Virus record (IMG/VR): IMGVR_UViG_3300042258_000341
Coordinates: 1-64,000 of that record
Origin: a virus
Lineage: Duplodnaviria; Caudoviricetes
Direction: 5' to 3' (one strand)
DNA length: 64,000 nt
Shown: piece after piece, positions 1 to 64,000 of the stretch
How positions within the stretch are numbered: position 1 is the first letter of the stretch
Layout of the letters: the number at the start of each line of letters is the position of its first letter
Notes under the pieces: generated by a model
Told to the model about the DNA's origin: nothing
The model's input: only the letters and a program-made list of their open reading frames with translations
Database searches by the model: none
Program-made: the position numbers and the translations under genes

Positions 1-2
1 TG

Positions 3-164
3 AGAAAGATCATTATGTTCTGTAGAATAAAACTGCAAGATAATTTCCTTTGGATTTCGGAAGAAGAAAGAAAAGAGAATAAAACTTTCCGGGCAAAGAA
101 ATTAAATGTTTATCTCGAAGGCAGAGAGCTTTTGGGTAAATACTTCGATACTCTGTGGGATTAA
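3..164 (+). CDS. 3' end of a hypothetical phage protein (partial)
   Basis: Open frame from the window edge: ...KLNVYLEGRELLGKYFDTLWD-TAA. Confidence 0.55.
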   Translation, partial: RKIIMFCRIKLQDNFLWISEEERKENKTFRAKKLNVYLEGRELLGKYFDTLWD

Positions 165-171
165 AAACACT

Positions 172-384
172 ATGTCTATTTAGGCAATAAAAAGTAAAGA
201 TGATTATTTAACTTTTCAGAAAATTTCAGAAATACAAGTCTTTTCTGGAACCAAACGGAAGGAACTTGTATTTACAAATGTATCAAATGTGGTTTTCTAT
301 CCGGCGGCAAAAATGTTAGAATTTACAGATAACACAACAGGTAAAACTGTTTTTGTTCACAGTCCTTTTATTTTAAAAGAATGA
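172..384 (+). pseudogene. Small ORF (~70 codons) interrupted by an in-frame TAG at codon 4
   Basis: ATG TCT ATT TAG GCA... then open to TGA at 382-384; fills the gap before the amidase. Confidence 0.4.
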
Positions 385-397
385 GGAGAATAAGAAT

Positions 398-919
398 ATG
401 AGAATAGCCCTTGATATCGGACATATGAAATCCGCCCCCGGAGCTGTAAATCACTCCCAGAACCTTTCGGAATTTCAATACAACGAAAAACTGGTAAAAG
501 AAATTGCTGAAAAATTAAAAGCAAAAGGAAATGAAGTGGATATTATTTACCGGGAAAGTTACGGAAAACTCCCCGGACAAATAAATGCTGTAAATCCAGA
601 TATTGCTATTTCTTTTCATTGTAACGCTTATAATACAAAAGCCTCTGGAACCGAAACCCTTTTCTGGCATAAGAGCGTAAAAGGTAAAGCAATGGCGGAA
701 ATTATGCAGAAAGCTCTCGTTTCTGTATTGCAACTCCCAAATAGGGGGATTAAACCTAAAACAGAAGAAGATAGAGGCGGAACCCTTTTAAGGGATGTTA
801 AAGCTCCTATTATTCTCATCGAACCTTTCTTTATAGATAACGACAATGATCTAAAAAAAGCTCAGGACAATCACGATGCTTTTGTGGACGCTATTGTTGA
901 AGCTATTGCACAAATGTAA
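398..919 (+). CDS. N-acetylmuramoyl-L-alanine amidase (Amidase_3), candidate endolysin
   Basis: LDIGH, E, SFHCNA and ILIEPFFIDN zinc-amidase motifs; GAGGAG RBS. Confidence 0.92.
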   Translation: MRIALDIGHMKSAPGAVNHSQNLSEFQYNEKLVKEIAEKLKAKGNEVDIIYRESYGKLPGQINAVNPDIAISFHCNAYNTKASGTETLFWHKSVKGKAMAEIMQKALVSVLQLPNRGIKPKTEEDRGGTLLRDVKAPIILIEPFFIDNDNDLKKAQDNHDAFVDAIVEAIAQM

Positions 920-928
920 CAATTAATT

Positions 929-977
929 TTGTAAATAGGTGTTGTTTTGAGTATATCTGAGCAACACCTATTTTTTT
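929..977 (+). promoter_or_regulatory. sigma70-like promoter (TTGTAA-N17-TATATC) nested in a terminator-like hairpin
   Basis: -35 at 929-934, -10 at 952-957; arms AAATAGGTGTTG (933-944) and CAACACCTATTT (962-973) followed by a T run. Confidence 0.65.
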
Positions 978-994
978 GAAAAGGAAATAAAGAA

Positions 995-1246
995 ATGAAT
1001 TCTTTTACTGAATTTGTTGAAGTGAACGGGCAGAAAATACCATTAAATCTATATCTTGCACACATGAATCGCAAACAACGCCGACAATTTGAAGCTGAAA
1101 GAAAAAAGAAAAATTCACATATAAAAGTTATCCGTGTGGACAATGTTGTCCCGGAAAAAAAGATTTCTATTGAAGAAGAAATCAACAACAATGTTCCGGA
1201 ACAAGTAAATACCTCAGAAGAAGCTACCTTTGCAACCGAAGAGTAA
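995..1246 (+). CDS. hypothetical protein
   Basis: ORF with AAAGGA RBS downstream of a promoter; MNRKQRR motif. Confidence 0.65.
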   Translation: MNSFTEFVEVNGQKIPLNLYLAHMNRKQRRQFEAERKKKNSHIKVIRVDNVVPEKKISIEEEINNNVPEQVNTSEEATFATEE

Positions 1247-1249
1247 CTT

Positions 1250-1666
1250 ATGTCACTATCTGATCCTAAAAACGAACATGAGGTTTTTATTCAGAAAATC
1301 CGATTACATATGGAAATGTTATTCGGACAAGAATTAATTTCTTCTTTCTGTAAAGATATGCTGGTTTTGGGCGATCAAACAGATACGGAAAAAAGAAAAC
1401 AATATAAGGTGGACTCTATTCGTTTCCAACCTTACTCTTTAATCCCTATTCCGGATGAGGAGTGTTTTAAAATTGATTTGTTTATCCACCCTGAAACAAA
1501 TACTCCGTATATCTCGGTATTTGGACATAACAGTGCTTTTTTGCCTCTTGTGGACATACCAATAGAGCAAATGGAAGCTACTTTTGCATCTATTCTTAAG
1601 GGAGCGCAAATTACAGAGAAAGGGGTTAAATTGCCCACAGATTTAAGACCGCCACAAATACATTAA
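1250..1666 (+). CDS. hypothetical protein
   Basis: 138-aa ORF in operon context. Confidence 0.7.
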   Translation: MSLSDPKNEHEVFIQKIRLHMEMLFGQELISSFCKDMLVLGDQTDTEKRKQYKVDSIRFQPYSLIPIPDEECFKIDLFIHPETNTPYISVFGHNSAFLPLVDIPIEQMEATFASILKGAQITEKGVKLPTDLRPPQIH

Positions 1667-1685
1667 GAGACAGGAGAAGATTTTT

Positions 1686-2123
1686 TTGAAAAAGGATTAC
1701 AACGCTCGACTTGAGTTGATAAAACAAATACATAGAAAACAGTATATCGAAAAAATAACAACGGAGCCTGAACCGAATGAAACTCCGGTTGTTTTCCGCA
1801 GGAAGTGTAAAAAATGTGGGAAAATTTTCGAGTCTCCTTTTTTTAACACCCTTAATTGTAAATCCTGTAGGATGCCGAGAGATAAACAATATTATGCTAA
1901 AATCCCTGAATTCTTGCCAGAAATAAGAAAAAACTTCTCGAAAATCTCTTTTACGAAAGAAGATGTTAATCAAGTGTTAGGATTAAGATATCCATTAACT
2001 ACAATACGAAGAGTTCTTTTTTGTATGGCAGAAAAAGGAATCTTGGAAATACAAAAACCTGTGGGGATGTGTCGGGCACAAAGATATGTTCTTATCCAGC
2101 AAGAAAACGCTGATATGTTGTAA
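1686..2123 (+). CDS. Zn-ribbon plus probable winged-HTH protein
   Basis: CKKC...CKSC then TTIRRVLFCMAEKGILE; AGGAG RBS and TTG start. Confidence 0.6.
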   Translation: MKKDYNARLELIKQIHRKQYIEKITTEPEPNETPVVFRRKCKKCGKIFESPFFNTLNCKSCRMPRDKQYYAKIPEFLPEIRKNFSKISFTKEDVNQVLGLRYPLTTIRRVLFCMAEKGILEIQKPVGMCRAQRYVLIQQENADML

Positions 2124-2325
2124 TATATGTAAAGTTTCTTTATTTTCAGAAACACTACAAGAATCTTTGCAAAAACTTTTTTCTTGTCCTTTATGTTCGA
2201 AAGATATAAAAACCCGAGGATCTGTAAACGGTATCGGCTATGCTGTTTATCAATGTTTAATAAAAAAACACGGTCATGATATTGTTTTAATTGAGAAGTC
2301 CAAATTAAATCTGTTAAAAAACTAA
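2086..2325 (+). CDS. small Cys-rich (Zn-finger-like) protein
   Basis: CNIC, CPLC, C...H. Confidence 0.5.
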   Translation: MFLSSKKTLICCNICKVSLFSETLQESLQKLFSCPLCSKDIKTRGSVNGIGYAVYQCLIKKHGHDIVLIEKSKLNLLKN

Positions 2326-2434
2326 TTGTTTTTACATGTTAGGTTATTAAAAAGGAAAAATCAATTTTATACGTGGTAGTAGAAAATGATAAAATTATGT
2401 TCTGTTTTTAACCCTTTCATCAGGAGTAACGTAG

Positions 2435-2845
2435 ATGCTAACAGACATCTTATTGTATGGTTTTTTATTAATATTTAGTTTTGCAGTTGGACTTGTAATA
2501 TCGTATCGGGAGATAAAACACAATGGTTGTAGACATTTTTATGAGGATACTGAACAAATTAATAGACAAGTTCATGACCCCCGAAGACTTAATCTTCATG
2601 AGCTTGCTCTTTGGGTTAGGGATAATGATGCCTCAGTTGTATCAGAAATACTTGAACGGACAAAAGAAATTAGAAACGAAAGAAAACGAAATCGTGTGTC
2701 CGGTTACTGGGAAATTGATGGAGTGTCAGAAACTCCCGGAATTACTACAAGAACTGAAACTTATTCAGAATCAAATGTCGGAATCTCAGATACAAATATC
2801 CGAAGCCGAACTGAAATTAGCCAAAGTGATGAACGTGATATCTAA
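2435..2845 (+). CDS. membrane protein with an N-terminal TM helix
   Basis: CAGGAG RBS; hydrophobic ILLYGFLLIFSFAVGLVISY. Confidence 0.55.
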   Translation: MLTDILLYGFLLIFSFAVGLVISYREIKHNGCRHFYEDTEQINRQVHDPRRLNLHELALWVRDNDASVVSEILERTKEIRNERKRNRVSGYWEIDGVSETPGITTRTETYSESNVGISDTNIRSRTEISQSDERDI

Positions 2846-2945
2846 AGAATATCAGGGACATTGGGATAGATATATGTATGATAAAGATTTAGACCCTTCT
2901 TCCGATGATGATTTTAGACCTACAAATATAAGAAAGAAAAAATGA
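2523..2945 (+). CDS. membrane/coiled-coil protein overlapping the previous ORF
   Basis: TM segment LIFMSLLFGLGIMM plus heptad pattern; stop coupled (ATGA) to 2942. Confidence 0.6.
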   Translation: MVVDIFMRILNKLIDKFMTPEDLIFMSLLFGLGIMMPQLYQKYLNGQKKLETKENEIVCPVTGKLMECQKLPELLQELKLIQNQMSESQIQISEAELKLAKVMNVISKEYQGHWDRYMYDKDLDPSSDDDFRPTNIRKKK

Positions 2946-4348
2946 TAAAGAAATATTCCTCTCTTAAATTTGCAGTTTCTTCCGAAGAACCCGCTGTTTT
3001 TTATCGTGGCGGAGGGCAAGGAAGTATCCCAAGAAATTTAACTTTGTTGGATATTTTGAGATATGAAAAAGATGAGTTGGGTAATGAAGACATTACCGTT
3101 GAACCGGGGATAAATCCGAAAGAAATAACTTCCAACAATTTGATCTGGGTTTGTGAAGATGAAGAGTCTGCAAGCCAATACGGGGAACCGGAATTGATCG
3201 AATTGTATGATTACCAAATAGTTGCAAAAGATTCTGAAGGTGGGTTGTTGATTGAAGATTTAAGCAACCGGAAAACCGGATCTAAAATAGAAGATATGAT
3301 GAATCTGAACAATGAAATAAATTACCCCCCTTACGGGTTTAATACTCTGGATAAGAAATCTTCTTTAACTAAAAAAGATTTTAAACATGATATAGGACAG
3401 AATTTAAAAACAACAAAAAGCATACCCCCTAAAAATATAAAAATATTTGGTGTTTTTGAACCTCAAATTGATTTTTCTTTAGGGGTTGTAACATTTAACA
3501 ATGAAATAGTTTCTGGACATGAAGATAAGAACAAACTATATCATTCTACTTTTAGTGGCAATTTGGGAAGTATTTTACAAGAGGGGATTGTCCCAAATAA
3601 AAAAACCAATTGGGAGAATTGGAGTGAAAAAGGATATTCTTATTTATCTCCAACTCCTTCAGGGGCTTTACAGTGGGCTAAAGATTTATTTGAAGAGCAA
3701 TTAAGAGATTTTGGGGATGTTAAAGAATTTGACGATATTGTTATATTAGAAATAACTTTAGACAACTTCTCTTCAGAAGTGGCTAAAAGACAAGTTCCTT
3801 TCCCGGAAATGACCGAGAAACATTTGGACGATGTAAAATGGTTAGGAACCAAAGTTTCTGTTGTAAAAAAATGTAAGCCGGGAGATAAACAATCCGGGAA
3901 GCCTTGGTGTATTTATAAGCATGATGTAAAGGAACAGCCGAAAGGTTTTCCCAAACATTACCCGACAAAAGAAGAAGCCGAAGAGGGACTCCGGCTTATG
4001 CAAATATATAAACATAAATCTTCCAAAGATTCTTTTTTATACCATGTGACACCCACCAAAAATGTGAAAAGTATTTTAAGGCATGGTTTGCTGCCACATA
4101 AGCCAAAAGATTTTGTGGATGAAAAAGCTGTTTATTTATTCCCTTCTATTTCTTTTGCTGAAGATGCTGTTATGAATTGGTACGGGGGTAGATTTGAAGA
4201 AGATATTCCTTTAACTCTTTTAAAGATATCTAAATTGCAACTGGATTCTTTGGGAATAAGATATTACTCCGGGGACACTCCTTATGAAGTAATTTCTTAT
4301 CAAGCAATTCCCCCGGAAGCAATTCAAATAGGGAAAGAAGATTTTTAA
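2942..4348 (+). CDS. multidomain protein with two ADP-ribosyltransferase-fold (Tpt1/KptA/DarT-like) domains; MIKKYS leader
   Basis: LYHSTFSGNLGSILQEGIVP...SYLS and LYHVTPTKNVKSILRHGLLP...VYLF...IPPEAI. Confidence 0.7.
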   Translation: MIKKYSSLKFAVSSEEPAVFYRGGGQGSIPRNLTLLDILRYEKDELGNEDITVEPGINPKEITSNNLIWVCEDEESASQYGEPELIELYDYQIVAKDSEGGLLIEDLSNRKTGSKIEDMMNLNNEINYPPYGFNTLDKKSSLTKKDFKHDIGQNLKTTKSIPPKNIKIFGVFEPQIDFSLGVVTFNNEIVSGHEDKNKLYHSTFSGNLGSILQEGIVPNKKTNWENWSEKGYSYLSPTPSGALQWAKDLFEEQLRDFGDVKEFDDIVILEITLDNFSSEVAKRQVPFPEMTEKHLDDVKWLGTKVSVVKKCKPGDKQSGKPWCIYKHDVKEQPKGFPKHYPTKEEAEEGLRLMQIYKHKSSKDSFLYHVTPTKNVKSILRHGLLPHKPKDFVDEKAVYLFPSISFAEDAVMNWYGGRFEEDIPLTLLKISKLQLDSLGIRYYSGDTPYEVISYQAIPPEAIQIGKEDF

Positions 4349-5055
4349 TCCAGTTCCGCCAATTTCTTGTGGTTTTTTTCGATCATTTTAGTTTCTTTAT
4401 TGATATTTCTTTTGCAAACCGAAATTCTCCATTTAATACCTTTATTTACAATCTGGATATGTTCCGGTTTTTTCTCAGGATTGTCCCGGATACTGGGGTT
4501 TGTTCTCCAGTAATAACTTTTTTGAAAGACAACCAATTTTTCTTCATCTGATGCTGTAAGAGACTGCTGATAAAATTCTAAATCTTCTTTCTCTTTGGCA
4601 ATAAGCTTTTCTCGCATTTGGATATCTTCCTGAATTTTTTGTTCTTTTGTGAGTTTTTTCATTTTATTCTTAAGAGCTTCGATAGCTGACAGGTCTGTGT
4701 TTTTAGGAAGAGTCGAGCGGGTAATGTAGCGATAGTGTCCTACTTGAATATTATACCCCCCAGCATAGATCATTCGGGTTTCGAAACGGTATTCTTTCGA
4801 ATCTCTTATCACTTTTCCGCTGATTGCCACGACATCCGAGTATTTATTGACACTGATATTTTCTTTAAAGGTATCTTCCGGGAGCAGGTATTTGTTGATA
4901 GACTTCATAAGAGGGATAAGAAGCTCAATCCGGTAAATCTCTTCATCTTTTGCCTTGAAAGGCAGGTTTCTTTTAGCAAGAAACGCTCGATACCTGACAA
5001 CACACTTATCAATATGTTCCTGAGCTACTTGAAGAATTTGTTCGATTGCTTTCAT
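4345..5055 (-). CDS. hypothetical phage protein (AGGYNIQ motif, coiled coil)
   Basis: 236-aa ORF; FETRMIYAGGYNIQVGHYRY. Confidence 0.75.
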   Translation of the reverse strand: MKAIEQILQVAQEHIDKCVVRYRAFLAKRNLPFKAKDEEIYRIELLIPLMKSINKYLLPEDTFKENISVNKYSDVVAISGKVIRDSKEYRFETRMIYAGGYNIQVGHYRYITRSTLPKNTDLSAIEALKNKMKKLTKEQKIQEDIQMREKLIAKEKEDLEFYQQSLTASDEEKLVVFQKSYYWRTNPSIRDNPEKKPEHIQIVNKGIKWRISVCKRNINKETKMIEKNHKKLAELD

Positions 5056-5067
5056 TTTTTATTTCTG

Positions 5068-6282
5068 CTACATCCTAAGTGAACCTAAGTGTTCAACCTT
5101 TAGGATTTCCTGTTTCTTCGATAGGAGGGTAGGAACATTTACCGTAAGTAAATGTTCCCCCGCAAGAACTATCTCCACAGGCTTGAATTCGGGAATAGCC
5201 TTCCCTACAGATTTTGCTTGTGCTTTCAAGTTCAAAGCCGCATTCATATCCCGGTCGTGGGTTGTCTTACAGTTAGGACAAATCCACGTTCGAGTCGATA
5301 ACTCCAACTTTTCGAGCTTGAAACTACAAGAATTACACGTTTTAGAGCTTGGAAAGAATCTATCGACAAGAGTTAAAACGCTTCCGAACCTTTTTGTTTT
5401 GTATTCGAGTTGTCTTTTGAATTCGTTCCAAGACAAGTTAGCAATAGATTTTGCTAACTTGTGATTTCGTAACATTCCGGACACGTTCAGGTCTTCGATC
5501 ACGATTTCTTGCTTGGTTTTCGCAAGAAATGTCGTCAATTTGTGCAAAAAATCTTGTCTACGTTGTCGAATCGTTCTGTAAACCTTAGCTAACCGGGTTC
5601 TTTGTTTCGCTCGATTTTGTGAGCCTTTCTGTTTCTTCGACAAACGGCGTTGTTCTTTCTTGATCCGTTTTTCCAACCTGTTCAAGAACTTCGGGTTTTC
5701 TATTGTTGTTCCATCCGACAACGTAGCGAAAGTTTTTATTCCGAGGTCAATTCCGACAACTTCGTTGTTTTGTATCTTTACGCTCGGATTCGGTAACTCG
5801 TAGCTTACCGAAACAAACCACCTGTCAACATCTTTTGACACAACAAACGAAAGAATCTTGCCTACAAATCTCGGCTGTTCTGCAAGTTTAATCGTTCCGA
5901 TATGCGGGATACGTATTTGTCTGTGTTCCAACAAACATGCTTTGTCGTTCGACAAATAGAACGAATCGTGGATACCTTTCTTCTTGAACTGCGGATAACC
6001 TTTCTTGGTTTTGAAGAAATTGTTGAAAGCTTTCTGTAAATTTGTAAAAGGCTGTTGGTTGCAGTCTTTCGGAGATTCGTAAACCCACGGAAACAACTGT
6101 TCTTTTACAGCATTGAACTGTTTCTTAAGTTTCATCCCGTTCGGTTTGTTCCCGGCTTCGTATTCTTGTTTCCACAAATTTAACGCATAGTTGTAAGTAA
6201 ACCGAGCGACTCCGCAAGCTTTTTGCAACGCTTGCAGTTGTGTCTTGTTCGGATACAATTGTATTTTATGCGTTATATTCAT
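5068..6282 (-). CDS. tnpB: RNA-guided endonuclease TnpB
   Basis: MNITHKIQLYPNK HTH start; RuvC motifs GIDLG, IVIEDL, HDRDMNAALNL; CNSC/CPNC Zn ribbon. Confidence 0.95.
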   Translation of the reverse strand: MNITHKIQLYPNKTQLQALQKACGVARFTYNYALNLWKQEYEAGNKPNGMKLKKQFNAVKEQLFPWVYESPKDCNQQPFTNLQKAFNNFFKTKKGYPQFKKKGIHDSFYLSNDKACLLEHRQIRIPHIGTIKLAEQPRFVGKILSFVVSKDVDRWFVSVSYELPNPSVKIQNNEVVGIDLGIKTFATLSDGTTIENPKFLNRLEKRIKKEQRRLSKKQKGSQNRAKQRTRLAKVYRTIRQRRQDFLHKLTTFLAKTKQEIVIEDLNVSGMLRNHKLAKSIANLSWNEFKRQLEYKTKRFGSVLTLVDRFFPSSKTCNSCSFKLEKLELSTRTWICPNCKTTHDRDMNAALNLKAQAKSVGKAIPEFKPVEIVLAGEHLLTVNVPTLLSKKQEILKVEHLGSLRM

Positions 6283-6424
6283 GCTTGTTAAGCCATTCCT
6301 CCAGAGCTTTCTTAACGATACAAGACATCTTAAGCCCGGTTGTTTCCGACTTCTCACGAAGCCTTTCAACCAAAGGTTCCGGTAACGTATATATGCAACG
6401 AACATGATAATTTTCTTTCTTCAT
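6266..6424 (-). CDS. ribbon-helix-helix (CopG-like) protein, 52 aa, not in the ORF track
   Basis: MKKENYHVRCIYTLPEPLVERLREKSETTGLKMSCIVKKALEEWLNKHEYNA; overlaps the tnpB start. Confidence 0.75.
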   Translation of the reverse strand: MKKENYHVRCIYTLPEPLVERLREKSETTGLKMSCIVKKALEEWLNKHEYNA

Positions 6425-6551
6425 ATCTATATGAATTTCATTATGTTTCTAACAGAAGCCAAATAGTGTTCAAATTTCTTATTTCAATCCCATTTTTTCA
6501 TAATTCAATGTGCTAGGTTGAAACTCCTTTATTTTTAAACTATCTTATATA

Positions 6552-6620
6552 CATATAGTAAAAAAGCAGAAGAAAATTTAACAAAAAAACTTTGAAAAAA
6601 TAAAAAAAAAGAAGTATATC
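6552..6620. promoter_or_regulatory. divergent sigma70-like promoters
   Basis: Minus: TTAAAT(6581-6576)-N18-TATATG(6557-6552); plus: TTGAAA(6592-6597)-N17-TATATC(6615-6620). Confidence 0.6.
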
Positions 6621-6657
6621 TGTTACAAGACCTAAATATAAAGGAGTGTTTCTAAAT

Positions 6658-8211
6658 ATGCTGAATACCGCAATGTTCACCCCCGTAGTTGAAAAGATTA
6701 AGTTCACAAAAGAAGATGATCTTACCGAATTTCAATATGAAGAAGATGTTATTTTCGACAGACCCCTTGTTGTAAGAGGGACTAAAAAACAATTCGTGCC
6801 TTTTCCGGCAATAAATAAAATGCAAGTTTTGTCGGAAGACAGTCTTGAAACAATTATGAACTCTCTGAAGCAAAGTGAAGATTTTGGAAGTATTTATCTA
6901 TCCTCTATTTCCAACCTTGTCCCCGTGGCTGTTGAAGATAAAGGCTTTTGGGTTTCTGTAGCAGAGGAAAACACCGATACGACGAATTATCTGGAACTTT
7001 TCATTCCTTTCGATGAAACAACAATAGCCTTTAAAAGACTCTCAACCCTGCTCAAAATTCCATATTCTTTCAGCAAGAAAAATCCGGGTTCTTTGAACGA
7101 AGAAAATTTTGTATTGTGGAAAGATCGTATCTGTGAGGCTTCCCGGAAAGATATGCCGATTTGTATTATCTATCATAAAACAAATACAATCGAAGTCCCT
7201 ACGGTAAATCCCGAACTTCCGGTTGTTACCTGTAATATAGTAATGACAATTATTCCCGTTGCTTCTGTAAAAAAAGCAGACGGCGGTTCTTCTCTTATAA
7301 AAAAAGAAATTGCCGATCAGGTGCCTATTTTACACACTTTGATTCCTTCCGTTGTAAATGGTTTGAAAAAAGAAATACCGGGTGCGAAAATTATTTTACA
7401 TAGTATTGCAACAGGGTATGATGGTTCGAACCGTGGAGACCATTATGTAAAATTCCTTGTAGATTCTCCGGAATTGAAATGGGTAGTAGGTAACGACGAA
7501 TTCATGCCCACTATTGCTTTAAGAAGTAATTTTACAGGGGAAGATAAAAAAGGTATAGGACACGTATCTATCTCTCTTTCTTTGATGAAACTCGCATGTG
7601 CTAACGGCTTGATGGTTGAAATCCCTGAACAACATATGCAAAATATTCGGGATAACTTTGTAAACAGACTTCTGCAATTGAACAATGTAACTCCTCAACA
7701 TCCGCAATATTCCAAATATTTGTTGAAATACTCTAAACAGTTTAAAAGAAAATTCTCCAATTTCAGTTGCAACATGCCTCTGAATGAAGCTCGGACAAAT
7801 TTCGAAAACTCCGATTTCTTAACCCTTATGAAAGTTTTCTTGTCTTGCAAGGACACAATAATAGAACCAGCTTTGGCGGAATTGAAAACCCCTATGCAAA
7901 ATATCAGGGATGAAGATTTTGTTGAAGTTGTAGAAACTTTCTCTAAGAAAAATAAGTTTAAACCGGAAATGCATAAAGCTGTAATTCTGGAATACCTCGC
8001 TGGAAAACGGGATGGAATCGATGTGTTTCCAAATGCGTATGCTCTTGTAAATTACATGACATATCTCTCCCAAGCATATAACTCCAAAATTCAACAGGAT
8101 ATCGAAAGTAAAGCGGTCTCTTTCGGAAAAGATATTGTAAGTGCTTTGGTTCATAAGGCTCAGTATCGACAAGAAACCCTTTCAAGATATCAGGAAATGT
8201 TAACTAATTAA
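6658..8211 (+). CDS. DUF932/DUF945-like protein
   Basis: LRSNFTG...LMKLACANGLM resembles the DUF932 core motif; AAGGAG RBS before ATG 6658. Confidence 0.5.
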   Translation: MLNTAMFTPVVEKIKFTKEDDLTEFQYEEDVIFDRPLVVRGTKKQFVPFPAINKMQVLSEDSLETIMNSLKQSEDFGSIYLSSISNLVPVAVEDKGFWVSVAEENTDTTNYLELFIPFDETTIAFKRLSTLLKIPYSFSKKNPGSLNEENFVLWKDRICEASRKDMPICIIYHKTNTIEVPTVNPELPVVTCNIVMTIIPVASVKKADGGSSLIKKEIADQVPILHTLIPSVVNGLKKEIPGAKIILHSIATGYDGSNRGDHYVKFLVDSPELKWVVGNDEFMPTIALRSNFTGEDKKGIGHVSISLSLMKLACANGLMVEIPEQHMQNIRDNFVNRLLQLNNVTPQHPQYSKYLLKYSKQFKRKFSNFSCNMPLNEARTNFENSDFLTLMKVFLSCKDTIIEPALAELKTPMQNIRDEDFVEVVETFSKKNKFKPEMHKAVILEYLAGKRDGIDVFPNAYALVNYMTYLSQAYNSKIQQDIESKAVSFGKDIVSALVHKAQYRQETLSRYQEMLTN

Positions 8212-8222
8212 TTTCTCAGAAT

Positions 8223-8260
8223 AAAAGAAGACTTGAATTATCTTTTTCAGGTCTTCTTTT
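8223..8260 (+). terminator. intrinsic terminator
   Basis: AAAAGAAGACTTGAA...TTCAGGTCTTCTTTT. Confidence 0.75.
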
Positions 8261-8334
8261 ATTCTTCTGATATTTTTGTTATCTTACAGTGGAAATAATT
8301 TTAGTTATATTTTTAAATTGAAGGAGACTTAAAA

Positions 8335-8592
8335 ATGCCCGTTTTTAAAGACGCTAAAGGCAACGTAAAAGTAAAAACTTTGACTGCTTCTGAAGCAGTG
8401 ACCGCCCCTGAATTTGCAGGAGCCAGTAAACTCCCATCTTATACTGTTGCAACCCTCCCCGCTGCAAGTGCTGCAAATATGGGGTCTCTTGTGTATTGTT
8501 CTGATGGTGCGGCTGGAAATCCATGTCTTGCTTTTTCTTCAGGTTCAGCTTGGTTGCAGGTGGCAATTGGTTCAGCAGTTTCTGCATCTTAA
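8335..8592 (+). CDS. small Ala-rich virion (head decoration/fibre-like) protein
   Basis: LPSYTVATLP...LVYCSDG...LAFS.G..W pattern typical of small phage structural proteins; strong AAGGAG RBS. Confidence 0.55.
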   Translation: MPVFKDAKGNVKVKTLTASEAVTAPEFAGASKLPSYTVATLPAASAANMGSLVYCSDGAAGNPCLAFSSGSAWLQVAIGSAVSAS

Positions 8593-8610
8593 TAGTAAGT
8601 AGGTGAGAGA

Positions 8611-9180
8611 ATGTCTATTTATCGTGTTAAACTTGCGGAAGAAAAATTTGTGCCTAAAAAAGACGTTGTTTTGAAAAAGGACGTTGATTTTAATACAAAT
8701 AAAACTTCTGACAAGAGTAAAAAACCTTTCAACCCCAATGATCCTGATCCGGGATTTGACCCTAATGCGGAAGCAACAACCACCGTGCCTTCTGAAATAA
8801 CTGCTCTTGAAAAAGAACAGCAGAAACACATTATGAAGCAATCTGCAAGACCCCGTAAAATGAATCAGCCGGGATATAAGTTTTATCTTGTGAACCAAGC
8901 GGGGAATAAAATTCGTTCCGGGTGGGAATATCTGGAAGACGCTAAAGATGCGAAAGCCGATGACCCTAAATCTGGGAAGATTTTACAATTAAGAGGGTTG
9001 AAAGCATTGGGTCTTGATCCTAATGTTAATTCGTTCTGGGATGATGATAGAGTGGGGCGAGTTTCTACAAAGAAACCAGCTTTTATCGGAAAAGAAATGA
9101 AAACAGCAATGCAGTATCTTTCTTCAACTCAGGCAAGAGATGATGTTTTTTACGCAGAAAAAGACGAAGATAAAGACTGA
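8611..9180 (+). CDS. hypothetical protein, probably an internal head protein
   Basis: AGGTGAG RBS; N-terminal VKLAEE; C-terminal KTAMQYLS shared with 11164. Confidence 0.65.
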   Translation: MSIYRVKLAEEKFVPKKDVVLKKDVDFNTNKTSDKSKKPFNPNDPDPGFDPNAEATTTVPSEITALEKEQQKHIMKQSARPRKMNQPGYKFYLVNQAGNKIRSGWEYLEDAKDAKADDPKSGKILQLRGLKALGLDPNVNSFWDDDRVGRVSTKKPAFIGKEMKTAMQYLSSTQARDDVFYAEKDEDKD

Positions 9181-9192
9181 TTTCTAACTCAC

Positions 9193-9236
9193 AAAAAAAA
9201 ACACCAAGACTTTTAAGTTTTTGGTGTTTTTTTTTT
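9193..9236 (+). terminator. intrinsic terminator
   Basis: A9-CACCAA...TTGGTG-T10. Confidence 0.8.
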
Positions 9237-9287
9237 GTAAAATTTTTTATTTATTTTTACTATATTTTAATAGGAGAGTAAAAATAA

Positions 9288-9629
9288 ATGGAAATACAAA
9301 AAATAAATGTAAAGGAAACTCTGAAGATTGTTCTTGAAGATCAAAAGGACATTGAATCAGTCTTAATTGCTCAAGAACAAGAATTGCGAGGGGAACCAAT
9401 TGATTACCCCCCGGAAGATAACTGGGATCTGCTAATCTATGTGGCAGAAAGAGGGTTAATGTTTACTTACCGGACACGGTTTCATAAAACCCCTGAAAAA
9501 TTAATGTCATTTGTAAAACTACCTAAAGAATTACAACAGAAGATTCTTTACCGAGCTTTTTACGTTTATCGAAAATTCTACACAGTGAACACCGGTGGAA
9601 GAAGTTTCCCATTAAAATTTGATAATTAA
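9288..9629 (+). CDS. hypothetical protein, paralog of 41316..41687
   Basis: ELRGEP...TPEKLMSFVKLPKELQQKILYRA; upstream TTTTACTATAT promoter motif and AGGAG. Confidence 0.75.
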   Translation: MEIQKINVKETLKIVLEDQKDIESVLIAQEQELRGEPIDYPPEDNWDLLIYVAERGLMFTYRTRFHKTPEKLMSFVKLPKELQQKILYRAFYVYRKFYTVNTGGRSFPLKFDN

Positions 9630-10337
9630 CTCCATTAAACGGTTCATCTCAGATATTAATTCTTTCAACAATGATTTTGCTTCTTGATATCTTTCCGGAG
9701 GCATATATGTTCGAGAAGAAATCAAAACATTTAAAATTTCTTTAGCCTCTTGAAGGAATTGTCCCATTTTCTGATGATGCTTCACATTGAAAATTTTTGC
9801 CAGTATTTGCAAATAAGAAACTTTTCGTTTAAAAGCCTTTTTGATATCACGTACAAAAGAAGATTTTTTTTGTGAAACATATTCTGAAAGTAAGTGGTGT
9901 AATTTTTCTAAAATCTTAGAGACATTTATGAATTGAGAGTAAAGCTGTTTCTTTTTTTCAGGTTTGTTCTCAAAATCCACAACTTTTAAATCTGAAATTA
10001 CAAAATTCTCCATATTTTTCATAAGGGTTTTTATTTTACCCAATGCCGGATAAGTATGGCGATTTAATTGTTGTTCAGGACTCCACCCATGTCCCGGGTA
10101 ATTAATTTCTTCTGCATTTTTAATAGAAGCCTTTACCTGTCGGATTAATTTATTATAAGCTTGCTCGGCATCTTTTACAGATGGGTATTTCTTTAAAGAA
10201 ACGGTTTCATTTGCGTCCAAATCTCGAATTCGAACCATCCCTTTATTGTCTTCTGTAGAAACGAAAAGATCATATTGTATATTGTCTTGGTCTGTGAAAG
10301 AATGAAAAAGTTCACTCTCGACATTTAATATTCGCAT
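9612..10337 (-). CDS. hypothetical protein; C-terminus resembles 41656..42156
   Basis: KKSSF...SYLQILAKIFNVK; convergent overlap with 9288. Confidence 0.7.
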   Translation of the reverse strand: MRILNVESELFHSFTDQDNIQYDLFVSTEDNKGMVRIRDLDANETVSLKKYPSVKDAEQAYNKLIRQVKASIKNAEEINYPGHGWSPEQQLNRHTYPALGKIKTLMKNMENFVISDLKVVDFENKPEKKKQLYSQFINVSKILEKLHHLLSEYVSQKKSSFVRDIKKAFKRKVSYLQILAKIFNVKHHQKMGQFLQEAKEILNVLISSRTYMPPERYQEAKSLLKELISEMNRLMELIIKF

Positions 10338-10422
10338 ATTGTTTTCCGCCTGTGAAATAGAGTATTCTATTTGTAGATGAAAGTATGAAGAAATAAACAG
10401 ATAATCCTTTTCACATTTAAGT

Positions 10423-11112
10423 ATGGCTGAAACGATATTAATAGAAATCGTGAATCTTTTTAACTGGGAGCCTTTGAAAAAAACCTCCCGGGCACAAATG
10501 ATTCTCGAAAAGATGGGAAAAAGAAAAGCCGATGAACTCCTTGAAGGATTTGCATATTGGCTTTTAAATTTTTACAAAGGCTTAATATTAAATGCAATTC
10601 GGCTACAGAAATTCCCCCAAACTTATCAACCCTTGTCTAAAGCTTATGTAGAGCGGAAGAGAAAAAAGGGTTGGAAATTAGGTTTCTGGGAAATGACGGG
10701 GTTTTTGCAACAACACATTACTATTTGGAAAGATGCTCGAAGAAGTTATTGCATCGGCTTTAAGTCGGGGATTGTTCACCCGGTTTCTGGAACCCCTATA
10801 CTTACAATTGTGAAAGTTCTCGAAAGAGGGTCTGCAAAAAGAGGAATCCCGGCAAGACCTCTTTTCTTTCCATTGGCGGCGGGGGTGAGTAAACATATTT
10901 ACGATGTACATTGGAAAAAATATTTGCGGGAAAAACACCCACAAATTTATAAAGATATGATGTATGAGGAACAACATCCGGGCGAAAAAGAAGCCCCGGA
11001 AAAGAAAATCCCGGGCGGAAATAAAACCCCTACAACTCAGAAAGTAACTTTCCCGGAAAAGAAAACGCCGGAAAAAGTTCTTCCCGGTCAGAATAAAACA
11101 ATAATTAAGTGA
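10423..11112 (+). CDS. virion morphogenesis / neck (tail-completion-like) protein
   Basis: PLSKAYVERK...TGFL...LERGS..GIPARPLF motif. Confidence 0.65.
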   Translation: MAETILIEIVNLFNWEPLKKTSRAQMILEKMGKRKADELLEGFAYWLLNFYKGLILNAIRLQKFPQTYQPLSKAYVERKRKKGWKLGFWEMTGFLQQHITIWKDARRSYCIGFKSGIVHPVSGTPILTIVKVLERGSAKRGIPARPLFFPLAAGVSKHIYDVHWKKYLREKHPQIYKDMMYEEQHPGEKEAPEKKIPGGNKTPTTQKVTFPEKKTPEKVLPGQNKTIIK

Positions 11113-11163
11113 TATTCTCTACTTCATGTAGATGAATTTATTTTTAAGTTTGGAGAATTTAAC

Positions 11164-11901
11164 ATGACGATTTCTAAATTAAGCGTGGTTGAAAATAAGC
11201 CTGTAACCAATAAAAAAGCAGAAGATATGAAAGACACTTACATTCAACTTTTACAGGAAGGCTATAAGCCGGAAGAAGTTGAAAAATATGTAAAAGATGT
11301 TCAGAAAGACCCAAGCACTCAAGCTCCCAAATCTCAGGGCGGGGTTCCTTCTATAGGTTCAGATGCAGATAACTTCAAAGGTAAACAAGGTTTCCGAAGA
11401 ACAAAAGCAAACGAAACTTTCCGAGTTGAAAAAGCAATGTCTGTAGAACAAATGGTTTCTTTAAGTAAGGGAACTCGTTGGGATTTTCGTGATCCGAGAA
11501 TGGCAGAAAGATATTTTGTAGACGGTGTTTACTTTATTTACAAAACCGGAGAAAACAAACCTTTCGCGGCAGCTTCTCCTAAGCACAATATTCTTGTAAA
11601 TAGGAATGATGAAGATATTTCAGGAACCCCTGAAGGAGAAGAAATAAAAAGGTTACTTCCTGCAGGTAAACAAGGTTCTTTCTCCGCTGCAATGGATTAC
11701 CTTGCAAAGAAAGAAGAAAAGAAAGAAGACCTGAGCAAAAACGGTTTCCCTCTTAAATCGGAACCTAAAAAGAATTCGGTAAAATCTGCAATGGAATATC
11801 TTGCAGGAGAAGATAACAAACAGCCTTCAAAAGAAGAACTGGAAAAAATGCCTTCACACCAGAAAGCAAAAAACTTTTCTGAATCAGATTTCACACGGTA
11901 A
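11164..11901 (+). CDS. hypothetical protein with a degenerate GTxW domain and two AMxYLA motifs
   Basis: LSKGTRWDF; SAAMDYLA and KSAMEYLA. Confidence 0.7.
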   Translation: MTISKLSVVENKPVTNKKAEDMKDTYIQLLQEGYKPEEVEKYVKDVQKDPSTQAPKSQGGVPSIGSDADNFKGKQGFRRTKANETFRVEKAMSVEQMVSLSKGTRWDFRDPRMAERYFVDGVYFIYKTGENKPFAAASPKHNILVNRNDEDISGTPEGEEIKRLLPAGKQGSFSAAMDYLAKKEEKKEDLSKNGFPLKSEPKKNSVKSAMEYLAGEDNKQPSKEELEKMPSHQKAKNFSESDFTR

Positions 11902-11911
11902 TTAAAAAACA

Positions 11912-12280
11912 ATGGCAGATTTCACAATACAATTGGATGATGGTGCTTTTGAAATTCTAAAAGAAACAAATTCTTTGGAAATCTTCGATGTCGAAACCAG
12001 CGAAGAAACTGGCGAATTTGATTATCCTGACGATATTATTAAAACCCATCAGAAATCGTTAAATGCTAATATTCATAAAGAAGCCCAAAAGGAAGGACTT
12101 GATCCTGAAAAATACAGTATTAAGTCCTTCCTGATTCTTGCAAAAAATGAAGATGAAGCAAATGAACTGGGGATGCTAAGAAACGAAGAAGCCAGTTTCG
12201 TAGCTTGTGTTGAAGTTGCTGAAGCAGAAGTGAATGGTTCAAAAGGCTGGAATCTGTATCTTTTAGGAGCTTTGGTGTGA
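11912..12280 (+). CDS. acidic hypothetical protein
   Basis: 122-aa ORF in operon. Confidence 0.65.
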   Translation: MADFTIQLDDGAFEILKETNSLEIFDVETSEETGEFDYPDDIIKTHQKSLNANIHKEAQKEGLDPEKYSIKSFLILAKNEDEANELGMLRNEEASFVACVEVAEAEVNGSKGWNLYLLGALV

Positions 12281-12606
12281 AAAGGGAAACTGTTGAAATA
12301 CTACATACTGCAGGGATTACTGACTGGTTTAAAGGGCTGTTGTCCGACCAGAACCCCTCAATAAATAAAAATAATGTTGAAAACTTTAAAAAGTTTCAAC
12401 AACAAGCGCAGATTCTTGCACAACAATTATCAAATACCGTCTCTAAAATGAAAGACTTTGGTTTGGATAAATTAAAAGAATTTAAAGGGCAAAACAATAA
12501 AACAACCCTTGAAAACTCTGTGGACTTTTTAAATCACTTTGCAAAAATCTTAAATGAGACGGACTACGAAATAGAACATGACAAACCCGGAAAAGAAATA
12601 AAATGA
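12277..12606 (+). CDS. hypothetical protein, tandem paralog of 12603
   Basis: EILHTAGITDWFK ... KTTLENSVDFL. Confidence 0.7.
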   Translation: MKRETVEILHTAGITDWFKGLLSDQNPSINKNNVENFKKFQQQAQILAQQLSNTVSKMKDFGLDKLKEFKGQNNKTTLENSVDFLNHFAKILNETDYEIEHDKPGKEIK

Positions 12607-13109
12607 AAAAACTCGAAATACATACTGCAGGTATTTTAGATTTCTTTAAACAAGAAAAAGGAAAATTAACCCTTACAAAAGAGCAAGCCCAAGAGTTTGA
12701 GGAATTTAAGAAAGAAATTTTCACAATTTACAAAAAGATCAACAATGCATATAAACTGTATTTTCAGGGAGCCAAACTTAAATCACGGAATCCGGAATAT
12801 ATTGTTGAAAAATACCGGGATGAAAAAGGAAATGTGAAAGAAAGAAAAGTAGAAAAAAACACTTCCACTTCTAAGAAGATAGATTTCAAAGGAAAATGGG
12901 GTTTCTTTCTCGAAGATAATAAAACCTCTCTTGGGCAAGCAATCCATTCACTATATGCATTCCTGACAAAACTGGATAATATCGCATATGCTGTTACAAA
13001 TCAACAGCAGCAACCTGAAGAAAAACCTGCTCAACAGCAACCTGAAGAAAAGAAACCGGAACCGGAACAACAAAAGCCTGAAAATAAACCTCCGGAAGAA
13101 AAGAAATGA
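12603..13109 (+). CDS. hypothetical protein with a Q/P/E/K-rich tail, tandem paralog of 12277
   Basis: EIHTAGILDFFK ... KTSLGQAIHSL. Confidence 0.7.
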   Translation: MKKLEIHTAGILDFFKQEKGKLTLTKEQAQEFEEFKKEIFTIYKKINNAYKLYFQGAKLKSRNPEYIVEKYRDEKGNVKERKVEKNTSTSKKIDFKGKWGFFLEDNKTSLGQAIHSLYAFLTKLDNIAYAVTNQQQQPEEKPAQQQPEEKKPEPEQQKPENKPPEEKK

Positions 13110-13780
13110 TTACAAGATACTCTCAATTAAAAATTAGTCGAAAACAATTACCCACCCCAACTTCTGATTTAATGTCGGAGTTGGGTGTTCAGCCTATTGC
13201 AACGCAACGAGACACAAATGTCCATAAAAAATTCTTTGAAGTCTTTGTGGATAATTGGATAATTGAACACAATAAACACCCGGTGATTGTTGAAATAGGG
13301 GCTGGAAAAGGATTGAATGTTCGTAATTTGGAAGAAAAAGGGCTTGATATTATTGCTGTTGAGCCTTTTGTGAATGAAAAATATTGGGGAGAACGAACCC
13401 CTGAATATTCTTTTTCTTCTGAAGTGCCCTCTAAAATTGCAGATATTGTGTATTGTGCTTATGTTTTGAATGTTGTCCCTGAAGATATTGCAAAAGGAAT
13501 TATTCGAGATATCATTAATATTCTGAAGCCTAAAGGGGAGGCTTACATTATCACCCGGGGAAATGATATCTCAGCAATTCCGGTAGTCCACCCTAAATAC
13601 GGAGAATTGAAATGGGGTGAATTGGAATTGATCACAAAATCTCAAGGCAAATTAACCTATCAAAAAGGTTTTACTTTCAACTCTTTAAGAGATTTGATTC
13701 TCTCGGTAGATTCTTCGGTAACGGTTGAAAAAGCGAAAGGCTCTGCTGCAGGTAGTGTAAAAGTAATTCTTAAAAAATAA
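13106..13780 (+). CDS. class I SAM-dependent methyltransferase; MITRYS leader
   Basis: VEIGAGKG, IIAVEPF, DIVYCAYVLNVV. Confidence 0.8.
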   Translation: MITRYSQLKISRKQLPTPTSDLMSELGVQPIATQRDTNVHKKFFEVFVDNWIIEHNKHPVIVEIGAGKGLNVRNLEEKGLDIIAVEPFVNEKYWGERTPEYSFSSEVPSKIADIVYCAYVLNVVPEDIAKGIIRDIINILKPKGEAYIITRGNDISAIPVVHPKYGELKWGELELITKSQGKLTYQKGFTFNSLRDLILSVDSSVTVEKAKGSAAGSVKVILKK

Positions 13781-13802
13781 CAAAAGATCGGGGAAATAAA
13801 AA

Positions 13803-14333
13803 ATGCTCGAATTTCTACAAACTCTTTTACTTGAAATTGTAAAAAGTATTCACTGGGGGGAAGTTCTTACTTCTTTGATAAACACAATCCTTTACTTGTG
13901 TATCCCCTTGTTTCTGGAATGGTCAACCGGAGTGTTAAGAGCTTCGTCTACTTATCTGGAAGCAAACAAAGAAAATTCATGGATGCTTCAATTCATGGCG
14001 GATATTGCAACTACAATGGATGCGCAGTGGCAAATAGAAGCTAAAGACATCCGAAAAGCTTGGGATGAAGGTAGATTAACACAGGAAGAATGGGATAAAC
14101 AAAAACAAGAACTTAAAGATGGTTTTAATAAAAAGATGCTTCTGAAATTACAGAAATATCCAGCAGCGTATGCTAAAAAGTTCGAAGGCGAAATTGAAGA
14201 TCAGATGGAAGCATATCTGGCAAAAAATAAAAAGATAGAGGCTCTTACAAAAGCTATTAAAGAAAACACCTCAATTCAAGATCCGGAGTTAATAAACGCA
14301 TTGAAATCTTTTGCGGAAAAGCAAAAGAACTAA
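13803..14333 (+). CDS. membrane protein (holin-like?)
   Basis: Hydrophobic N-terminus followed by a charged helical domain. Confidence 0.45.
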   Translation: MLEFLQTLLLEIVKSIHWGEVLTSLINTILYLCIPLFLEWSTGVLRASSTYLEANKENSWMLQFMADIATTMDAQWQIEAKDIRKAWDEGRLTQEEWDKQKQELKDGFNKKMLLKLQKYPAAYAKKFEGEIEDQMEAYLAKNKKIEALTKAIKENTSIQDPELINALKSFAEKQKN

Positions 14334-14349
14334 CTTATATCTTAAACAT

Positions 14350-14383
14350 AAAACCTCTCTATATATGTAGAGAGGTTTTTTTT
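14350..14383 (+). terminator. intrinsic terminator
   Basis: AAAACCTCTCTAT...GTAGAGAGG-T8. Confidence 0.8.
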
Positions 14384-14390
14384 CGTTCTT

Positions 14391-14600
14391 ATGTCTAAAA
14401 AAAATAAAACTTTCAAAAATCATATTGAAGTTGAAAAAGTAAAAAAACTCCCACATTGTTTGGGTAAAAAATGTAACAGATTCATGATGTTCCGAGAAAG
14501 TTGCCCGTTAGATAATTGTTTTCATCTTTCAGAAGCTGACAAAAAGAAAAACGCAATAGAAAACTTGGCAAAAATCTTATCGGAAATTCAAGAAGATTGA
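14391..14600 (+). CDS. small Cys-containing hypothetical protein
   Basis: 69-aa ORF with four Cys. Confidence 0.5.
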   Translation: MSKKNKTFKNHIEVEKVKKLPHCLGKKCNRFMMFRESCPLDNCFHLSEADKKKNAIENLAKILSEIQED

Positions 14601-14617
14601 AACAATAAGAAAATTTT

Positions 14618-14646
14618 TTGAAAATATTCTCTTATTGCTCTATATA
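14618..14646 (+). promoter_or_regulatory. sigma70-like promoter of nrdD
   Basis: TTGAAA-N17-TATATA. Confidence 0.6.
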
Positions 14647-14699
14647 TTGATATCGCATGTATTTATAAAAAATTTTAACGAAGAGGTTGACCATACACC

Positions 14700-16724
14700 A
14701 TGACACCTATTTCTCCCGACCAACTCCCAGAAAACATTCGTGAATATTCTGTTTGCCACACTTTTGATCGTGATTTTATAAACAGTCTTAACAAACTTCA
14801 CAGACAATACGGAGATGAAGTCTTTGAAGTTCTTGGAATCGCAAATAGAAACTTGGATATCGCTCGATTCTCGGAAGAATTTTTCAACAAATCAACTGCA
14901 AATGTCGCAGATGTTTCTGTAGATGATAATGCTAATGTTTCAGAAAAAAATATTTCACATTATGAATCAGAATCAACGAAAGCATTACAGAAATTAAATT
15001 CTTTGGCAACCATGTACGTGTGGGTAAAAAAATGTTTCAGTAAAAAAGATGCGGATGTTGCTCTGGATAAGGTTATGAGCGGGGAAGTGTTCGTTTCAGA
15101 TTTAACTTGCTTTCAAAAACCATACTGTTTTGCTTTCGATTTAAGAAATATGTTGTATGAGGGGATGTCTTTTTTTAAAGGTAATTTTAAAATACACCCC
15201 CCGAAAAGAACCTCTTCTTTTATTGCTCAACTGATCCAAACTATTGCTTATATCAGTAATCAAATAGTGGGTGCAGCAGCATTTCCTTCAGCCCTTATCG
15301 ACCTTGATTATTTCCTTCGAAAAGATTACGGAAATGACTATATGGAGAAGATTAAAGAAGATTCAGAAATGAATTGTGAAATAACAAATCATTTTCAGAA
15401 TTTCATTTATTCCGTTAATTATCCTTTTAGAGGGGCGGGGCAGTCGGCTTTTACAAATCTTAGTGTTTTAGACAGGGGTTTCATAAAATCTCTTTTCACA
15501 AAAGAAGGGGTTTCAGGCAGTGATTATTTGTATCCAGACGGAACGACTGTGAACATCGAATCCTCTTTAGCTCTTTCTAAATTCTTTTTCGAATATTATA
15601 CGGAAATAAATCAAAAAGAAGGTATATTCACATTTCCGGTAATGACTCTTGCTATCTCTATTGATGATAACGGGGATTATGTTGACCCGGAATTTGTGGA
15701 ATGGGTGGGTAAAGCAAATTCTGAAAAATGTCTGGGAAATGTTTTTATCAACAAACCAACCAGTTTTTCAAGTTGTTGTCGGTTATTGAATAATTTCGAA
15801 AATCTTTCAGAAATAGGATATACAAACTCTTTTGGGGTTGGGTCTCTTTCAGTCGGCAGTCACAGAGTTTCAGGGTTAAATCTTCCTCGAATTTCTCTTT
15901 TGGAAAAAGACAATCCAAACATATTAGACGAAGCTTTACAAACGATTCACAATATCCTTTTTGCACATCGAAAAATGTTGGAAGATAGTATTGCAGCAGG
16001 GAATATGCCTTTGTATTCAACAAATTGGATAAGTCTTAAACGACAATATTCGACTGTTGGGTTTGTAGGTATGTTTGAATATTTGAAGAATAAGAATCTT
16101 AATCCTGTTGAAGAAAAATCAATCCTTGAAGGTTTAAAAGTTCTTAAACACATCGAAAATAAAATGGTTGAATGGCAGAAAGCAGATGGATGTACTTTCA
16201 ATCTGGAACAAATCCCGGCAGAAAGCTTTGCGGTTCGTCTTGCAAAACTAGATACCCTTCTCGGATATAACCCGAATGATTTCCAAATTTATTCCAATCA
16301 ATATCTGCCTCTTTGGGAAGATAGCTCAATTTATGATCGTTTCAAATTACAAGGAAAATTTGATTCTCATACAACCGGGGGTGCAATCCTTCATATCAAT
16401 GTTCAAGACAGTAAGCCTCTTTCCCCGAGACAGTTTAAAGCTCTTCTTGAACAAGCTCGAACTTCCGGAACTGTTTATTTCGCAATAAATCTTGCTTTTA
16501 GTGAATGTAAAAATTCACATTTCACAACAGGGCAACAAGAAAAATGTCCTGTTTGTCAGGAAGAAATTGTAAATCAATACACTCGTGTCGTAGGATATTT
16601 AAGTAAAGTCTCTGCATGGAATAAAACAAGAAGAACCTTGGATTACCCTAACAGACACTTCTATACAAACGGTAAATTAGCGGCTCTCGGAAAAGAAGAT
16701 GAAGTTGTTGTTAAAGAAGCTTAA
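14700..16724 (+). CDS. nrdD: anaerobic (class III) ribonucleoside-triphosphate reductase, no ATP cone
   Basis: PYC, QSAFTN, FTFPV, SSCCRL, EQIPAES, TGGAILH, CxxxH/CPVC and glycyl-radical TRVVGYL. Confidence 0.95.
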   Translation: MTPISPDQLPENIREYSVCHTFDRDFINSLNKLHRQYGDEVFEVLGIANRNLDIARFSEEFFNKSTANVADVSVDDNANVSEKNISHYESESTKALQKLNSLATMYVWVKKCFSKKDADVALDKVMSGEVFVSDLTCFQKPYCFAFDLRNMLYEGMSFFKGNFKIHPPKRTSSFIAQLIQTIAYISNQIVGAAAFPSALIDLDYFLRKDYGNDYMEKIKEDSEMNCEITNHFQNFIYSVNYPFRGAGQSAFTNLSVLDRGFIKSLFTKEGVSGSDYLYPDGTTVNIESSLALSKFFFEYYTEINQKEGIFTFPVMTLAISIDDNGDYVDPEFVEWVGKANSEKCLGNVFINKPTSFSSCCRLLNNFENLSEIGYTNSFGVGSLSVGSHRVSGLNLPRISLLEKDNPNILDEALQTIHNILFAHRKMLEDSIAAGNMPLYSTNWISLKRQYSTVGFVGMFEYLKNKNLNPVEEKSILEGLKVLKHIENKMVEWQKADGCTFNLEQIPAESFAVRLAKLDTLLGYNPNDFQIYSNQYLPLWEDSSIYDRFKLQGKFDSHTTGGAILHINVQDSKPLSPRQFKALLEQARTSGTVYFAINLAFSECKNSHFTTGQQEKCPVCQEEIVNQYTRVVGYLSKVSAWNKTRRTLDYPNRHFYTNGKLAALGKEDEVVVKEA

Positions 16725-17784
16725 TATTGTAGCTGCAGGTTTATTCAACCTGAAAGGTCTTGAAGCGAAATTAGCTTCCGCTATTGCCAGTTCAATAGCG
16801 GAAGCTATTCTTCAGCAACAAAAAGAAGACCCGAATGTTTTAACAATTAAAAAAGCCGCAAAACTTGCAAAAGAACTTTTTAATAAAAAATACGGATATA
16901 TCATGCGCATCCGGGATATTTATCCGAATAAAGAATTCAAACTCTTTAAAGACGAAGTTAAAGAAAAATATTTCAAAAGAATTATTTTAAGTATTGCTGA
17001 TTTAGGAAATGAACTTTATTTAGATCCTCCGAGGACGGGTCATGTTGGTGAAATACGTTACTCTTTCGAAGCAATTATTCGAGAATTGATCGCTACAGGG
17101 AGTATCTTTGAAGGGAATGAGGTCTCCTTGTCTTCCATTACTTCTACAGTAAGAGATATCGTTTCCCATGAATTAAGACATGCTGTAGATAGTGTTTTCA
17201 ATCCCAAGGATATTACTCGAAATGATTTTTCTTGGCAGAAAGAAATTAACACTCAAGATATGTCGGAAGATGATTACAATAAAATTCATTACTATAATTC
17301 CCCCACAGAACTAAAGTCATGGGCGGGAGGTTTGGCACAGCATCTTTTCCGTTTCTTTAAAGGAGACATTTCTCAATTCAACAACAAAGAAGTTTTACAA
17401 CAGGGCTTAACTTCTTATCGTGAGTTTTTAAAATATTTAACCCCGAGGAATAAGAAAAAATTCATGACCCGGGTTTACAACGAATTTCAAAGACTTCAAG
17501 AAGCAAATTTCGGGAAAGAAGAAATTTCGGAAGGAAAGTTCATTGATCCTTTTCAAGATATAAAAGAAAAAGCCCAAGAAGCTAAAAATGTTAAAGAATT
17601 TATCGAAACTCTTTTTCCACATTGGGACAGAATAAAAGAAGATAAAAAATCGTATAAATATCTGGAAAGTAAAGACCTTGTAAAAACATTGAAAAAAGAT
17701 TTTCCTTTGTTGAAGGCGGGGAGAAATCCGGAATTCACAAAAGAAGAAGATCTGCCTTTAAGATTAAAAACACAAAGATACTGA
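16699..17784 (+). CDS. zincin-like metallopeptidase domain protein
   Basis: IVSHELRHAVD (HExxH) with downstream YYNSPTE; N-terminal KKLNIVAAG. Confidence 0.65.
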   Translation: MKLLLKKLNIVAAGLFNLKGLEAKLASAIASSIAEAILQQQKEDPNVLTIKKAAKLAKELFNKKYGYIMRIRDIYPNKEFKLFKDEVKEKYFKRIILSIADLGNELYLDPPRTGHVGEIRYSFEAIIRELIATGSIFEGNEVSLSSITSTVRDIVSHELRHAVDSVFNPKDITRNDFSWQKEINTQDMSEDDYNKIHYYNSPTELKSWAGGLAQHLFRFFKGDISQFNNKEVLQQGLTSYREFLKYLTPRNKKKFMTRVYNEFQRLQEANFGKEEISEGKFIDPFQDIKEKAQEAKNVKEFIETLFPHWDRIKEDKKSYKYLESKDLVKTLKKDFPLLKAGRNPEFTKEEDLPLRLKTQRY

Positions 17785-17809
17785 AATTTTTAAATTTTTT
17801 GGGTATATC
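17781..17809 (+). promoter_or_regulatory. sigma70-like promoter
   Basis: CTGAAA-N17-TATATC. Confidence 0.5.
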
Positions 17810-17838
17810 TTATATAAATCACAGAAAGAAATTTATAA

Positions 17839-18327
17839 ATGAGTAAACGACTTTTAATTTCAGACATGCATTTTGGACACGAAGCGATAATGCGTTACGA
17901 GAATCGCCCCTTCGAATCTGTCGATGAAATGGATGCTGAAATCATTCAAAGATGGAATGTTCAAGTTAAAAAAGCAGATCATATTTTTGTTCTTGGGGAT
18001 ATTTCTTTTCATTCCCCTGAAAAAACAAAAGAAATCTTCAAAAAGCTTAACGGGAATAAAACTCTGATTCTTGGCAATCACGACAACAGAAGTGTTTCTT
18101 TTTATTTAAGTCTGGGATTTAAATTTGTAAGCAAATATCCTATAATTGTCGATGAGTTTTACATTTTAAGTCATGCTCCTGTATATTTGAACGAAAACAT
18201 GCCTTATGTTAATATTCATGGGCATATTCATAACAAAACAATTTCCGGGAAGTATTACAATGTTTCTGTAGAAAGGACAAATTACTCACCCATTAACTTT
18301 GATTTCATAAAAAGGACTTTCAAGTAA
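17839..18327 (+). CDS. calcineurin-like metallophosphoesterase
   Basis: SDMHFGH, LGD, GNHD, HGHIH. Confidence 0.92.
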   Translation: MSKRLLISDMHFGHEAIMRYENRPFESVDEMDAEIIQRWNVQVKKADHIFVLGDISFHSPEKTKEIFKKLNGNKTLILGNHDNRSVSFYLSLGFKFVSKYPIIVDEFYILSHAPVYLNENMPYVNIHGHIHNKTISGKYYNVSVERTNYSPINFDFIKRTFK

Positions 18328-18328
18328 A

Positions 18329-18487
18329 ATGCCGTATTTTCAATACAACTGCGAATGTGGGGCGTATAAAATTCTCTGGGATTGGAGATATGACGAAGCT
18401 GAAAAACGTGTTTTACAATGTAAAAAATGTGGGAAAGATATGCCATGCCAAGTTATTGCTATGCGTGTTCCTGTGGGAACGAAGTAA
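18329..18487 (+). CDS. small Zn-ribbon (FmdB-like) protein, not in the ORF track
   Basis: MPYFQYNCECG...CKKCGKDM. Confidence 0.55.
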   Translation: MPYFQYNCECGAYKILWDWRYDEAEKRVLQCKKCGKDMPCQVIAMRVPVGTK

Positions 18488-18642
18488 CAAAGTTTAAGAA
18501 AATGATATCTTCTTCTGAGGATATTGAACAGTGTGAGAAATGCGGCAAAGAGATGAAAAGAAAAATTTCTTCTGCCCCTGTTCATTATAAAGGTTCCGGT
18601 TTTTACACTACCGATTATTCGGAAGATAAAAAAGAAAGTTGA
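18445..18642 (+). CDS. FmdB-family Zn-ribbon protein
   Basis: MPSYCYACSCG...CEKCG...KGSGFYTTDY. Confidence 0.8.
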   Translation: MPSYCYACSCGNEVTKFKKMISSSEDIEQCEKCGKEMKRKISSAPVHYKGSGFYTTDYSEDKKES

Positions 18643-18651
18643 GAAAGAAAT

Positions 18652-19071
18652 ATGATTTATGTTGACACAAATCCTTTAGAAGTCGCTCTTACTGTTTTAA
18701 ACAAACTATTCCCGGAAATAGATGTAGAAATACAAATTTTCCCGGAAAATATTTACAGAACCTTAAATGAAGAGTACATTGAAAAAAAAATGATCCCGCA
18801 CCACCTCCCGTCTTTAGTTTTATTTTCAGGAACAAAGAATATTGTTGTTTTAAATGCCGGGGACACCTTCGAAGAAATGATGGAAAATCTCTTCAAGCAA
18901 TTTGCAGCTCTTGCTACAGCGAGTCCGACTAAAGAAATAAGAGAAGAAGAGTTCAATAAAGCTCTTGAAAAGATTTATGTCGAAGTACAAAAAATCTTAA
19001 GAGATGTTAAGCCGTCAAAAGCTCAATCTTTATTTCTTCCTACAGAATTACAATCTGTAACAAAAAATTAA
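18652..19071 (+). CDS. hypothetical protein
   Basis: 139-aa ORF in operon. Confidence 0.65.
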   Translation: MIYVDTNPLEVALTVLNKLFPEIDVEIQIFPENIYRTLNEEYIEKKMIPHHLPSLVLFSGTKNIVVLNAGDTFEEMMENLFKQFAALATASPTKEIREEEFNKALEKIYVEVQKILRDVKPSKAQSLFLPTELQSVTKN

Positions 19072-19074
19072 ACT

Positions 19075-19326
19075 ATGAGACCTGTAACTAAATGGCTCCG
19101 AGAATTTAAAAAAGAATGTCCTAAAAATTCCGGTAGCTACGAAAAAGCTTTATCGTATTCGAAAGAAAAAAATTTGAAAGTGGTTGTGTATAAATCCCAC
19201 GATTTAGCAGACCCTTTATACGCAGTTGCCCCAAAAGACAACCCTGAATTCTGGCTGAATACTTTCGAACGAATAAAAAATGCTAAGGCTTTCTGTAAAG
19301 AAATGGGATGGATAATTGTTGAATAA
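19075..19326 (+). CDS. hypothetical protein
   Basis: 83-aa ORF in operon. Confidence 0.6.
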   Translation: MRPVTKWLREFKKECPKNSGSYEKALSYSKEKNLKVVVYKSHDLADPLYAVAPKDNPEFWLNTFERIKNAKAFCKEMGWIIVE

Positions 19327-21427
19327 AGTTCTAGTAGGAAACAATCTCGAAATAATAAAACAACTTTCGGACAATTCGGTGAATTGTGTTGTTACAAGTC
19401 CTCCGTATTACGGACTCCGTTCATATTTGGAGGAATCCAACCCGGACAAAATTCATGAAATCGGGTTGGAACAAACCCCGCAAGAATATGTGGGGAAACT
19501 TGTTGAACTCTTTCGAGAAATCCGAAGAGTTTTACGCCCGGACGGAACTGTTTGGTTAAATCTGGCGGATAGTTATAAAGAAAAACAATTACTTGGTATT
19601 CCTTGGAGAGTTGCTTTTGCTTTACAGGGGGACGGGTGGCATTTGAGGCAAGATGTTATTTGGTGTTTAAGTGGGGGGACTTTTGTGTATGTTAGAACCC
19701 AAAAAGGGGACGGGCCTATGTCAATAAAAGACATGGCTCGTTTGAATCCCTCTACAGTTAAACTTTGGAATGGGGTTAAATGGACACAATTATTAGGGAT
19801 TTCAAAAACTTCTCGAACTGGAGACGAAATTGAAATTGTGTTGCGAAGTGGGGAAAAGATATCTTGTACTCCTTCTCATAAATTTCCTACTGAACGAGGG
19901 GTTGTGTGTGCTCAGGACATACAAAAAGGTGATGTTTTAAAAACTTGTAAATTGCCGGAACCTGAAAAGATAAAAGATTGCGCTATTGATGAAGATGCTG
20001 CTTGGTTAGCGGGATTATATCTGGCGGAAGGTTCCAAATCTAATCATGCTCTTTGTATTGCTGGGCATAAAAAAGAAGAAGAGCGATGGGTGAAAGTTTT
20101 ACAAATAGTTCAGAAATATGGGGGGTCTGCTAAACGTACACTATCTGGAAACAAAATGGATATCCGAATATATGGTAAAATACTACACGCTATTGTGGAT
20201 TTACTTGTGTCCGGGAAAACAGCATATGATAAAGGTTTTTCTCCTGTTGTTTGGAAATATTCAAACAAATTTATTGCTGCTATGTTGAATGGTTATTTAT
20301 CCGGAGACGCACATAAAACAAATTGTAGGTGGAGATTGGGTTTTTGTCGAAATTATAATTTGGAATTATCTTTAAGAACCGCATGTGCAAGATTGGGATA
20401 TTCTTTAACTTTAAATGCATGTCATGTAAAATATCAAAACGGAATTAAACCTGCTTTTAGAGGCGAACTCCGAAAAATAATTTCAAATCACTTTAATAAT
20501 AAAAATAGAGCGGAAGTGGTTGAAATTCGGAAAGCCCGAGCACGACATTTTTACGATATAGGTGTTGAAGATACCCCACATTTGTTTTCACTAAGTAGTG
20601 GTGTTTTATCGCACAATTCAAAAAAACATTGTATGCCGGAGTCGGTAAAAGATCGTTGTGTGAAATCTCATGAATATGTTTTTTTACTTACAAAATCTCC
20701 AAAATACTTTTTTGACCATATCGCTATTCGTGAAGAAACAACAACAACAACAAAGAATCGCCTTTCTCAGAATGTTTCTGCACAAAATGGCTCAGATCGA
20801 GTTCCCGGAAAAACAAACGGGAATATAAAAGCTGCGGGGGATTTTGCTTACAGAAATAAGAGGTCTGTTTGGAGAGTCGCTCCCCAACCGTATAAAGGCT
20901 CCCATTTCGCCACATTTTCTTACGCCCTCGTAGAACCTATGATACTTGCCGGGTGTCCTGAAACTTGTTGTAAAGAATGTGGCTCCCCGTATATTCGAAA
21001 AGAAAAAATAGTGGGAAAACAAATAACTCAACAAATGTTGGATTCGGGGGCAGATAAAGATGGAAATTATACCGGACAAGCACAAAAAGATTATGCTGCA
21101 GGGAAAGCACAAAATGCATCAGATACAAAAAGAAGAATTCTCGAATCGATGTCTAAAATCCGGGAATACGAATTTGTAAAAAATTGTAGTTGTGAAACAA
21201 CAGAAACAAAACCGGGGGTTGTTCTCGATCCTTTTCTTGGTTCAGGAACAACGGCTTGGGTTGCAAAATGCTTAAACAGAGATTACATCGGAATAGAGTT
21301 GAATAAAGAATACCTTCCTTTGATAGAAGAAAGAATTCAACAGCCGAAACCGGAAAAGAAGAAGAAAAAAGTAAAAAAAGAACCGAATGCCCCGAAACAA
21401 TTATCTTTACTGGAGTTTCTTGAATGA
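19316..21427 (+). CDS. beta-class N4-C/N6-A DNA methyltransferase with an intein and a Zn-ribbon insertion
   Basis: VVTSPPY near the N-terminus; HFATF; VLDPFLGSGTT near the C-terminus; CCKECG...CSC insertion. Confidence 0.9.
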   Translation: MLNKVLVGNNLEIIKQLSDNSVNCVVTSPPYYGLRSYLEESNPDKIHEIGLEQTPQEYVGKLVELFREIRRVLRPDGTVWLNLADSYKEKQLLGIPWRVAFALQGDGWHLRQDVIWCLSGGTFVYVRTQKGDGPMSIKDMARLNPSTVKLWNGVKWTQLLGISKTSRTGDEIEIVLRSGEKISCTPSHKFPTERGVVCAQDIQKGDVLKTCKLPEPEKIKDCAIDEDAAWLAGLYLAEGSKSNHALCIAGHKKEEERWVKVLQIVQKYGGSAKRTLSGNKMDIRIYGKILHAIVDLLVSGKTAYDKGFSPVVWKYSNKFIAAMLNGYLSGDAHKTNCRWRLGFCRNYNLELSLRTACARLGYSLTLNACHVKYQNGIKPAFRGELRKIISNHFNNKNRAEVVEIRKARARHFYDIGVEDTPHLFSLSSGVLSHNSKKHCMPESVKDRCVKSHEYVFLLTKSPKYFFDHIAIREETTTTTKNRLSQNVSAQNGSDRVPGKTNGNIKAAGDFAYRNKRSVWRVAPQPYKGSHFATFSYALVEPMILAGCPETCCKECGSPYIRKEKIVGKQITQQMLDSGADKDGNYTGQAQKDYAAGKAQNASDTKRRILESMSKIREYEFVKNCSCETTETKPGVVLDPFLGSGTTAWVAKCLNRDYIGIELNKEYLPLIEERIQQPKPEKKKKKVKKEPNAPKQLSLLEFLE
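19664..20617 (+). mobile_element. intein (318 aa) with LAGLIDADG homing endonuclease
   Basis: DVIW|CLSGGT...SCTPSHKF (block B)...WLAGLYLAEG...GYLSGD...FYDIGVE...VLSHN|S. Confidence 0.93.
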
Positions 21428-21744
21428 ATGAAAATGTAAAAATAACTTTAGGTGAATTTAGAGAAAAAACAAATAAAATAAAAGAAATCCTTTCTTTTAT
21501 TTCTCTTGAAAAGGCAAAAGTTTTAGGGGATAAAAAGACGGAGGTTTTTTTACAACATAAAAGATGGTTTGAAGCCCCTCCTGTTCAATTTTTGATAAAT
21601 TTAAATCAGGATATGAACGGTTTACCAGACTCTTTTGAAATTCCAAATTTCAGCAAATTATTTTGGATGCAATTGTCTTCTACGTATTCTATTTTGACGG
21701 AATTGTATGAAGATATTAAAAAGAGGGGGTTCAGACTTTGCTAG
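21424..21744 (+). CDS. hypothetical protein
   Basis: ATGA-coupled ORF. Confidence 0.6.
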   Translation: MNENVKITLGEFREKTNKIKEILSFISLEKAKVLGDKKTEVFLQHKRWFEAPPVQFLINLNQDMNGLPDSFEIPNFSKLFWMQLSSTYSILTELYEDIKKRGFRLC

Positions 21745-22106
21745 GGGCAACCGGGGTTAAGGGTATTTTTGATTTGCCAGACAATATGTTGGATAAAATA
21801 GATGATGTATTGGTTAAAATGACTGGCATAGAGCGGATCGCGAAGGTAATGGAAGTGGACTATGCCCCCCCTAAGATAGAACCAAGTTCAACTATGGTAA
21901 TTTTGTTTGAGAATGAGATTCGGGAAGATGATTTTGAGCCATGGCTTAAGTTTTGGGATGCTCTAATTGGGGGCATAAAAATTAAAGGTCATTGTTCGGC
22001 TTATGTACACGAGGGGAAATGGTATGGCTATGCTGCTTCTATCAAGGACTCAATCGGGCAATTATTGGCATTGAAATATATGGAGATTTTTACGGATGAC
22101 AAATGA
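21738..22106 (+). CDS. hypothetical protein
   Basis: GAGGGG RBS, TTG start. Confidence 0.6.
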   Translation: MLGATGVKGIFDLPDNMLDKIDDVLVKMTGIERIAKVMEVDYAPPKIEPSSTMVILFENEIREDDFEPWLKFWDALIGGIKIKGHCSAYVHEGKWYGYAASIKDSIGQLLALKYMEIFTDDK

Positions 22107-22287
22107 GGATTTTGTAAAGGGTAGCGAGATGCATCTGCATCATGTTTGGTGTAATTATTTTTCACTCTCAAGAGAAGGATGTAAACAGTGTGAGCGTTTG
22201 TTTGAAAGATATCCAATGGATCGCACACCAGACGAAATGGCAAAGAAGCATTTTCCTGATGCTATACCAATAAAACGGAGTAAATAA
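22096..22287 (+). CDS. small hypothetical protein
   Basis: GGAG RBS; H/C-rich. Confidence 0.55.
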   Translation: MTNEDFVKGSEMHLHHVWCNYFSLSREGCKQCERLFERYPMDRTPDEMAKKHFPDAIPIKRSK

Positions 22288-22637
22288 TGATAGGCAAATT
22301 GAAAGCAATTTCTTTTGATGGAGAGCGTTTTGTAGTCATTGAACACAATGATTTGGGTATGGAGCTAAGCTGTGGCACATGTTTGTATAAAGCTGGGAAA
22401 TGCCATAGAGCTCCAATTGATTGCCAGTATTGTGACGAAGATGGCAAGACGGTATTTTGGTTTCGAGAACCGACCAGCGATGAACTCAAGGCTTTTCTTG
22501 AGGCGTTGGTCAAATCTGGGCAATTTGCTGACATTCAAGGCTCCATAATTGCTCATAAGAAGGCTCAAGAAGAGGTTTTGAATTCTTTGGGCAACATGAG
22601 AGATTTAATCACAAAAATCGAAAGGCTTGTTAAATGA
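22287..22637 (+). CDS. Cys-rich hypothetical protein
   Basis: CGTC..C..C..C pattern. Confidence 0.6.
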   Translation: MIGKLKAISFDGERFVVIEHNDLGMELSCGTCLYKAGKCHRAPIDCQYCDEDGKTVFWFREPTSDELKAFLEALVKSGQFADIQGSIIAHKKAQEEVLNSLGNMRDLITKIERLVK

Positions 22638-22894
22638 AAGTTAATGTAGATGGTTTGCGCAAAAGAATGGCTGGTGCCTTGTCTAATTTGATCCATAGAT
22701 TGCATGCGAACATGGATGAAGAAGGGGTAATTAGGGCAGACCCTTATGAGATTCAGATGGAAATGGACGACTTGCGTTCAACCATAGGTATGTTCTGTTG
22801 TATGTTCGACGAGAGTGATGAGATGTTTACAGATATGTCGGATGAGGCTGCTAAGATTCCATGGTTTAACAAGGAGAACAAGGAAGAATGTTAA
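22634..22894 (+). CDS. hypothetical protein
   Basis: ATGA-coupled ORF. Confidence 0.6.
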   Translation: MKVNVDGLRKRMAGALSNLIHRLHANMDEEGVIRADPYEIQMEMDDLRSTIGMFCCMFDESDEMFTDMSDEAAKIPWFNKENKEEC

Positions 22895-23214
22895 GTTGGT
22901 TAAGAGAAATTTTATTTGGGAAATCGCAGCCCGAACAAACAACCTTTATTTATTGTGAGTGCTGTGGCAACGAGCTTTGTTCTAGCAACTCATTTGTGTC
23001 TGACACATGCGAGGAAGATGGCAATCATGTGCGCTACGTTTGTTCTAAGTGCAAGAAGGCATCTGATTGGGATTTTGATATTGCCCCAGTTCCTATAAAG
23101 CGACCGTTTAAAAGAATGGTTGAGTTTTATGCTGATCCTGAGTGCCAGATTGTTGATCTTAATACTGGTGAAACAATAAAAGAACGAGGGGAACGTATTT
23201 TGTTCAATGCATAG
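22888..23214 (+). CDS. Zn-ribbon protein
   Basis: CECCG...CSKC. Confidence 0.6.
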   Translation: MLSWLREILFGKSQPEQTTFIYCECCGNELCSSNSFVSDTCEEDGNHVRYVCSKCKKASDWDFDIAPVPIKRPFKRMVEFYADPECQIVDLNTGETIKERGERILFNA

Positions 23215-23247
23215 AGATAATTCTGAAAAAATAATTATAGGGTTGGA

Positions 23248-23847
23248 ATGAAAATAATTGAAGTAATAAATGAATGTTTCCAAGAATACGAGAATGAAAT
23301 AGCTCTTGGACTCTTTTGTTCAGCATGTAATTTAAGATGCCCTTTTTGTTTTAATCTCGACCGGGTTACAGATCCGAAACAAATAATCGGAGAGGCAAAA
23401 GAACTTTTCTGGAAGCACATTAACCCCATGCATACTGCATTGCTGGTATCCGGGGGTGAACCTACTGTTTGGAAAGAGTCTTTGATTGAACTTCTGGTAA
23501 TTGCAAAACAACAAGCTTTGAAAACAAAAGTCTTTACAAATGCTATGGATTTCGAAGTTATTTATACTTTGAATAAAATGAAACTTGTGAATGAATATTC
23601 TTTTGATGTGAAAGCTGCAAAAGATTTAAGTTACGCAACAGGAATAGAAATTTCAGATGAAGACTATCTTTCAAATTTATTCACAACTATGCAGAACTGT
23701 GAAGAACATGGAGTCCCCTTTGAATTAAGACACACAATGGCTCCAAATATAGACACGGAAGCTGTGAAACAGCTACTCTCCGGGGCGGAAGAAAAAGGGA
23801 TTAAAGTTCATTACCAAAAGTATGTTGAATACCATAAAGAAAATTAA
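23248..23847 (+). CDS. nrdG: radical SAM anaerobic RNR activating enzyme
   Basis: CNLRCPFCFN, SGGEPT; nrdD present in the window. Confidence 0.8.
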   Translation: MKIIEVINECFQEYENEIALGLFCSACNLRCPFCFNLDRVTDPKQIIGEAKELFWKHINPMHTALLVSGGEPTVWKESLIELLVIAKQQALKTKVFTNAMDFEVIYTLNKMKLVNEYSFDVKAAKDLSYATGIEISDEDYLSNLFTTMQNCEEHGVPFELRHTMAPNIDTEAVKQLLSGAEEKGIKVHYQKYVEYHKEN

Positions 23848-23854
23848 CATTTCT

Positions 23855-23883
23855 TTGTAATTTCTGCAAAAAACAGGTATATC
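23855..23883 (+). promoter_or_regulatory. sigma70-like promoter, probably giving a leaderless thyX mRNA
   Basis: TTGTAA-N17-TATATC ending 7 nt before the ATG. Confidence 0.6.
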
Positions 23884-23890
23884 TGTAAAC

Positions 23891-24457
23891 ATGAAAGTAA
23901 AAATATTGCACGAAACGGATATAAATTTAGCTCTTTTTGGGCTGGGGTTAAGTCATGGTTTAACTTCAGGTATGACTTATGAGCTATTTTTACAAGATAT
24001 CTCCTTACAGGGTAGGCTTGTGCAAGTTGCAAAAAGACTAGCCCCTATGGGAAGAGGGCACAATAAGTTTCTGGAATCCATACAGGTTTGGTTGGAAATA
24101 CAGGCTCCTCGTTATGTCTGGCAGGATTTGGACACTTATAGGGTAGGGGTTACAAAACAGAGTGAAGCGACGAATCATACAATTATGAAAAGAGAGCTTC
24201 GACAATCTGATTTTGAAACAATGATACCGGAACACTTTCTACATGAAATAAATAAAAGAATAGAATTAAAGGATTTTATAGGTGTTAAAAACATTCTCCC
24301 GGAATCTTTCCTGCAGAAACGAATTGTAAATACAAATTACAAATGTTTGCAGAACATAATTGAACAGCGTAAAGAACATAGACTCCCACAATTTAAGTTG
24401 CTCTGTAAATATTTGTTGAGTAATCTTAAATACAAAGATTTACTGACAGGATTGTAA
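23891..24457 (+). CDS. thyX: ThyX-like (flavin-dependent thymidylate synthase fold) protein
   Basis: GHNKFLESI, APRYVWQDLDTYR...QSEAT, LPESFLQKR..TNYKCL...QRKEHRLP. Confidence 0.65.
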   Translation: MKVKILHETDINLALFGLGLSHGLTSGMTYELFLQDISLQGRLVQVAKRLAPMGRGHNKFLESIQVWLEIQAPRYVWQDLDTYRVGVTKQSEATNHTIMKRELRQSDFETMIPEHFLHEINKRIELKDFIGVKNILPESFLQKRIVNTNYKCLQNIIEQRKEHRLPQFKLLCKYLLSNLKYKDLLTGL

Positions 24458-24697
24458 ATGCCGAAACTTAAACTCTTTCTTGCTCGGGATGAGACAGGTT
24501 CTTTAAATTTGTTTTATTCTCGACCTAAGAAAATGAAAATAGAGGGTGGTAAAAAAAGACAGTGGTTGACTCCTTTTTACAACTCTTTGCCAGTTTCTGC
24601 AAAGTTGTTTCCGGAGATAACTTTTGCGAATAGCCCTGTTGAGGTGATGGCTTTAATTTTGAATAAAGTTGAGAATTCTGAAAATGCCGATGTATGA
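24458..24697 (+). CDS. hypothetical protein
   Basis: LARDETGSLNLF...LFPEITFANSPVEV. Confidence 0.6.
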   Translation: MPKLKLFLARDETGSLNLFYSRPKKMKIEGGKKRQWLTPFYNSLPVSAKLFPEITFANSPVEVMALILNKVENSENADV

Positions 24698-24932
24698 TTT
24701 CCAATGTAAAAAATGTGAAATAATCGAGGAAAAGTTAATTTCTTTATCTGCACTTGAAACAACAAAAATTATGTGTTCCACTTGTGGGGAAGAAATGGTA
24801 AGATTAATCGGAGCGGCGGAATTTAAAATGTCCGGGGCACCTCCGAAAGGTTGGAAACCTAAAGAAAAAAACCAACCTAAATCTGAAGTCCGGAACATAC
24901 ACGACATAAGACGTGTTGAATATACCAAATAG
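24684..24932 (+). CDS. FmdB-family Zn-ribbon protein
   Basis: MPMYDFQCKKC...CSTCG. Confidence 0.8.
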   Translation: MPMYDFQCKKCEIIEEKLISLSALETTKIMCSTCGEEMVRLIGAAEFKMSGAPPKGWKPKEKNQPKSEVRNIHDIRRVEYTK

Positions 24933-24946
24933 GAGTTTTGTAAAAA

Positions 24947-25375
24947 ATGACAGAGAAGAAAATTGTTGCGGGAAACCCCGAAGATTTAACCCCGGAAGAT
25001 GCGCAAGTGGTAACAGGGGAATTTCAAGCCTTTCTTACTAATATTGGCATGATTATTTGTTTTGAAAAGGTAATTGAAAATGGTGAAGAATATTGGAGTT
25101 TACCTCTTGTTCTTGAAACGGTTTCACAAAGAGACCCTAAAACAAATGAAGTTGTAAGATCACAAGGTTTCAGACCTTTCGTTCCTCTTACAAAAGAAAC
25201 AAAATTCAAACCCACTTTAACAAACTCTATGCTTGCCGTTCAAATTTTGGATACTAAATTGGAAAACGCATATCGAAATACGGTTCAGGAAATTCGTTAC
25301 TCTCTGGCGGGAATTGTAACCCCGCAAAAACAGCCAGTAGTAAGTGAAAATTCAGGAATTATTATTGGGTCATAA
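24947..25375 (+). CDS. hypothetical protein
   Basis: AGGAG RBS; 142 aa. Confidence 0.7.
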   Translation: MTEKKIVAGNPEDLTPEDAQVVTGEFQAFLTNIGMIICFEKVIENGEEYWSLPLVLETVSQRDPKTNEVVRSQGFRPFVPLTKETKFKPTLTNSMLAVQILDTKLENAYRNTVQEIRYSLAGIVTPQKQPVVSENSGIIIGS

Positions 25376-25392
25376 TTGCTCCTTATCCTTGT

Positions 25393-25423
25393 AAAGACGG
25401 AAAAATATTTTTCCGTCTTTTTT
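25393..25423 (+). terminator. intrinsic terminator
   Basis: AAAGACGGAAAAA-TA-TTTTTCCGTC-T6. Confidence 0.8.
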
Positions 25424-25424
25424 G

Positions 25425-25453
25425 TTAATTTATCTTTTCTTTTTTACTATATA
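25425..25453 (+). promoter_or_regulatory. sigma70-like early promoter
   Basis: TTAATT-N17-TATATA, containing TTTTTACTATATA. Confidence 0.6.
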
Positions 25454-25484
25454 TAAATAAGAAAAAATAAAAAGGAGTAATTTT

Positions 25485-25718
25485 ATGAGAATCGCAGAAC
25501 TGATGATTATTCTTTCCTTCAGTACTTTGCAGGTAGTTTTCCCGTGGTGGGTTTGGCTTCTTGCAGTTCTGGATATTCTTATTCGAGTTGTAGATGATCA
25601 TAAAGAATGGCTGAAAGAAAAACAAGCGGACATTCTTAACGATATTAAGATCCTCGAAGAGCACAGGGGCAAATTAATTGCTGAATGTGTGGAAATGGAG
25701 AAGAAACTTGGCAAGTAA
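25485..25718 (+). CDS. small membrane protein
   Basis: AAGGAG RBS; hydrophobic N-terminus, coiled-coil C-terminus. Confidence 0.7.
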   Translation: MRIAELMIILSFSTLQVVFPWWVWLLAVLDILIRVVDDHKEWLKEKQADILNDIKILEEHRGKLIAECVEMEKKLGK

Positions 25719-26037
25719 GGCTCAAATACAGAAATTGAAGAATTTGGAAATTTTGTTGTATGTAAAACAAAATCTTCCGAAATTCATTCCTGCGTGTAAA
25801 TATGCATTGTCCCCGGAAGAATACAAAAAGCAAGTTTCTTGTTTCTTGCCTTTTGAAATGTCGGACAAAGATTGGGATTTCTTTTTTAAGTTGCAATTTA
25901 ATCAAGTCATGTCGGCTTTTTCAACAGATCAAGAAATTATGGATGAAATACATAAACTTCGGGGGATAATAAATAAACCTCCGGTAAGAAGGAAAAGGAG
26001 AAAGAAAAATGAAAACAATTCTGAAAATAATTCTTAA
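25678..26037 (+). CDS. hypothetical protein (start uncertain)
   Basis: ORF with a basic C-terminus. Confidence 0.55.
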   Translation: MLNVWKWRRNLASKAQIQKLKNLEILLYVKQNLPKFIPACKYALSPEEYKKQVSCFLPFEMSDKDWDFFFKLQFNQVMSAFSTDQEIMDEIHKLRGIINKPPVRRKRRKKNENNSENNS

Positions 26038-26111
26038 TATCCTTGGCTTAAATTCTTTGGTGAATTTCGTAGAAAAATGGTAATTGTGAAGAAAAAGAAG
26101 TATATCTGGAT

Positions 26112-27473
26112 ATGACACATTTACCCCTTCCTTTAAAATACAGACCTCGGCAATATAAAGATGTTGTAGGGCAAGCTTCGACAATACGCTTCTTACAAGC
26201 GTTGTCGAAAAAACAATTGGGTAGAAATATAATTCTTTACGGCTCTTGGGGGAGTGGGAAAACTTCCTCTGCAAGAATTTATGCCCGAGCTTTGAACTGT
26301 TTGAATATTTCTCCAGATGGAGATCCTTGTTATTGCTGCGAAGCTTGTAAAGACTCTAGTGCGGTTGTTGAAATAGACGCAGCTTCTTCTTCCGGGAAAG
26401 AAGACGTAAAAAATCTTCTGGAAATTGCAAAAGTCCCCCCTATTACCGGAAAATATAAGGTAATAATTGCGGATGAGGCGCAACAATTCAGTAAAGCGGC
26501 GTGGGACGCATTACTGAAAAGCATAGAGGAGCCTAAATCTTTCCAAGTTTTTGTTTTCTCAACTACCGAAATAAATAAAGTTCGAGAGGCAATTAAATCC
26601 CGATGTCAGAGCATGGAAGTAAAATTACTTTCTCATGAAGAAAGTAAGAATCTTTTGAAAAAAGTGTGTGTTCAAGAATCTCTCCCTTTCGAAGAAATGG
26701 CTTTAGACATTATTTCGTTTCTTTCTGAAGGACACCCGAGAGATTTATTGAAGAATCTGGAACAGGTTTCTTTCTTGGGGGATATTTCTGCAGAAAATGC
26801 AAATATGATTTTTAATTTGGAATATCTCCCAGCATTATTTCAATTTACTTCGCTTATGTGCGAAAGAAACACCCTAGGATTCAATTCGTTGTTGCAGGAA
26901 TTTAAACAACCTCCGAATAAAATTGTAGATATTTTACGGCAATTTTATTTGTTTTTGTATTACCGATTTTTAAATTTCTTCCCGGACATTAGGATAAACC
27001 CTATTTTCGAATTAATTCCGGGGGCGGATTTACAGAATTTGTGGGATAAATACGAAAATTTACTCCACAAAGATAAAAGCGGTAATTTTCAAAAGATTTT
27101 AAATAAATTAAACGCTTGTTCCGGGAGTTCCTTTTATTCCCTTGAGATAGATTTAATGGCTTTACACCGATATATTCATATAGGGGGTTTTCAAGAGGTC
27201 GCCCCGGAAACAATTATACAGCCTCAACCGGAGAGAGTTGCTTCGAACACTAAACGAAAAGGTAGGCAGTTCGTTTCCTTACCGGAGAACGAACTTCGGG
27301 ATATGTCTGAGACCCGCAACAAACAGGAAACAATAAGCCGTCCTGCGGAGATGGTGAAAGAGGTTGTGGAAAAACAAGCTGTAAAAACTTCTGAACTTCT
27401 GTTAAAATATGGCTGTATAAAAAAAGAAATAAAAGATTCTGAAATTCAAGTCTTTGAAGGGGTTACGATATGA
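26112..27473 (+). CDS. dnaX: DNA polymerase III gamma/tau-like clamp-loader ATPase
   Basis: LKYRP..DVVGQ, GSWGSGKTS, C4 Zn site, EIDAAS, DEAQ, KSRC. Confidence 0.92.
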   Translation: MTHLPLPLKYRPRQYKDVVGQASTIRFLQALSKKQLGRNIILYGSWGSGKTSSARIYARALNCLNISPDGDPCYCCEACKDSSAVVEIDAASSSGKEDVKNLLEIAKVPPITGKYKVIIADEAQQFSKAAWDALLKSIEEPKSFQVFVFSTTEINKVREAIKSRCQSMEVKLLSHEESKNLLKKVCVQESLPFEEMALDIISFLSEGHPRDLLKNLEQVSFLGDISAENANMIFNLEYLPALFQFTSLMCERNTLGFNSLLQEFKQPPNKIVDILRQFYLFLYYRFLNFFPDIRINPIFELIPGADLQNLWDKYENLLHKDKSGNFQKILNKLNACSGSSFYSLEIDLMALHRYIHIGGFQEVAPETIIQPQPERVASNTKRKGRQFVSLPENELRDMSETRNKQETISRPAEMVKEVVEKQAVKTSELLLKYGCIKKEIKDSEIQVFEGVTI

Positions 27474-28882
27474 TAGATCGTGCAAAATTCTACAAATTTA
27501 TTTACGCTACAGTATCTTTTCGAGAAACCCCTAAGTTTGCAAAAAGTTTGCGCAATTTATTTCCGAATATCGAAATCCCGTATGTAGATTTAAAAACACT
27601 CAACCCCAATTTAAAAGAGTCTCTTGATTCTTACTTTTATATCGAAGCGGATGATAAGTTTGCAGATATCTACAAAAGTCTTTGTAAAAGATTTCCTAAG
27701 ATTTCTTTTACAATACTGGGCAATATCCGGGGGAATGATATATTTTCTTTTTTTACTGCATGTAAGAAAGCAAATGTCGAAACCTTTAAGCCGGGGGATC
27801 CGGTAAAAATAATCGAAGGGGATTTTAAGAATTTATCCGCTCTTGTTGTAGAAGTACATAAAGATAAAATAGATATCGAATTTCCGTTATTGAACGAAAC
27901 AAAAAGATTAACTTGTAAACTGGCAGAAATAATAAAACACCCTAATTTTATTCCGATGGAAAGAGAAGTTTTTCAATCTCTCGAAAAAAGATATTTTGAC
28001 AGGGGTTGCAAGAAAGCTCTGATTCTGGACGGGATTAATATTTTGTATCGCAGTTTCTGTAATATTCCCAATAAATACAATTCTGCGGGTAATTTTGTGG
28101 GGGGTTTCTTAGGTTTCTTTTTTACAATCTTAAAATTGAAAGAGATGTATCCGGAATTTAATCTTTATTGTGTTTTATCTGAAAAAGACAATTGCCTCCC
28201 AGAAAACGCTTCTGATAGATTAAAGAAAGCTTTTTCTTTGAATATGCATTGGGTGAAAGAACTCGTGACCCATCTCGGGTTTAATCTTGTCTTTTCTAAA
28301 GAAGAGCCGAGTAAAAATTTAATAGGTTCTTTACACGCTCAATTGGAATTGGAGCATAAAGAAATCTTGATATATTCTTCGAATGAGATATATCAAAGTT
28401 TACTTTCTCGAAAAACATCTATATATATCCCGAAATTAACTTATCGTGGGAATTCAGAATTTTTAAATTACTCTCAAGCGGTTAAACTTTACGGGTTGAA
28501 AGAGACAAAAAAAATAATATGGGCTTTATGTTTTATCGGGAAAACTGAAATTCCTGTGACATCTATTTCTGAATATTACGTGAAGAAGAACGGCCCTAAG
28601 CAAAACAGAATTCGATTTATTGAATATGCTTTCTTATTACATGACTCCTCCACCTATGCGGATTTGAAAAATAAATTAAAAAACGATGTTAATTTTTCAG
28701 ATTTTCTCCCGGTTTTTGAACACAATTACAAGAAACTTAAAATAAACGACGAGATTTCTTTAGACATTGTGCAAAAACCTTATTCTTCCACAGATGTAAT
28801 TGCTTTGTTGGAAGAAGTGGAAATGTATAAAGAAATAGAATTGTGGGACAGAACTGAAAGAATTTTTCAAGGGATGTGGTAA
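27470..28882 (+). CDS. NusG/KOW domain fused to a degenerate 5'-3' exonuclease (Pol I N-terminal/FEN-like) domain
   Basis: FKPGDPVKIIEGDFKNL (KOW); ALILDGINILYRSF...GGFLGFF; later acidic catalytic motifs are missing. Confidence 0.7.
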   Translation: MIDRAKFYKFIYATVSFRETPKFAKSLRNLFPNIEIPYVDLKTLNPNLKESLDSYFYIEADDKFADIYKSLCKRFPKISFTILGNIRGNDIFSFFTACKKANVETFKPGDPVKIIEGDFKNLSALVVEVHKDKIDIEFPLLNETKRLTCKLAEIIKHPNFIPMEREVFQSLEKRYFDRGCKKALILDGINILYRSFCNIPNKYNSAGNFVGGFLGFFFTILKLKEMYPEFNLYCVLSEKDNCLPENASDRLKKAFSLNMHWVKELVTHLGFNLVFSKEEPSKNLIGSLHAQLELEHKEILIYSSNEIYQSLLSRKTSIYIPKLTYRGNSEFLNYSQAVKLYGLKETKKIIWALCFIGKTEIPVTSISEYYVKKNGPKQNRIRFIEYAFLLHDSSTYADLKNKLKNDVNFSDFLPVFEHNYKKLKINDEISLDIVQKPYSSTDVIALLEEVEMYKEIELWDRTERIFQGMW

Positions 28883-28885
28883 CTT

Positions 28886-29533
28886 ATGACTTCTTTTAAC
28901 ACTAAGCCGGATTTCTTTTCTTTAATTGCTAAAAACACCGTGATTGAAAACCCAAAACAACATTTAAAAAATGTTGTAAGAAACTCTTACGATTTTATTT
29001 CGAAATATTTATCTTTTCTCCCCCCCATAGATCAGGATATCGCCCGATTGTATTATGTTGATGGGTTGTCTCAAGACCAAATCAAGAATTTATTCGGGGT
29101 TTGCCAAGCTGCTGTTTCTCGAAGAGTGAAATATATTTTCATACGACTTAAATTTTTACTTCGTGCGCCGTCTTTAAATCCGGTACAAGTAAGAGAGGAA
29201 TTGCGGTTTTTATTTGACGATTCTTTATTCGAATTTGCATATATGTTTTATTGGGAATTAGCACAAAATAGGGTTAAACATTACATAGAAACTTCACAAT
29301 CCGGGGCGGCAAACAAATTATTAAAGATAATAGAAGCTTTGAAGGAAATGTCTCTTGCGGATATAGAGGAGAGTGAAGACCCTGACGATGAAAAACGAAA
29401 ATATTTAGCTCTCGTTTATCTGGACTATTTTCAATTTATCCACCGAAGATCAAATGTAATTACATTCGTCTTTAAAAAATCGGACAAATATAAACCTAAT
29501 TCTATTGTAACTAAAGAGTCTATTTTTTCTTAA
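28886..29533 (+). CDS. sigma70 region-4-like HTH protein
   Basis: LPPIDQDIARLYYVDGLSQDQIKNLFGVCQAAVSRR; second degenerate HTH (QNRVKHYIETSQSGAANK). Confidence 0.7.
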   Translation: MTSFNTKPDFFSLIAKNTVIENPKQHLKNVVRNSYDFISKYLSFLPPIDQDIARLYYVDGLSQDQIKNLFGVCQAAVSRRVKYIFIRLKFLLRAPSLNPVQVREELRFLFDDSLFEFAYMFYWELAQNRVKHYIETSQSGAANKLLKIIEALKEMSLADIEESEDPDDEKRKYLALVYLDYFQFIHRRSNVITFVFKKSDKYKPNSIVTKESIFS

Positions 29534-29605
29534 CTCTTTTTTCTGTTATAAAAGTAGTAATATTTGTATTTGTTAAAGTCTTATTTCAATAAATAGGTGG
29601 AAAAT

Positions 29606-30031
29606 ATGATAAAACATTTCTCACAAATGCGAAGATTTGCTCAGGAACCGGAAGAAAATCCTATTCCGGAAACCCCTGATATGGAAGATAATGTCACTGA
29701 TGAATTGGATATGGATGATGAGGTGAAACCTGAAGAATCCGTAGACGAAACTCCTAAAGACAATGATTCGGAAAAGAATGCAATTAAATTTAAACTTTGG
29801 GCGGAAGATGAAGCAAAGAAAAATGGGTATACCGTCGAGATAACCCCCTCTTCTTCAAATCGTGCTGCAAAAGTATTAATTGATGATTCTACAGACATTA
29901 TTACACAAAAAGACGCTGTAAGATTGTCTGTAATTCTCGATAACAATACTTTGAATTGGAAGTTGATGGATGAGCCTCTTGTTAAAAGTGGCGGTTCTTG
30001 GGTTATTAAGTTCGCTAAAACTGAGGTGTAA
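29606..30031 (+). CDS. acidic protein with an MIKHFS leader
   Basis: MIKHFSQMRRFAQE; AGGTGG RBS. Confidence 0.7.
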   Translation: MIKHFSQMRRFAQEPEENPIPETPDMEDNVTDELDMDDEVKPEESVDETPKDNDSEKNAIKFKLWAEDEAKKNGYTVEITPSSSNRAAKVLIDDSTDIITQKDAVRLSVILDNNTLNWKLMDEPLVKSGGSWVIKFAKTEV

Positions 30032-30037
30032 AACATA

Positions 30038-30418
30038 ATGGATATTTTCGAAGCTTCTGTTTTTGACAAACTTTCTAAATGTGTAAAAAGAGTAAGAAAG
30101 ACCGCTTGCCCTGAGTCGGAATTTGCTTCGGAAGTATTCGCAAGTGTCTTGAAATTTGAGACTCTTAAAAGCAAAGATCCGCAAGTAAAAATCTACCAGA
30201 CCGAGCAAGGTTATGACGTAAGACTTTCAAGACCGCATTTGGCTTTCGACTTCAACACTCTTATGCAAGAAGATAACAAGGATGTGAATCTCCTTTTTAC
30301 AAACGAATTGATGGAGTTTGAGCCGGATGAAGAGTTAATACATAAGTCGAAAGTCCCCCTTTGGGTGATTTGTCCTCTTCAAGGCGGGAACCGTGTTTTG
30401 ATAAAACGTGCTTGGTAA
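30038..30418 (+). CDS. hypothetical protein
   Basis: 126-aa ORF; LIHKS..LW motif. Confidence 0.65.
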   Translation: MDIFEASVFDKLSKCVKRVRKTACPESEFASEVFASVLKFETLKSKDPQVKIYQTEQGYDVRLSRPHLAFDFNTLMQEDNKDVNLLFTNELMEFEPDEELIHKSKVPLWVICPLQGGNRVLIKRAW

Positions 30419-30432
30419 AAGGAATTGATAAC

Positions 30433-31410
30433 ATGAATTACGATAACGAAAATATGGACTTCGACAGCGTTTCTTTCGATGAAGATACGGAAGGGGTTGA
30501 ATTAAATCTTACTGATGATGGAGATATCGTTTTAGATATGTCGGAATTAAACGATGAGAATGATATCCCTGTTTCTGTAAACATTAGCCCTAAATCCACA
30601 GAAAAAGTGGCGGAAGATGTCGAAGAAGTTATTTTAAATTTGCTTGAAGCGGGAGACAGAGATACTTTGCTTCTTTTAACCGGAGAACGCCCGGATTTAT
30701 CTTCGAATTTAGATAACAATTTACAGCAAGACTTTGCTTCCATGTACTCTCAAGCGGTTTTATTTAATCCTGCAATAAAATGGTATTCACGTTTATCCAA
30801 CATTTTACCAACAGATCAATTCTTTGTTCAGAACGGGCAATTACATATCCACATGCCGAAAACGACTTTTAAAAAAGTAATACAGCCTTTCTTGATTGAT
30901 TTCGATTGTAAATTTTATGAGAATTCCCCGATTGTGAAGTTGGTTTTAGATTGTGCTGAAAGAATTGCACAGTCTTATATTGAGAATACTCATAATTTAA
31001 ATCTCCCTCCCGTAAAGAAACGGGATGAAGAAGGTTTAGATGTGAGTAAATCGGGCTTAGAACTCTTTTTCGATACAGATGAAGTTGAACACGCTGGTTC
31101 TGCAAACATGCGGGTTGATGATAACGATTCTTTAAATCAGTCTGGAATAAGGGAAGTTCAATCTTCTTTAAATTTTGCAGACTTGTCAAACAAGGCTATC
31201 GCAAGTTACATGGCAGAAAATGGCTTTTCCAGTGAACAAGTTGCAGATAAATTAAATCAACACATTTCAGATAAAGCCCGAAGAAACGAAATTGAAGTTC
31301 TTGTGAATATGGCGAAAAAGATGCACAATTCGCCGTTACAACATTTAAGACCTTCAACCGCAAGAAAAAACCCGAATAAAGATGATTTTAAATGGGATAT
31401 GGATGATTAA
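30433..31410 (+). CDS. acidic hypothetical protein
   Basis: AAAGGA RBS before ATG 30433. Confidence 0.7.
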   Translation: MNYDNENMDFDSVSFDEDTEGVELNLTDDGDIVLDMSELNDENDIPVSVNISPKSTEKVAEDVEEVILNLLEAGDRDTLLLLTGERPDLSSNLDNNLQQDFASMYSQAVLFNPAIKWYSRLSNILPTDQFFVQNGQLHIHMPKTTFKKVIQPFLIDFDCKFYENSPIVKLVLDCAERIAQSYIENTHNLNLPPVKKRDEEGLDVSKSGLELFFDTDEVEHAGSANMRVDDNDSLNQSGIREVQSSLNFADLSNKAIASYMAENGFSSEQVADKLNQHISDKARRNEIEVLVNMAKKMHNSPLQHLRPSTARKNPNKDDFKWDMDD

Positions 31411-31412
31411 AT

Positions 31413-32090
31413 ATGGCACGAGATAAAGACAACATTTCTTTAAATGACCCTAATCCTTTTGTAGTTGATGATAAATTAAAAAAAATCGCAGCTAGAAATC
31501 AGGTTCCTCCGGATGCACAGGAGAAATTGGAAGCCTTTCAAAAAGATATCGAAAGGCTGAATGATCCCAATATGCCGTATAATGAAAAGTTGGATTTAAT
31601 TATCGAACTTAAAACCCGGATAGTTCCTTTGGTATTTAAAGAACTGTATGCTTCTTTCCCGAATCCAGAAATTTCTTTAATTGCCTCAAGAGCCTCTTTC
31701 GCCCTTAAAGAAGCTGCTGCAATTATTATCAAGAAAAGAGAATCTGAAGTTTCAGATGAAATTAATCCTTTTTCTCCGAAATTTCAGAAAGCTTTTTACT
31801 GGCTGATTGAATTGTTCCATCAAACTCTTGTAGAAAATGGTTGTGATGAAATTACAGTAAATAATGTTTTTTCTACTCTTTCTTCGAAATTGCTTGGCTG
31901 GGAAGAAATCATTGCAAAACAACTTAAATCTATTTCTTCTAAAGCTCTTGAAAAAGTAGAAAACCCCTTCATAGCTAAATTTAAAGAGGAGTTGAAAGAA
32001 TCCCCACAAGAAGAACCTTCTCTTAAATTGGAAATGCCGAAAGAACCTTTAAAAATAGACTTTCCGGAAGAAGAAGATAATAATGCCTAA
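31413..32090 (+). CDS. hypothetical helical protein
   Basis: 225-aa ORF in the head-gene region. Confidence 0.7.
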   Translation: MARDKDNISLNDPNPFVVDDKLKKIAARNQVPPDAQEKLEAFQKDIERLNDPNMPYNEKLDLIIELKTRIVPLVFKELYASFPNPEISLIASRASFALKEAAAIIIKKRESEVSDEINPFSPKFQKAFYWLIELFHQTLVENGCDEITVNNVFSTLSSKLLGWEEIIAKQLKSISSKALEKVENPFIAKFKEELKESPQEEPSLKLEMPKEPLKIDFPEEEDNNA

Positions 32091-32784
32091 AGTAGATACA
32101 GTTTTAAAACAACTTATGGAAGAACTGGACATTCAAGCCCCCCTTGAAGAATTTAAGATGGGTATTGAAGTTGAAAAAGAGCATACAAAAGCCGGGTTAA
32201 AAGACGGGGTTTATTCTGTAATCCCTATGAAATTACTTCCGATTGCTAAAATAGCTGCAGCACATTTAGCAGAATTGCCAGATTATTATACCCGATTGAA
32301 GAAAATGGAAGAAGAGGGTAAAAAACATGTTTCTGCAAGTAAAAAGCAAGCGGAAGCAAATCCCCGGGAATTACTCTTTAATCTTTTAGGGTTGAACGAA
32401 GCAAATAAAATCTGGGATACTTTTGCCCCTAAGAAAAAAGAACCTCTTAAAGACCCGGAAAAGAAAAAACCGGATGAAGAAGAAATAGATGACGATTTCT
32501 TTGCTTCTACAATGGGTTCGGAAATGTTCGGAGACGAAGAAGAAGCTATTTCCCCCGATGATATTGTAAGAAAACCTGCAGAACCTGTGACTGCTGCAGA
32601 AAACACTCGCCCCCAACTTAAAAAATTACGAGATCAAATGCATACAACTTTACATTATCTCGTGAATAAAGCCCTTATTGAAGCAAAAGGGGATGCTAAA
32701 AAATTTAAATCTTTACGAGAATTACGAGATTCTTTAAAAGATTCTCTTTTAACCCTCGAAAATACTCTGGAAGAGATGAAATGA
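32083..32784 (+). CDS. DUF5661-like domain protein
   Basis: FKMGIEVEKEHT...AKIAAAHLAELPDYYTRLKKME. Confidence 0.75.
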   Translation: MPKVDTVLKQLMEELDIQAPLEEFKMGIEVEKEHTKAGLKDGVYSVIPMKLLPIAKIAAAHLAELPDYYTRLKKMEEEGKKHVSASKKQAEANPRELLFNLLGLNEANKIWDTFAPKKKEPLKDPEKKKPDEEEIDDDFFASTMGSEMFGDEEEAISPDDIVRKPAEPVTAAENTRPQLKKLRDQMHTTLHYLVNKALIEAKGDAKKFKSLRELRDSLKDSLLTLENTLEEMK

Positions 32785-33497
32785 TAAAAAAATATTCTTC
32801 TTTGAAAAAAGAAAGCATCAAAGGGGAAATTACTTCTCCGGAATTTCAATATTGGTTCAATGGCTCTATCTTACAAAAAGATGGAGTCCCTATTTTGCTT
32901 TATCATCAAACCAGTAAAGAGAATGAACAAAAGATTCTTGAAGAAGGTTATGATATAAGCAAGGGGCAAGCTCGACTTTCAGATGAAGTTATGCCTGACG
33001 GAATATTTCTGAAATATGATGATTCGGATATTGGAATCGGACATGCTGAAAAAGAACAAAGAGCACAAATGGCTTTTTATGTAAAGCTCACAAATCCTCT
33101 TGTTGTAGATAACCGAAACGAACTCGCAGATTTCTTGAATCAAGATGTTGAATATCGGAAAGCTTTTGATGAAATTGAATGGACAGACAAAGAAGAAAAA
33201 CAAAAGCATGACAAATTGTATAAGGAAATGACGAAAGTTGAAAGGGGTAAACTGAAAGGTTCTCCTATTCACGATCAAGTCTGGGAACAACTAAATGCGT
33301 GGGATAAAAAAATAAAAGATTTGGCAACCGAAGCTCGAAATATCGGGACTGAATTTCTTAAAAGTAAAGGCTATGATGGGATCATTATGGAAAATGATAG
33401 TGGTTCTTTCGGAAGAAAAGTGAGAACCGTTGTTGTTTTCAGTCCAGAACAAATAAGAACAGCAAAACCAGATACAGAATTGCCGAAAAAGAAATGA
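32781..33497 (+). CDS. ADP-ribosyltransferase-like (ART-PolyVal type) protein; MIKKYS leader
   Basis: FQYWFNGS..DGVPILLYHQT, GIFL, KLTNPL, GYDGII, VVFSPEQIR. Confidence 0.78.
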   Translation: MIKKYSSLKKESIKGEITSPEFQYWFNGSILQKDGVPILLYHQTSKENEQKILEEGYDISKGQARLSDEVMPDGIFLKYDDSDIGIGHAEKEQRAQMAFYVKLTNPLVVDNRNELADFLNQDVEYRKAFDEIEWTDKEEKQKHDKLYKEMTKVERGKLKGSPIHDQVWEQLNAWDKKIKDLATEARNIGTEFLKSKGYDGIIMENDSGSFGRKVRTVVVFSPEQIRTAKPDTELPKKK

Positions 33498-35134
33498 TCA
33501 AAAAATATTCTCAACTTCACATATCGAAAGCAACAAAAGAACAGATAAATTCTGTTTCCAAGAAACTCGGACTAACCCCGGAACAGGTTGTTGCGTATGC
33601 ACATGAAGTTGATCCAACAGAGAAATACGAAGTTTGGCTTCTGAAACAAATGGGTTTCAAGAACATAATCCTTCCTGAAGATGCAGACAGAGTTAAGAAA
33701 ACCCTGAAACAATTTGAACAATTAAATCATCGCAAACAACTTAAGTTTCAGAATATAAACCAATATAAGTCTATAATGGATTTGGAAAACGAGATTGACA
33801 GTCTTCTCCCGAAAGAATTGTCAGATGCATATAGTTACGATGTTCAGGAATTCTTGAAATTACCGGGAGTTTCTGTATATGGACAGAACAATGAATGGTT
33901 TATTTTAAAAGTAACAGATCCTGAATCTCTTACTATTTTAGGGGATTCAACTGAATGGTGTACTCGACATATCGATATGGCAAAGAGGTATTTAGAAGGC
34001 ACTTCTCAATATGTTGTGTTTAAGAAACAAAACGGGAAGTTAATTAAATACGCTCAGTTCGAAGAAGATTTCAGTCAGTTCAAAAACGTAAAAGACCATG
34101 AAATACAAAAAGTGCCAAGTTCTCTTTATGATTTGGCAACCTCTAAATTAGAACCCCCTTGGAGTTTTGTAAAAAGAAATCCGAGTAAAATGTTTGATTA
34201 TTTGGATAAACATAAACAAGTGTATGGGAATCTTTTTCTTGGTGAATCTGGATTAAAAGCCTTGCCTGAGAATTTGACAATTTTTGGTGGTTTGGAGATA
34301 TCCAGTTCTGAGATTGAAATTTTACCTCAAGGTTTGAATATTACAGATTTTCTCCATATTGACCATTGTGTAAATCTCACTACTATTCCCTCGAATTTAA
34401 AAGTAAAAGGGGATCTATACATAAATCGCTGTCCGGAATTAAAAGAAATTCCTTCTACAATTACTGTAGGGAAGAACATGTCTCTTATTGATTGTGGCGT
34501 AGAATCTCTTCCAGACGGATTAACTATTGGTGGGGATTTAACTATTATCGGAAAATTTAATCAATTTCCTTCAAAAATAAATGTCGGGGGAAATTTAATT
34601 CTGGGCGGAACCCAAATTGCAGAATTGCCGGATAATTTGGTTGTTTCTGGGAGTTTAAATATAGGTTGGACACCTCTTGAAAAATTACCCGCAGGTTTAA
34701 TTGTTAGTGACGATTTGTATTTGGACAGAACAAATATAAAAGAACTCCCTCTGGATTTAAAAGTAGGCGGGAATTTAGATGTAAGCAGTTCTAAAATTGA
34801 AAGCATTCCCGCGAACCCGGATGTAAAAGGATATGTGATTTTAAATAATTGCCAGAATTTAACTTCTTTACCTGAAAACTTAAAGATCAATGGTAGTTTG
34901 TTTTTGGAAAAATGTGAAAATTTGCAAGAATTGCCGGAAAACATGGAAGTGAAATCTCTCTTTTTAACCGGATGTAAAAAAATAACTCAATTACCTAAAA
35001 GTTTGGTGGTTAAGGGAATAATTGTAGGCTTTAATCCACTTACAAAAAAACCATATTCTGAAGAGTATGAACGAAACCAAAAAGAAAAAGAAATGGTTAA
35101 ATCTGCTTTCTTGAGAAAGTTGAATGTGAAATGA
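33494..35134 (+). CDS. GxxTxWC-domain plus leucine-rich repeat protein; MIKKYS leader
   Basis: LGDSTEWCTR; about 13 degenerate GxLxL...LPxxLxV repeats. Confidence 0.85.
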   Translation: MIKKYSQLHISKATKEQINSVSKKLGLTPEQVVAYAHEVDPTEKYEVWLLKQMGFKNIILPEDADRVKKTLKQFEQLNHRKQLKFQNINQYKSIMDLENEIDSLLPKELSDAYSYDVQEFLKLPGVSVYGQNNEWFILKVTDPESLTILGDSTEWCTRHIDMAKRYLEGTSQYVVFKKQNGKLIKYAQFEEDFSQFKNVKDHEIQKVPSSLYDLATSKLEPPWSFVKRNPSKMFDYLDKHKQVYGNLFLGESGLKALPENLTIFGGLEISSSEIEILPQGLNITDFLHIDHCVNLTTIPSNLKVKGDLYINRCPELKEIPSTITVGKNMSLIDCGVESLPDGLTIGGDLTIIGKFNQFPSKINVGGNLILGGTQIAELPDNLVVSGSLNIGWTPLEKLPAGLIVSDDLYLDRTNIKELPLDLKVGGNLDVSSSKIESIPANPDVKGYVILNNCQNLTSLPENLKINGSLFLEKCENLQELPENMEVKSLFLTGCKKITQLPKSLVVKGIIVGFNPLTKKPYSEEYERNQKEKEMVKSAFLRKLNVK

Positions 35135-35451
35135 TTGTAAGATATTCCACTCTTAAGAAATTAGCCTCTCTTCGATTGAAAGACATTGCGGATGTAAAAG
35201 TGGATATGGAAGATGCTGACTTTTATGTGATCCGACGAGGGGATAAAAAACAAGTGGGTAAGCCGGTAAAAGATTATAACCCTGAACATATCGGAGTTAA
35301 AGTTACTCGAACAGATTTAATAGCTCCTGATTTCTTGTTTTACTCTTTAATGTTGTTACATTCTCAAGGTGTCTGGGAACAAAAAGCAACTGGGTCACTT
35401 AAACTTGTGAATATACAAACTTCAGATATAAAGAATATTGCTTTAAGGTAA
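35131..35451 (+). CDS. small HsdS-like protein; MIVRYS leader
   Basis: LRLKDIA...APDFLFYSL...ATGS..VNIQTSDIKNIAL resembles HsdS TRD boundary motifs. Confidence 0.55.
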   Translation: MIVRYSTLKKLASLRLKDIADVKVDMEDADFYVIRRGDKKQVGKPVKDYNPEHIGVKVTRTDLIAPDFLFYSLMLLHSQGVWEQKATGSLKLVNIQTSDIKNIALR

Positions 35452-35496
35452 TTACGTAATATTCTTTATTCTTAATAAAGAAGGTTGAAAAATTTT

Positions 35497-36264
35497 ATGT
35501 TTAAAATTGCGACTTCGAATAAAACAAGAGTAATGGCTTCTAAAGAAAATAAGAAGGAAGTTGAAATCGAACTTTCTTCGGATGATTTCTTATTCAGCCA
35601 AGCCAGTATTGTCTCTTCGGTAAATGTTGAACCGAATAGTTATTTTATCCACCCCCTTACCCAACGCTTTGTAAACAATAACGGGGATTGCTTCAGTAAT
35701 GAATCCTTAAGAGCTAACTATAAATCCTTTATCGGGGCTTACAATTATGTGAACCATGTTCAAGTCCCGGAGAAAGCTATTGGATTTATTTGCGATGCCG
35801 CTTTAAGGAAATTAATTCCCGACCCGGAACAACCAGATGTTCCTGTTTTTTATGTGGACATTTTAATAGCTACACACCGAGATAACCGGAAGATGGTTGA
35901 TATGATCCTCCAAGACCAAGTGAAGTATCTCAGCATGGGCTGTGACGCATATGTCTCTACATGTAGTAAATGTGGGAATACTTTCAGTGAGGATTATGAA
36001 CTCTGTGATTGTCTGGCAAACGATAAGGGAAAATACTATCTCGACCCTTACGGAAAACGGAGAATCATTGCTGAAATTCTTGGGACAGAAAAACCTAAAT
36101 CTGTAGATTTTATAGAAGCCTCTTATCTTACCGAAGTTCCTGCTATCCACGGGGCAGTAAAAAGAAACGTCCTGAGAATTAAAGAGGGTGTTTCTGTAGC
36201 CTTTTCTATGGAAGAAGATTATTTCAACAAAAAAGCGGTGCAAAAATACTTAAAAGGGAAATAA
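35497..36264 (+). CDS. prohead (capsid maturation) protease
   Basis: NNNGDCF, YVNH, GFICDA, LSMGC-CxxC, FIEASYL..PA; directly upstream of scaffold and capsid genes. Confidence 0.78.
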   Translation: MFKIATSNKTRVMASKENKKEVEIELSSDDFLFSQASIVSSVNVEPNSYFIHPLTQRFVNNNGDCFSNESLRANYKSFIGAYNYVNHVQVPEKAIGFICDAALRKLIPDPEQPDVPVFYVDILIATHRDNRKMVDMILQDQVKYLSMGCDAYVSTCSKCGNTFSEDYELCDCLANDKGKYYLDPYGKRRIIAEILGTEKPKSVDFIEASYLTEVPAIHGAVKRNVLRIKEGVSVAFSMEEDYFNKKAVQKYLKGK

Positions 36265-36291
36265 CAATCCTTTTCTAATTTTCTTACAAAC

Positions 36292-36337
36292 AAATAAAAC
36301 GAGCAAAAAGCAATAAGACTTTTTGCTCGTTTTATTT
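36292..36337 (+). terminator. long hairpin terminator
   Basis: 19-bp perfect stem AAATAAAACGAGCAAAAAG / CTTTTTGCTCGTTTTATTT. Confidence 0.8.
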
Positions 36338-36454
36338 ACGTCATATCGTGAAAATAAATAGTTAAAGATGTCATTGTTCTTTATACACTCTTTGATGAAA
36401 CAAGACATTGATAAATCTTGTTTGTCATAAATTTTTTAGATCGGAGTTTATCAC

Positions 36455-37495
36455 ATGAGAAAAGTGCTGTCAAAAGTACAAAAGGTTCGTGCGATTACTG
36501 CTTTTCAGCAGAAGTATGAAGCTTCTCTTGAAAAAGTTGATAAACTTGCCAACAGGATTTATAAAGCTTTTGAAAATCCTAAAGCCAAGTTTACAAAGGA
36601 ACAGATTGCGAAAGTCGCTGCAACTCTGGACTCTGCTGCAAATCATGTAGCGAAGGGCGCAACAACTTGTTTCACAAACCTGAAAGTGGCAATTGCTTCT
36701 GAAATTCCAACTGACCGTGTAGTTGCACATATTGAAGATGCTCACACCCTGCTTTCTAAAATTGCGATTCTTCGCTCTCAAGCTATTGCTTCTATCGCAA
36801 GTGATGAAGACATCAGTATTGATGAATCCGGACAGCTTGTAGATGAACCGATGGAAGAATCTGAAGACATGGAAAATGAAGAAATGATGGATGAAGAAAT
36901 TTCTGATGAAGAAAAGACTCCAGAAGAACTTCAAGAAGATATCCATGAAGATTTAGACATGCTTGTTGAAAAGCTTCAAGAAGAAGTGGGTGAAGAAGTT
37001 GCTGAACCTAAAGAAGCTTCAAGAAAAGCAAAAAAACAGTGTGGGGAAAGTAACCCGGATATGCCAAAAGAAAACCCGGCGAGTAAAGAAGTCTCGGATG
37101 TAAAGAAACTTCAATCCGAATACGAAAAAGAACCCACAATGAAAAATGCAAAAAAAAAATCAGCCGATACTCAAGCTGCGGATGCAGAACTGAATCCTGA
37201 TATGCCAAAAGAAAACCCCGGAATGCAAGAAGAGTCTTTGGAAGAACTCGTAGATGATTATGAAGCTTCTCCCTCAGATCCCGAAAATCTTGAAATGGAA
37301 GACAGCATGATTGATGATGCAGTTAACATGGAAATTCTTACCGACAACGATGTTGATCAATTAGAAGATGAAATGGTAACAAGCTCAACTGCAACTCTTC
37401 GTGAAAGAAAACTCGCTTCTTCTAAAAGAACCGCTTCTAACAATCCGGCTTCTGAAGATGATGTAATGAAAGACATCATTTCTTCTATGTTTTAA
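36455..37495 (+). CDS. capsid scaffold protein
   Basis: Very acidic; NPDMPKENP twice; many x-x-A-S sites; lies between protease and capsid genes. Confidence 0.75.
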   Translation: MRKVLSKVQKVRAITAFQQKYEASLEKVDKLANRIYKAFENPKAKFTKEQIAKVAATLDSAANHVAKGATTCFTNLKVAIASEIPTDRVVAHIEDAHTLLSKIAILRSQAIASIASDEDISIDESGQLVDEPMEESEDMENEEMMDEEISDEEKTPEELQEDIHEDLDMLVEKLQEEVGEEVAEPKEASRKAKKQCGESNPDMPKENPASKEVSDVKKLQSEYEKEPTMKNAKKKSADTQAADAELNPDMPKENPGMQEESLEELVDDYEASPSDPENLEMEDSMIDDAVNMEILTDNDVDQLEDEMVTSSTATLRERKLASSKRTASNNPASEDDVMKDIISSMF

Positions 37496-37521
37496 GAAAT
37501 AATAACAAGGAGATTTTTAAT

Positions 37522-38040
37522 ATGTTACTTATTCACCATAAAGGTATTCATGTTTCTCTTCCATTGGATACTACTAATTTCACAGGCGATGTGGAAGCCG
37601 ATAGTAAACTTCCATACGTTACAGGTCTGGTGGGCGGTGCTCTTGCAGCTATCGACGCTAACGGCGTTGTCCAGTTAGCTGATGGCGATCCCGCAAAAAG
37701 CCTTCTCCCCCTCGGTTTCTTGGTAAATGATGCTGCTGGCTACTTCTTCATGAATAAACCCGCTATCGCTGGTAAAGAAGTTGCGATTACTCATAGCCCC
37801 TGCATGATTTCAACTGATCAAGTTAAAACCGGACAAACTTTCACCCCCGGTCAAAAAGTATATTGTGGAACTGGTGCAGATGCTGGTAAAGTTGTTAACG
37901 CAGCTCCAGCAGCTACTGCCAGACCAATCGGTATCGCTCTCACTGATTTTGTTGCCCAAGGTGACGTTATGAGTGGTTCACTTTCAGTAGCCCCCGGCGT
38001 TCCAATGCTCAAAATCCTTGTCGGCTCTATTGCAGACTAA
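37522..38040 (+). CDS. head decoration / minor capsid protein
   Basis: Gly/Ala-rich beta protein (PLGFLVND, FTPGQKVY, RPIG) immediately before the major capsid gene. Confidence 0.75.
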   Translation: MLLIHHKGIHVSLPLDTTNFTGDVEADSKLPYVTGLVGGALAAIDANGVVQLADGDPAKSLLPLGFLVNDAAGYFFMNKPAIAGKEVAITHSPCMISTDQVKTGQTFTPGQKVYCGTGADAGKVVNAAPAATARPIGIALTDFVAQGDVMSGSLSVAPGVPMLKILVGSIAD

Positions 38041-38071
38041 CGAGAAGTAATTTAAAGGAGAATTAATTAAT

Positions 38072-38932
38072 ATGAGAACTGTAACTGCTGCTCAGAAAAA
38101 TCAGTTAATGACCAAGCTTCTCGGCTCAACACAGGGTCGCAAGAAGATTGCCGCTTCAATTCAAGAACCATTGAGAAAATTACGTGACTATGTAAGTATC
38201 GGTCGCCGTGCATTGTGGATTGACGAGCTTCCCGATGGTGCTCTTCCGATTTACGACAGAGACGTTGCAACTCCGGCTTTTGTAGTTGGAGACGAAGGTG
38301 ATTCAATTCAGGCTCTTCCGGTAGAAGGCGCAAGAATGATGGTGCCTCTGTTTGAAATCGCTGCATATCCGAAAATTCCGTTTGCACACGTAAAAGAACG
38401 CAGATTCGATATCATCCGCAGAATCAAGCAAAAAGCGAAAGACGAACTCTTCCGTAAAGAAGACAGTATCATCTTCCAGATGCTTTCTGCTGCTGCTACC
38501 AACAACACTGACAACCCAAGCATCCCAGTTGCTGCTGCTAACTTCAACATGTCAACTATCGTTGATGCTTTCGCAGGTGTTGAAAAATGGGGACTTCGTG
38601 TAGACAAAGTTTTCATGAATCCTCAAGAATTCAAAGTATTTAGAAACGCTGGTCGTGACTACGTTGACTTTGAAACCCAGAGAGAACTCCTCAGAACTGG
38701 TTTCATGGGTCAAGTTTATGGTGCTGGTATCTACATGTCTATGCAGGTTCCTCGTGGCACTATCTTTATCGTTTCTGAACCTGAGTACCTTGGTGTAATG
38801 CCAATTCGTATAGATCTCACGGTTATTCCGGCTGATGTACCGGGAGACCGTATGTTTGGATGGAGTTTATTCTGTAATGAAGGCATGGCTGTGCATAACA
38901 GTTATGGTATTCAGCAGATTATTGTCAGCTAA
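38072..38932 (+). CDS. major capsid protein (HK97 fold, Bxz1/Myrna-like family)
   Basis: IAASIQEPLR..RDY, DELPDGALPIYD, EG...VPLFEIAAYPKI, RKED, VFMNP, G.VYGA; high-expression codon usage. Confidence 0.9.
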   Translation: MRTVTAAQKNQLMTKLLGSTQGRKKIAASIQEPLRKLRDYVSIGRRALWIDELPDGALPIYDRDVATPAFVVGDEGDSIQALPVEGARMMVPLFEIAAYPKIPFAHVKERRFDIIRRIKQKAKDELFRKEDSIIFQMLSAAATNNTDNPSIPVAAANFNMSTIVDAFAGVEKWGLRVDKVFMNPQEFKVFRNAGRDYVDFETQRELLRTGFMGQVYGAGIYMSMQVPRGTIFIVSEPEYLGVMPIRIDLTVIPADVPGDRMFGWSLFCNEGMAVHNSYGIQQIIVS

Positions 38933-38945
38933 TATAAATTAGCCT

Positions 38946-38980
38946 AAAAACCCTCGGGAATAAACCCCCGAGGGTTTTTT
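38946..38980 (+). terminator. intrinsic terminator after the major capsid gene
   Basis: AAAAACCCTCGGG...CCCGAGGG-T6. Confidence 0.88.
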
Positions 38981-39030
38981 AATTTCCCAGACAAGTCCTA
39001 ACTAAGTTTTTAGATGTACCGTGAGACAGT

Positions 39031-39065
39031 AAACAAGGGTTTGTGTATTCAAAACCCTTGTTTTT
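39031..39065 (+). terminator. second hairpin, overlapping the -35 of the next promoter (TTGTTT-N17-TATACT, 39058-39086)
   Basis: AAACAAGGGTTT...AAACCCTTGTTT. Confidence 0.65.
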
Positions 39066-39115
39066 CTTTCTTTTTTACAATATACTAAGGGTAGCTTAGA
39101 AAAAGGAGAAAAGAA

Positions 39116-40882
39116 ATGCCTGTTGCGTACAATTTAGAACAAGCTTTAGAGTTAGTGAGAAGAGTTGGGTTGGAACCTTTATTCACTAAATATGAGGGTT
39201 CACAAAAAAAATATTTATGTAGATGTTCTTGCGGGGAATCCTTTGAATTACTTTTTTCAACAATAAACAGAAGATTGAAAGAAAACCCTCAATATGTTAT
39301 GGTTTGTAAAAAGTGTAACGATTCCAACAAAGATACCAAGTACACTTCGGACATTGTTTTCAAAATGTTTAAAGATCACGGGGCTATTCCTTTATTTACA
39401 AAAGAATTCTGGGATGAACAAAGTATTAAGTTGAAACATAAGGACTTCAGCAGACTGCACCTAGACTATCAGTGTGAGTGTGGTAAAAAAGATTGGACTA
39501 TTTTGGAAAATCTTATAGTAAAGATAAATAAAAATCCGGGATACATCCTTCGTTGCCAATCTTGCGCTTTATTGAAAGGTAAACAAGTTCTCCGTAAAAG
39601 AGAAGAGACTAAAAACCGGATCGAAGAATATTTTTCAAAATATGGGCTGAAACTCTTGAACTTTGAAGAAGTTAATAAAAATACAGACTCTATTAAATTT
39701 CACTGTGAGTGTGGGAATATTCATTCAACCACATGGATGTCTTTACAACAAGTGCAAAATAAACCAACCTGTGAAGTTTGCCAATTAAAAAACAAGAGAC
39801 GAGGCGAGAATCACCCCCGTTGGAATCCTGATTTAACGGATGAAGAAAGAGAATTGCAAGAAGGGGGGCAGAGTCATGCGGTTAAAAAGTGGGGGGAATT
39901 GTTAAGAGTTATATATAACTTTAAATGCCAAATTTCGGGGGCTGTGTGTAATAAACTTAATTGTCATCATATATATCCGGTTAAATTTCATAAAGATAAA
40001 CAGTTACTTATTACAAACGGTATACCTATCTCACAGGAACTACACGTTGAATTTCATTCCCGTTACGGAAAACATGTTGACAATTCGGAAGATTTTTTCT
40101 CTTTTTATAAAGAGAAAACAGGAAAAGATTGGCAACCCGCAGCACACATATACCCTTTAATAATTGAAGATTCTTCATATGACTTAATAAATATGAAAAA
40201 ATCTTTTGCTTTGCGGGGGGTAGACTTTATCCCTATCTTCTTAGAAGAAGTTACTTTACGTAAAAATTTAATCGCCAGTATTTTACGTTATAAAATGGGG
40301 CTGATATCTGAAAAAATAAATGCCCGAGATTTGATTGTAAAAGAGATATATGATTCCAAAAAGGTTTCTGAATTTCTCACAAAAAATCACAGGCAGGGGG
40401 GAGTTCCTTCTGTGGTAAATATCGGGCTTGAAACCTCAGATGGAGAACTGGTGTCTTTAATGACTTTCGGGGAACCTCGTTTTTCGAAAGAGGTTAAATT
40501 TGAACTGCTTCGCTTTTGTTCTAAATTAAATATTATTGTGCATGGAGCGGCACAAAAGATTTTCTCTTATTTCGTAGAAAGATTTAAACCGGAATCCATT
40601 GTAACTTATGCCGATATGAGATATTCCAATATTGATCCACAGAAAACTCTTTATGCCCAATTGGGTTTTGAGTTTTCTCATACCACTCAACCTAATTATT
40701 GGTATACAAAAGATTATATTATTTTAGAACCCCGACAAAAATATCAAAAACATAAACTCCCGGGTTTGCTCCCCTCTTTTGACCCAAATCTAACGGAAGA
40801 AGAAAACATGGCTGCAGCAGGCTTTTTTAAATTAAAAGATTGCGGGAATCATGTTTTTTTTTACAAAAATAAAATCCCCTAA
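39116..40882 (+). CDS. Zn-ribbon repeat + HNH endonuclease + GNAT/Mom-like C-terminal domain (putative homing endonuclease)
   Basis: Three CxCG...CxxC units; LNCHHIYP...NG...HVEFH; C-terminal FLTKNHRQG, ELLRFC, YADMRYS, PNYWY, DCG. Confidence 0.72.
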   Translation: MPVAYNLEQALELVRRVGLEPLFTKYEGSQKKYLCRCSCGESFELLFSTINRRLKENPQYVMVCKKCNDSNKDTKYTSDIVFKMFKDHGAIPLFTKEFWDEQSIKLKHKDFSRLHLDYQCECGKKDWTILENLIVKINKNPGYILRCQSCALLKGKQVLRKREETKNRIEEYFSKYGLKLLNFEEVNKNTDSIKFHCECGNIHSTTWMSLQQVQNKPTCEVCQLKNKRRGENHPRWNPDLTDEERELQEGGQSHAVKKWGELLRVIYNFKCQISGAVCNKLNCHHIYPVKFHKDKQLLITNGIPISQELHVEFHSRYGKHVDNSEDFFSFYKEKTGKDWQPAAHIYPLIIEDSSYDLINMKKSFALRGVDFIPIFLEEVTLRKNLIASILRYKMGLISEKINARDLIVKEIYDSKKVSEFLTKNHRQGGVPSVVNIGLETSDGELVSLMTFGEPRFSKEVKFELLRFCSKLNIIVHGAAQKIFSYFVERFKPESIVTYADMRYSNIDPQKTLYAQLGFEFSHTTQPNYWYTKDYIILEPRQKYQKHKLPGLLPSFDPNLTEEENMAAAGFFKLKDCGNHVFFYKNKIP

Positions 40883-40937
40883 CTTTTCTCCCTATATTCT
40901 TTATTATAAATTCTACTCTCGAAAGGTGAATTTAAAT

Positions 40938-41219
40938 ATGTCAGCAAAAGAACTTATCGGTTTTTCTCTTCGTGAAGACGGCTCTTTGGTTGTAACTCAA
41001 GACGGGAATGTTTCTACGTCTTTCGGAAAAGTAAATGAAGTGACAATGGCTTTAGCTCAGACAAGAAACGAAAGCGGGATGCCACAAATCATTCGTGTTG
41101 TAAAAATGGTTTCTGAAGTGGAGCCTGAAGTAAAAATAGGACAGCCTTCTGCAAACTTAAGAATTCAGGAATTTATTGTCCCCGTTGTAGAAACAGTAGC
41201 GGTTACAGAAGATAATTAA
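40938..41219 (+). CDS. hypothetical protein
   Basis: AAGGTG RBS before ATG 40938. Confidence 0.65.
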   Translation: MSAKELIGFSLREDGSLVVTQDGNVSTSFGKVNEVTMALAQTRNESGMPQIIRVVKMVSEVEPEVKIGQPSANLRIQEFIVPVVETVAVTEDN

Positions 41220-41239
41220 AAAAGTTTCAAAACACTCCC

Positions 41240-41290
41240 GTAAAAAAGTCGAGAAGATTATTTAAATTTTCTCGACTTTTTTACTATATA
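41240..41290 (+). promoter_or_regulatory. hairpin terminator fused to an early promoter
   Basis: GTAAAAAAGTCGAGAA / TTCTCGACTTTTTTAC stem; TTAAAT-N17-TATATA. Confidence 0.65.
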
Positions 41291-41315
41291 TATAAATATA
41301 GGGGGGAATAAAGTT

Positions 41316-41687
41316 ATGGACGTATGTTTAATAAACAGTATTGAGAATATAGACAAGATAGACATTCGGAAGACGTTCGAAACAATTTTACATAAATCGG
41401 AGTATTGTTATTCTTTACTGGAAGCTATAAAAGAAGAACTTGCGGGAAAACCTTTACCTGAAGTTCCACGAGAGGGAATAGAATATCTTATGTGGGTTAA
41501 TGAGGGAGTAATAGCTTATTCTTACATCCCATTTTACCGTGAATTTTCTGTAACCCCAGTGGAAATGATTAAATTCACAAAATTAAACCCGACACAGCAA
41601 AAAAGAGCTTTATATCGAGCAGCTATTCATAACGAATGGTGTTTCGAAGGGCGAATCACGCCTCTTGTTCTTTCTCTTCTAAAATAG
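41316..41687 (+). CDS. hypothetical protein, paralog of 9288..9629
   Basis: ELAGKP...TPVEMIKFTKLNPTQQKRALYRA. Confidence 0.75.
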   Translation: MDVCLINSIENIDKIDIRKTFETILHKSEYCYSLLEAIKEELAGKPLPEVPREGIEYLMWVNEGVIAYSYIPFYREFSVTPVEMIKFTKLNPTQQKRALYRAAIHNEWCFEGRITPLVLSLLK

Positions 41688-42156
41688 ACATTAATGCATT
41701 CAGAGCATTAAAAATTTCAGAGAATAGCGGAGTTATTTGATCGACTACTGAAGGATATTGTCTTTTGTAAACCAAGATTTTAGCCTCTAAACTCTTTAAG
41801 AAAGATTTCCAACGCAACAATTCTTGTCGGTGAATGTGGGATATTTTTGCCCGGAAAAGTTTTGCTAAATACGAGAAGGACGTGAAAGAACTTTTCTTTG
41901 CTAAATTGTTAGGTTTCTCTCTCAATACCGCAAGAATCTTTCCCAAAGTTATCGGGATATTTTTGAAATACCTATTAAATTCTTCAGCTTCTTCTTTATT
42001 GAATTGCCCATATCCGTCAGGAGTGTTAAAATCTTGAAAGAATTTTTTCAAATCTTTTTCCATAAATTCTTGTATTTCTCGGTATGTGGGTAAAAAATAA
42101 TGTGTGAAAGGGACATCATCCCCCATAGGTTTATATGCGATTTTAAGCTTTCTCAT
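41656..42156 (-). CDS. hypothetical protein (likely start MRKLKIAY)
   Basis: KKSSFTSFSYLAKLFRAK; convergent overlap with 41316. Confidence 0.7.
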   Translation of the reverse strand: MRKLKIAYKPMGDDVPFTHYFLPTYREIQEFMEKDLKKFFQDFNTPDGYGQFNKEEAEEFNRYFKNIPITLGKILAVLREKPNNLAKKSSFTSFSYLAKLFRAKISHIHRQELLRWKSFLKSLEAKILVYKRQYPSVVDQITPLFSEIFNALNALMSILEEKEQEA

Positions 42157-42236
42157 GTGAATTTCCCGTCTCATAAATAATAATTTACATCTTATGTAAA
42201 AACATGACAAAATTATTGCAAACCGAGAAATATCTA

Positions 42237-42265
42237 TTAAATTTTCTCGACTTTTTTACTATATA
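42237..42265 (+). promoter_or_regulatory. early promoter, near-copy of 41262-41290
   Basis: TTAAATTTTCTCGACTTTTTTACTATATA. Confidence 0.7.
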
Positions 42266-42299
42266 TAAATAAGACAAGAAAGATATGTGAGGTATAACG

Positions 42300-43070
42300 A
42301 TGAAAAACATTACCGCAGAAACAATCATTTCGGAAGGCTTAAAAGTTATTTCTGGGCAAGAAATTACAGAAATAAAAGAGCCTGTTGAAGACTCGCATCA
42401 AAAAATAGAACTTCGAGACTATCAGGATGAAGTTGTTGCAGATGCAAATAATCTCTTTGTAGAAAAAAATATTGTCTCTGCAGAAATATATTGTGGGGGC
42501 GGGAAGACAATTATCGGCGGAACAGTAATTGCCAATTGGATTCAAGAACACCCCGGGAAGCATGTTTTCTTTATCTCCCCCAACCGGGCTAGTTTTGTGC
42601 ATTTCAAACAAGATATTTTTCGGGCAGTTTCTTCTTTTGCGGGACTTAAAATGCAAATTACAACTTCGGGGTTCGAAAAAGATAAGAAAATACATATTAT
42701 GACTCACGTTTCTTTTTTAAAGTGGAAACAAAAAAAATCGGAACAATTCGAAGACGTAATGAAACAAACTTCCCTTTTTGTCTTAGATGAAGCTCACAGA
42801 TACCCGGAAGACGAAGGGGAATCTAAATATATCGGGGAATTGGCAAAAGTTGTGAAGAGAAAAGCCAAGAAATACAATTTCAAGATATTAGCCCTAACTG
42901 GAACTCATTTTAGAATGGATAAATACTCTCCGCTTGGAATTAAAGATGCAGACATAAGAATTACAATGCAGGATTTGATAAATAAAGAAATGGCTCCTGA
43001 AGTATATGGCATTACAATTCCTATCAAATTGGACAATTCTTTTCTGTATCTAAGAACGGGGAAGAAATGA
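42300..43070 (+). CDS. SF2 helicase, N-terminal ATPase half
   Basis: LRDYQ, CGGGKT, LDEAH, ALTGT. Confidence 0.85.
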   Translation: MKNITAETIISEGLKVISGQEITEIKEPVEDSHQKIELRDYQDEVVADANNLFVEKNIVSAEIYCGGGKTIIGGTVIANWIQEHPGKHVFFISPNRASFVHFKQDIFRAVSSFAGLKMQITTSGFEKDKKIHIMTHVSFLKWKQKKSEQFEDVMKQTSLFVLDEAHRYPEDEGESKYIGELAKVVKRKAKKYNFKILALTGTHFRMDKYSPLGIKDADIRITMQDLINKEMAPEVYGITIPIKLDNSFLYLRTGKK

Positions 43071-44281
43071 TTGTAAAACCTTCTGGAGTTTCTGCAGCAG
43101 ATGTTCGAAAGAAACTTCAGCTTTATTACGATCAAATCGCTTACATAATTTACAAGATACAAAAAGCAGACCCTACCGCAGGACATTGTGTTTTTACTTC
43201 TACTTGTGAGGACGCTAAGAGCATTTGTGAAGAAATAAATGCTCGACTCGGAAAACCCTTGTTTGTGGAAATGACAAGTAAGTCTGGGAAAATAAAAGAT
43301 AGACCTGAAATTTTATCGAAATTACAATCTGGAGAATTACTCGGATACGTCACTGTGAATGTGGGGGCTGAATCTTTAAATGTAAAAAGATTGAAATATT
43401 GTCATATCATAACTCGAACAACCAGCGATGTGAAATTGATGCAAATGGTTGGAAGAATCATGCGTAAATGCGAAGGAAAGCCAAGAGTTTTTATTGTAGA
43501 CTATCAAGTCTTAAAAAGAAAGATAATCAAACTCGCAAAAGGATTAAAACATGTCCACGCTCTTTGTGGGAGTAAAAGAGAATTAAAAGGAGTTGGGGGT
43601 GGGATTTGCGTTAAAGATTCAACAGAACTCCCGGATTGCCATATTTCTCTAGGAGAGTTGGAAGAGTTTCTTATTAGGGAGAGTTTTAATGGAGAAGTAA
43701 AGGGTTTGGATTATTACTATTCGTGGATGCCTACTGCGGAGAAGAAACCTTCAGGTATGTCTAAAGACTTAATAGAGAGAAAAAAAGGGGGGCAGTTTTA
43801 TAGATATTGTAACCCGAATAATAAATACTTTAATAAACAAGCGTATGAAGATACGAAAAGAATACACCCGGATTGGTTCTCGGAAGAACTTAAAGCATTA
43901 GATTATTATTATTCATGGATGCCTACTGCGGATAAGAAGCCTTCGCAAGTTTCAAAAAATTTGGAAGATCGAAAACGAGCGAGACAAATAGCTAGTTATT
44001 GTTCTTTAAATAACCCAAGATTTAACCCTTCAGTATATGAAGACACAAAAAAAATTCATCCAGATTGGTTTAAATTAGTGGGGTTGGACTATTATTATTC
44101 ATGGATGCCGACAGCGGAAAGGAAACCTATTTTAAACTCAAAAAATCCGAAAGAAAAAAAGAGAGCGGAACAATTAAAAAAATATTGCAATCCTAATAAT
44201 AAAGAGTTCAATCAACAAGCTTATGAAGATACAAAAAAAATACATCCGGACTGGTTTAAAAAAAGTCCTAAAAAGAATTAA
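43067..44281 (+). CDS. SF2 helicase C-terminal half plus three ~63-aa repeats
   Basis: VNVGAESLNV, QMVGRIMR; repeats LDYYYSWMPTA...YEDTK.IHPDWF. Confidence 0.8.
   Translation: MIVKPSGVSAADVRKKLQLYYDQIAYIIYKIQKADPTAGHCVFTSTCEDAKSICEEINARLGKPLFVEMTSKSGKIKDRPEILSKLQSGELLGYVTVNVGAESLNVKRLKYCHIITRTTSDVKLMQMVGRIMRKCEGKPRVFIVDYQVLKRKIIKLAKGLKHVHALCGSKRELKGVGGGICVKDSTELPDCHISLGELEEFLIRESFNGEVKGLDYYYSWMPTAEKKPSGMSKDLIERKKGGQFYRYCNPNNKYFNKQAYEDTKRIHPDWFSEELKALDYYYSWMPTADKKPSQVSKNLEDRKRARQIASYCSLNNPRFNPSVYEDTKKIHPDWFKLVGLDYYYSWMPTAERKPILNSKNPKEKKRAEQLKKYCNPNNKEFNQQAYEDTKKIHPDWFKKSPKKN
43703..44257 (+). repeat. three tandem ~190-bp coding repeats
   Basis: LDYYYSWMPTA.KKP...YC..NN..FN...YEDTK.IHPDWF three times. 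Confidence 0.9.
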
Positions 44282-44306
44282 ATTTTTCCGGTTTTTTTAC
44301 TATATA
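44278..44306 (+). promoter_or_regulatory. early promoter
   Basis: TTAAAT-N17-TATATA containing TTTTTTACTATATA. Confidence 0.65.
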
Positions 44307-44344
44307 TATATAAGTAAGACCTAATTCCAAGAAAGGAAATACAT

Positions 44345-46612
44345 ATGCGTTTTTACAAAAATGTTCTCAAAGTCGGCTCTGAAGAATTAACAGTTGTTAC
44401 TGTTAATCAGGAGGACGGGGAAGAAGTCCAAGTTGTTGAAAAGAACCCCCCAGTTCACCATATACAGATTATAGACCGGTCTGGTTCTATGTCCGGGCAT
44501 ATTCACCTTCTTGTTTCTCAAGTCCAACAGACTGTGGAAGCAATGAGAGATGAAGATTACATTTCTGTGGTATGGTTCTCTTCCGCCGGACAGTATCGCA
44601 CTCTTGTCAAAGGGGCTAAAAAATCCCCGGAACTTCTCAAAACCCTCGATGAATTGCGTTCGGTTTACGGGACAACCTGCTTCTCAGACCCGGTAAAAGA
44701 AGTGAAAATTGTCGTGGACGAACTTTCAACTCTCTGCCCCAACATAAGCATTACTCTCTTCACAGATGGGCAAGCTGTTACTCCGTGGAGTGCAAGTGAA
44801 GAAGAAAAGAAAACTTTCGAGCTTGTAAAATCTTTCAAAGACAAAGTAATCGCTTTCAACACTGTAGGTTATGGAAACTTCTACAATCAAGATTTCTTGA
44901 AGAAACTTTCCGCTCTTACAGAATTCGGTATTTTTACACATTCTTCAGAGATTGCGGAATATTTCAGTATTTTCCAGAACAATTACGAAAGAATTGTAGA
45001 AGGCAAGATCGAAAAAGTCCATCTGGAATATGGATTGAATATCGATGGGATTTATCTGAATCGTAAATTCACAAAAATGGAAACTCTTGAAATGTATCTC
45101 TCCCGGTTGGATAAAAACAAGAACCAATTTTTCCTTGTTTCCAAAGAAGGCGATTTCCAGTTCATGTATAATGATCAGCCGGTGAAATCCAAAGAAATAA
45201 CAGAAACCGCCGCAGAGCCTACAATTAGAAATTTTCTATATGCTTACGCAAATGGTTTGTTTTATCTCAATCGAAAACGAGAAAGTCTGGATATTCTTTT
45301 GCATCTTCGGGATAAAGCTCTTATCGATTCTCACATGTCTTCTTTCACATACGATGAATGCTCTGAGCATCAGAAAATGCTGGAAAAAGCAACTCTCCAT
45401 ACTTCCGGCAGAAACATTGACGGAGAAGCCAGAGCAAATTACCTCCCGGCAAAAGACGCTTTCTGCGTAATGGATTTGTTGAACATGTTGGCAAATTCTT
45501 ACAGCTATTACATGCCTTTCCATAAAGATGCTGATCAGTATAATCGTATCGGAAGAAAAACCGAAGACGAATTCAATCTTTTCACCCGAACCGAAGAACC
45601 TGTTCTTTCCGGCTTTGAGGCTTTTGTGTGGAATAAAGAAAGAGTTAACCTTGGAATTAATGTTTTGATTCCGGGAACTGTCTCTATCAATCCTAAAGAA
45701 GCCGAAAGAGTGGGTTTACCTCGAACAATTGAATCTCGTATTTTCCGAACTTACAATCTCATTTCAGACGGGCATTTGAATCAGAAAAGAATTGTAGGAG
45801 TAATCCCGGAAAAACTTTATAACGAAATCCAGAGCAAAAGAAAAGTTTGCGAAATTATCGACCTCGACAAATCAATTCTGAAGAAACTGGAAGTCGAACA
45901 CGGTGAAAAATATGTTTGTGTGAAATTCCATCTTTACAGAATTCCAATCATCAATCAGATGTATGCTGAATATGCTTCTGCAAAAGATGTCTTCGGAATC
46001 TGCTACAGAGCTTTGCATCTGGAAGCCAAACAGAAATGGTTGAATAGTTTCTGGAAAGAATTTGAAGCCAACTCAACTGCGGCACAGCATAAAGTTGGCA
46101 TTTTCGAAGGAATGTCTTCGGATCAGATGCAGGTTCTTGAAGCACACGGTTTAAGAAAAGACGGCACATATTCCCCGGTTGCGACAAAAGTGGCGAAAAA
46201 AGATGAGTGTCAGGATTCTTACGAAACAAGAGCGTTTAAATTTTCTTGGAAAGGGGTCTCGTCTCTGCCTTCAATAAAAGACGCAAAAGAGAAAATAGCG
46301 GCAAAGAAATCCACTGTTTCTGTAGAAGTAATGGAAAAAGCTTTGTTAGAAGTGCAGAAAGAAGCCCGGGAAGACGGAATCTCTTTGGATCATGCTGTTG
46401 TTGAAACAAGAGATTGGCTTACTCAAGAAATTCTCGATGTTAAGTCCGAACTCTTCACACTGCGAACCAAACTTGCGTGTGCAAAAATGTGCCATTTGCT
46501 TAACGGCAGTAGTTTCACAGATTTCCAACCGGATGCAAAAGGAACTCTTGCTTACGAACAAAAAGGCATGTCTTTGCTTCTCAAAACATATCGTGTAACC
46601 GAATATCTGTAA
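44345..46612 (+). CDS. large von Willebrand factor A domain protein
   Basis: MIDAS IIDRSGSMSG, GTT, LFTDG, VGYG. Confidence 0.85.
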   Translation: MRFYKNVLKVGSEELTVVTVNQEDGEEVQVVEKNPPVHHIQIIDRSGSMSGHIHLLVSQVQQTVEAMRDEDYISVVWFSSAGQYRTLVKGAKKSPELLKTLDELRSVYGTTCFSDPVKEVKIVVDELSTLCPNISITLFTDGQAVTPWSASEEEKKTFELVKSFKDKVIAFNTVGYGNFYNQDFLKKLSALTEFGIFTHSSEIAEYFSIFQNNYERIVEGKIEKVHLEYGLNIDGIYLNRKFTKMETLEMYLSRLDKNKNQFFLVSKEGDFQFMYNDQPVKSKEITETAAEPTIRNFLYAYANGLFYLNRKRESLDILLHLRDKALIDSHMSSFTYDECSEHQKMLEKATLHTSGRNIDGEARANYLPAKDAFCVMDLLNMLANSYSYYMPFHKDADQYNRIGRKTEDEFNLFTRTEEPVLSGFEAFVWNKERVNLGINVLIPGTVSINPKEAERVGLPRTIESRIFRTYNLISDGHLNQKRIVGVIPEKLYNEIQSKRKVCEIIDLDKSILKKLEVEHGEKYVCVKFHLYRIPIINQMYAEYASAKDVFGICYRALHLEAKQKWLNSFWKEFEANSTAAQHKVGIFEGMSSDQMQVLEAHGLRKDGTYSPVATKVAKKDECQDSYETRAFKFSWKGVSSLPSIKDAKEKIAAKKSTVSVEVMEKALLEVQKEAREDGISLDHAVVETRDWLTQEILDVKSELFTLRTKLACAKMCHLLNGSSFTDFQPDAKGTLAYEQKGMSLLLKTYRVTEYL

Positions 46613-46617
46613 AAGTA

Positions 46618-46658
46618 AAAGGAAGTTCCTTGAAATTGTTTTTCAAGGAGCTTCCTTT
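46618..46658 (+). terminator. intrinsic terminator
   Basis: AAAGGAAGTTCCTTGAAA / TTTCAAGGAGCTTCCTTT. Confidence 0.75.
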
Positions 46659-46674
46659 CTAAGAAAGGGTTGTA

Positions 46675-47496
46675 ATGGAAATAATTAAAAGTCCTATTAA
46701 TTATATGGGCAGTAAAGAAAAAGCTCTTTCGGAAATAATATCTCTTTTTCCGAAAGACTCTGATTTTGTTTTTTATGATGTTTTTACTGGAAGTGGTTGT
46801 GTTTATATGAATGTCGCAAAACATGTCACATATAAAAAAATAATAGCCAATGATTCCTTAACCCCATTAATGGCTATTCATTGGGAAATGAATAATAAGC
46901 CAACCCGTAAAGATTTCATTAAAAAAGCGGCGGAACTCTCTTTTATTACAAAAGAGTCTCAAGAAGAATATTTAAAATTAAGAAGAAGTTACAATGAAAA
47001 CCCATCCCCAGAAAAACTTTTAGCTTTGATTTGGTCATGTAACAGTAACATGATGCGTTTTAACAATTCCGGTGAATTTAATCAAACATGGGGAAAGCGT
47101 TGTTTTAACGAAAATAAACAAAAACATGTGGACGCTTTTTTCAATTTGCAACCATTTAATGTTGAATTGAAAAATTTAGATTTCACTTATTTTAAAGATA
47201 TCTCAGAAGAAAAAGTTTTTGTATATTTAGACCCACCATATTCAAATACTGAGGCAGGATATAATGCTCAATGGGGTGCGGAACAAGATAAAGCATTGTT
47301 GGGTGTTGTTTTAGCATATTTAGAAAAGGAAGTTCTTTTTGGATTGAGTGGAGTAGATAATGGAAAACCTAATCTGTTGTTAAATGTTTTAAAGGATCAT
47401 CCCAAAGTGAAACAGTATTGGTTAGGGGATTTATATAAAAAAATATCAAAAAAAGAAAAAGAGAATAAAGAATACTATCTGACCAATTTCTTTTAA
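46675..47496 (+). CDS. Dam-like (D12 class) DNA adenine methyltransferase
   Basis: SPINYMGSK, DVFTGSG, IIAND, VYLDPPY. Confidence 0.9.
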   Translation: MEIIKSPINYMGSKEKALSEIISLFPKDSDFVFYDVFTGSGCVYMNVAKHVTYKKIIANDSLTPLMAIHWEMNNKPTRKDFIKKAAELSFITKESQEEYLKLRRSYNENPSPEKLLALIWSCNSNMMRFNNSGEFNQTWGKRCFNENKQKHVDAFFNLQPFNVELKNLDFTYFKDISEEKVFVYLDPPYSNTEAGYNAQWGAEQDKALLGVVLAYLEKEVLFGLSGVDNGKPNLLLNVLKDHPKVKQYWLGDLYKKISKKEKENKEYYLTNFF

Positions 47497-47584
47497 CCTT
47501 GGTTTTATTTTTTCTTCTGTTAATTTTATGTTGTTTTCTATAACATAAGAACAACCATATTTTTTAAGGAGATTTATTCAAGAA

Positions 47585-47968
47585 ATGAAATTAAAAGTTG
47601 TTTATGCATTTGTATTGGCTAACAAAACCTACCTCCCCGGACAAGAAATTGATGAAGCTGTTTTTCAAGAAACTCCTTCTATTCTTAAGAATTTTCTTAA
47701 TACCGGCTTTGTAAAAGAAGTTGTAGGTAAAAAAGGACAAGTCCCCGTAACGGCTCCTGAAAATAAACCTGTGGCTCCTGCTGCAGTTGAAATTAAAACC
47801 GATGCCGATTTGAAAAAAGTTATCGAAAAAGAACCAGAAGTTAAAACTCCTGAAGTAAAAGAAGAAGAAGCCGGAGAAGCCGGAGAAGAATCAGAAGATA
47901 AAGACACTTCAAAAACAAAAATCGATTCTACTCCTAAAAAACAAAAAGGCAGATTGAGTCGCAATTAA
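47585..47968 (+). CDS. small, probably virion-associated protein with a low-complexity tail
   Basis: AAGGAG RBS; TYLPGQEID N-terminal domain. Confidence 0.65.
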   Translation: MKLKVVYAFVLANKTYLPGQEIDEAVFQETPSILKNFLNTGFVKEVVGKKGQVPVTAPENKPVAPAAVEIKTDADLKKVIEKEPEVKTPEVKEEEAGEAGEESEDKDTSKTKIDSTPKKQKGRLSRN

Positions 47969-47984
47969 TTTGAAAGGATTGGAA

Positions 47985-48287
47985 ATGATAAAAAAACTTT
48001 CAATTTCGGCAACGGGTTATTCGGAAGAAAGTTTTTTTAATATCCGTTCAGGTTGGCGGTCAGGGGACACCAACCTAGACAAAATTTTACCCGTTATTTT
48101 TCAACATTTAACGGAATTGGACGAAATTTACATACGAACAAATAATCCAAATTATTGGGAAATTATTGTAAAAGATGCTCCTTCTTTATTAGAAGTAAAG
48201 AGACTTTTGCAAAGATTTCAAGTGAAATCTGCTACAAACCCCTACGGAGATAAACAAGGGGTTTTAATTTCTGTCGCTAAAAAGTAA
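47985..48287 (+). CDS. hypothetical protein with an MIKKLSISA leader variant
   Basis: AAAGGA RBS before ATG 47985. Confidence 0.6.
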   Translation: MIKKLSISATGYSEESFFNIRSGWRSGDTNLDKILPVIFQHLTELDEIYIRTNNPNYWEIIVKDAPSLLEVKRLLQRFQVKSATNPYGDKQGVLISVAKK

Positions 48288-48293
48288 TGAATT

Positions 48294-49007
48294 ATGGACT
48301 TCCAGACAATCTACAACTTGACTTCGAAGAAGCCAAAGGATAAAGCCGAAAATGGAAATATCCTTGGTATTAAAACTCGAAAAAATTTAAGACGTTTCAG
48401 TTTTGTTGTCCGTTGTCTGGAGTCCTATTCAAACCCTAAAGGGCATATTGCTTCTGTTATCTTTCCCAATATCAATTTTGGATTGGTGGATGAAAACTGG
48501 CATATCCCGGTAAAAGAAGAAGTTTTACTTAAATGTTCCTGCCCTGCTTTCTTGTATTACGGGTCGGCTTTTTATGCTTCTCAATTCATGTATCATATTG
48601 ATGGGAATGTTGAGAACAGACCCCCGGTAATTCGAGACCCGGAAGCAAACAGATACCTCTGTAAACATTTAATCCGAGTTTACAAATATCTGGAAAGAAT
48701 ATCTTTTGATAAGTTGATGGAAAGATTCGATATTTCTTCCCGGAAACTTTCTTCTCAGGAATTAAGAATGGCTTCTCTCGAAGAAGACATTAAACCCGCT
48801 ATTTCCGATTATTTCTCAAGACAAAATATCCCGGAAGACGAAGCTAAAGCTGTATTGCTTTCGTTAAACGAAAACAACTGCGAAGAAATTCTCGAAAAAT
48901 ACGGAGTGATTGTAACAGAACAACCCTCTTGTTACGATTCTTGCTGTGATCATGAGCACACGAATGATTTATTGCAAGATTTTGTAGATGCTGAGGTTTT
49001 AGGGTAA
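48294..49007 (+). CDS. SWIM-type Zn-finger protein
   Basis: KCSCPAF...YLCKHL. Confidence 0.72.
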   Translation: MDFQTIYNLTSKKPKDKAENGNILGIKTRKNLRRFSFVVRCLESYSNPKGHIASVIFPNINFGLVDENWHIPVKEEVLLKCSCPAFLYYGSAFYASQFMYHIDGNVENRPPVIRDPEANRYLCKHLIRVYKYLERISFDKLMERFDISSRKLSSQELRMASLEEDIKPAISDYFSRQNIPEDEAKAVLLSLNENNCEEILEKYGVIVTEQPSCYDSCCDHEHTNDLLQDFVDAEVLG

Positions 49008-49008
49008 T

Positions 49009-49770
49009 ATGGATCATCCAAGAAATACTGCGGAATGGATTTACAAAGATTTACTTCTCTTCAAAGAAGAGATTTTAAAAAATCTCGAAGATAAAGCGAG
49101 TGGGTCTTCTGCCGCTGTGCAAAGGCTGTATAAAATTGTTCAGGAAATAGAAAAGAAATACCAATTAAATCCTATTCAACGAGGAAGTATTGAAGACTTT
49201 ATTTATGACGGGGAAATCTTTTTAAAGCCGGAAAATAAAGAAAAAGCAATAAATCAATTAACTTTGGGGATTATGGATGATTTTTACGGAGAAATGTATT
49301 GGATAAAACAACTTATACAGTCCCCGGCAAATCATCAAAAAGAAACATGGTTGAAAAAAATAAGAGTTTGTTTTGAATTTGCGGCGGAAGATTTGGAAGA
49401 ACATTTTGAAGACCTAATTGCTTTCCCAGAATACAAAGAAGAAAGTACGGAAAGGTTAATCCAACAAGTTTTCGATTTTTATTATTATCTTGAAAACGAA
49501 GAATACTCCCGAAATATAAAAAACAACCAAGCAAGTTACAAAATTAAAGATTTGTTCACGTTAATAATGTTATATCAAGGAATGCCTCGGGAAGAAATTT
49601 ACATGTATTTTCACGGTAAACGGATTTGGTATTTAATTTCAGAAATTCAAGATTTCTACAACGACATTACTTCCGGAAATGTTGAAAAGATGTATGAATT
49701 ACAAACTAAATACGTAGGGTCTTTACGAAAAATTAAAAGCTACAGTGCTTTGAAGAGGCAAAACCCATGA
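49009..49770 (+). CDS. helical hypothetical protein with a C-terminal IKSYSALK motif
   Basis: 253-aa ORF. Confidence 0.7.
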   Translation: MDHPRNTAEWIYKDLLLFKEEILKNLEDKASGSSAAVQRLYKIVQEIEKKYQLNPIQRGSIEDFIYDGEIFLKPENKEKAINQLTLGIMDDFYGEMYWIKQLIQSPANHQKETWLKKIRVCFEFAAEDLEEHFEDLIAFPEYKEESTERLIQQVFDFYYYLENEEYSRNIKNNQASYKIKDLFTLIMLYQGMPREEIYMYFHGKRIWYLISEIQDFYNDITSGNVEKMYELQTKYVGSLRKIKSYSALKRQNP

Positions 49771-51335
49771 TTACAAAATACTCCCGTCTTCGAAAAATAG
49801 CTGTGGAAAAGATACATGACTTTCGGATAAAAATGGAAAGAGAAGTAATCGACTTTCTTAATTGGGGTCGATTCAGAGGGTTATTTAGGGGATCGCTTAA
49901 ACAATTAAGCTGGGGCGGGACGGGTAAGCCCGAGCTTCCTGATCATGAAGCAATAATTCAATTTTTACAAATATTAATAGCTTGTGCTCAACCGCACAGT
50001 GAAATTAGAGACCGTGAATTAGAGGCGTTGCCTTTTAATTACCGAGAGTATATTTCAGATTACGCTCTTAATAGGGTATTGACTCCTGAAAATATTGCCC
50101 AAGAATTTAAAAGAAACCCGATTTTTAATAAATTCTTGGGCAATCTATTAAAAATCGCCGGAGTTTATGAAGACACTATTGATGAAACAATAAACGCACA
50201 CCCCATTCAGTATTGGCTTCAACATATCGTTGGTGAATTACAAGAAAATTATGAACATGACGATTGGAAATATAAAGAAAGACCTTTTGAGGATGAAGTC
50301 GAAGAAAATAGAGAATTAATTCTGGAAGATAAGTTTTACCCTATGAACGGGGAGTCTGAAATTCTTTATGAAGATACGAAATGGCTAGTGGTTCAACCAA
50401 AAACATACCCGGCATATCTTTTTTATATTACCGGGACATATATCACACCTCATACTGAAGGGGTTTTTGAAAGATATTGGGAGTCTTTTTTTATTTTCTT
50501 ATTAAAAGATGAAAAAGTGCCGATGTATCTTTGGGATTCCTCATCTACGGAATATGAAGAAGAGCTTATCGATCAAGATGAAAACCCGGAAAGACCTGTA
50601 GATTTCTTTAAAAGCAATCCTGAGCTTTCTGATTTTTTCAAAAATAAATTCTTTTCTCAAAATACCTTAGAAAAGATACTGCAGGGTAAACCTGCAGTAT
50701 CAGCAGCCAGCCCTTCTCTACAAGAGATTGTAGAAGACAGTCGAGATTATCGAATAGATCGTGTAGAATCTTGGTTGTCTGATGGATTTATGTATGATTT
50801 TGATTCCGGATATTCTTGGAAGGATATTTTAAATGAATTATCTCTTTCCGAAGAAAATAAACAATTGATCGTTAATTATTTACAAGAAAAATATGCCGAT
50901 TACTTTCAAGAAACCGGATTAACTCTTGAGGATTTTGAAACAATTGCTGATGCGATTGAAGAATTAGATGAAGATTATGAAATCACAACCAAGATAAGTA
51001 GCGCATATGATGATGCGGTTATTGGGAATATCATATCTACAACGCAAAGATATTTAAATAATTATCTTTCTCAACACTTTGGTTTGGATTTCTCTAAATG
51101 GTATGTCGGAGAGGATCTTTTAATTCCTGCAGAATATATTGTAAAAAACTGGTCGGCTTTTATGGGCGAAAGTCCGATATCCCTTCAAAAAAACATTGCT
51201 GATATTTTAATTAAAATTGCAGGAAAATTAGATAGTTCTGATTTCAATCGTGCTGTCGAGTTGGGGTATAATTCGGGATATGCAGAAGAAGATACTTTTA
51301 ATGACTACTTATATGAAAGGCTGCGGGAGTTATGA
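49767..51335 (+). CDS. acidic protein; MITKYS leader; C-terminal half paralogous to 51332
   Basis: AYDDA...LSQHFGLDFSKWY...FNDYLYERLREL. Confidence 0.8.
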   Translation: MITKYSRLRKIAVEKIHDFRIKMEREVIDFLNWGRFRGLFRGSLKQLSWGGTGKPELPDHEAIIQFLQILIACAQPHSEIRDRELEALPFNYREYISDYALNRVLTPENIAQEFKRNPIFNKFLGNLLKIAGVYEDTIDETINAHPIQYWLQHIVGELQENYEHDDWKYKERPFEDEVEENRELILEDKFYPMNGESEILYEDTKWLVVQPKTYPAYLFYITGTYITPHTEGVFERYWESFFIFLLKDEKVPMYLWDSSSTEYEEELIDQDENPERPVDFFKSNPELSDFFKNKFFSQNTLEKILQGKPAVSAASPSLQEIVEDSRDYRIDRVESWLSDGFMYDFDSGYSWKDILNELSLSEENKQLIVNYLQEKYADYFQETGLTLEDFETIADAIEELDEDYEITTKISSAYDDAVIGNIISTTQRYLNNYLSQHFGLDFSKWYVGEDLLIPAEYIVKNWSAFMGESPISLQKNIADILIKIAGKLDSSDFNRAVELGYNSGYAEEDTFNDYLYERLREL

Positions 51336-52765
51336 TTACAAAATTTTCCGTTTTAATAAAAGACGCTTTTTTGCGAACTGCCGGAATAGAAGACGCTTAT
51401 TCCAAATATTACTCTGATATCCCCCGGGAAGTTTTTAATCAATTGGTTTCTGCAGACCCAACCGCAACACAAGATGCTACCGGAAATCCTAAGAAAATAG
51501 GAACTTACGGACAGTGGATTCTTCGAATGTTTCAACAAAAGAAATTGAAACTCGAAGATTTGTATAAAGTAACAAGAGATTTAAAAACCCTTGTACAATT
51601 ACTACCCTTCCTTAAAAGAGAAGGAATTTCTTTCAATATCAATCAGATGAAAGATACTCATGATTTCTTTGAATTCATCCGGGAAGAATCTTATTTAATT
51701 GCTCCGGACATAGAAGAAGTGGAAGACGAACAATTTCCAGAAATTCTTTTTACCGAACAATATTTCTTGAATACCGGGCAAGCCGAAAAAGTATACGAAG
51801 ATGAGAAAGAAGTGATATTTGTCCCTTTAACCTTGGAAGCTTCTAAATTCTACGGACACGGCTCAGATTGGTGTACTTTATTCCCGGATATGTTTAAAAG
51901 ATATTCGTCTGAAGATAAGCTTTGGATACTTGTACATAAAAACGGGGATTACTCGGATCGTTGGCAATTTCATTTCCCGTCACAACAATTTATGGATTAT
52001 TACGACAGCCCTATTCCACAGGAAGATTTGGAATACTTCTTTCGAAAGAATCCCGGAATAAATGACTTTTTCAAAAAACAATATGTGTCTGAAGAAAAAC
52101 TAAGTAAATTATTCGGAAATGAAGATTTCTTTATGCTGCAGATAGATACTTTGAATGATCTTGTTCAAGAGGGAAGAGCTGCGGATGTGGATCGAGCGGA
52201 GGGTTATCTTTCTGGAGAAGTCTTTTTAGACTATGATTCAGGAATGACAGTAAGAGATATTGTAAAATATCTTGAAATCTCTCAAGAAAATTTCTTAAAA
52301 ATCCGAGAATATCTTGAGCAAAACTTTTCGGAAGAACTGGAAGAGCAAGAAATAGATTTAACAACTCCTGAAGATGTTTATAATGCGATTGATTCCTTAG
52401 ATGCTGATGACATTAAAAATGCTATTGTTTGGGCATATGATGATGCGGCAAGAGACGCTTTTCTTGCTAAATTCCAAGAAGAAATAAATGAGAGTCTTTC
52501 TTCGCATTTCGGAATGGATTTCACAAATTGGTATCCGGGCGGGGAAATTAAAATAACAAAAGAACAAATAGAAAAAGAATGGTTCCGATTTGCCGGGTTG
52601 TCTTTGGATGAAATAAAGAAAAGACCATATTTATTGTTTAATTCTTCTGAAGATTCAAGATTGGATAATTATGAATTGTCTAAGGCATGGGACTACGCTG
52701 AACGCTCTTATGTTAAGGATGAATATTTTAATGATCAATTAACTTACCGATTATCTGAGCTGTAA
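51332..52765 (+). CDS. acidic GxxSxWC-domain protein; MITKFS leader
   Basis: ADPT, YGHGSDWCT, WQFHFPSQQFMD; AYDDA...LSSHFGMDFTNWY...RLSEL. Confidence 0.8.
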   Translation: MITKFSVLIKDAFLRTAGIEDAYSKYYSDIPREVFNQLVSADPTATQDATGNPKKIGTYGQWILRMFQQKKLKLEDLYKVTRDLKTLVQLLPFLKREGISFNINQMKDTHDFFEFIREESYLIAPDIEEVEDEQFPEILFTEQYFLNTGQAEKVYEDEKEVIFVPLTLEASKFYGHGSDWCTLFPDMFKRYSSEDKLWILVHKNGDYSDRWQFHFPSQQFMDYYDSPIPQEDLEYFFRKNPGINDFFKKQYVSEEKLSKLFGNEDFFMLQIDTLNDLVQEGRAADVDRAEGYLSGEVFLDYDSGMTVRDIVKYLEISQENFLKIREYLEQNFSEELEEQEIDLTTPEDVYNAIDSLDADDIKNAIVWAYDDAARDAFLAKFQEEINESLSSHFGMDFTNWYPGGEIKITKEQIEKEWFRFAGLSLDEIKKRPYLLFNSSEDSRLDNYELSKAWDYAERSYVKDEYFNDQLTYRLSEL

Positions 52766-52833
52766 AACAACTTCTTTTAAAGAAGTCTTGAAATTGGCAA
52801 GAGTAATAAACCGTAAAAAAGGGATTTTAATAA

Positions 52834-53352
52834 ATGGCATCTACTCCTGAACAAGCAATGCAAAATATCCTTGAAGGAATTGAACATCGTTGGCATTTTT
52901 CTCTTGCAGACAATATTCTGGATTATATACCGGATATAGATGATATTTCTGCAGCAGTTTATGATGCCGCAGACGATATAAATGGGTTTCCCCCAAACAC
53001 TCAGATGTCTTTTGTCGATATTTATGACCATACTGATACCAGATGGAGATCTTTGCTTTATTTAGGAGCTGCGAAAAATGTAATTCAAATGCTCGTAAAT
53101 ATGTGGACTCAGAATGGTTTTGATCAGACTATCGGAGAATTAAGACTTGAAAACAAACTTAATGATTACCGAAGTCTTTATGACTCTCTTGTAGGGGAAT
53201 TCGAAAAGAAAGCCGAAAGAGTAAAGAAAACTTCTCAGAAATATGTTCGTGGAATTTCTTCACAAAGCTCAGGTTACGGAGTTCTTTCAAATTACCTTTA
53301 CGGAACCAGCCCTTTCTTTTCCGTATTTAATTCAAGGATAAGATTGAGATGA
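52834..53352 (+). CDS. probable head-tail adaptor (neck) protein
   Basis: DDINGFPP, LLYLGAA, short helical protein in the virion region. Confidence 0.55.
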   Translation: MASTPEQAMQNILEGIEHRWHFSLADNILDYIPDIDDISAAVYDAADDINGFPPNTQMSFVDIYDHTDTRWRSLLYLGAAKNVIQMLVNMWTQNGFDQTIGELRLENKLNDYRSLYDSLVGEFEKKAERVKKTSQKYVRGISSQSSGYGVLSNYLYGTSPFFSVFNSRIRLR

Positions 53353-54176
53353 AATATTTAAGTTTACTTACAAAACAAGCAAATCTTTTCACAACAGAGT
53401 CTTTCTACGAATTTCTGGAAAGACACAATTTAAATTGGTTTCCAATTCCAGATGTTAAGCCTTACTCTTATTACGATGAGGATATTGAAGACAGTCTGGA
53501 ACAAATTTACAATCTGATCCCGAAAACTTTCAAAAATCAATTCCCTAAAGTAAAAGAAATAAAAGCTATTTATCGACCTTGGGTGAAAGAAGTTCTGGAA
53601 GACGGGGAAGCTGATGCTGCAGAAATGAAACAGGTGGAAGCTTTTATTCAACAAAAAGTAGTAGAAATGTTCGATGCAATAAAAAAAGATCGTGAAGATT
53701 GGAAAAAAACCCCGACTCTTCCCGGATTGGATACAAGAGGGAGAAAACCCGGCTCTCCGAATAAACCTAAAGAACCTCTTAAATATTCCACACAAGAAAT
53801 AAATGCTTTTGTAAAAGAATTGTCCGGGAATAAACATTCGGAAATTGAAAGAATCTTACAAGAAATTTTCCCGGTATCGGACGCGGAATCTGAATTATTC
53901 TGGGACGGGGAGCCTCTGGACGAAGAAAGAGCTAAACTTGTTGTTCTTTCTTGGATTTATCAGGCAGACATTGAATACGCTGCAAAACAAGGGGCTTCTG
54001 AGGAAGTAAAATCTTTATTACAAGCTATGAACAAAGATAGTATAAAACCTTCGGAAGAGCTTTTAAAAAAATTCGAACAAAGAGATAATAAAAATTACAC
54101 TCTGAATCCTTATTTGGATAAAATAAAAGGAAATTCTGAACATAAAGTTCATCCGGAAATTCCTACCGATTACTAA
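53349..54176 (+). CDS. acidic protein with an AT-hook-like motif; MKYLSL leader variant
   Basis: TRGRKPGSPNKPK. Confidence 0.7.
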   Translation: MKYLSLLTKQANLFTTESFYEFLERHNLNWFPIPDVKPYSYYDEDIEDSLEQIYNLIPKTFKNQFPKVKEIKAIYRPWVKEVLEDGEADAAEMKQVEAFIQQKVVEMFDAIKKDREDWKKTPTLPGLDTRGRKPGSPNKPKEPLKYSTQEINAFVKELSGNKHSEIERILQEIFPVSDAESELFWDGEPLDEERAKLVVLSWIYQADIEYAAKQGASEEVKSLLQAMNKDSIKPSEELLKKFEQRDNKNYTLNPYLDKIKGNSEHKVHPEIPTDY

Positions 54177-54238
54177 TAATTAGCCTATATTTCTGTAATA
54201 AATAAAAAGCTTTTCCTTGTAGAAAGAAGATTTATTTT

Positions 54239-55330
54239 ATGCCACGAAATATTTTGGCTTTTTCTGTTTTAAGCAAGCAAATACTTGCAAATGCTAAACT
54301 CTGGGAACGTAAAAGTGAACAAACTTTTGTGGGGAACCCCGGAAGTGACAGCATTTATTTCGAAGGTAATTTCCCGGATTTACTTGAAGATTTGTATAAA
54401 TTTGAATATACATATTCGATGCTCCGTAATAATGCTTTTTCCGGGAATGAAAGAAGAAAGGCAAATATTTTACAGCATGTCGAAAAAGTTTTCCGAGAAG
54501 TTCTCGAAGAAGTAAGAAATGTTTTAGTTGCAGTTTTCGAAGAATGGTTAAGACACCATGCAATTACAGACCCGAATACTTGGGCGAGAGATAGAGTTCT
54601 TGGGCAGGGGGATTCTTTTGATTCTTACAATGAAGTATTTAATTCTTTAATCTGGGAATATGGAAGATATGCTCACCCACATTTACTGAGGGTTCATGAT
54701 GGAGGGGGGCAACTTAAGGAATTAACTGAAAAAGACCTAATGAACAATCCTGAAATGGACGAACCTCTATGGGATTTAATGGGCGGAAAAGAACAATTTG
54801 TTGAAGATTGGGTTCAAACTGAAATGGATGAATGGACTTCTTATCCTGAAGATATTACAGAGAGATATGATTTGGAAGCAAATGCTACAGAAGATGAAGT
54901 GGAATTTGCAATCCGAGAGAGATTCGAAGAAATGGAGCTTCAAGAGGCAATGGAATATTTTGACCCGGATTTCGACAGTCTTCTTCGAAATGCTGACCCG
55001 GATGATACTGAAAGTTTCTTGATAGCTTTTGCAGAGTATATGGTTTTCCCGGTCTGGTTTGATTACTGGCAACCTCAAGGGATTGAAGAAACTCGAAATA
55101 GAATAGAACAAATGACTATGAAATTACAAAATCCGAATCAGGATTTGAACAGGGCTTTTGCGGATGTTAATATAGCTCTGAACATTGCCCATCAAACCGG
55201 GGATATGACAGAATATATTGAAAATGTCACACAAGATTCAAATCTTAAAGAACATTTACAGGAATTGTCAGATGGCAAAATTATACCAGAAGTTCTCCCG
55301 GTATTAAGAGAATCAGGAGTTAAGGTATAA
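54239..55330 (+). CDS. highly acidic hypothetical protein
   Basis: 363 aa, D/E-rich centre; N-terminal ILAFSVLSKQILA. Confidence 0.75.
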   Translation: MPRNILAFSVLSKQILANAKLWERKSEQTFVGNPGSDSIYFEGNFPDLLEDLYKFEYTYSMLRNNAFSGNERRKANILQHVEKVFREVLEEVRNVLVAVFEEWLRHHAITDPNTWARDRVLGQGDSFDSYNEVFNSLIWEYGRYAHPHLLRVHDGGGQLKELTEKDLMNNPEMDEPLWDLMGGKEQFVEDWVQTEMDEWTSYPEDITERYDLEANATEDEVEFAIRERFEEMELQEAMEYFDPDFDSLLRNADPDDTESFLIAFAEYMVFPVWFDYWQPQGIEETRNRIEQMTMKLQNPNQDLNRAFADVNIALNIAHQTGDMTEYIENVTQDSNLKEHLQELSDGKIIPEVLPVLRESGVKV

Positions 55331-55842
55331 TGCAATTTCTTATCCGAGACATGCAGACCCTTGAAGGTAAATTTCGTGAGAAATATGCTCACAGGGTTTT
55401 TCGAGCTTTGTTTCGGCGTTTCGGAATGGATGTGAAAGTCCTTCGTAAAAACACAATTTCTTCTGCTTCCGTATTCAATCCTGTAACAGAAGCAGAAGAT
55501 TTATCGAAAGCCGCTTTAAATGTTTTCGGGGATTTTTCAGGAATTTCCCCAGCGAAAGGCAATCCTATTCTTGACGAAGACCCAACAGATGATGTTGAAT
55601 TTCAGGCAAGAATTGTAATTGCGACTTTCCCTTTAGACCCTTTCGATGCCGCAAGTACTGGATTTTTAACTCAACAGGTCATTTTCTCGGCTGACGATTT
55701 ACAGCCTCAAGACCATATTTATATTTATTCGGAAGATGGGACAGTAAAACAAGGATTAATCGGAGATAGGTTTAAATATGGAAATACCGATGAAGTTTAT
55801 AAATCATGGACATACAACAATTTAGGCGGTGAAACTACGTGA
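55330..55842 (+). CDS. possible head-closure (neck) protein
   Basis: FGMDVKVLR start, beta-rich, virion-region context. Confidence 0.45.
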   Translation: MQFLIRDMQTLEGKFREKYAHRVFRALFRRFGMDVKVLRKNTISSASVFNPVTEAEDLSKAALNVFGDFSGISPAKGNPILDEDPTDDVEFQARIVIATFPLDPFDAASTGFLTQQVIFSADDLQPQDHIYIYSEDGTVKQGLIGDRFKYGNTDEVYKSWTYNNLGGETT

Positions 55843-57260
55843 TTAAAAAATACTCCCTACTTCAAAGATATGCTGGAGCAACCCAGCAACAAATAGATTC
55901 CGTGGCGACAAAACTTAATTTAACTCCCGAACAAGTTGTTTCTTTAGCGAATGCAGTTGATCCTACTCCTGAAAAGAAATTCGAAGCTTGGATTTTGAAG
56001 CAAATGGGTTTCAAGAATATAATCCTTCCTGAAGATGGAAATCGTGTTCAACAAGTCCTACAAGATTTTATTACCTTATCGAACAAGAAACAATTACAAA
56101 AAAGGGATATTCAACAATATCGAAGAATCCACGATCTTGAAGCAGAAATTGACAAGATAAAAGGTCTGGAAGCAACCCCTGAAACCTCGGAAAAACTTAA
56201 TGAATATTTACAACTCCCGGGGGTTGAAATCTTTTTGCAAATTCCCGGGTGGTTAGTTCTTTCTGTAAAAAATCCACATTCTGCAGCAGAATTGGCTTCC
56301 GGAACCAAATGGTGTACTTCCGACCCTGAAACTGCGGATTATTACATTGCAGGGTATTTTTTACTTGTTTTCTTCGAAAAAACCGGGACAAGTCTTAAAA
56401 AAATGTATCAAGCCACTCTGTCTTTTGATCAGTTTATGGATGTTACGGATGATCCTGTAACCGAAATTGAAAGTGATTTGGCTCAGGCAATTGTAGATAA
56501 ATATTTTACAATATTGGAAAAAGACCCAGACGATGATACGTTGTATTCTTCAATTTATGAAACAATCCGACAATTTTTGTTTATGGAAGCACCCTTAAAT
56601 GAGGAGACAATACAATTTGCAGTTGATTCTACTCCAAATGGCGATGAAGTATGGGAAAATATTTATAGAACGGGGATACATGACTTTCGTGAAAAATTAA
56701 TTGAATCCGAAGCAACTCCACAAGAATTTATGTATCTTTTTAATTCCTATACTGAAATAGAATGGGAAATTCCCCGTTGGAAAGAATTCGAAAAGGCGGT
56801 AGAACGAGAACAATTTGATTTTGATTTACAAAGCGAAGACACTGTTTATACAATTCTTTCTTATTTAGCGGGGGTTGAAAAATTCGGAAGATGGGAAACA
56901 GTGGATAATTATCTCTTAGATGCTAAATTTGTAGCCAACCCGGATCATTTCGGTATCTGGTTTCATAAAATGATAAAGTATCTTAAGTTTAATGATGCCC
57001 CGGACATTGAAAGATGGGCAGAATTTGAGACTTTTATACAGAAATTGATGCAAAAAGCGGAAAAATTAACTCCCCCGGATATCTTTGCATGGCGAATTTC
57101 TTTATTGGCTGCAACTTACTGGCGATATTTCGCTCCTAAGTATACAAGATGGAATGACGAAGTTGAGGATTTTATTCTGAAATTCGGAGATAGTTACGGA
57201 CACAATTTTTACTATCAAGACAATCCTTGGCAAATTTACAAATATCATGCATGGAAATGA
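55839..57260 (+). CDS. GTKWC-domain protein with an aromatic helical C-terminus; MIKKYS leader
   Basis: N-terminal ~190 aa homologous to 33494 and 59027 (VDPT, KQMGFKNIILPED, LPGV, SGTKWCT). Confidence 0.82.
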   Translation: MIKKYSLLQRYAGATQQQIDSVATKLNLTPEQVVSLANAVDPTPEKKFEAWILKQMGFKNIILPEDGNRVQQVLQDFITLSNKKQLQKRDIQQYRRIHDLEAEIDKIKGLEATPETSEKLNEYLQLPGVEIFLQIPGWLVLSVKNPHSAAELASGTKWCTSDPETADYYIAGYFLLVFFEKTGTSLKKMYQATLSFDQFMDVTDDPVTEIESDLAQAIVDKYFTILEKDPDDDTLYSSIYETIRQFLFMEAPLNEETIQFAVDSTPNGDEVWENIYRTGIHDFREKLIESEATPQEFMYLFNSYTEIEWEIPRWKEFEKAVEREQFDFDLQSEDTVYTILSYLAGVEKFGRWETVDNYLLDAKFVANPDHFGIWFHKMIKYLKFNDAPDIERWAEFETFIQKLMQKAEKLTPPDIFAWRISLLAATYWRYFAPKYTRWNDEVEDFILKFGDSYGHNFYYQDNPWQIYKYHAWK

Positions 57261-57263
57261 AAT

Positions 57264-59030
57264 ATGATTCGAAAATATTCAAAAATTAAATTTGCAGAAA
57301 CTTCAGATGCGGAATTTGAAAGCTCTGTAGATATTATTTTTAAAGAATTAAAAGAAGGCAAATATTCTTGGCTTCCGACAATTTTTCATGATAAGTTAGC
57401 ACAAACTCAAGACCAGCAAAAAGAAGCTATAGACGCATATATTGAAATTTCAAATCAGCCACAATACCAAGTATTATTTGGGAAATTACCTTCAGGGTTG
57501 TTCCCTATTTTAAAGTTTTCTTTTCAGGGCAAATATAAATTAACTTCGGAACAAATCGAGAATATATTAACCCCTATTGCAAAAACGGTTCAATTCCTCA
57601 ACTTAAAAAGTTATGTGTTGTTACATAATATTTCGGAAATTTCAGATTGGGATCGGACAATGTATTTGCAATACGCATTACATGATTTTACACATCTGGC
57701 TCCACATTTAACCCCGCAAAACAAAGAAGACTTTATAGAACTTCTTTCGCAGTATTTCCTTCTTAAAAAAGAGCCGCAAGAGAATTTAATTCGAAAAATA
57801 AAAGAAACAAACCTCATAAGACTTGCGGCAGTTCAAACTTTATTCGAAGTTTACAATTTACTCACCCCTACAGAACTGTTTGTAAAAGAAGTCTTTAAAT
57901 TCCTTGAAAACGGGAGATTTATAAAAGCTGCTGAAGTGTTGTCGGAAAATAATCAAATCTTCGATCAAGAAGCCCTTAAGAAAATTGTTAAATGGGTAAC
58001 AAATTCCCGGGTAATAAATGAATTTTTTATCGACCCTGAAGAAATCGCAGGAGTTATTGATGCTCTTTTAGATAAGCACGGACTGACAAAAGAAATGCTT
58101 ATGGATTTTGAAGTATTTCAATATTTACGAGATAAAGTAATGCTGCCCTCTTTTGTAAAAAGAGGCTGGGTGAAACACGAAACCGTTATGCCCCCTGCAA
58201 CTCAAAAAGCATATTCACAACTTAGAAGTTTCTTGAAAGAAAAAGGAACTTTTGTGAATATAAATGAATTGAGAAAACAACCTTTTTTCAATAATTCTGA
58301 TGTGAAACAATTTCTTTTAAAAGAGCATCCTAAAGGGCTTTCTTTCGAAGATATATTGCATAAGGATATGGAAGTAAATGGCTCTCCTTTTGTAATTTCT
58401 GAAGGAAGCTATCCTTCGTATCAACAAAGTCTGTATTTTGTAAAAGATTTGCCAAGAAAAACTTTTATTCTTCTTTTCGAAGACATGGCTAAATTACTTG
58501 GATTTAAAGATGATCCCGGATTTAAAGAATATCAAGAAAAATATCTTTCTAAGTTGCAATACGGGGAACATAATATAGGAACTCCCGGAAATACTTTCGG
58601 GTGGGCTTTGTATAAAAAGATAGGGGAAAATACTTATTTTATTGAACAAATACAAACAGATTTAAATCGTCTGGCTCAACAATTGAAAAGTAACAGAACC
58701 GAAGAAATCCTTGGAGATTACAAACATTACCTTGAAAATAAATACGGGAAAGAGAAAATTGCACAATACGAAAGAAGTATTTTAAAAACCGTAAAAAATT
58801 ATTTCGAAGTAATCCTTTCTGCTTTCTTGCAAGAATTTCGAGGGGCTAAGATTTATATTTCTTCCCCGGAAATAATAAAAGAAACCGCAGGAGAAAAAGC
58901 CCCGGTGTTTGAATATCAACAAATCCCTCCGAAGTTTAATTTCCAAGAATTGAAAAAATTTGAGAAATATTCCGATAATCCGGTATGGTATAAATACAAT
59001 GCGAAATTAAACAAGTTGAGCTTGAAATGA
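57264..59030 (+). CDS. large hypothetical protein; MIRKYS leader
   Basis: C-terminal H...GNTFGW...YFIEQIQTD motif; ends KLNKLSLK. Confidence 0.75.
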   Translation: MIRKYSKIKFAETSDAEFESSVDIIFKELKEGKYSWLPTIFHDKLAQTQDQQKEAIDAYIEISNQPQYQVLFGKLPSGLFPILKFSFQGKYKLTSEQIENILTPIAKTVQFLNLKSYVLLHNISEISDWDRTMYLQYALHDFTHLAPHLTPQNKEDFIELLSQYFLLKKEPQENLIRKIKETNLIRLAAVQTLFEVYNLLTPTELFVKEVFKFLENGRFIKAAEVLSENNQIFDQEALKKIVKWVTNSRVINEFFIDPEEIAGVIDALLDKHGLTKEMLMDFEVFQYLRDKVMLPSFVKRGWVKHETVMPPATQKAYSQLRSFLKEKGTFVNINELRKQPFFNNSDVKQFLLKEHPKGLSFEDILHKDMEVNGSPFVISEGSYPSYQQSLYFVKDLPRKTFILLFEDMAKLLGFKDDPGFKEYQEKYLSKLQYGEHNIGTPGNTFGWALYKKIGENTYFIEQIQTDLNRLAQQLKSNRTEEILGDYKHYLENKYGKEKIAQYERSILKTVKNYFEVILSAFLQEFRGAKIYISSPEIIKETAGEKAPVFEYQQIPPKFNFQELKKFEKYSDNPVWYKYNAKLNKLSLK

Positions 59031-60382
59031 TTAAGAAATATTCACAACTCCATATCTCGAAAGCAACAAAAGAACAGATAAACTCTGTTTCCAAGAAACT
59101 CGGATTAACTCCCGAACAGATCGTTTCTTTTGCCCATGAAGTTGATCCAACAAGTAAATACGAAATTTGGCTTCTTAAACAAATGGGATTTAGAAACATA
59201 ATTCTTCCCGAAGATGCGGAACGGGTTCAAAGAACTCTTAAACAATTTGAACAGCTTAACAACCGCAAACAACTTAAATTTCAAAACATAAATCAATACA
59301 AAAACATTGTTGATCTTGAGAATGAAATAGAAACCCTTCTTCCGAAAGAATTATCGGATGCATATAGTTACGATGTTCAAGAATTCTTGAAGCTTCCGGG
59401 AGTTTCTGTACTTGGACAAAACAACGAATGGTTTATTCTTGAGGTAAGTGATCCTGAGTCTCTCACCGTTCTTGGAGATTCAACCGAATGGTGTACAAGA
59501 CATATTAAGTGGGCTAACAAGTATATTGTTGAAGATAATACAAAACAATATGTTGTTTTTCAGAAACAAAACGGGAAGTTGAATAAATACGCACAATTTG
59601 CTGAAGATTTCAGTCAGTTCAAGAACGTAAAAGACCATGAAATAAAAGATATTCCAGACAGTTTGTTTCAATTAATCGACAGTAAGTTTATTGTGGTTCC
59701 TTTTAGTTTTGTAAAAAGAAATCCGGATGCTATTTATCGTTGGATTGAGAAACAAGGGGCTGAAATCAAAGGGGATTTAGACCTTCGAGGAACAAAAATA
59801 ACAAAGCTTCTTGAAGGCTTAACAACTATCGGTGGTTATTTAGACCTTCGAGGAACAAAAATAACAAAGCTTCCAGAGGGATTAACAACTGTTGGCGGTA
59901 ATTTAAACCTTAGAGGGACAGCAATAACAAAGCTTCCTGAAGGCTTAACAACTGTTGGCGGTAATTTAAACCTTAGAGGGACAGCAATAACAAAGCTTCC
60001 TGAAGGCTTAACAACTGTAGGTGGTAATTTAAACCTTTACGGAACAAAAATAACCAAACTTCCTGAAGGCTTAACAACTGTAGGTGGTAATTTAAACCTT
60101 TACGGAACAAAAATAACCAAACTTCCAGAGAGCTTAACAACTGTCGGTGGTGATTTAGACCTTGAAGAAACAGCAATAACCAAACTTCCAGAGAGCTTAA
60201 CAACTGTCGGTGGTTATTTAGACCTTGAAGGGACAGCAATAACAAAGCTTCCCGAAGGATTAACTGTTAAACGGGGTATATCTGGAACCAACCCGGCAAC
60301 CGGGAAAAGATATCAAGAAGAATACGATGAAATGAAAAGAAGAAAAACTACGAGTTTCTTGAGAAAGTTGGATGTAGAATGA
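59027..60382 (+). CDS. GxxTxWC-domain plus LRR protein, paralog of 33494; MIKKYS leader
   Basis: First ~230 aa closely similar to 33494; eight 21-aa LRRs. Confidence 0.88.
   Translation: MIKKYSQLHISKATKEQINSVSKKLGLTPEQIVSFAHEVDPTSKYEIWLLKQMGFRNIILPEDAERVQRTLKQFEQLNNRKQLKFQNINQYKNIVDLENEIETLLPKELSDAYSYDVQEFLKLPGVSVLGQNNEWFILEVSDPESLTVLGDSTEWCTRHIKWANKYIVEDNTKQYVVFQKQNGKLNKYAQFAEDFSQFKNVKDHEIKDIPDSLFQLIDSKFIVVPFSFVKRNPDAIYRWIEKQGAEIKGDLDLRGTKITKLLEGLTTIGGYLDLRGTKITKLPEGLTTVGGNLNLRGTAITKLPEGLTTVGGNLNLRGTAITKLPEGLTTVGGNLNLYGTKITKLPEGLTTVGGNLNLYGTKITKLPESLTTVGGDLDLEETAITKLPESLTTVGGYLDLEGTAITKLPEGLTVKRGISGTNPATGKRYQEEYDEMKRRKTTSFLRKLDVE
59768..60271 (+). repeat. 8 x 63-bp tandem repeat encoding 21-aa LRRs
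   Basis: GG(N/Y/D)L(N/D)L(R/Y/E)GT(A/K)ITKLPE(G/S)LTTV. Confidence 0.95.
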
Positions 60383-61098
60383 TAAAGAAATATTCAGAAT
60401 TAAATCTCGAATCTTTTTTAAAAAAAAATGTAACTAGAAATAATTCTTTTTATTCTCTTATGCTAGATTTAATTGACGCTGGGCCGTTAGATGGGGGCTG
60501 TGCATTACTAGCTATTTCTTTAAAAAAGATATTCGGTGGTCAACTTTACGGAATTAAAGCTACAAGGTCAAGAAACACCCCTTCGAAAATTCAACATGTG
60601 GTTTTGAAATATAATAATAAATATTATGATGCTGATGGAGGCTTTTCTGAAAAAGAAATGTTGACAAAATTTGAAGATGAGGAAATTGGTATTTTATTCC
60701 CGGTTTTAACCCCAATATCGCTTTCCGAAATTCCCCCGGAAACACCCACTTCCCCGGAATATGTGGAAAAGATTGTTAATTTTTTTAAAAAGAGAACTAA
60801 GATATCTTCTTTGAAAAAACAATCCGGGAAAATAAAAGAAAAGTTGACGCAGATGTGGGAACAACAAGTTGACCCGGACAGAGTTTCTTTTGAAGAATGG
60901 CTTGACTCTGTTGACCCGGAAAAATACCTTGCCGGGTATACTGATGTCCCGGTAAAAACATGGGATAAAAAATATCATGAAGTTTCTCAACCTTATGATC
61001 TGGATTTTAACCAAAGCTTTACCCCGGAAACAACAGGACAAGATAACGGGCAAACCGTTTCTCCTCTTACAATTGTAAAAGAACAAGTTTTTCCGTAA
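60379..61098 (+). CDS. papain/transglutaminase-like Cys-His-Asp protein; MIKKYS leader
   Basis: DGGCALLA, IQHVVL, YYDADG. Confidence 0.65.
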   Translation: MIKKYSELNLESFLKKNVTRNNSFYSLMLDLIDAGPLDGGCALLAISLKKIFGGQLYGIKATRSRNTPSKIQHVVLKYNNKYYDADGGFSEKEMLTKFEDEEIGILFPVLTPISLSEIPPETPTSPEYVEKIVNFFKKRTKISSLKKQSGKIKEKLTQMWEQQVDPDRVSFEEWLDSVDPEKYLAGYTDVPVKTWDKKYHEVSQPYDLDFNQSFTPETTGQDNGQTVSPLTIVKEQVFP

Positions 61099-61112
61099 AA
61101 AAAGGATAAATT

Positions 61113-61787
61113 ATGACAAATTGGACAGTGCTAACCCCCATCCCGTTGATAATGGATGAATTATTGAACAATATTCAAGGAATTTATCCGGATGTCACTT
61201 TTAAGTTCGACCCGACTTTGACTTATGAAGAAAGCATAAAAGGGGTGAGAGCCTTAAGATCGGCTTTTGATATAACAAATCAACAGGTCTTCCCACTTTT
61301 CACATATACTCTTGGAGTTTTGAAACCTTACGAAGTTCCGAGAAAACAATTCCCGTATTCGAGAAACACCCCTAACCCTTTTTTTGAAGGAAAAGATTAC
61401 AAAGCCAGATATTGTTCTTTTGAAATCCCGTGGAAATGGTATTATTCCGATATTATTGCAAGTAAGACTTTTGAAGTCATGTTTGCAACAGAAACGAGCA
61501 TAAATCTTGTAAAAAATATATTTCTGGAATTTACCGACATAGGAACTTTCGAATATCAAGTTGTCTGGGATTTTATGGGTCTTGAAAATGTTTCTTACAA
61601 TAAACAAGACAACTTGTATATGTCCTGTGACGGGAAATGCACAATTACCGGGGAATTTATCATGCTCTCCGACACTCCGATAAAATTTATTCAGGAAATT
61701 CAAGCCAAATTGAATAATTATATTTCTCGAACAACAATGGAAACCGGAAATATTGATTCCACCGGGACAACTTGGAGTGAGCCGTAA
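61113..61787 (+). CDS. probable tail terminator / tail-completion protein
   Basis: FPLFTYT, alternating beta pattern; upstream of the sheath gene. Confidence 0.5.
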   Translation: MTNWTVLTPIPLIMDELLNNIQGIYPDVTFKFDPTLTYEESIKGVRALRSAFDITNQQVFPLFTYTLGVLKPYEVPRKQFPYSRNTPNPFFEGKDYKARYCSFEIPWKWYYSDIIASKTFEVMFATETSINLVKNIFLEFTDIGTFEYQVVWDFMGLENVSYNKQDNLYMSCDGKCTITGEFIMLSDTPIKFIQEIQAKLNNYISRTTMETGNIDSTGTTWSEP

Positions 61788-61843
61788 ATAAAATAAACTT
61801 CTTTTCCCAATTTTCCCTGATAAACAAGTAATACCTTCGAGAA

Positions 61844-61874
61844 TAGACGAGAACAATAAAAAGTTTCTCGTCTA
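61844..61874 (+). terminator. hairpin
   Basis: TAGACGAGAA / TTCTCGTCTA followed by a T-rich tract. Confidence 0.55.
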
Positions 61875-61904
61875 ATTTTATTTTATCTCGGAGGTTTTTC
61901 GTAT

Positions 61905-62075
61905 ATGGCAACCGTAAAAAAAGGTTCCCTTGTTAACACCCTTGACCACCCCGTTTATCTTTCTTATATGGGAGACACTCTTGTACTTTCCCCGAAACAG
62001 AAAGTAAACAACGTGAACAAAGAAAAAGTCGGAGCACTCCCGAAAGGTGTGCTTTTTGTTCTTGCGACCAAGTAA
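61905..62075 (+). CDS. small (56 aa) protein before the tail sheath, not in the ORF track
   Basis: GGAGG RBS; MATVKKGSLVNTLDHPVYLSYMGDTLVLSPKQK... Confidence 0.7.
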   Translation: MATVKKGSLVNTLDHPVYLSYMGDTLVLSPKQKVNNVNKEKVGALPKGVLFVLATK

Positions 62076-62110
62076 TTTTATTTTATTTCAAGAATTAGGA
62101 GTTTTAAACT

Positions 62111-64000
62111 ATGACAGTATCAGGCGGTTCTGCATCTGTACCGATTCAAGAAATTGATCTTTCGACCCGTGTTCCGGGTTTCCCCGGTGTTTACGGCGCA
62201 ATCCTTATTCCTTCAAGAAAAGGGCCTATCGACACTCCAAGACTCATGACTTACGAAACACAGTTGATGAGAACTTATACCCCTCAAGATAAACTTGAAG
62301 TGGGCGATTCTCTCGCATTCTTCTCAGCATCGGCTTTTTTACAAAGATCCGATAAACTGTGGACTTTCCGTGTAATCGGAGACAATTATGCGTATGGCGG
62401 CGTTGCAATCAAAACCAACGATCAACCCGCAAATACAGCATGGGTTTCTGGACTTGAAGATCCGACAGCATACACTTTCGGAACTCATGACCTTTTCACA
62501 ATTTATCAATCCGACCCCGGCGTGTGGTCAGATGATGTTTGTATAACTCTTTCTGTAAAAAGAGATAGGGAAAATATCCTTCTCAATTCCTCAAATGTAG
62601 TGCATGAAGCGGCAACTTCAGCGATTGGTTCTCTTGGCGTAGGAACTCCAATTACGATTCCTGCCGAAGCTGCAACAGGAGTTCTTGACAGTGCCCTTAC
62701 AATTACTGCCGTTCCGGGTGCTGCAGGAAACGTAACAATTAACGTAGTTGGCGGCGGAACTGCCGGAAGTGAAACTGCTGTTCTCAACAGTGGCGTAATT
62801 ACTCTTACAATCGAAGACGGTGTTTCTACACAAGACCAAATGAAAACCGCCCTTCTTACCGTTGTAAGCACAATTGCAAACGTAGTCGCTGCAAGTCCAA
62901 CCGATATTTGGCTTCTCGGTGTGGGAACAGATACTGTAACTCTTTCCGGCGGGGAAGATTCTTATATCGTCGTTTCGGATGGAGAAATCAATATCACTGC
63001 TGTTACAGGTAAGGCTGGAAACAACATTCAGATCGAACTGGTTGACGGCGCAACTGCAGGAAGTGAAACTGCAACTCAAGTGGGAAATGTAATCACAGTA
63101 GCTATCGAAGACGGGGTTTCAACTCAAACTCAAATTCGCACAGCTCTTCTTACAATCCCCAGTGTTTTCCTCTCTATCGTTGCAGAAAGACCAACCGAAG
63201 CTTGGACTCTTGGTGATGGTAGCGATTCTGTCCAACTTGCCGGTGGAACTGATGCTTCAACTTCAATCACCGTAACACAAAGATTTGCTTCCGGAGAACC
63301 CGTAAGATTCTCCATGCTTACTTCTTTAACAGGTGATGCCCTCCCCGGCGGATTAAATAACTACACCACCTATTACACAGTCGCTGCTTCTGCAACTACT
63401 GTTAAGCTTGCAAATACCGCAGAAGACGCTCTTGCAGGAAATGCTCTGCTCCTCTCCTCTACCGGACAGGGAACTATGCAATTGGTTCCGATGAAAGCGG
63501 TTTCCGAACCCGATTCATTCCTTATCGAAATCTTCCACAGAAGCAATTTGAATGTTGCTCTTGAATCTTATTACGTGTCTCTCGTCCCCGGACAGAAAAA
63601 CGGTCTTGGACAAAACATGTATATCGAAGATTTACTCGAAGGCTCAAACTACATTCGTGCTCAAGTTAATCCTCTCGTTACAGGAACCCCCCTGCCACAA
63701 ATGATTCCTCTGTATATGAACGGTGGGGATGACGGAGACCCCGTAACTGATGGTAAAATGATGCAAGCTGCAGATGCTTTCCGAAATGCAGATACTTACC
63801 CGGTAACTGTTTTTATGGACGGTGGATGGGCAACCCCTGCTTTCCAGAAATACATCGACGGCATCGCTCAAAACAGACATGATTGCGTTTGTATGCTTTC
63901 AGTTCCTTACGACAAAGAAGCTTCCGCAAACTATCTGAATGACATCGTGGATTACTGGATGAACATTCTTAATCTCTCCAGTTCCTTCTCAGCTCTCTAC
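62111..64000 (+). CDS. contractile tail sheath protein (5' part; runs off the window)
   Basis: AGGAG RBS; IQEIDLS, KGP, FL..SDKLWTFRV, DPGVW, NGGDDG, FMDGGW, RHDCVCML. Confidence 0.9.
   Translation, partial: MTVSGGSASVPIQEIDLSTRVPGFPGVYGAILIPSRKGPIDTPRLMTYETQLMRTYTPQDKLEVGDSLAFFSASAFLQRSDKLWTFRVIGDNYAYGGVAIKTNDQPANTAWVSGLEDPTAYTFGTHDLFTIYQSDPGVWSDDVCITLSVKRDRENILLNSSNVVHEAATSAIGSLGVGTPITIPAEAATGVLDSALTITAVPGAAGNVTINVVGGGTAGSETAVLNSGVITLTIEDGVSTQDQMKTALLTVVSTIANVVAASPTDIWLLGVGTDTVTLSGGEDSYIVVSDGEINITAVTGKAGNNIQIELVDGATAGSETATQVGNVITVAIEDGVSTQTQIRTALLTIPSVFLSIVAERPTEAWTLGDGSDSVQLAGGTDASTSITVTQRFASGEPVRFSMLTSLTGDALPGGLNNYTTYYTVAASATTVKLANTAEDALAGNALLLSSTGQGTMQLVPMKAVSEPDSFLIEIFHRSNLNVALESYYVSLVPGQKNGLGQNMYIEDLLEGSNYIRAQVNPLVTGTPLPQMIPLYMNGGDDGDPVTDGKMMQAADAFRNADTYPVTVFMDGGWATPAFQKYIDGIAQNRHDCVCMLSVPYDKEASANYLNDIVDYWMNILNLSSSFSALY

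Follow-up and report, generated by a model that had tools for sequence, protein, structure and literature searches.

In bacteriophage T4, a 10-residue capsid-targeting sequence, which gp21 cuts off, sends internal proteins of unrelated kinds into the core (PMC9026906, PMC3012670); the precedent is as an earlier sequence-only reading of the present DNA had put it (PMC9026906). In the uncultured phage analysed here (196,978 bp), approximately one gene in nine opens with a common leader of 10-12 aa (MIKKYSxLKKxA). Like the T4 signal, this tag is N-terminal, about 10 residues long and common to otherwise unrelated proteins. T4-type phages retain the signal (MKTYQEFIAE in T4) even as the bodies behind it are replaced. 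In T4 the cargo acts against host defence and has an ADP-ribosyltransferase (Alt) among its members, which resembles the cargo here, and the C-terminal propeptide of Alt parallels two C-terminal tags in our phage. There is, however, no sequence similarity between the two signals, and the present tag is basic rather than acidic, with no [LI]-x-Glu cleavage rule. No gp21 match to the protease is detectable, the phage has a capsid protein of the small, phage-G kind, and there are 24-28 tagged proteins per genome, compared with a handful in T4.

Other systems resemble the tag in part. The N-terminal 30 residues of P1 DarB suffice to send a heterologous protein used as reporter to the capsid (PMC9024508). 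This is also an N-terminal signal on an anti-defence enzyme for capsid entry, as is proposed here, but it serves one giant protein in a stepwise chain of Dar proteins, whereas here one short consensus is found on dozens of separate proteins. Polyvalent-type domains have been predicted to be packaged and injected with the DNA (Iyer et al., 2017; PMC5512222). The same repertoire (ART-PolyVal, MPTase-PolyVal-like, SprT-like and ParB_N) is found here, with genes likewise placed among head genes and with packaging and co-injection likewise predicted; polyvalent proteins, however, carry 2-15 domains per polypeptide and frequently have a MuF or portal domain as anchor, whereas here there is one tagged gene per domain and a MuF domain was not found. 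The cargo set consists of separately tagged enzymes of a kind found fused, in other phages, into giant polyvalent proteins. Encapsulins load diverse enzymes by way of short, modular terminal peptides, which attach to the inside of an HK97-fold shell, in a system with no DNA, portal or protease and with peptide motifs that differ from the tag. Such cargo-loading peptides are known (PMC11202242), and the likeness lies in the modular short terminal peptide. Finally, SPN3US and other phiKZ-like giant phages eject into the host many proteins from the head interior, among them families of paralogs, that the prohead protease has processed (PMC7411985, PMC10052503). They differ from our phage in cleavage motif, capsid type and protease family. 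We know of no shared N-terminal consensus tag described for the ejection or inner-body proteins of SPN3US-type phages.

The window, a stretch of 64,000 nucleotides from this genome, contains the following features.

2942..4348, +: tagged gene MIKKYSSLKFA, 468 aa; weak PARP / RNA 2'-phosphotransferase-like C-terminal region (PF00644, E 1.8e-4, below the family cut-off)
13106..13780, +: tagged gene MITRYSQLKIS, 224 aa; SAM-dependent methyltransferase (PF13489, E 6e-10), outside the head module
29606..30031, +: tagged gene MIKHFSQMRRFA, 141 aa; highly acidic, pI 4.4; its [KRH]-x-A enrichment is the highest of the proteome (z 4.0)
32781..33497, +: tagged gene MIKKYSSLKKES, 238 aa; polyvalent-protein-type ADP-ribosyltransferase (PF18760 ART-PolyVal, E 1.3e-11, domain from residue 33)
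33494..35134, +: tagged gene MIKKYSQLHISK followed by ATKEQ, 546 aa; 9-copy mosaic AGAT/ATKEQ family
35131..35451, +: tagged gene MIVRYSTLKKLA, 106 aa; orphan, final tagged gene 5' of the protease
35497..36264, +: probable head-maturation protease, 255 aa (30% identity, E 4e-16, to phage G gp19)
36455..37495, +: scaffold-like acidic protein, 346 aa, pI 4.4, opening with tag-like MRKVLSKVQKVRA; role suggested by position and composition
37522..38040, +: 172-aa protein between the scaffold-like and capsid genes; possible decoration protein, from its position
38072..38932, +: major capsid protein, 286 aa, HK97 fold without delta domain (PDB 6wkk, phage G gp27, E 5e-64)
49009..49770, +: 253-aa protein with C-terminal tag ...RKIKSYSALKRQNP before the stop; motif at 49732-49755, 15.5 bits
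49767..51335, +: tagged gene MITKYSRLRKIA, 522 aa; C-terminal part related to the 51332 gene
51332..52765, +: tagged gene MITKFSVLIKDA, 477 aa; G005 ortholog opens MKHFSVLKVE
53349..54176, +: class B tag MKYLSLLTKQA, 275 aa
54239..55330, +: weak variant MPRNILAFSVLSK, 363 aa, membership uncertain; G005 ortholog opens MRMIMAYSFL
55839..57260, +: tagged gene with GTG start, VIKKYSLLQRY followed by AGATQQQ, 473 aa; AGAT family
57264..59030, +: tagged gene MIRKYSKIKFAE, 588 aa; orphan
59027..60382, +: tagged gene MIKKYSQLHISK followed by ATKEQ, 451 aa; AGAT family
60379..61098, +: tagged gene MIKKYSELNLES, 239 aa; orphan

All 12 tagged starts on which the sequence-only reading was built are real, conforming to M/V-I-x-[KRH]-[YF]-S-x-[LMI] (2942, 13106, 29606, 32781, 33494, 35131, 49767, 51332, 55839 with its GTG start, 57264, 59027 and 60379). 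The whole genome contains more tags than had been claimed, with 28 tagged genes: 23 of the form MIxKYSxL, two of the form M[TS]ILK[YF]S and three of class B (M[KN]YL[SG]xL). The three weaker variants that had been proposed fared differently: 53349 belongs to class B, 47985 is only weak, and 54239 is plausible because its ortholog in a relative has the opening listed above. A six-frame scan of all 196,978 bp with the core pattern I[KTVR][KRH][YF]S.[LMI] gave 22 matches, of which 20 lie immediately 3' of an ATG or GTG. These make up about 2.1% of codons, so about 0.5 start-adjacent matches would be expected (P ~1e-31, our own binomial estimate from 20/22 and 2.1%). In a position-weight scan a start codon precedes every match of at least 16.7 bits with one exception, found 11 residues before the C-terminal end of the protein encoded at 183712-184824. 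The copy in the 49009-49770 gene, which had also been noted earlier, is real, so that two proteins carry the tag at the extreme C-terminus. Over 79 non-identical tags, I2 is conserved in 94%, K/R4 in 97% and L8 in 94%. The consensus, approximately 10-12 residues long, reads M-I-[KLTR]-K-Y-S-x-L-[K]-[K]-(x)-A; it stands nearly always at the N-terminus, and in two cases at the C-terminus.

As a peptide the tag is modular, being attached to unrelated bodies. BLASTP clustering of the tagged bodies gave 19 unrelated clusters, which agrees with the claim that they are mostly unrelated, except that nine proteins form one mosaic family. The bodies include Acb1, ART-PolyVal, SprT-like and methyltransferase domains, a weak MPTase-PolyVal match and many orphans. 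Acb1 is an anti-CBASS phosphodiesterase, and the SprT-like cargo belongs with the zincin-like peptidases. Among the domains named earlier, the ADP-ribosyltransferase (32781), the methyltransferase (13106), the weak PARP-like region (2942) and the acidic protein (29606) were recovered, but the HsdS-like, Cys-His-Asp and LRR assignments were not, as these bodies have no Pfam or PHROG match at E <= 0.01. The Pfam domains begin right behind the tag, at residue 13 for Acb1 and at residue 18 for SprT-like (profile position 2 in both cases). In the AGAT family, leaders of 10-13 residues of class A or class B end at one common junction and are interchangeable between paralogs (MIKKYSLLQRY before AGAT in one, MKYLSFLHKI before AGAT in another). 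The tag is present in 15/15 close AGAT homologs, this genome's paralogs included, and the junction is always immediately 5' of AGAT or its ATKEQ variant. Orthologs show a conserved tag, then about six variable residues with an indel, and then a conserved body. The AlphaFold model of the 181725 family has a mean pLDDT of 88.5, with residues 1-12 below 50.

The sole whole-genome relative is G005 (224 kb), which has 120/251 proteins in common at a median identity of 43%. There are 24 tagged starts in G005, and 13 and 10, within 21 kb each, in two further relatives (L076 and L077), so by sequence comparison the tag is conserved across distant relatives. The G005 ortholog of the 29606 protein opens MAIVKYFTEMKTA, and tagged ART-PolyVal genes are present in L076 and L077 too. 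The major capsid protein is 90% identical to its G005 counterpart. By capsid protein the nearest cultured relative is phage G, and the Bxz1-type phage Catera has no such tag; the Bxz1-like relationship assumed earlier is therefore not upheld. Phage G and its relatives have a second dialect of the tag, MKRLIKKA. In phage-G-type phages the protein 3' of the protease consists of a tag, a helical domain and an acidic tail, the tag being in the dialect of the clade (e.g. MKSRLKKIA or MSKKISRLKKTA). The tag is thus not confined to this genome, being found in at least three relatives, with a second dialect throughout the phage-G group. Tagged bodies in phage G include ParB_N and a weak PARP-like match, and its tagged proteins are not discussed in the text of the phage G particle-proteomics paper (PMC12484599).

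Tagged genes are concentrated in the portal-to-protease stretch. In this genome they form clusters just 5' of the protease (32781-35451), at 49-61 kb between the head and tail-sheath-like genes, and at 171-186 kb just 3' of the portal. The order in L077 is portal, nine tagged genes, protease, scaffold-like gene, possible decoration gene and major capsid protein; in L076 a run of 11 tagged genes adjoins the protease, with a twelfth upstream. The earlier placing of the tagged genes among head genes holds for this concentration but not for 2942, 13106, 74738 and 82553, which lie outside head modules among non-structural genes; as had been claimed, no recognisable replication or nucleotide-metabolism gene is tagged. 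The protease has invariant His87 and Ser146 in a 10-sequence alignment, and its match, gp19, is named head maturation protease in the text on phage G (PMC12484599). Its predicted model (pLDDT 37) is too low to use for the fold. The N-terminus MRKVLSKVQKVRA of the scaffold-like protein is conserved in all four genomes. The 172-aa protein downstream is conserved in G005, L076 and L077 and occupies the place of phage G gp26, with no sequence match found between the two.

Taken together, the position of the tagged genes, mainly between the portal and head-protease genes, makes an address for head loading the most likely reading. We put the probability that the tag is a capsid-targeting tag analogous to that of T4, possibly trimmed at a basic-x-Ala junction, at roughly 55%. 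The leader would be a short unstructured peptide address that recruits its carriers into the assembling prohead, where they would bind the partner to which the acidic, scaffold-like core protein attaches by its tag-like N-terminus. The head protease may trim the tag at the basic-x-Ala junction, and the tagged proteins would end up in the head together with the DNA, to be passed on to the next host. The modular peptide, the head-region bias and the injected-type cargo support in part the proposal that the leader loads enzymes into the head; from these we infer packaging, the binding partner, cleavage and injection. The cargo, with ART-PolyVal, Acb1, SprT-like and a weak MPTase-PolyVal match, resembles injected proteins, which suggests a similar fate. 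As for trimming, 58% of tags have an Ala within positions 10-14, compared with 20% of untagged N-termini. The two strongest composition-corrected [KRH]-x-A enrichments among about 190 proteins are those of the 29606 protein and the scaffold-like protein (z 3.6), and several of their sites are conserved in G005. The motif is degenerate, is missing from about 40% of tags and has a count inflated by the AGAT paralogs; the tag may be trimmed there by the head protease. Against head loading stand the four tagged genes outside the head modules, the scatter of tagged genes across the whole 497 kb of phage G, and a protease for which sequence comparison detects no link with T4 gp21 or with any solved protease. 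Twenty-eight cargo species of up to 603 aa would also be a heavy load for one capsid.

The tag could instead serve to dock its carriers elsewhere in the virion (for example at the portal, neck or tail lumen) or on a non-capsid assembly, with the proteins virion-associated or co-localised rather than core-loaded. Consistent with this, tagged clusters begin directly 3' of the portal gene and, in the window, tagged genes interleave with conserved untagged genes from the capsid gene to the tail-sheath-like gene. We consider it unlikely: 24-28 protein species would find few sites on a 12-mer portal, what follows the tag is an enzyme (Acb1, ART, methyltransferase, peptidase-like) and not a fibre or adhesin, and the tag is common to the acidic scaffold-like protein, by position and composition an internal core component.

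Firmicute phages such as 80-alpha borrow an L27-type leader of approximately 10-14 residues with a hydrophobic-Ala end, which is cut by Prp. The tag is similar to it in length and shape and frequently ends in basic-x-Ala, which raises the idea of processing or turnover with no targeting: a pro-sequence cut by a phage or host protease, or a degradation tag that times activity. ClpP and ClpX are encoded by phage G, according to the text on its particle (PMC12484599). This idea too is improbable, since it gives no reason for the portal-to-protease concentration in four genomes, the two C-terminal copies misfit an N-terminal pro-sequence, and the phage-G dialect MKRLIKKA is unlike the L27 leader. 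There is also no Prp homolog in this genome, although a host enzyme could do the cutting.

The leader might also be an inert by-product, either a recombination handle or duplication remnant from cassette swapping, or the result of first-codon selection for efficient coupled translation. ATGA overlaps with the upstream stop are found in 10 of the 12 tagged genes first listed, the opening codons are A-rich, and 9/28 tagged genes are true paralogs. The codons, however, vary synonymously behind invariant residues, and the counts agree with the earlier claim on this point: Ile is encoded by ATA (9), ATT (8) and ATC (6), Ser by TCC (8), TCT (7), TCA (7) and TCG (1), and Leu by CTT, TTA, TTG and CTC. 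Because of this variation and of the two C-terminal copies, which rule out a translation-start effect, the codon evidence indicates that the tag is selected as a peptide and not as DNA or as a translation start. In addition, Tyr-Ser-x-Leu has no known role in translation, there is no conserved sequence in the 25 nt 5' of tagged genes, and the tag is retained at 43% median proteome identity while the neighbouring linker varies. An inert peptide is thus very unlikely.

That the tag is a recognition sequence for one modifying enzyme acting on many precursors, as in RiPP-like systems, with the invariant Ser (or Tyr-Ser) as a possible modification site, is hardly credible, since the sole radical-SAM gene (23248-23847) encodes an NrdG-type partner adjoining NrdD and syntenic in G005, no modifying enzyme lies beside the tagged cassettes in the L076 and L077 Pfam listings, and the cargo consists of large folded enzymes rather than small precursors.

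Two further observations on the tagged starts also count against head loading. The ATG ATA AAA AAA opening is A-rich, so partial selection for translation initiation is possible, and Ile at position 2 is favoured by the ATGA stop/start overlaps.

The tag is a 10–12 residue N-terminal peptide (MIKKYSxLKKxA) and the twelve tagged starts listed in the sequence-only reading are all real. A six-frame scan of the whole record (196,978 bp, G+C 36%, the window being its first 64 kb) with the pattern I[KTVR][KRH][YF]S.[LMI] gave 22 matches, 20 of which lie directly behind ATG or GTG. Because these two codons make up about 2.1% of codons, about 0.5 start-codon matches would be expected. With a position-weight matrix, all hits of at least 16.7 bits are at start codons except for one C-terminal copy, 11 residues from the C-terminus of a 370 aa protein (183712–184824). 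The C-terminal copy reported earlier in the gene at 49009–49770 also exists and scores 15.5 bits with the matrix. In total, 28 of about 250 genes are tagged (23 begin MIxKYSxL, two begin M[TS]ILK[YF]S and three belong to a second class, M[KN]YL[SG]xL). The tag is a real and strongly non-random feature at the peptide level and it is conserved across the clade, including a phage that can be cultivated. Directly after the tagged gene at 74738–75298 there is an ORF of 33 codons (75295–75396) with a perfect tag start (MIKRYSELNTQL), which is probably the shortened remnant of a tagged gene.

The bodies behind the tag had been described as mostly unrelated. BLASTP clustering of the tagged proteins after removal of the first 14 residues divided the 28 genes into 19 clusters, and the description holds for the 18 of these that are singletons; the remaining cluster, of nine genes, is a mosaic paralogue family. 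The following bodies have a recognizable domain.

Domains of tagged proteins (coordinates or gene start in the record)
2942: weak PARP-like region
13106: SAM-dependent methyltransferase
32781: ART-PolyVal (Pfam match, E 1.3e-11)
171348–173159: weak MPTase-PolyVal match (E 3e-3)
175323–175802: Acb1 (E 3.7e-13)
178746–179927: SprT-like (E 1.7e-7)

The ART-like and methyltransferase bodies that had been proposed are therefore represented by the genes at 32781 and 13106, and the proposed HsdS-like, LRR and Cys-His-Asp bodies found no support from Pfam or PHROGs. It had also been stated that no replication or metabolic gene has the leader, and none of the clearly annotated replication or nucleotide-metabolism genes is tagged; NrdD, the clamp loader, the helicase and the DNA methyltransferases at 19316 and 46675 were checked and are untagged.

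The boundary between tag and body is sharp. Acb1 begins at residue 13 and the SprT-like domain at residue 18 (both at profile position 2), and the ART-PolyVal domain begins at residue 33. In the nine-copy family AGAT(Q/K)(Q/E)QI, or its variant ATKEQI, marks the start of the body, and leaders of either class, 10–13 residues long, end exactly at this junction in this genome and in 15 close database homologues; distant homologues of the family have other N-termini. In the family of the 204 aa protein at 181725 even members at 49% identity retain the tag; six variable residues with an indel follow it, and conservation of the body resumes at residue 17. The AlphaFold model of this protein has a mean pLDDT of 88.5 and a pTM of 0.85, and residues 1–12 are below 50, so the tag is modelled as a free, unstructured extension. 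The family itself (181725–182339; L006:17725–18339, minus strand) has an invariant GGVL-x2-VVEH-x-GD-x2-HRM, is all-helical in this confident model and is possibly a new metal-binding fold; a Foldseek search with the model gave no PDB match at E <= 0.001.

The tag was followed into relatives. A 224 kb uncultured relative (G005, IMGVR_UViG_3300029288_000067) was reached by an exact-pattern scan of IMG/VR, and two relative loci of about 21 kb (L076 and L077) were reached through homologues. G005 has 24 tagged starts, and 120 of its 251 proteins are common with this genome, at a median identity of 43%. The L076 locus comes from an NCBI metagenome assembly, and 12 genes in its 21 kb are tagged, 11 of them consecutive and adjoining the protease gene; these include Acb1 and ART-PolyVal. 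In L077, which comes from a Logan assembly, the portal gene is followed by nine tagged genes with two untagged ones interspersed, and then by the protease gene, a small gene, the scaffold-like gene, a gene for 171 aa and the capsid gene. Among 79 non-identical tags from all sources, I2 is present in 94%, K/R4 in 97% and L8 in 94%, and Tyr/Phe5 and Ser6 are fixed by the search pattern itself. The tag thus outlasts genome rearrangement and turnover of the bodies. In G005 there is also a 376 aa ORF (132777–133907, minus strand) with a tag start and a second perfect copy (A-IKKYSQLKVA) at residue 134, before which GCA stands in the place of a start codon. It looks like a fusion of two tagged genes, and there is a similar case at 108126–109022. 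The small gene between the protease and scaffold-like genes (75–95 aa; L076 18866–19093 and L077 15428–15715) has a tag-like start, MRKLKIAN or MRKLSIVNKTA, and is not present in the 190 nt gap between protease and scaffold-like genes of the window (36265–36454).

Head genes of the record
35497–36264: candidate head maturation protease, 255 aa (homologue of phage G gp19, 30% identity, E 4e-16)
36455–37495: acidic scaffold-like protein, between protease and capsid genes, 346 aa, pI 4.4, acidic repeats
Between protease and capsid genes: 172 aa protein
38072–38932: major capsid protein, 286 aa, HK97 fold (PDB 6wkk, phage G gp27, E 5e-64)
187018–189216, minus strand: portal (phrog_16240, E 8e-14)

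The tag is concentrated in the portal-to-protease stretch of this head gene cluster. The earlier statement that the tagged genes sit among head genes is thus correct for this stretch but does not extend to all of them, as some are outside head modules. In L076 the order is rIIA-like, rIIB, homologues of the genes at 1250 and 1686 and then the tagged genes, and this synteny suggests that both ends of the record adjoin in the phage genome.

Identity of the major capsid protein is 39–41% to its counterparts in phage G, Tunturiibacter phage Tunturi_5 and an uncultured 485 kb phage, but drops to 26% for Bxz1-type mycobacteriophages. These values, and the lack of the tag in the Bxz1-type phage Catera, argue against the Bxz1-like kinship first assumed. 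A megablast search of a phage collection gave no match for 11 kb of the window. In phage G, gp19 is given as the head maturation protease (PMC12484599). His87 and Ser146 of our candidate are invariant among ten homologues. The candidate had no match in Pfam, PHROG or PDB (phmmer and profile search against PDB), and its AlphaFold model, from a 10-sequence alignment, has a mean pLDDT of 37.

There is a second dialect of the tag in the phage G group. In phage G and seven uncultured relatives (loci L051–L058), two to five genes per 20 kb begin M-K-(S)-R-L-[IKR]-K-x-A in the surroundings of the protease, portal and capsid genes, for example MKRLIKKA, MKSRLKKIA and MSKKISRLKKTA. Over 25 protease loci this gave 31 N-terminal matches, where the frequency of the core inside proteins would predict about 1.4. 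Common to both dialects is S-x-L-K-K-x-A. In the whole genome of phage G about 30 ORFs begin with the second dialect, among them those with starts at 17765, 28218, 73330, 207449 and 244460 of its record, and they are scattered genome-wide; because of this scatter and the tagged genes outside head modules in our record, position alone does not define the tagged set. The tagged bodies of phage G include ParB_N, Nuc_deoxyri_tr2 and a weak PARP-like match, and Acb1 gave a weak match only, below the cut-off. Tagged proteins of phage G with '[FY]HGT[SD]' were considered as ADP-ribosyltransferases (ARTs), for which Pfam gave no support. No common N-terminal peptide was found around the head genes of 17 distant protease-relative loci (L059–L075), Tunturi_5 or Catera. 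A text search for the peptide strings or the concept found no description of the tag in the literature, and 'N-terminal' is not mentioned in the text of the phage G multi-omics paper. Analogous tags of other sequence (MNRYDIALGKKPPP, MNWYKxIKxA and MKRYI) occur in other huge phages.

The scaffold-like protein provides a link between the tag and the head. Each of the four MIKKYS-type genomes encodes, directly after the protease, an acidic protein that starts M[RK]KVLS[KT]VQKVR[AS] (MRKVLSKVQKVRA here), a start that fits the tag pattern M-x-K-x-hydrophobic-S-x-hydrophobic-x-K-x-x-A. In phage-G-type phages, the gene directly behind the protease encodes a protein with the local tag in front, followed by a helical domain and then a long acidic tail. 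In both clades, therefore, the core or scaffold-like protein and the putative cargo have the same kind of N-terminal peptide. The simplest reading of these sequences is that the scaffold-like protein and the putative cargo would compete for, or co-assemble on, one partner.

The best-supported reading, to which we give a probability of roughly 0.55, is that the tag recruits proteins into the core of the prohead together with the scaffold-like protein, and that they are enclosed in the head and later delivered when the DNA is injected. This reading is modelled on the capsid-targeting sequence of phage T4, which ends in an [LI]-x-Glu cleavage site. This sequence is a 10-residue N-terminal peptide that is sufficient for packaging, is removed by gp21 and sits on internal proteins whose identity varies from one T4 relative to another (PMC9026906, PMC3012670); gp21 cuts C-terminal to Glu (PMC9026906). 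T4-type targeting peptides span 10–19 residues, and our tag is likewise a short leader, of 10–12 residues, on unrelated proteins (28 genes, 19 body clusters). However, MIKKYSxLKKxA has no conserved Glu and its junction tends to basic-x-Ala. As both sequence and cleavage rule differ, the tag is an analogue and not a member of the T4 system. A comparable N-terminal signal is present on DarB of phage P1 (PMC9024508).

The tag may perhaps be trimmed at a basic-x-Ala junction, for which the evidence is suggestive, not compelling. Ala is found at positions 10–14 in 58% of tags compared with 20% of other N-termini, and [KRHQ]-x(1,2)-A starting at positions 9–11 in 44% compared with 7%, paralogues inflating both of these values. 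When about 190 proteins of at least 100 aa were ranked by composition-corrected [KRH]-x-A content, the tagged acidic protein at 29606 came top (5 observed, 1.1 expected, z 4.0); next was the scaffold-like protein (12 observed, 5.0 expected, z 3.6). Several such sites are conserved in G005, and H-N-A precedes one of the two C-terminal tags. Head proteases typically cut scaffolds and so the [KRH]-x-A pattern fits a cleavage rule.

The rival explanations are less likely. One is docking of tagged proteins elsewhere on the virion, and the arguments that follow are directed at the others. Trimming could be the entire role of the tag, which would then be a pure processing or turnover leader, but the copies at C-termini, the synonymous codon variation and the setting in the head cluster speak against this. 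The same three points oppose a genetic or translational by-product. The ATGA overlap of many tagged genes with the preceding stop favours Ile at position 2 but cannot account for the remaining motif. As had been pointed out before, the codons vary synonymously (those for Ile, Ser and Leu are spread nearly evenly among their synonyms), and the 25 nt upstream of tagged genes have nothing in common beyond the purine-rich ribosome-binding region. Finally, a maturase recognition site is opposed on the same three grounds. A radical-SAM maturase was rejected, the genome's only radical-SAM gene being an NrdG-type partner of NrdD.

Recruitment into the prohead can be compared with three further systems. 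Encapsulin cargo-loading peptides bind a pocket on the inner face of an HK97-fold shell protein; the capsid protein here has the same fold and binding of the tag to it is putative. The L27-type leader cut by the cysteine protease Prp on capsid and scaffold proteins of phage 80-alpha is similar to the tag in length and hydrophobic-Ala ending only. There is no match to Prp (PF04327) in this phage genome, and a host enzyme might serve instead. Polyvalent proteins carry domains such as those found here in fused form and are predicted to be packaged and injected (Iyer et al., PMC5512222). ART-PolyVal, MPTase-PolyVal (weak), SprT-like and Acb1 are similarly encoded between the portal and protease genes. 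In contrast with the 2–15 domains per polypeptide of polyvalent proteins, each tagged protein has a single kind of domain or none, and its domain is encoded by a separate gene with its own tag.

A wider reading is possible but doubtful. The tag would be a peptide address code that spans a clade of jumbo phages and megaphages related to phage G. The code would have at least two dialects, MIKKYSxLKKxA in this genome and MKRLIKKA in phage G, and its model would be the N-terminus of the scaffold-like core protein, from which it was copied. About one-tenth of the proteins of a genome (a smaller share in phage G) would enter the capsid and form an arsenal of 'unfused polyvalent proteins', including ready-made Acb1 against CBASS as well as ADP-ribosyltransferases, peptidases and nucleases. 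A head protease of a new type would free the cargo by a basic-x-Ala cut, and the load would act in the next host ahead of any phage gene expression.

The tag will be of high interest if its packaging role is confirmed. It would mark about 25–30 candidate injected proteins per genome from sequence alone, in huge phages of a group about which little is known, and most of these proteins are orphans that may be new counter-defence factors. Packaged Acb1 would bring anti-CBASS activity together with the DNA. Evolution would have an alternative to the fusion of effector domains into giant polyvalent proteins, namely separate genes that share one address, and a capsid-loading tag of 10–12 residues could be used in engineering, as the T4 targeting sequence has been. 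Phage G can be grown and has the second dialect on about 30 proteins, so the idea is directly testable there.

Several other genes deserve mention. An rIIA-like gene (phrog_612, E 5e-80) and an rIIB-like gene close the record (193168–196101), and an endolysin-like gene at the window start (398–919) resembles phage G gp22/23. An untagged 233 aa protein with DUF5661 (32083–32784, E 2.6e-15) is encoded directly upstream of the tagged cluster and is kept in G005. Three paralogues of 588–638 aa (39116–40882, 64726–66618 and 69098–71014) match HNH/homing-endonuclease PHROGs in their C-terminal halves (E ~6e-62); the first lies directly after the capsid gene and has a syntenic orthologue in G005 (43% identity), and selfish homing genes do not usually show this. 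The DEAD/ResIII helicase is encoded by two overlapping ORFs (42300–43070 and 43067–44281) and in G005 by one of 575 aa, so that this could be a true split, a frameshift or a sequencing error. The 755 aa protein at 44345–46612 has an N-terminal VWA domain and matches phrog_2426 (unknown function, E 5e-127), and the G005 ORF holds its C-terminal 425 aa only. NCBI files the G005 proteins P0002 and P0030 under 'Candidatus Pacearchaeota archaeon' (MAG), an assignment that looks wrong because the 224 kb contig is a phage with portal, capsid and tail genes.
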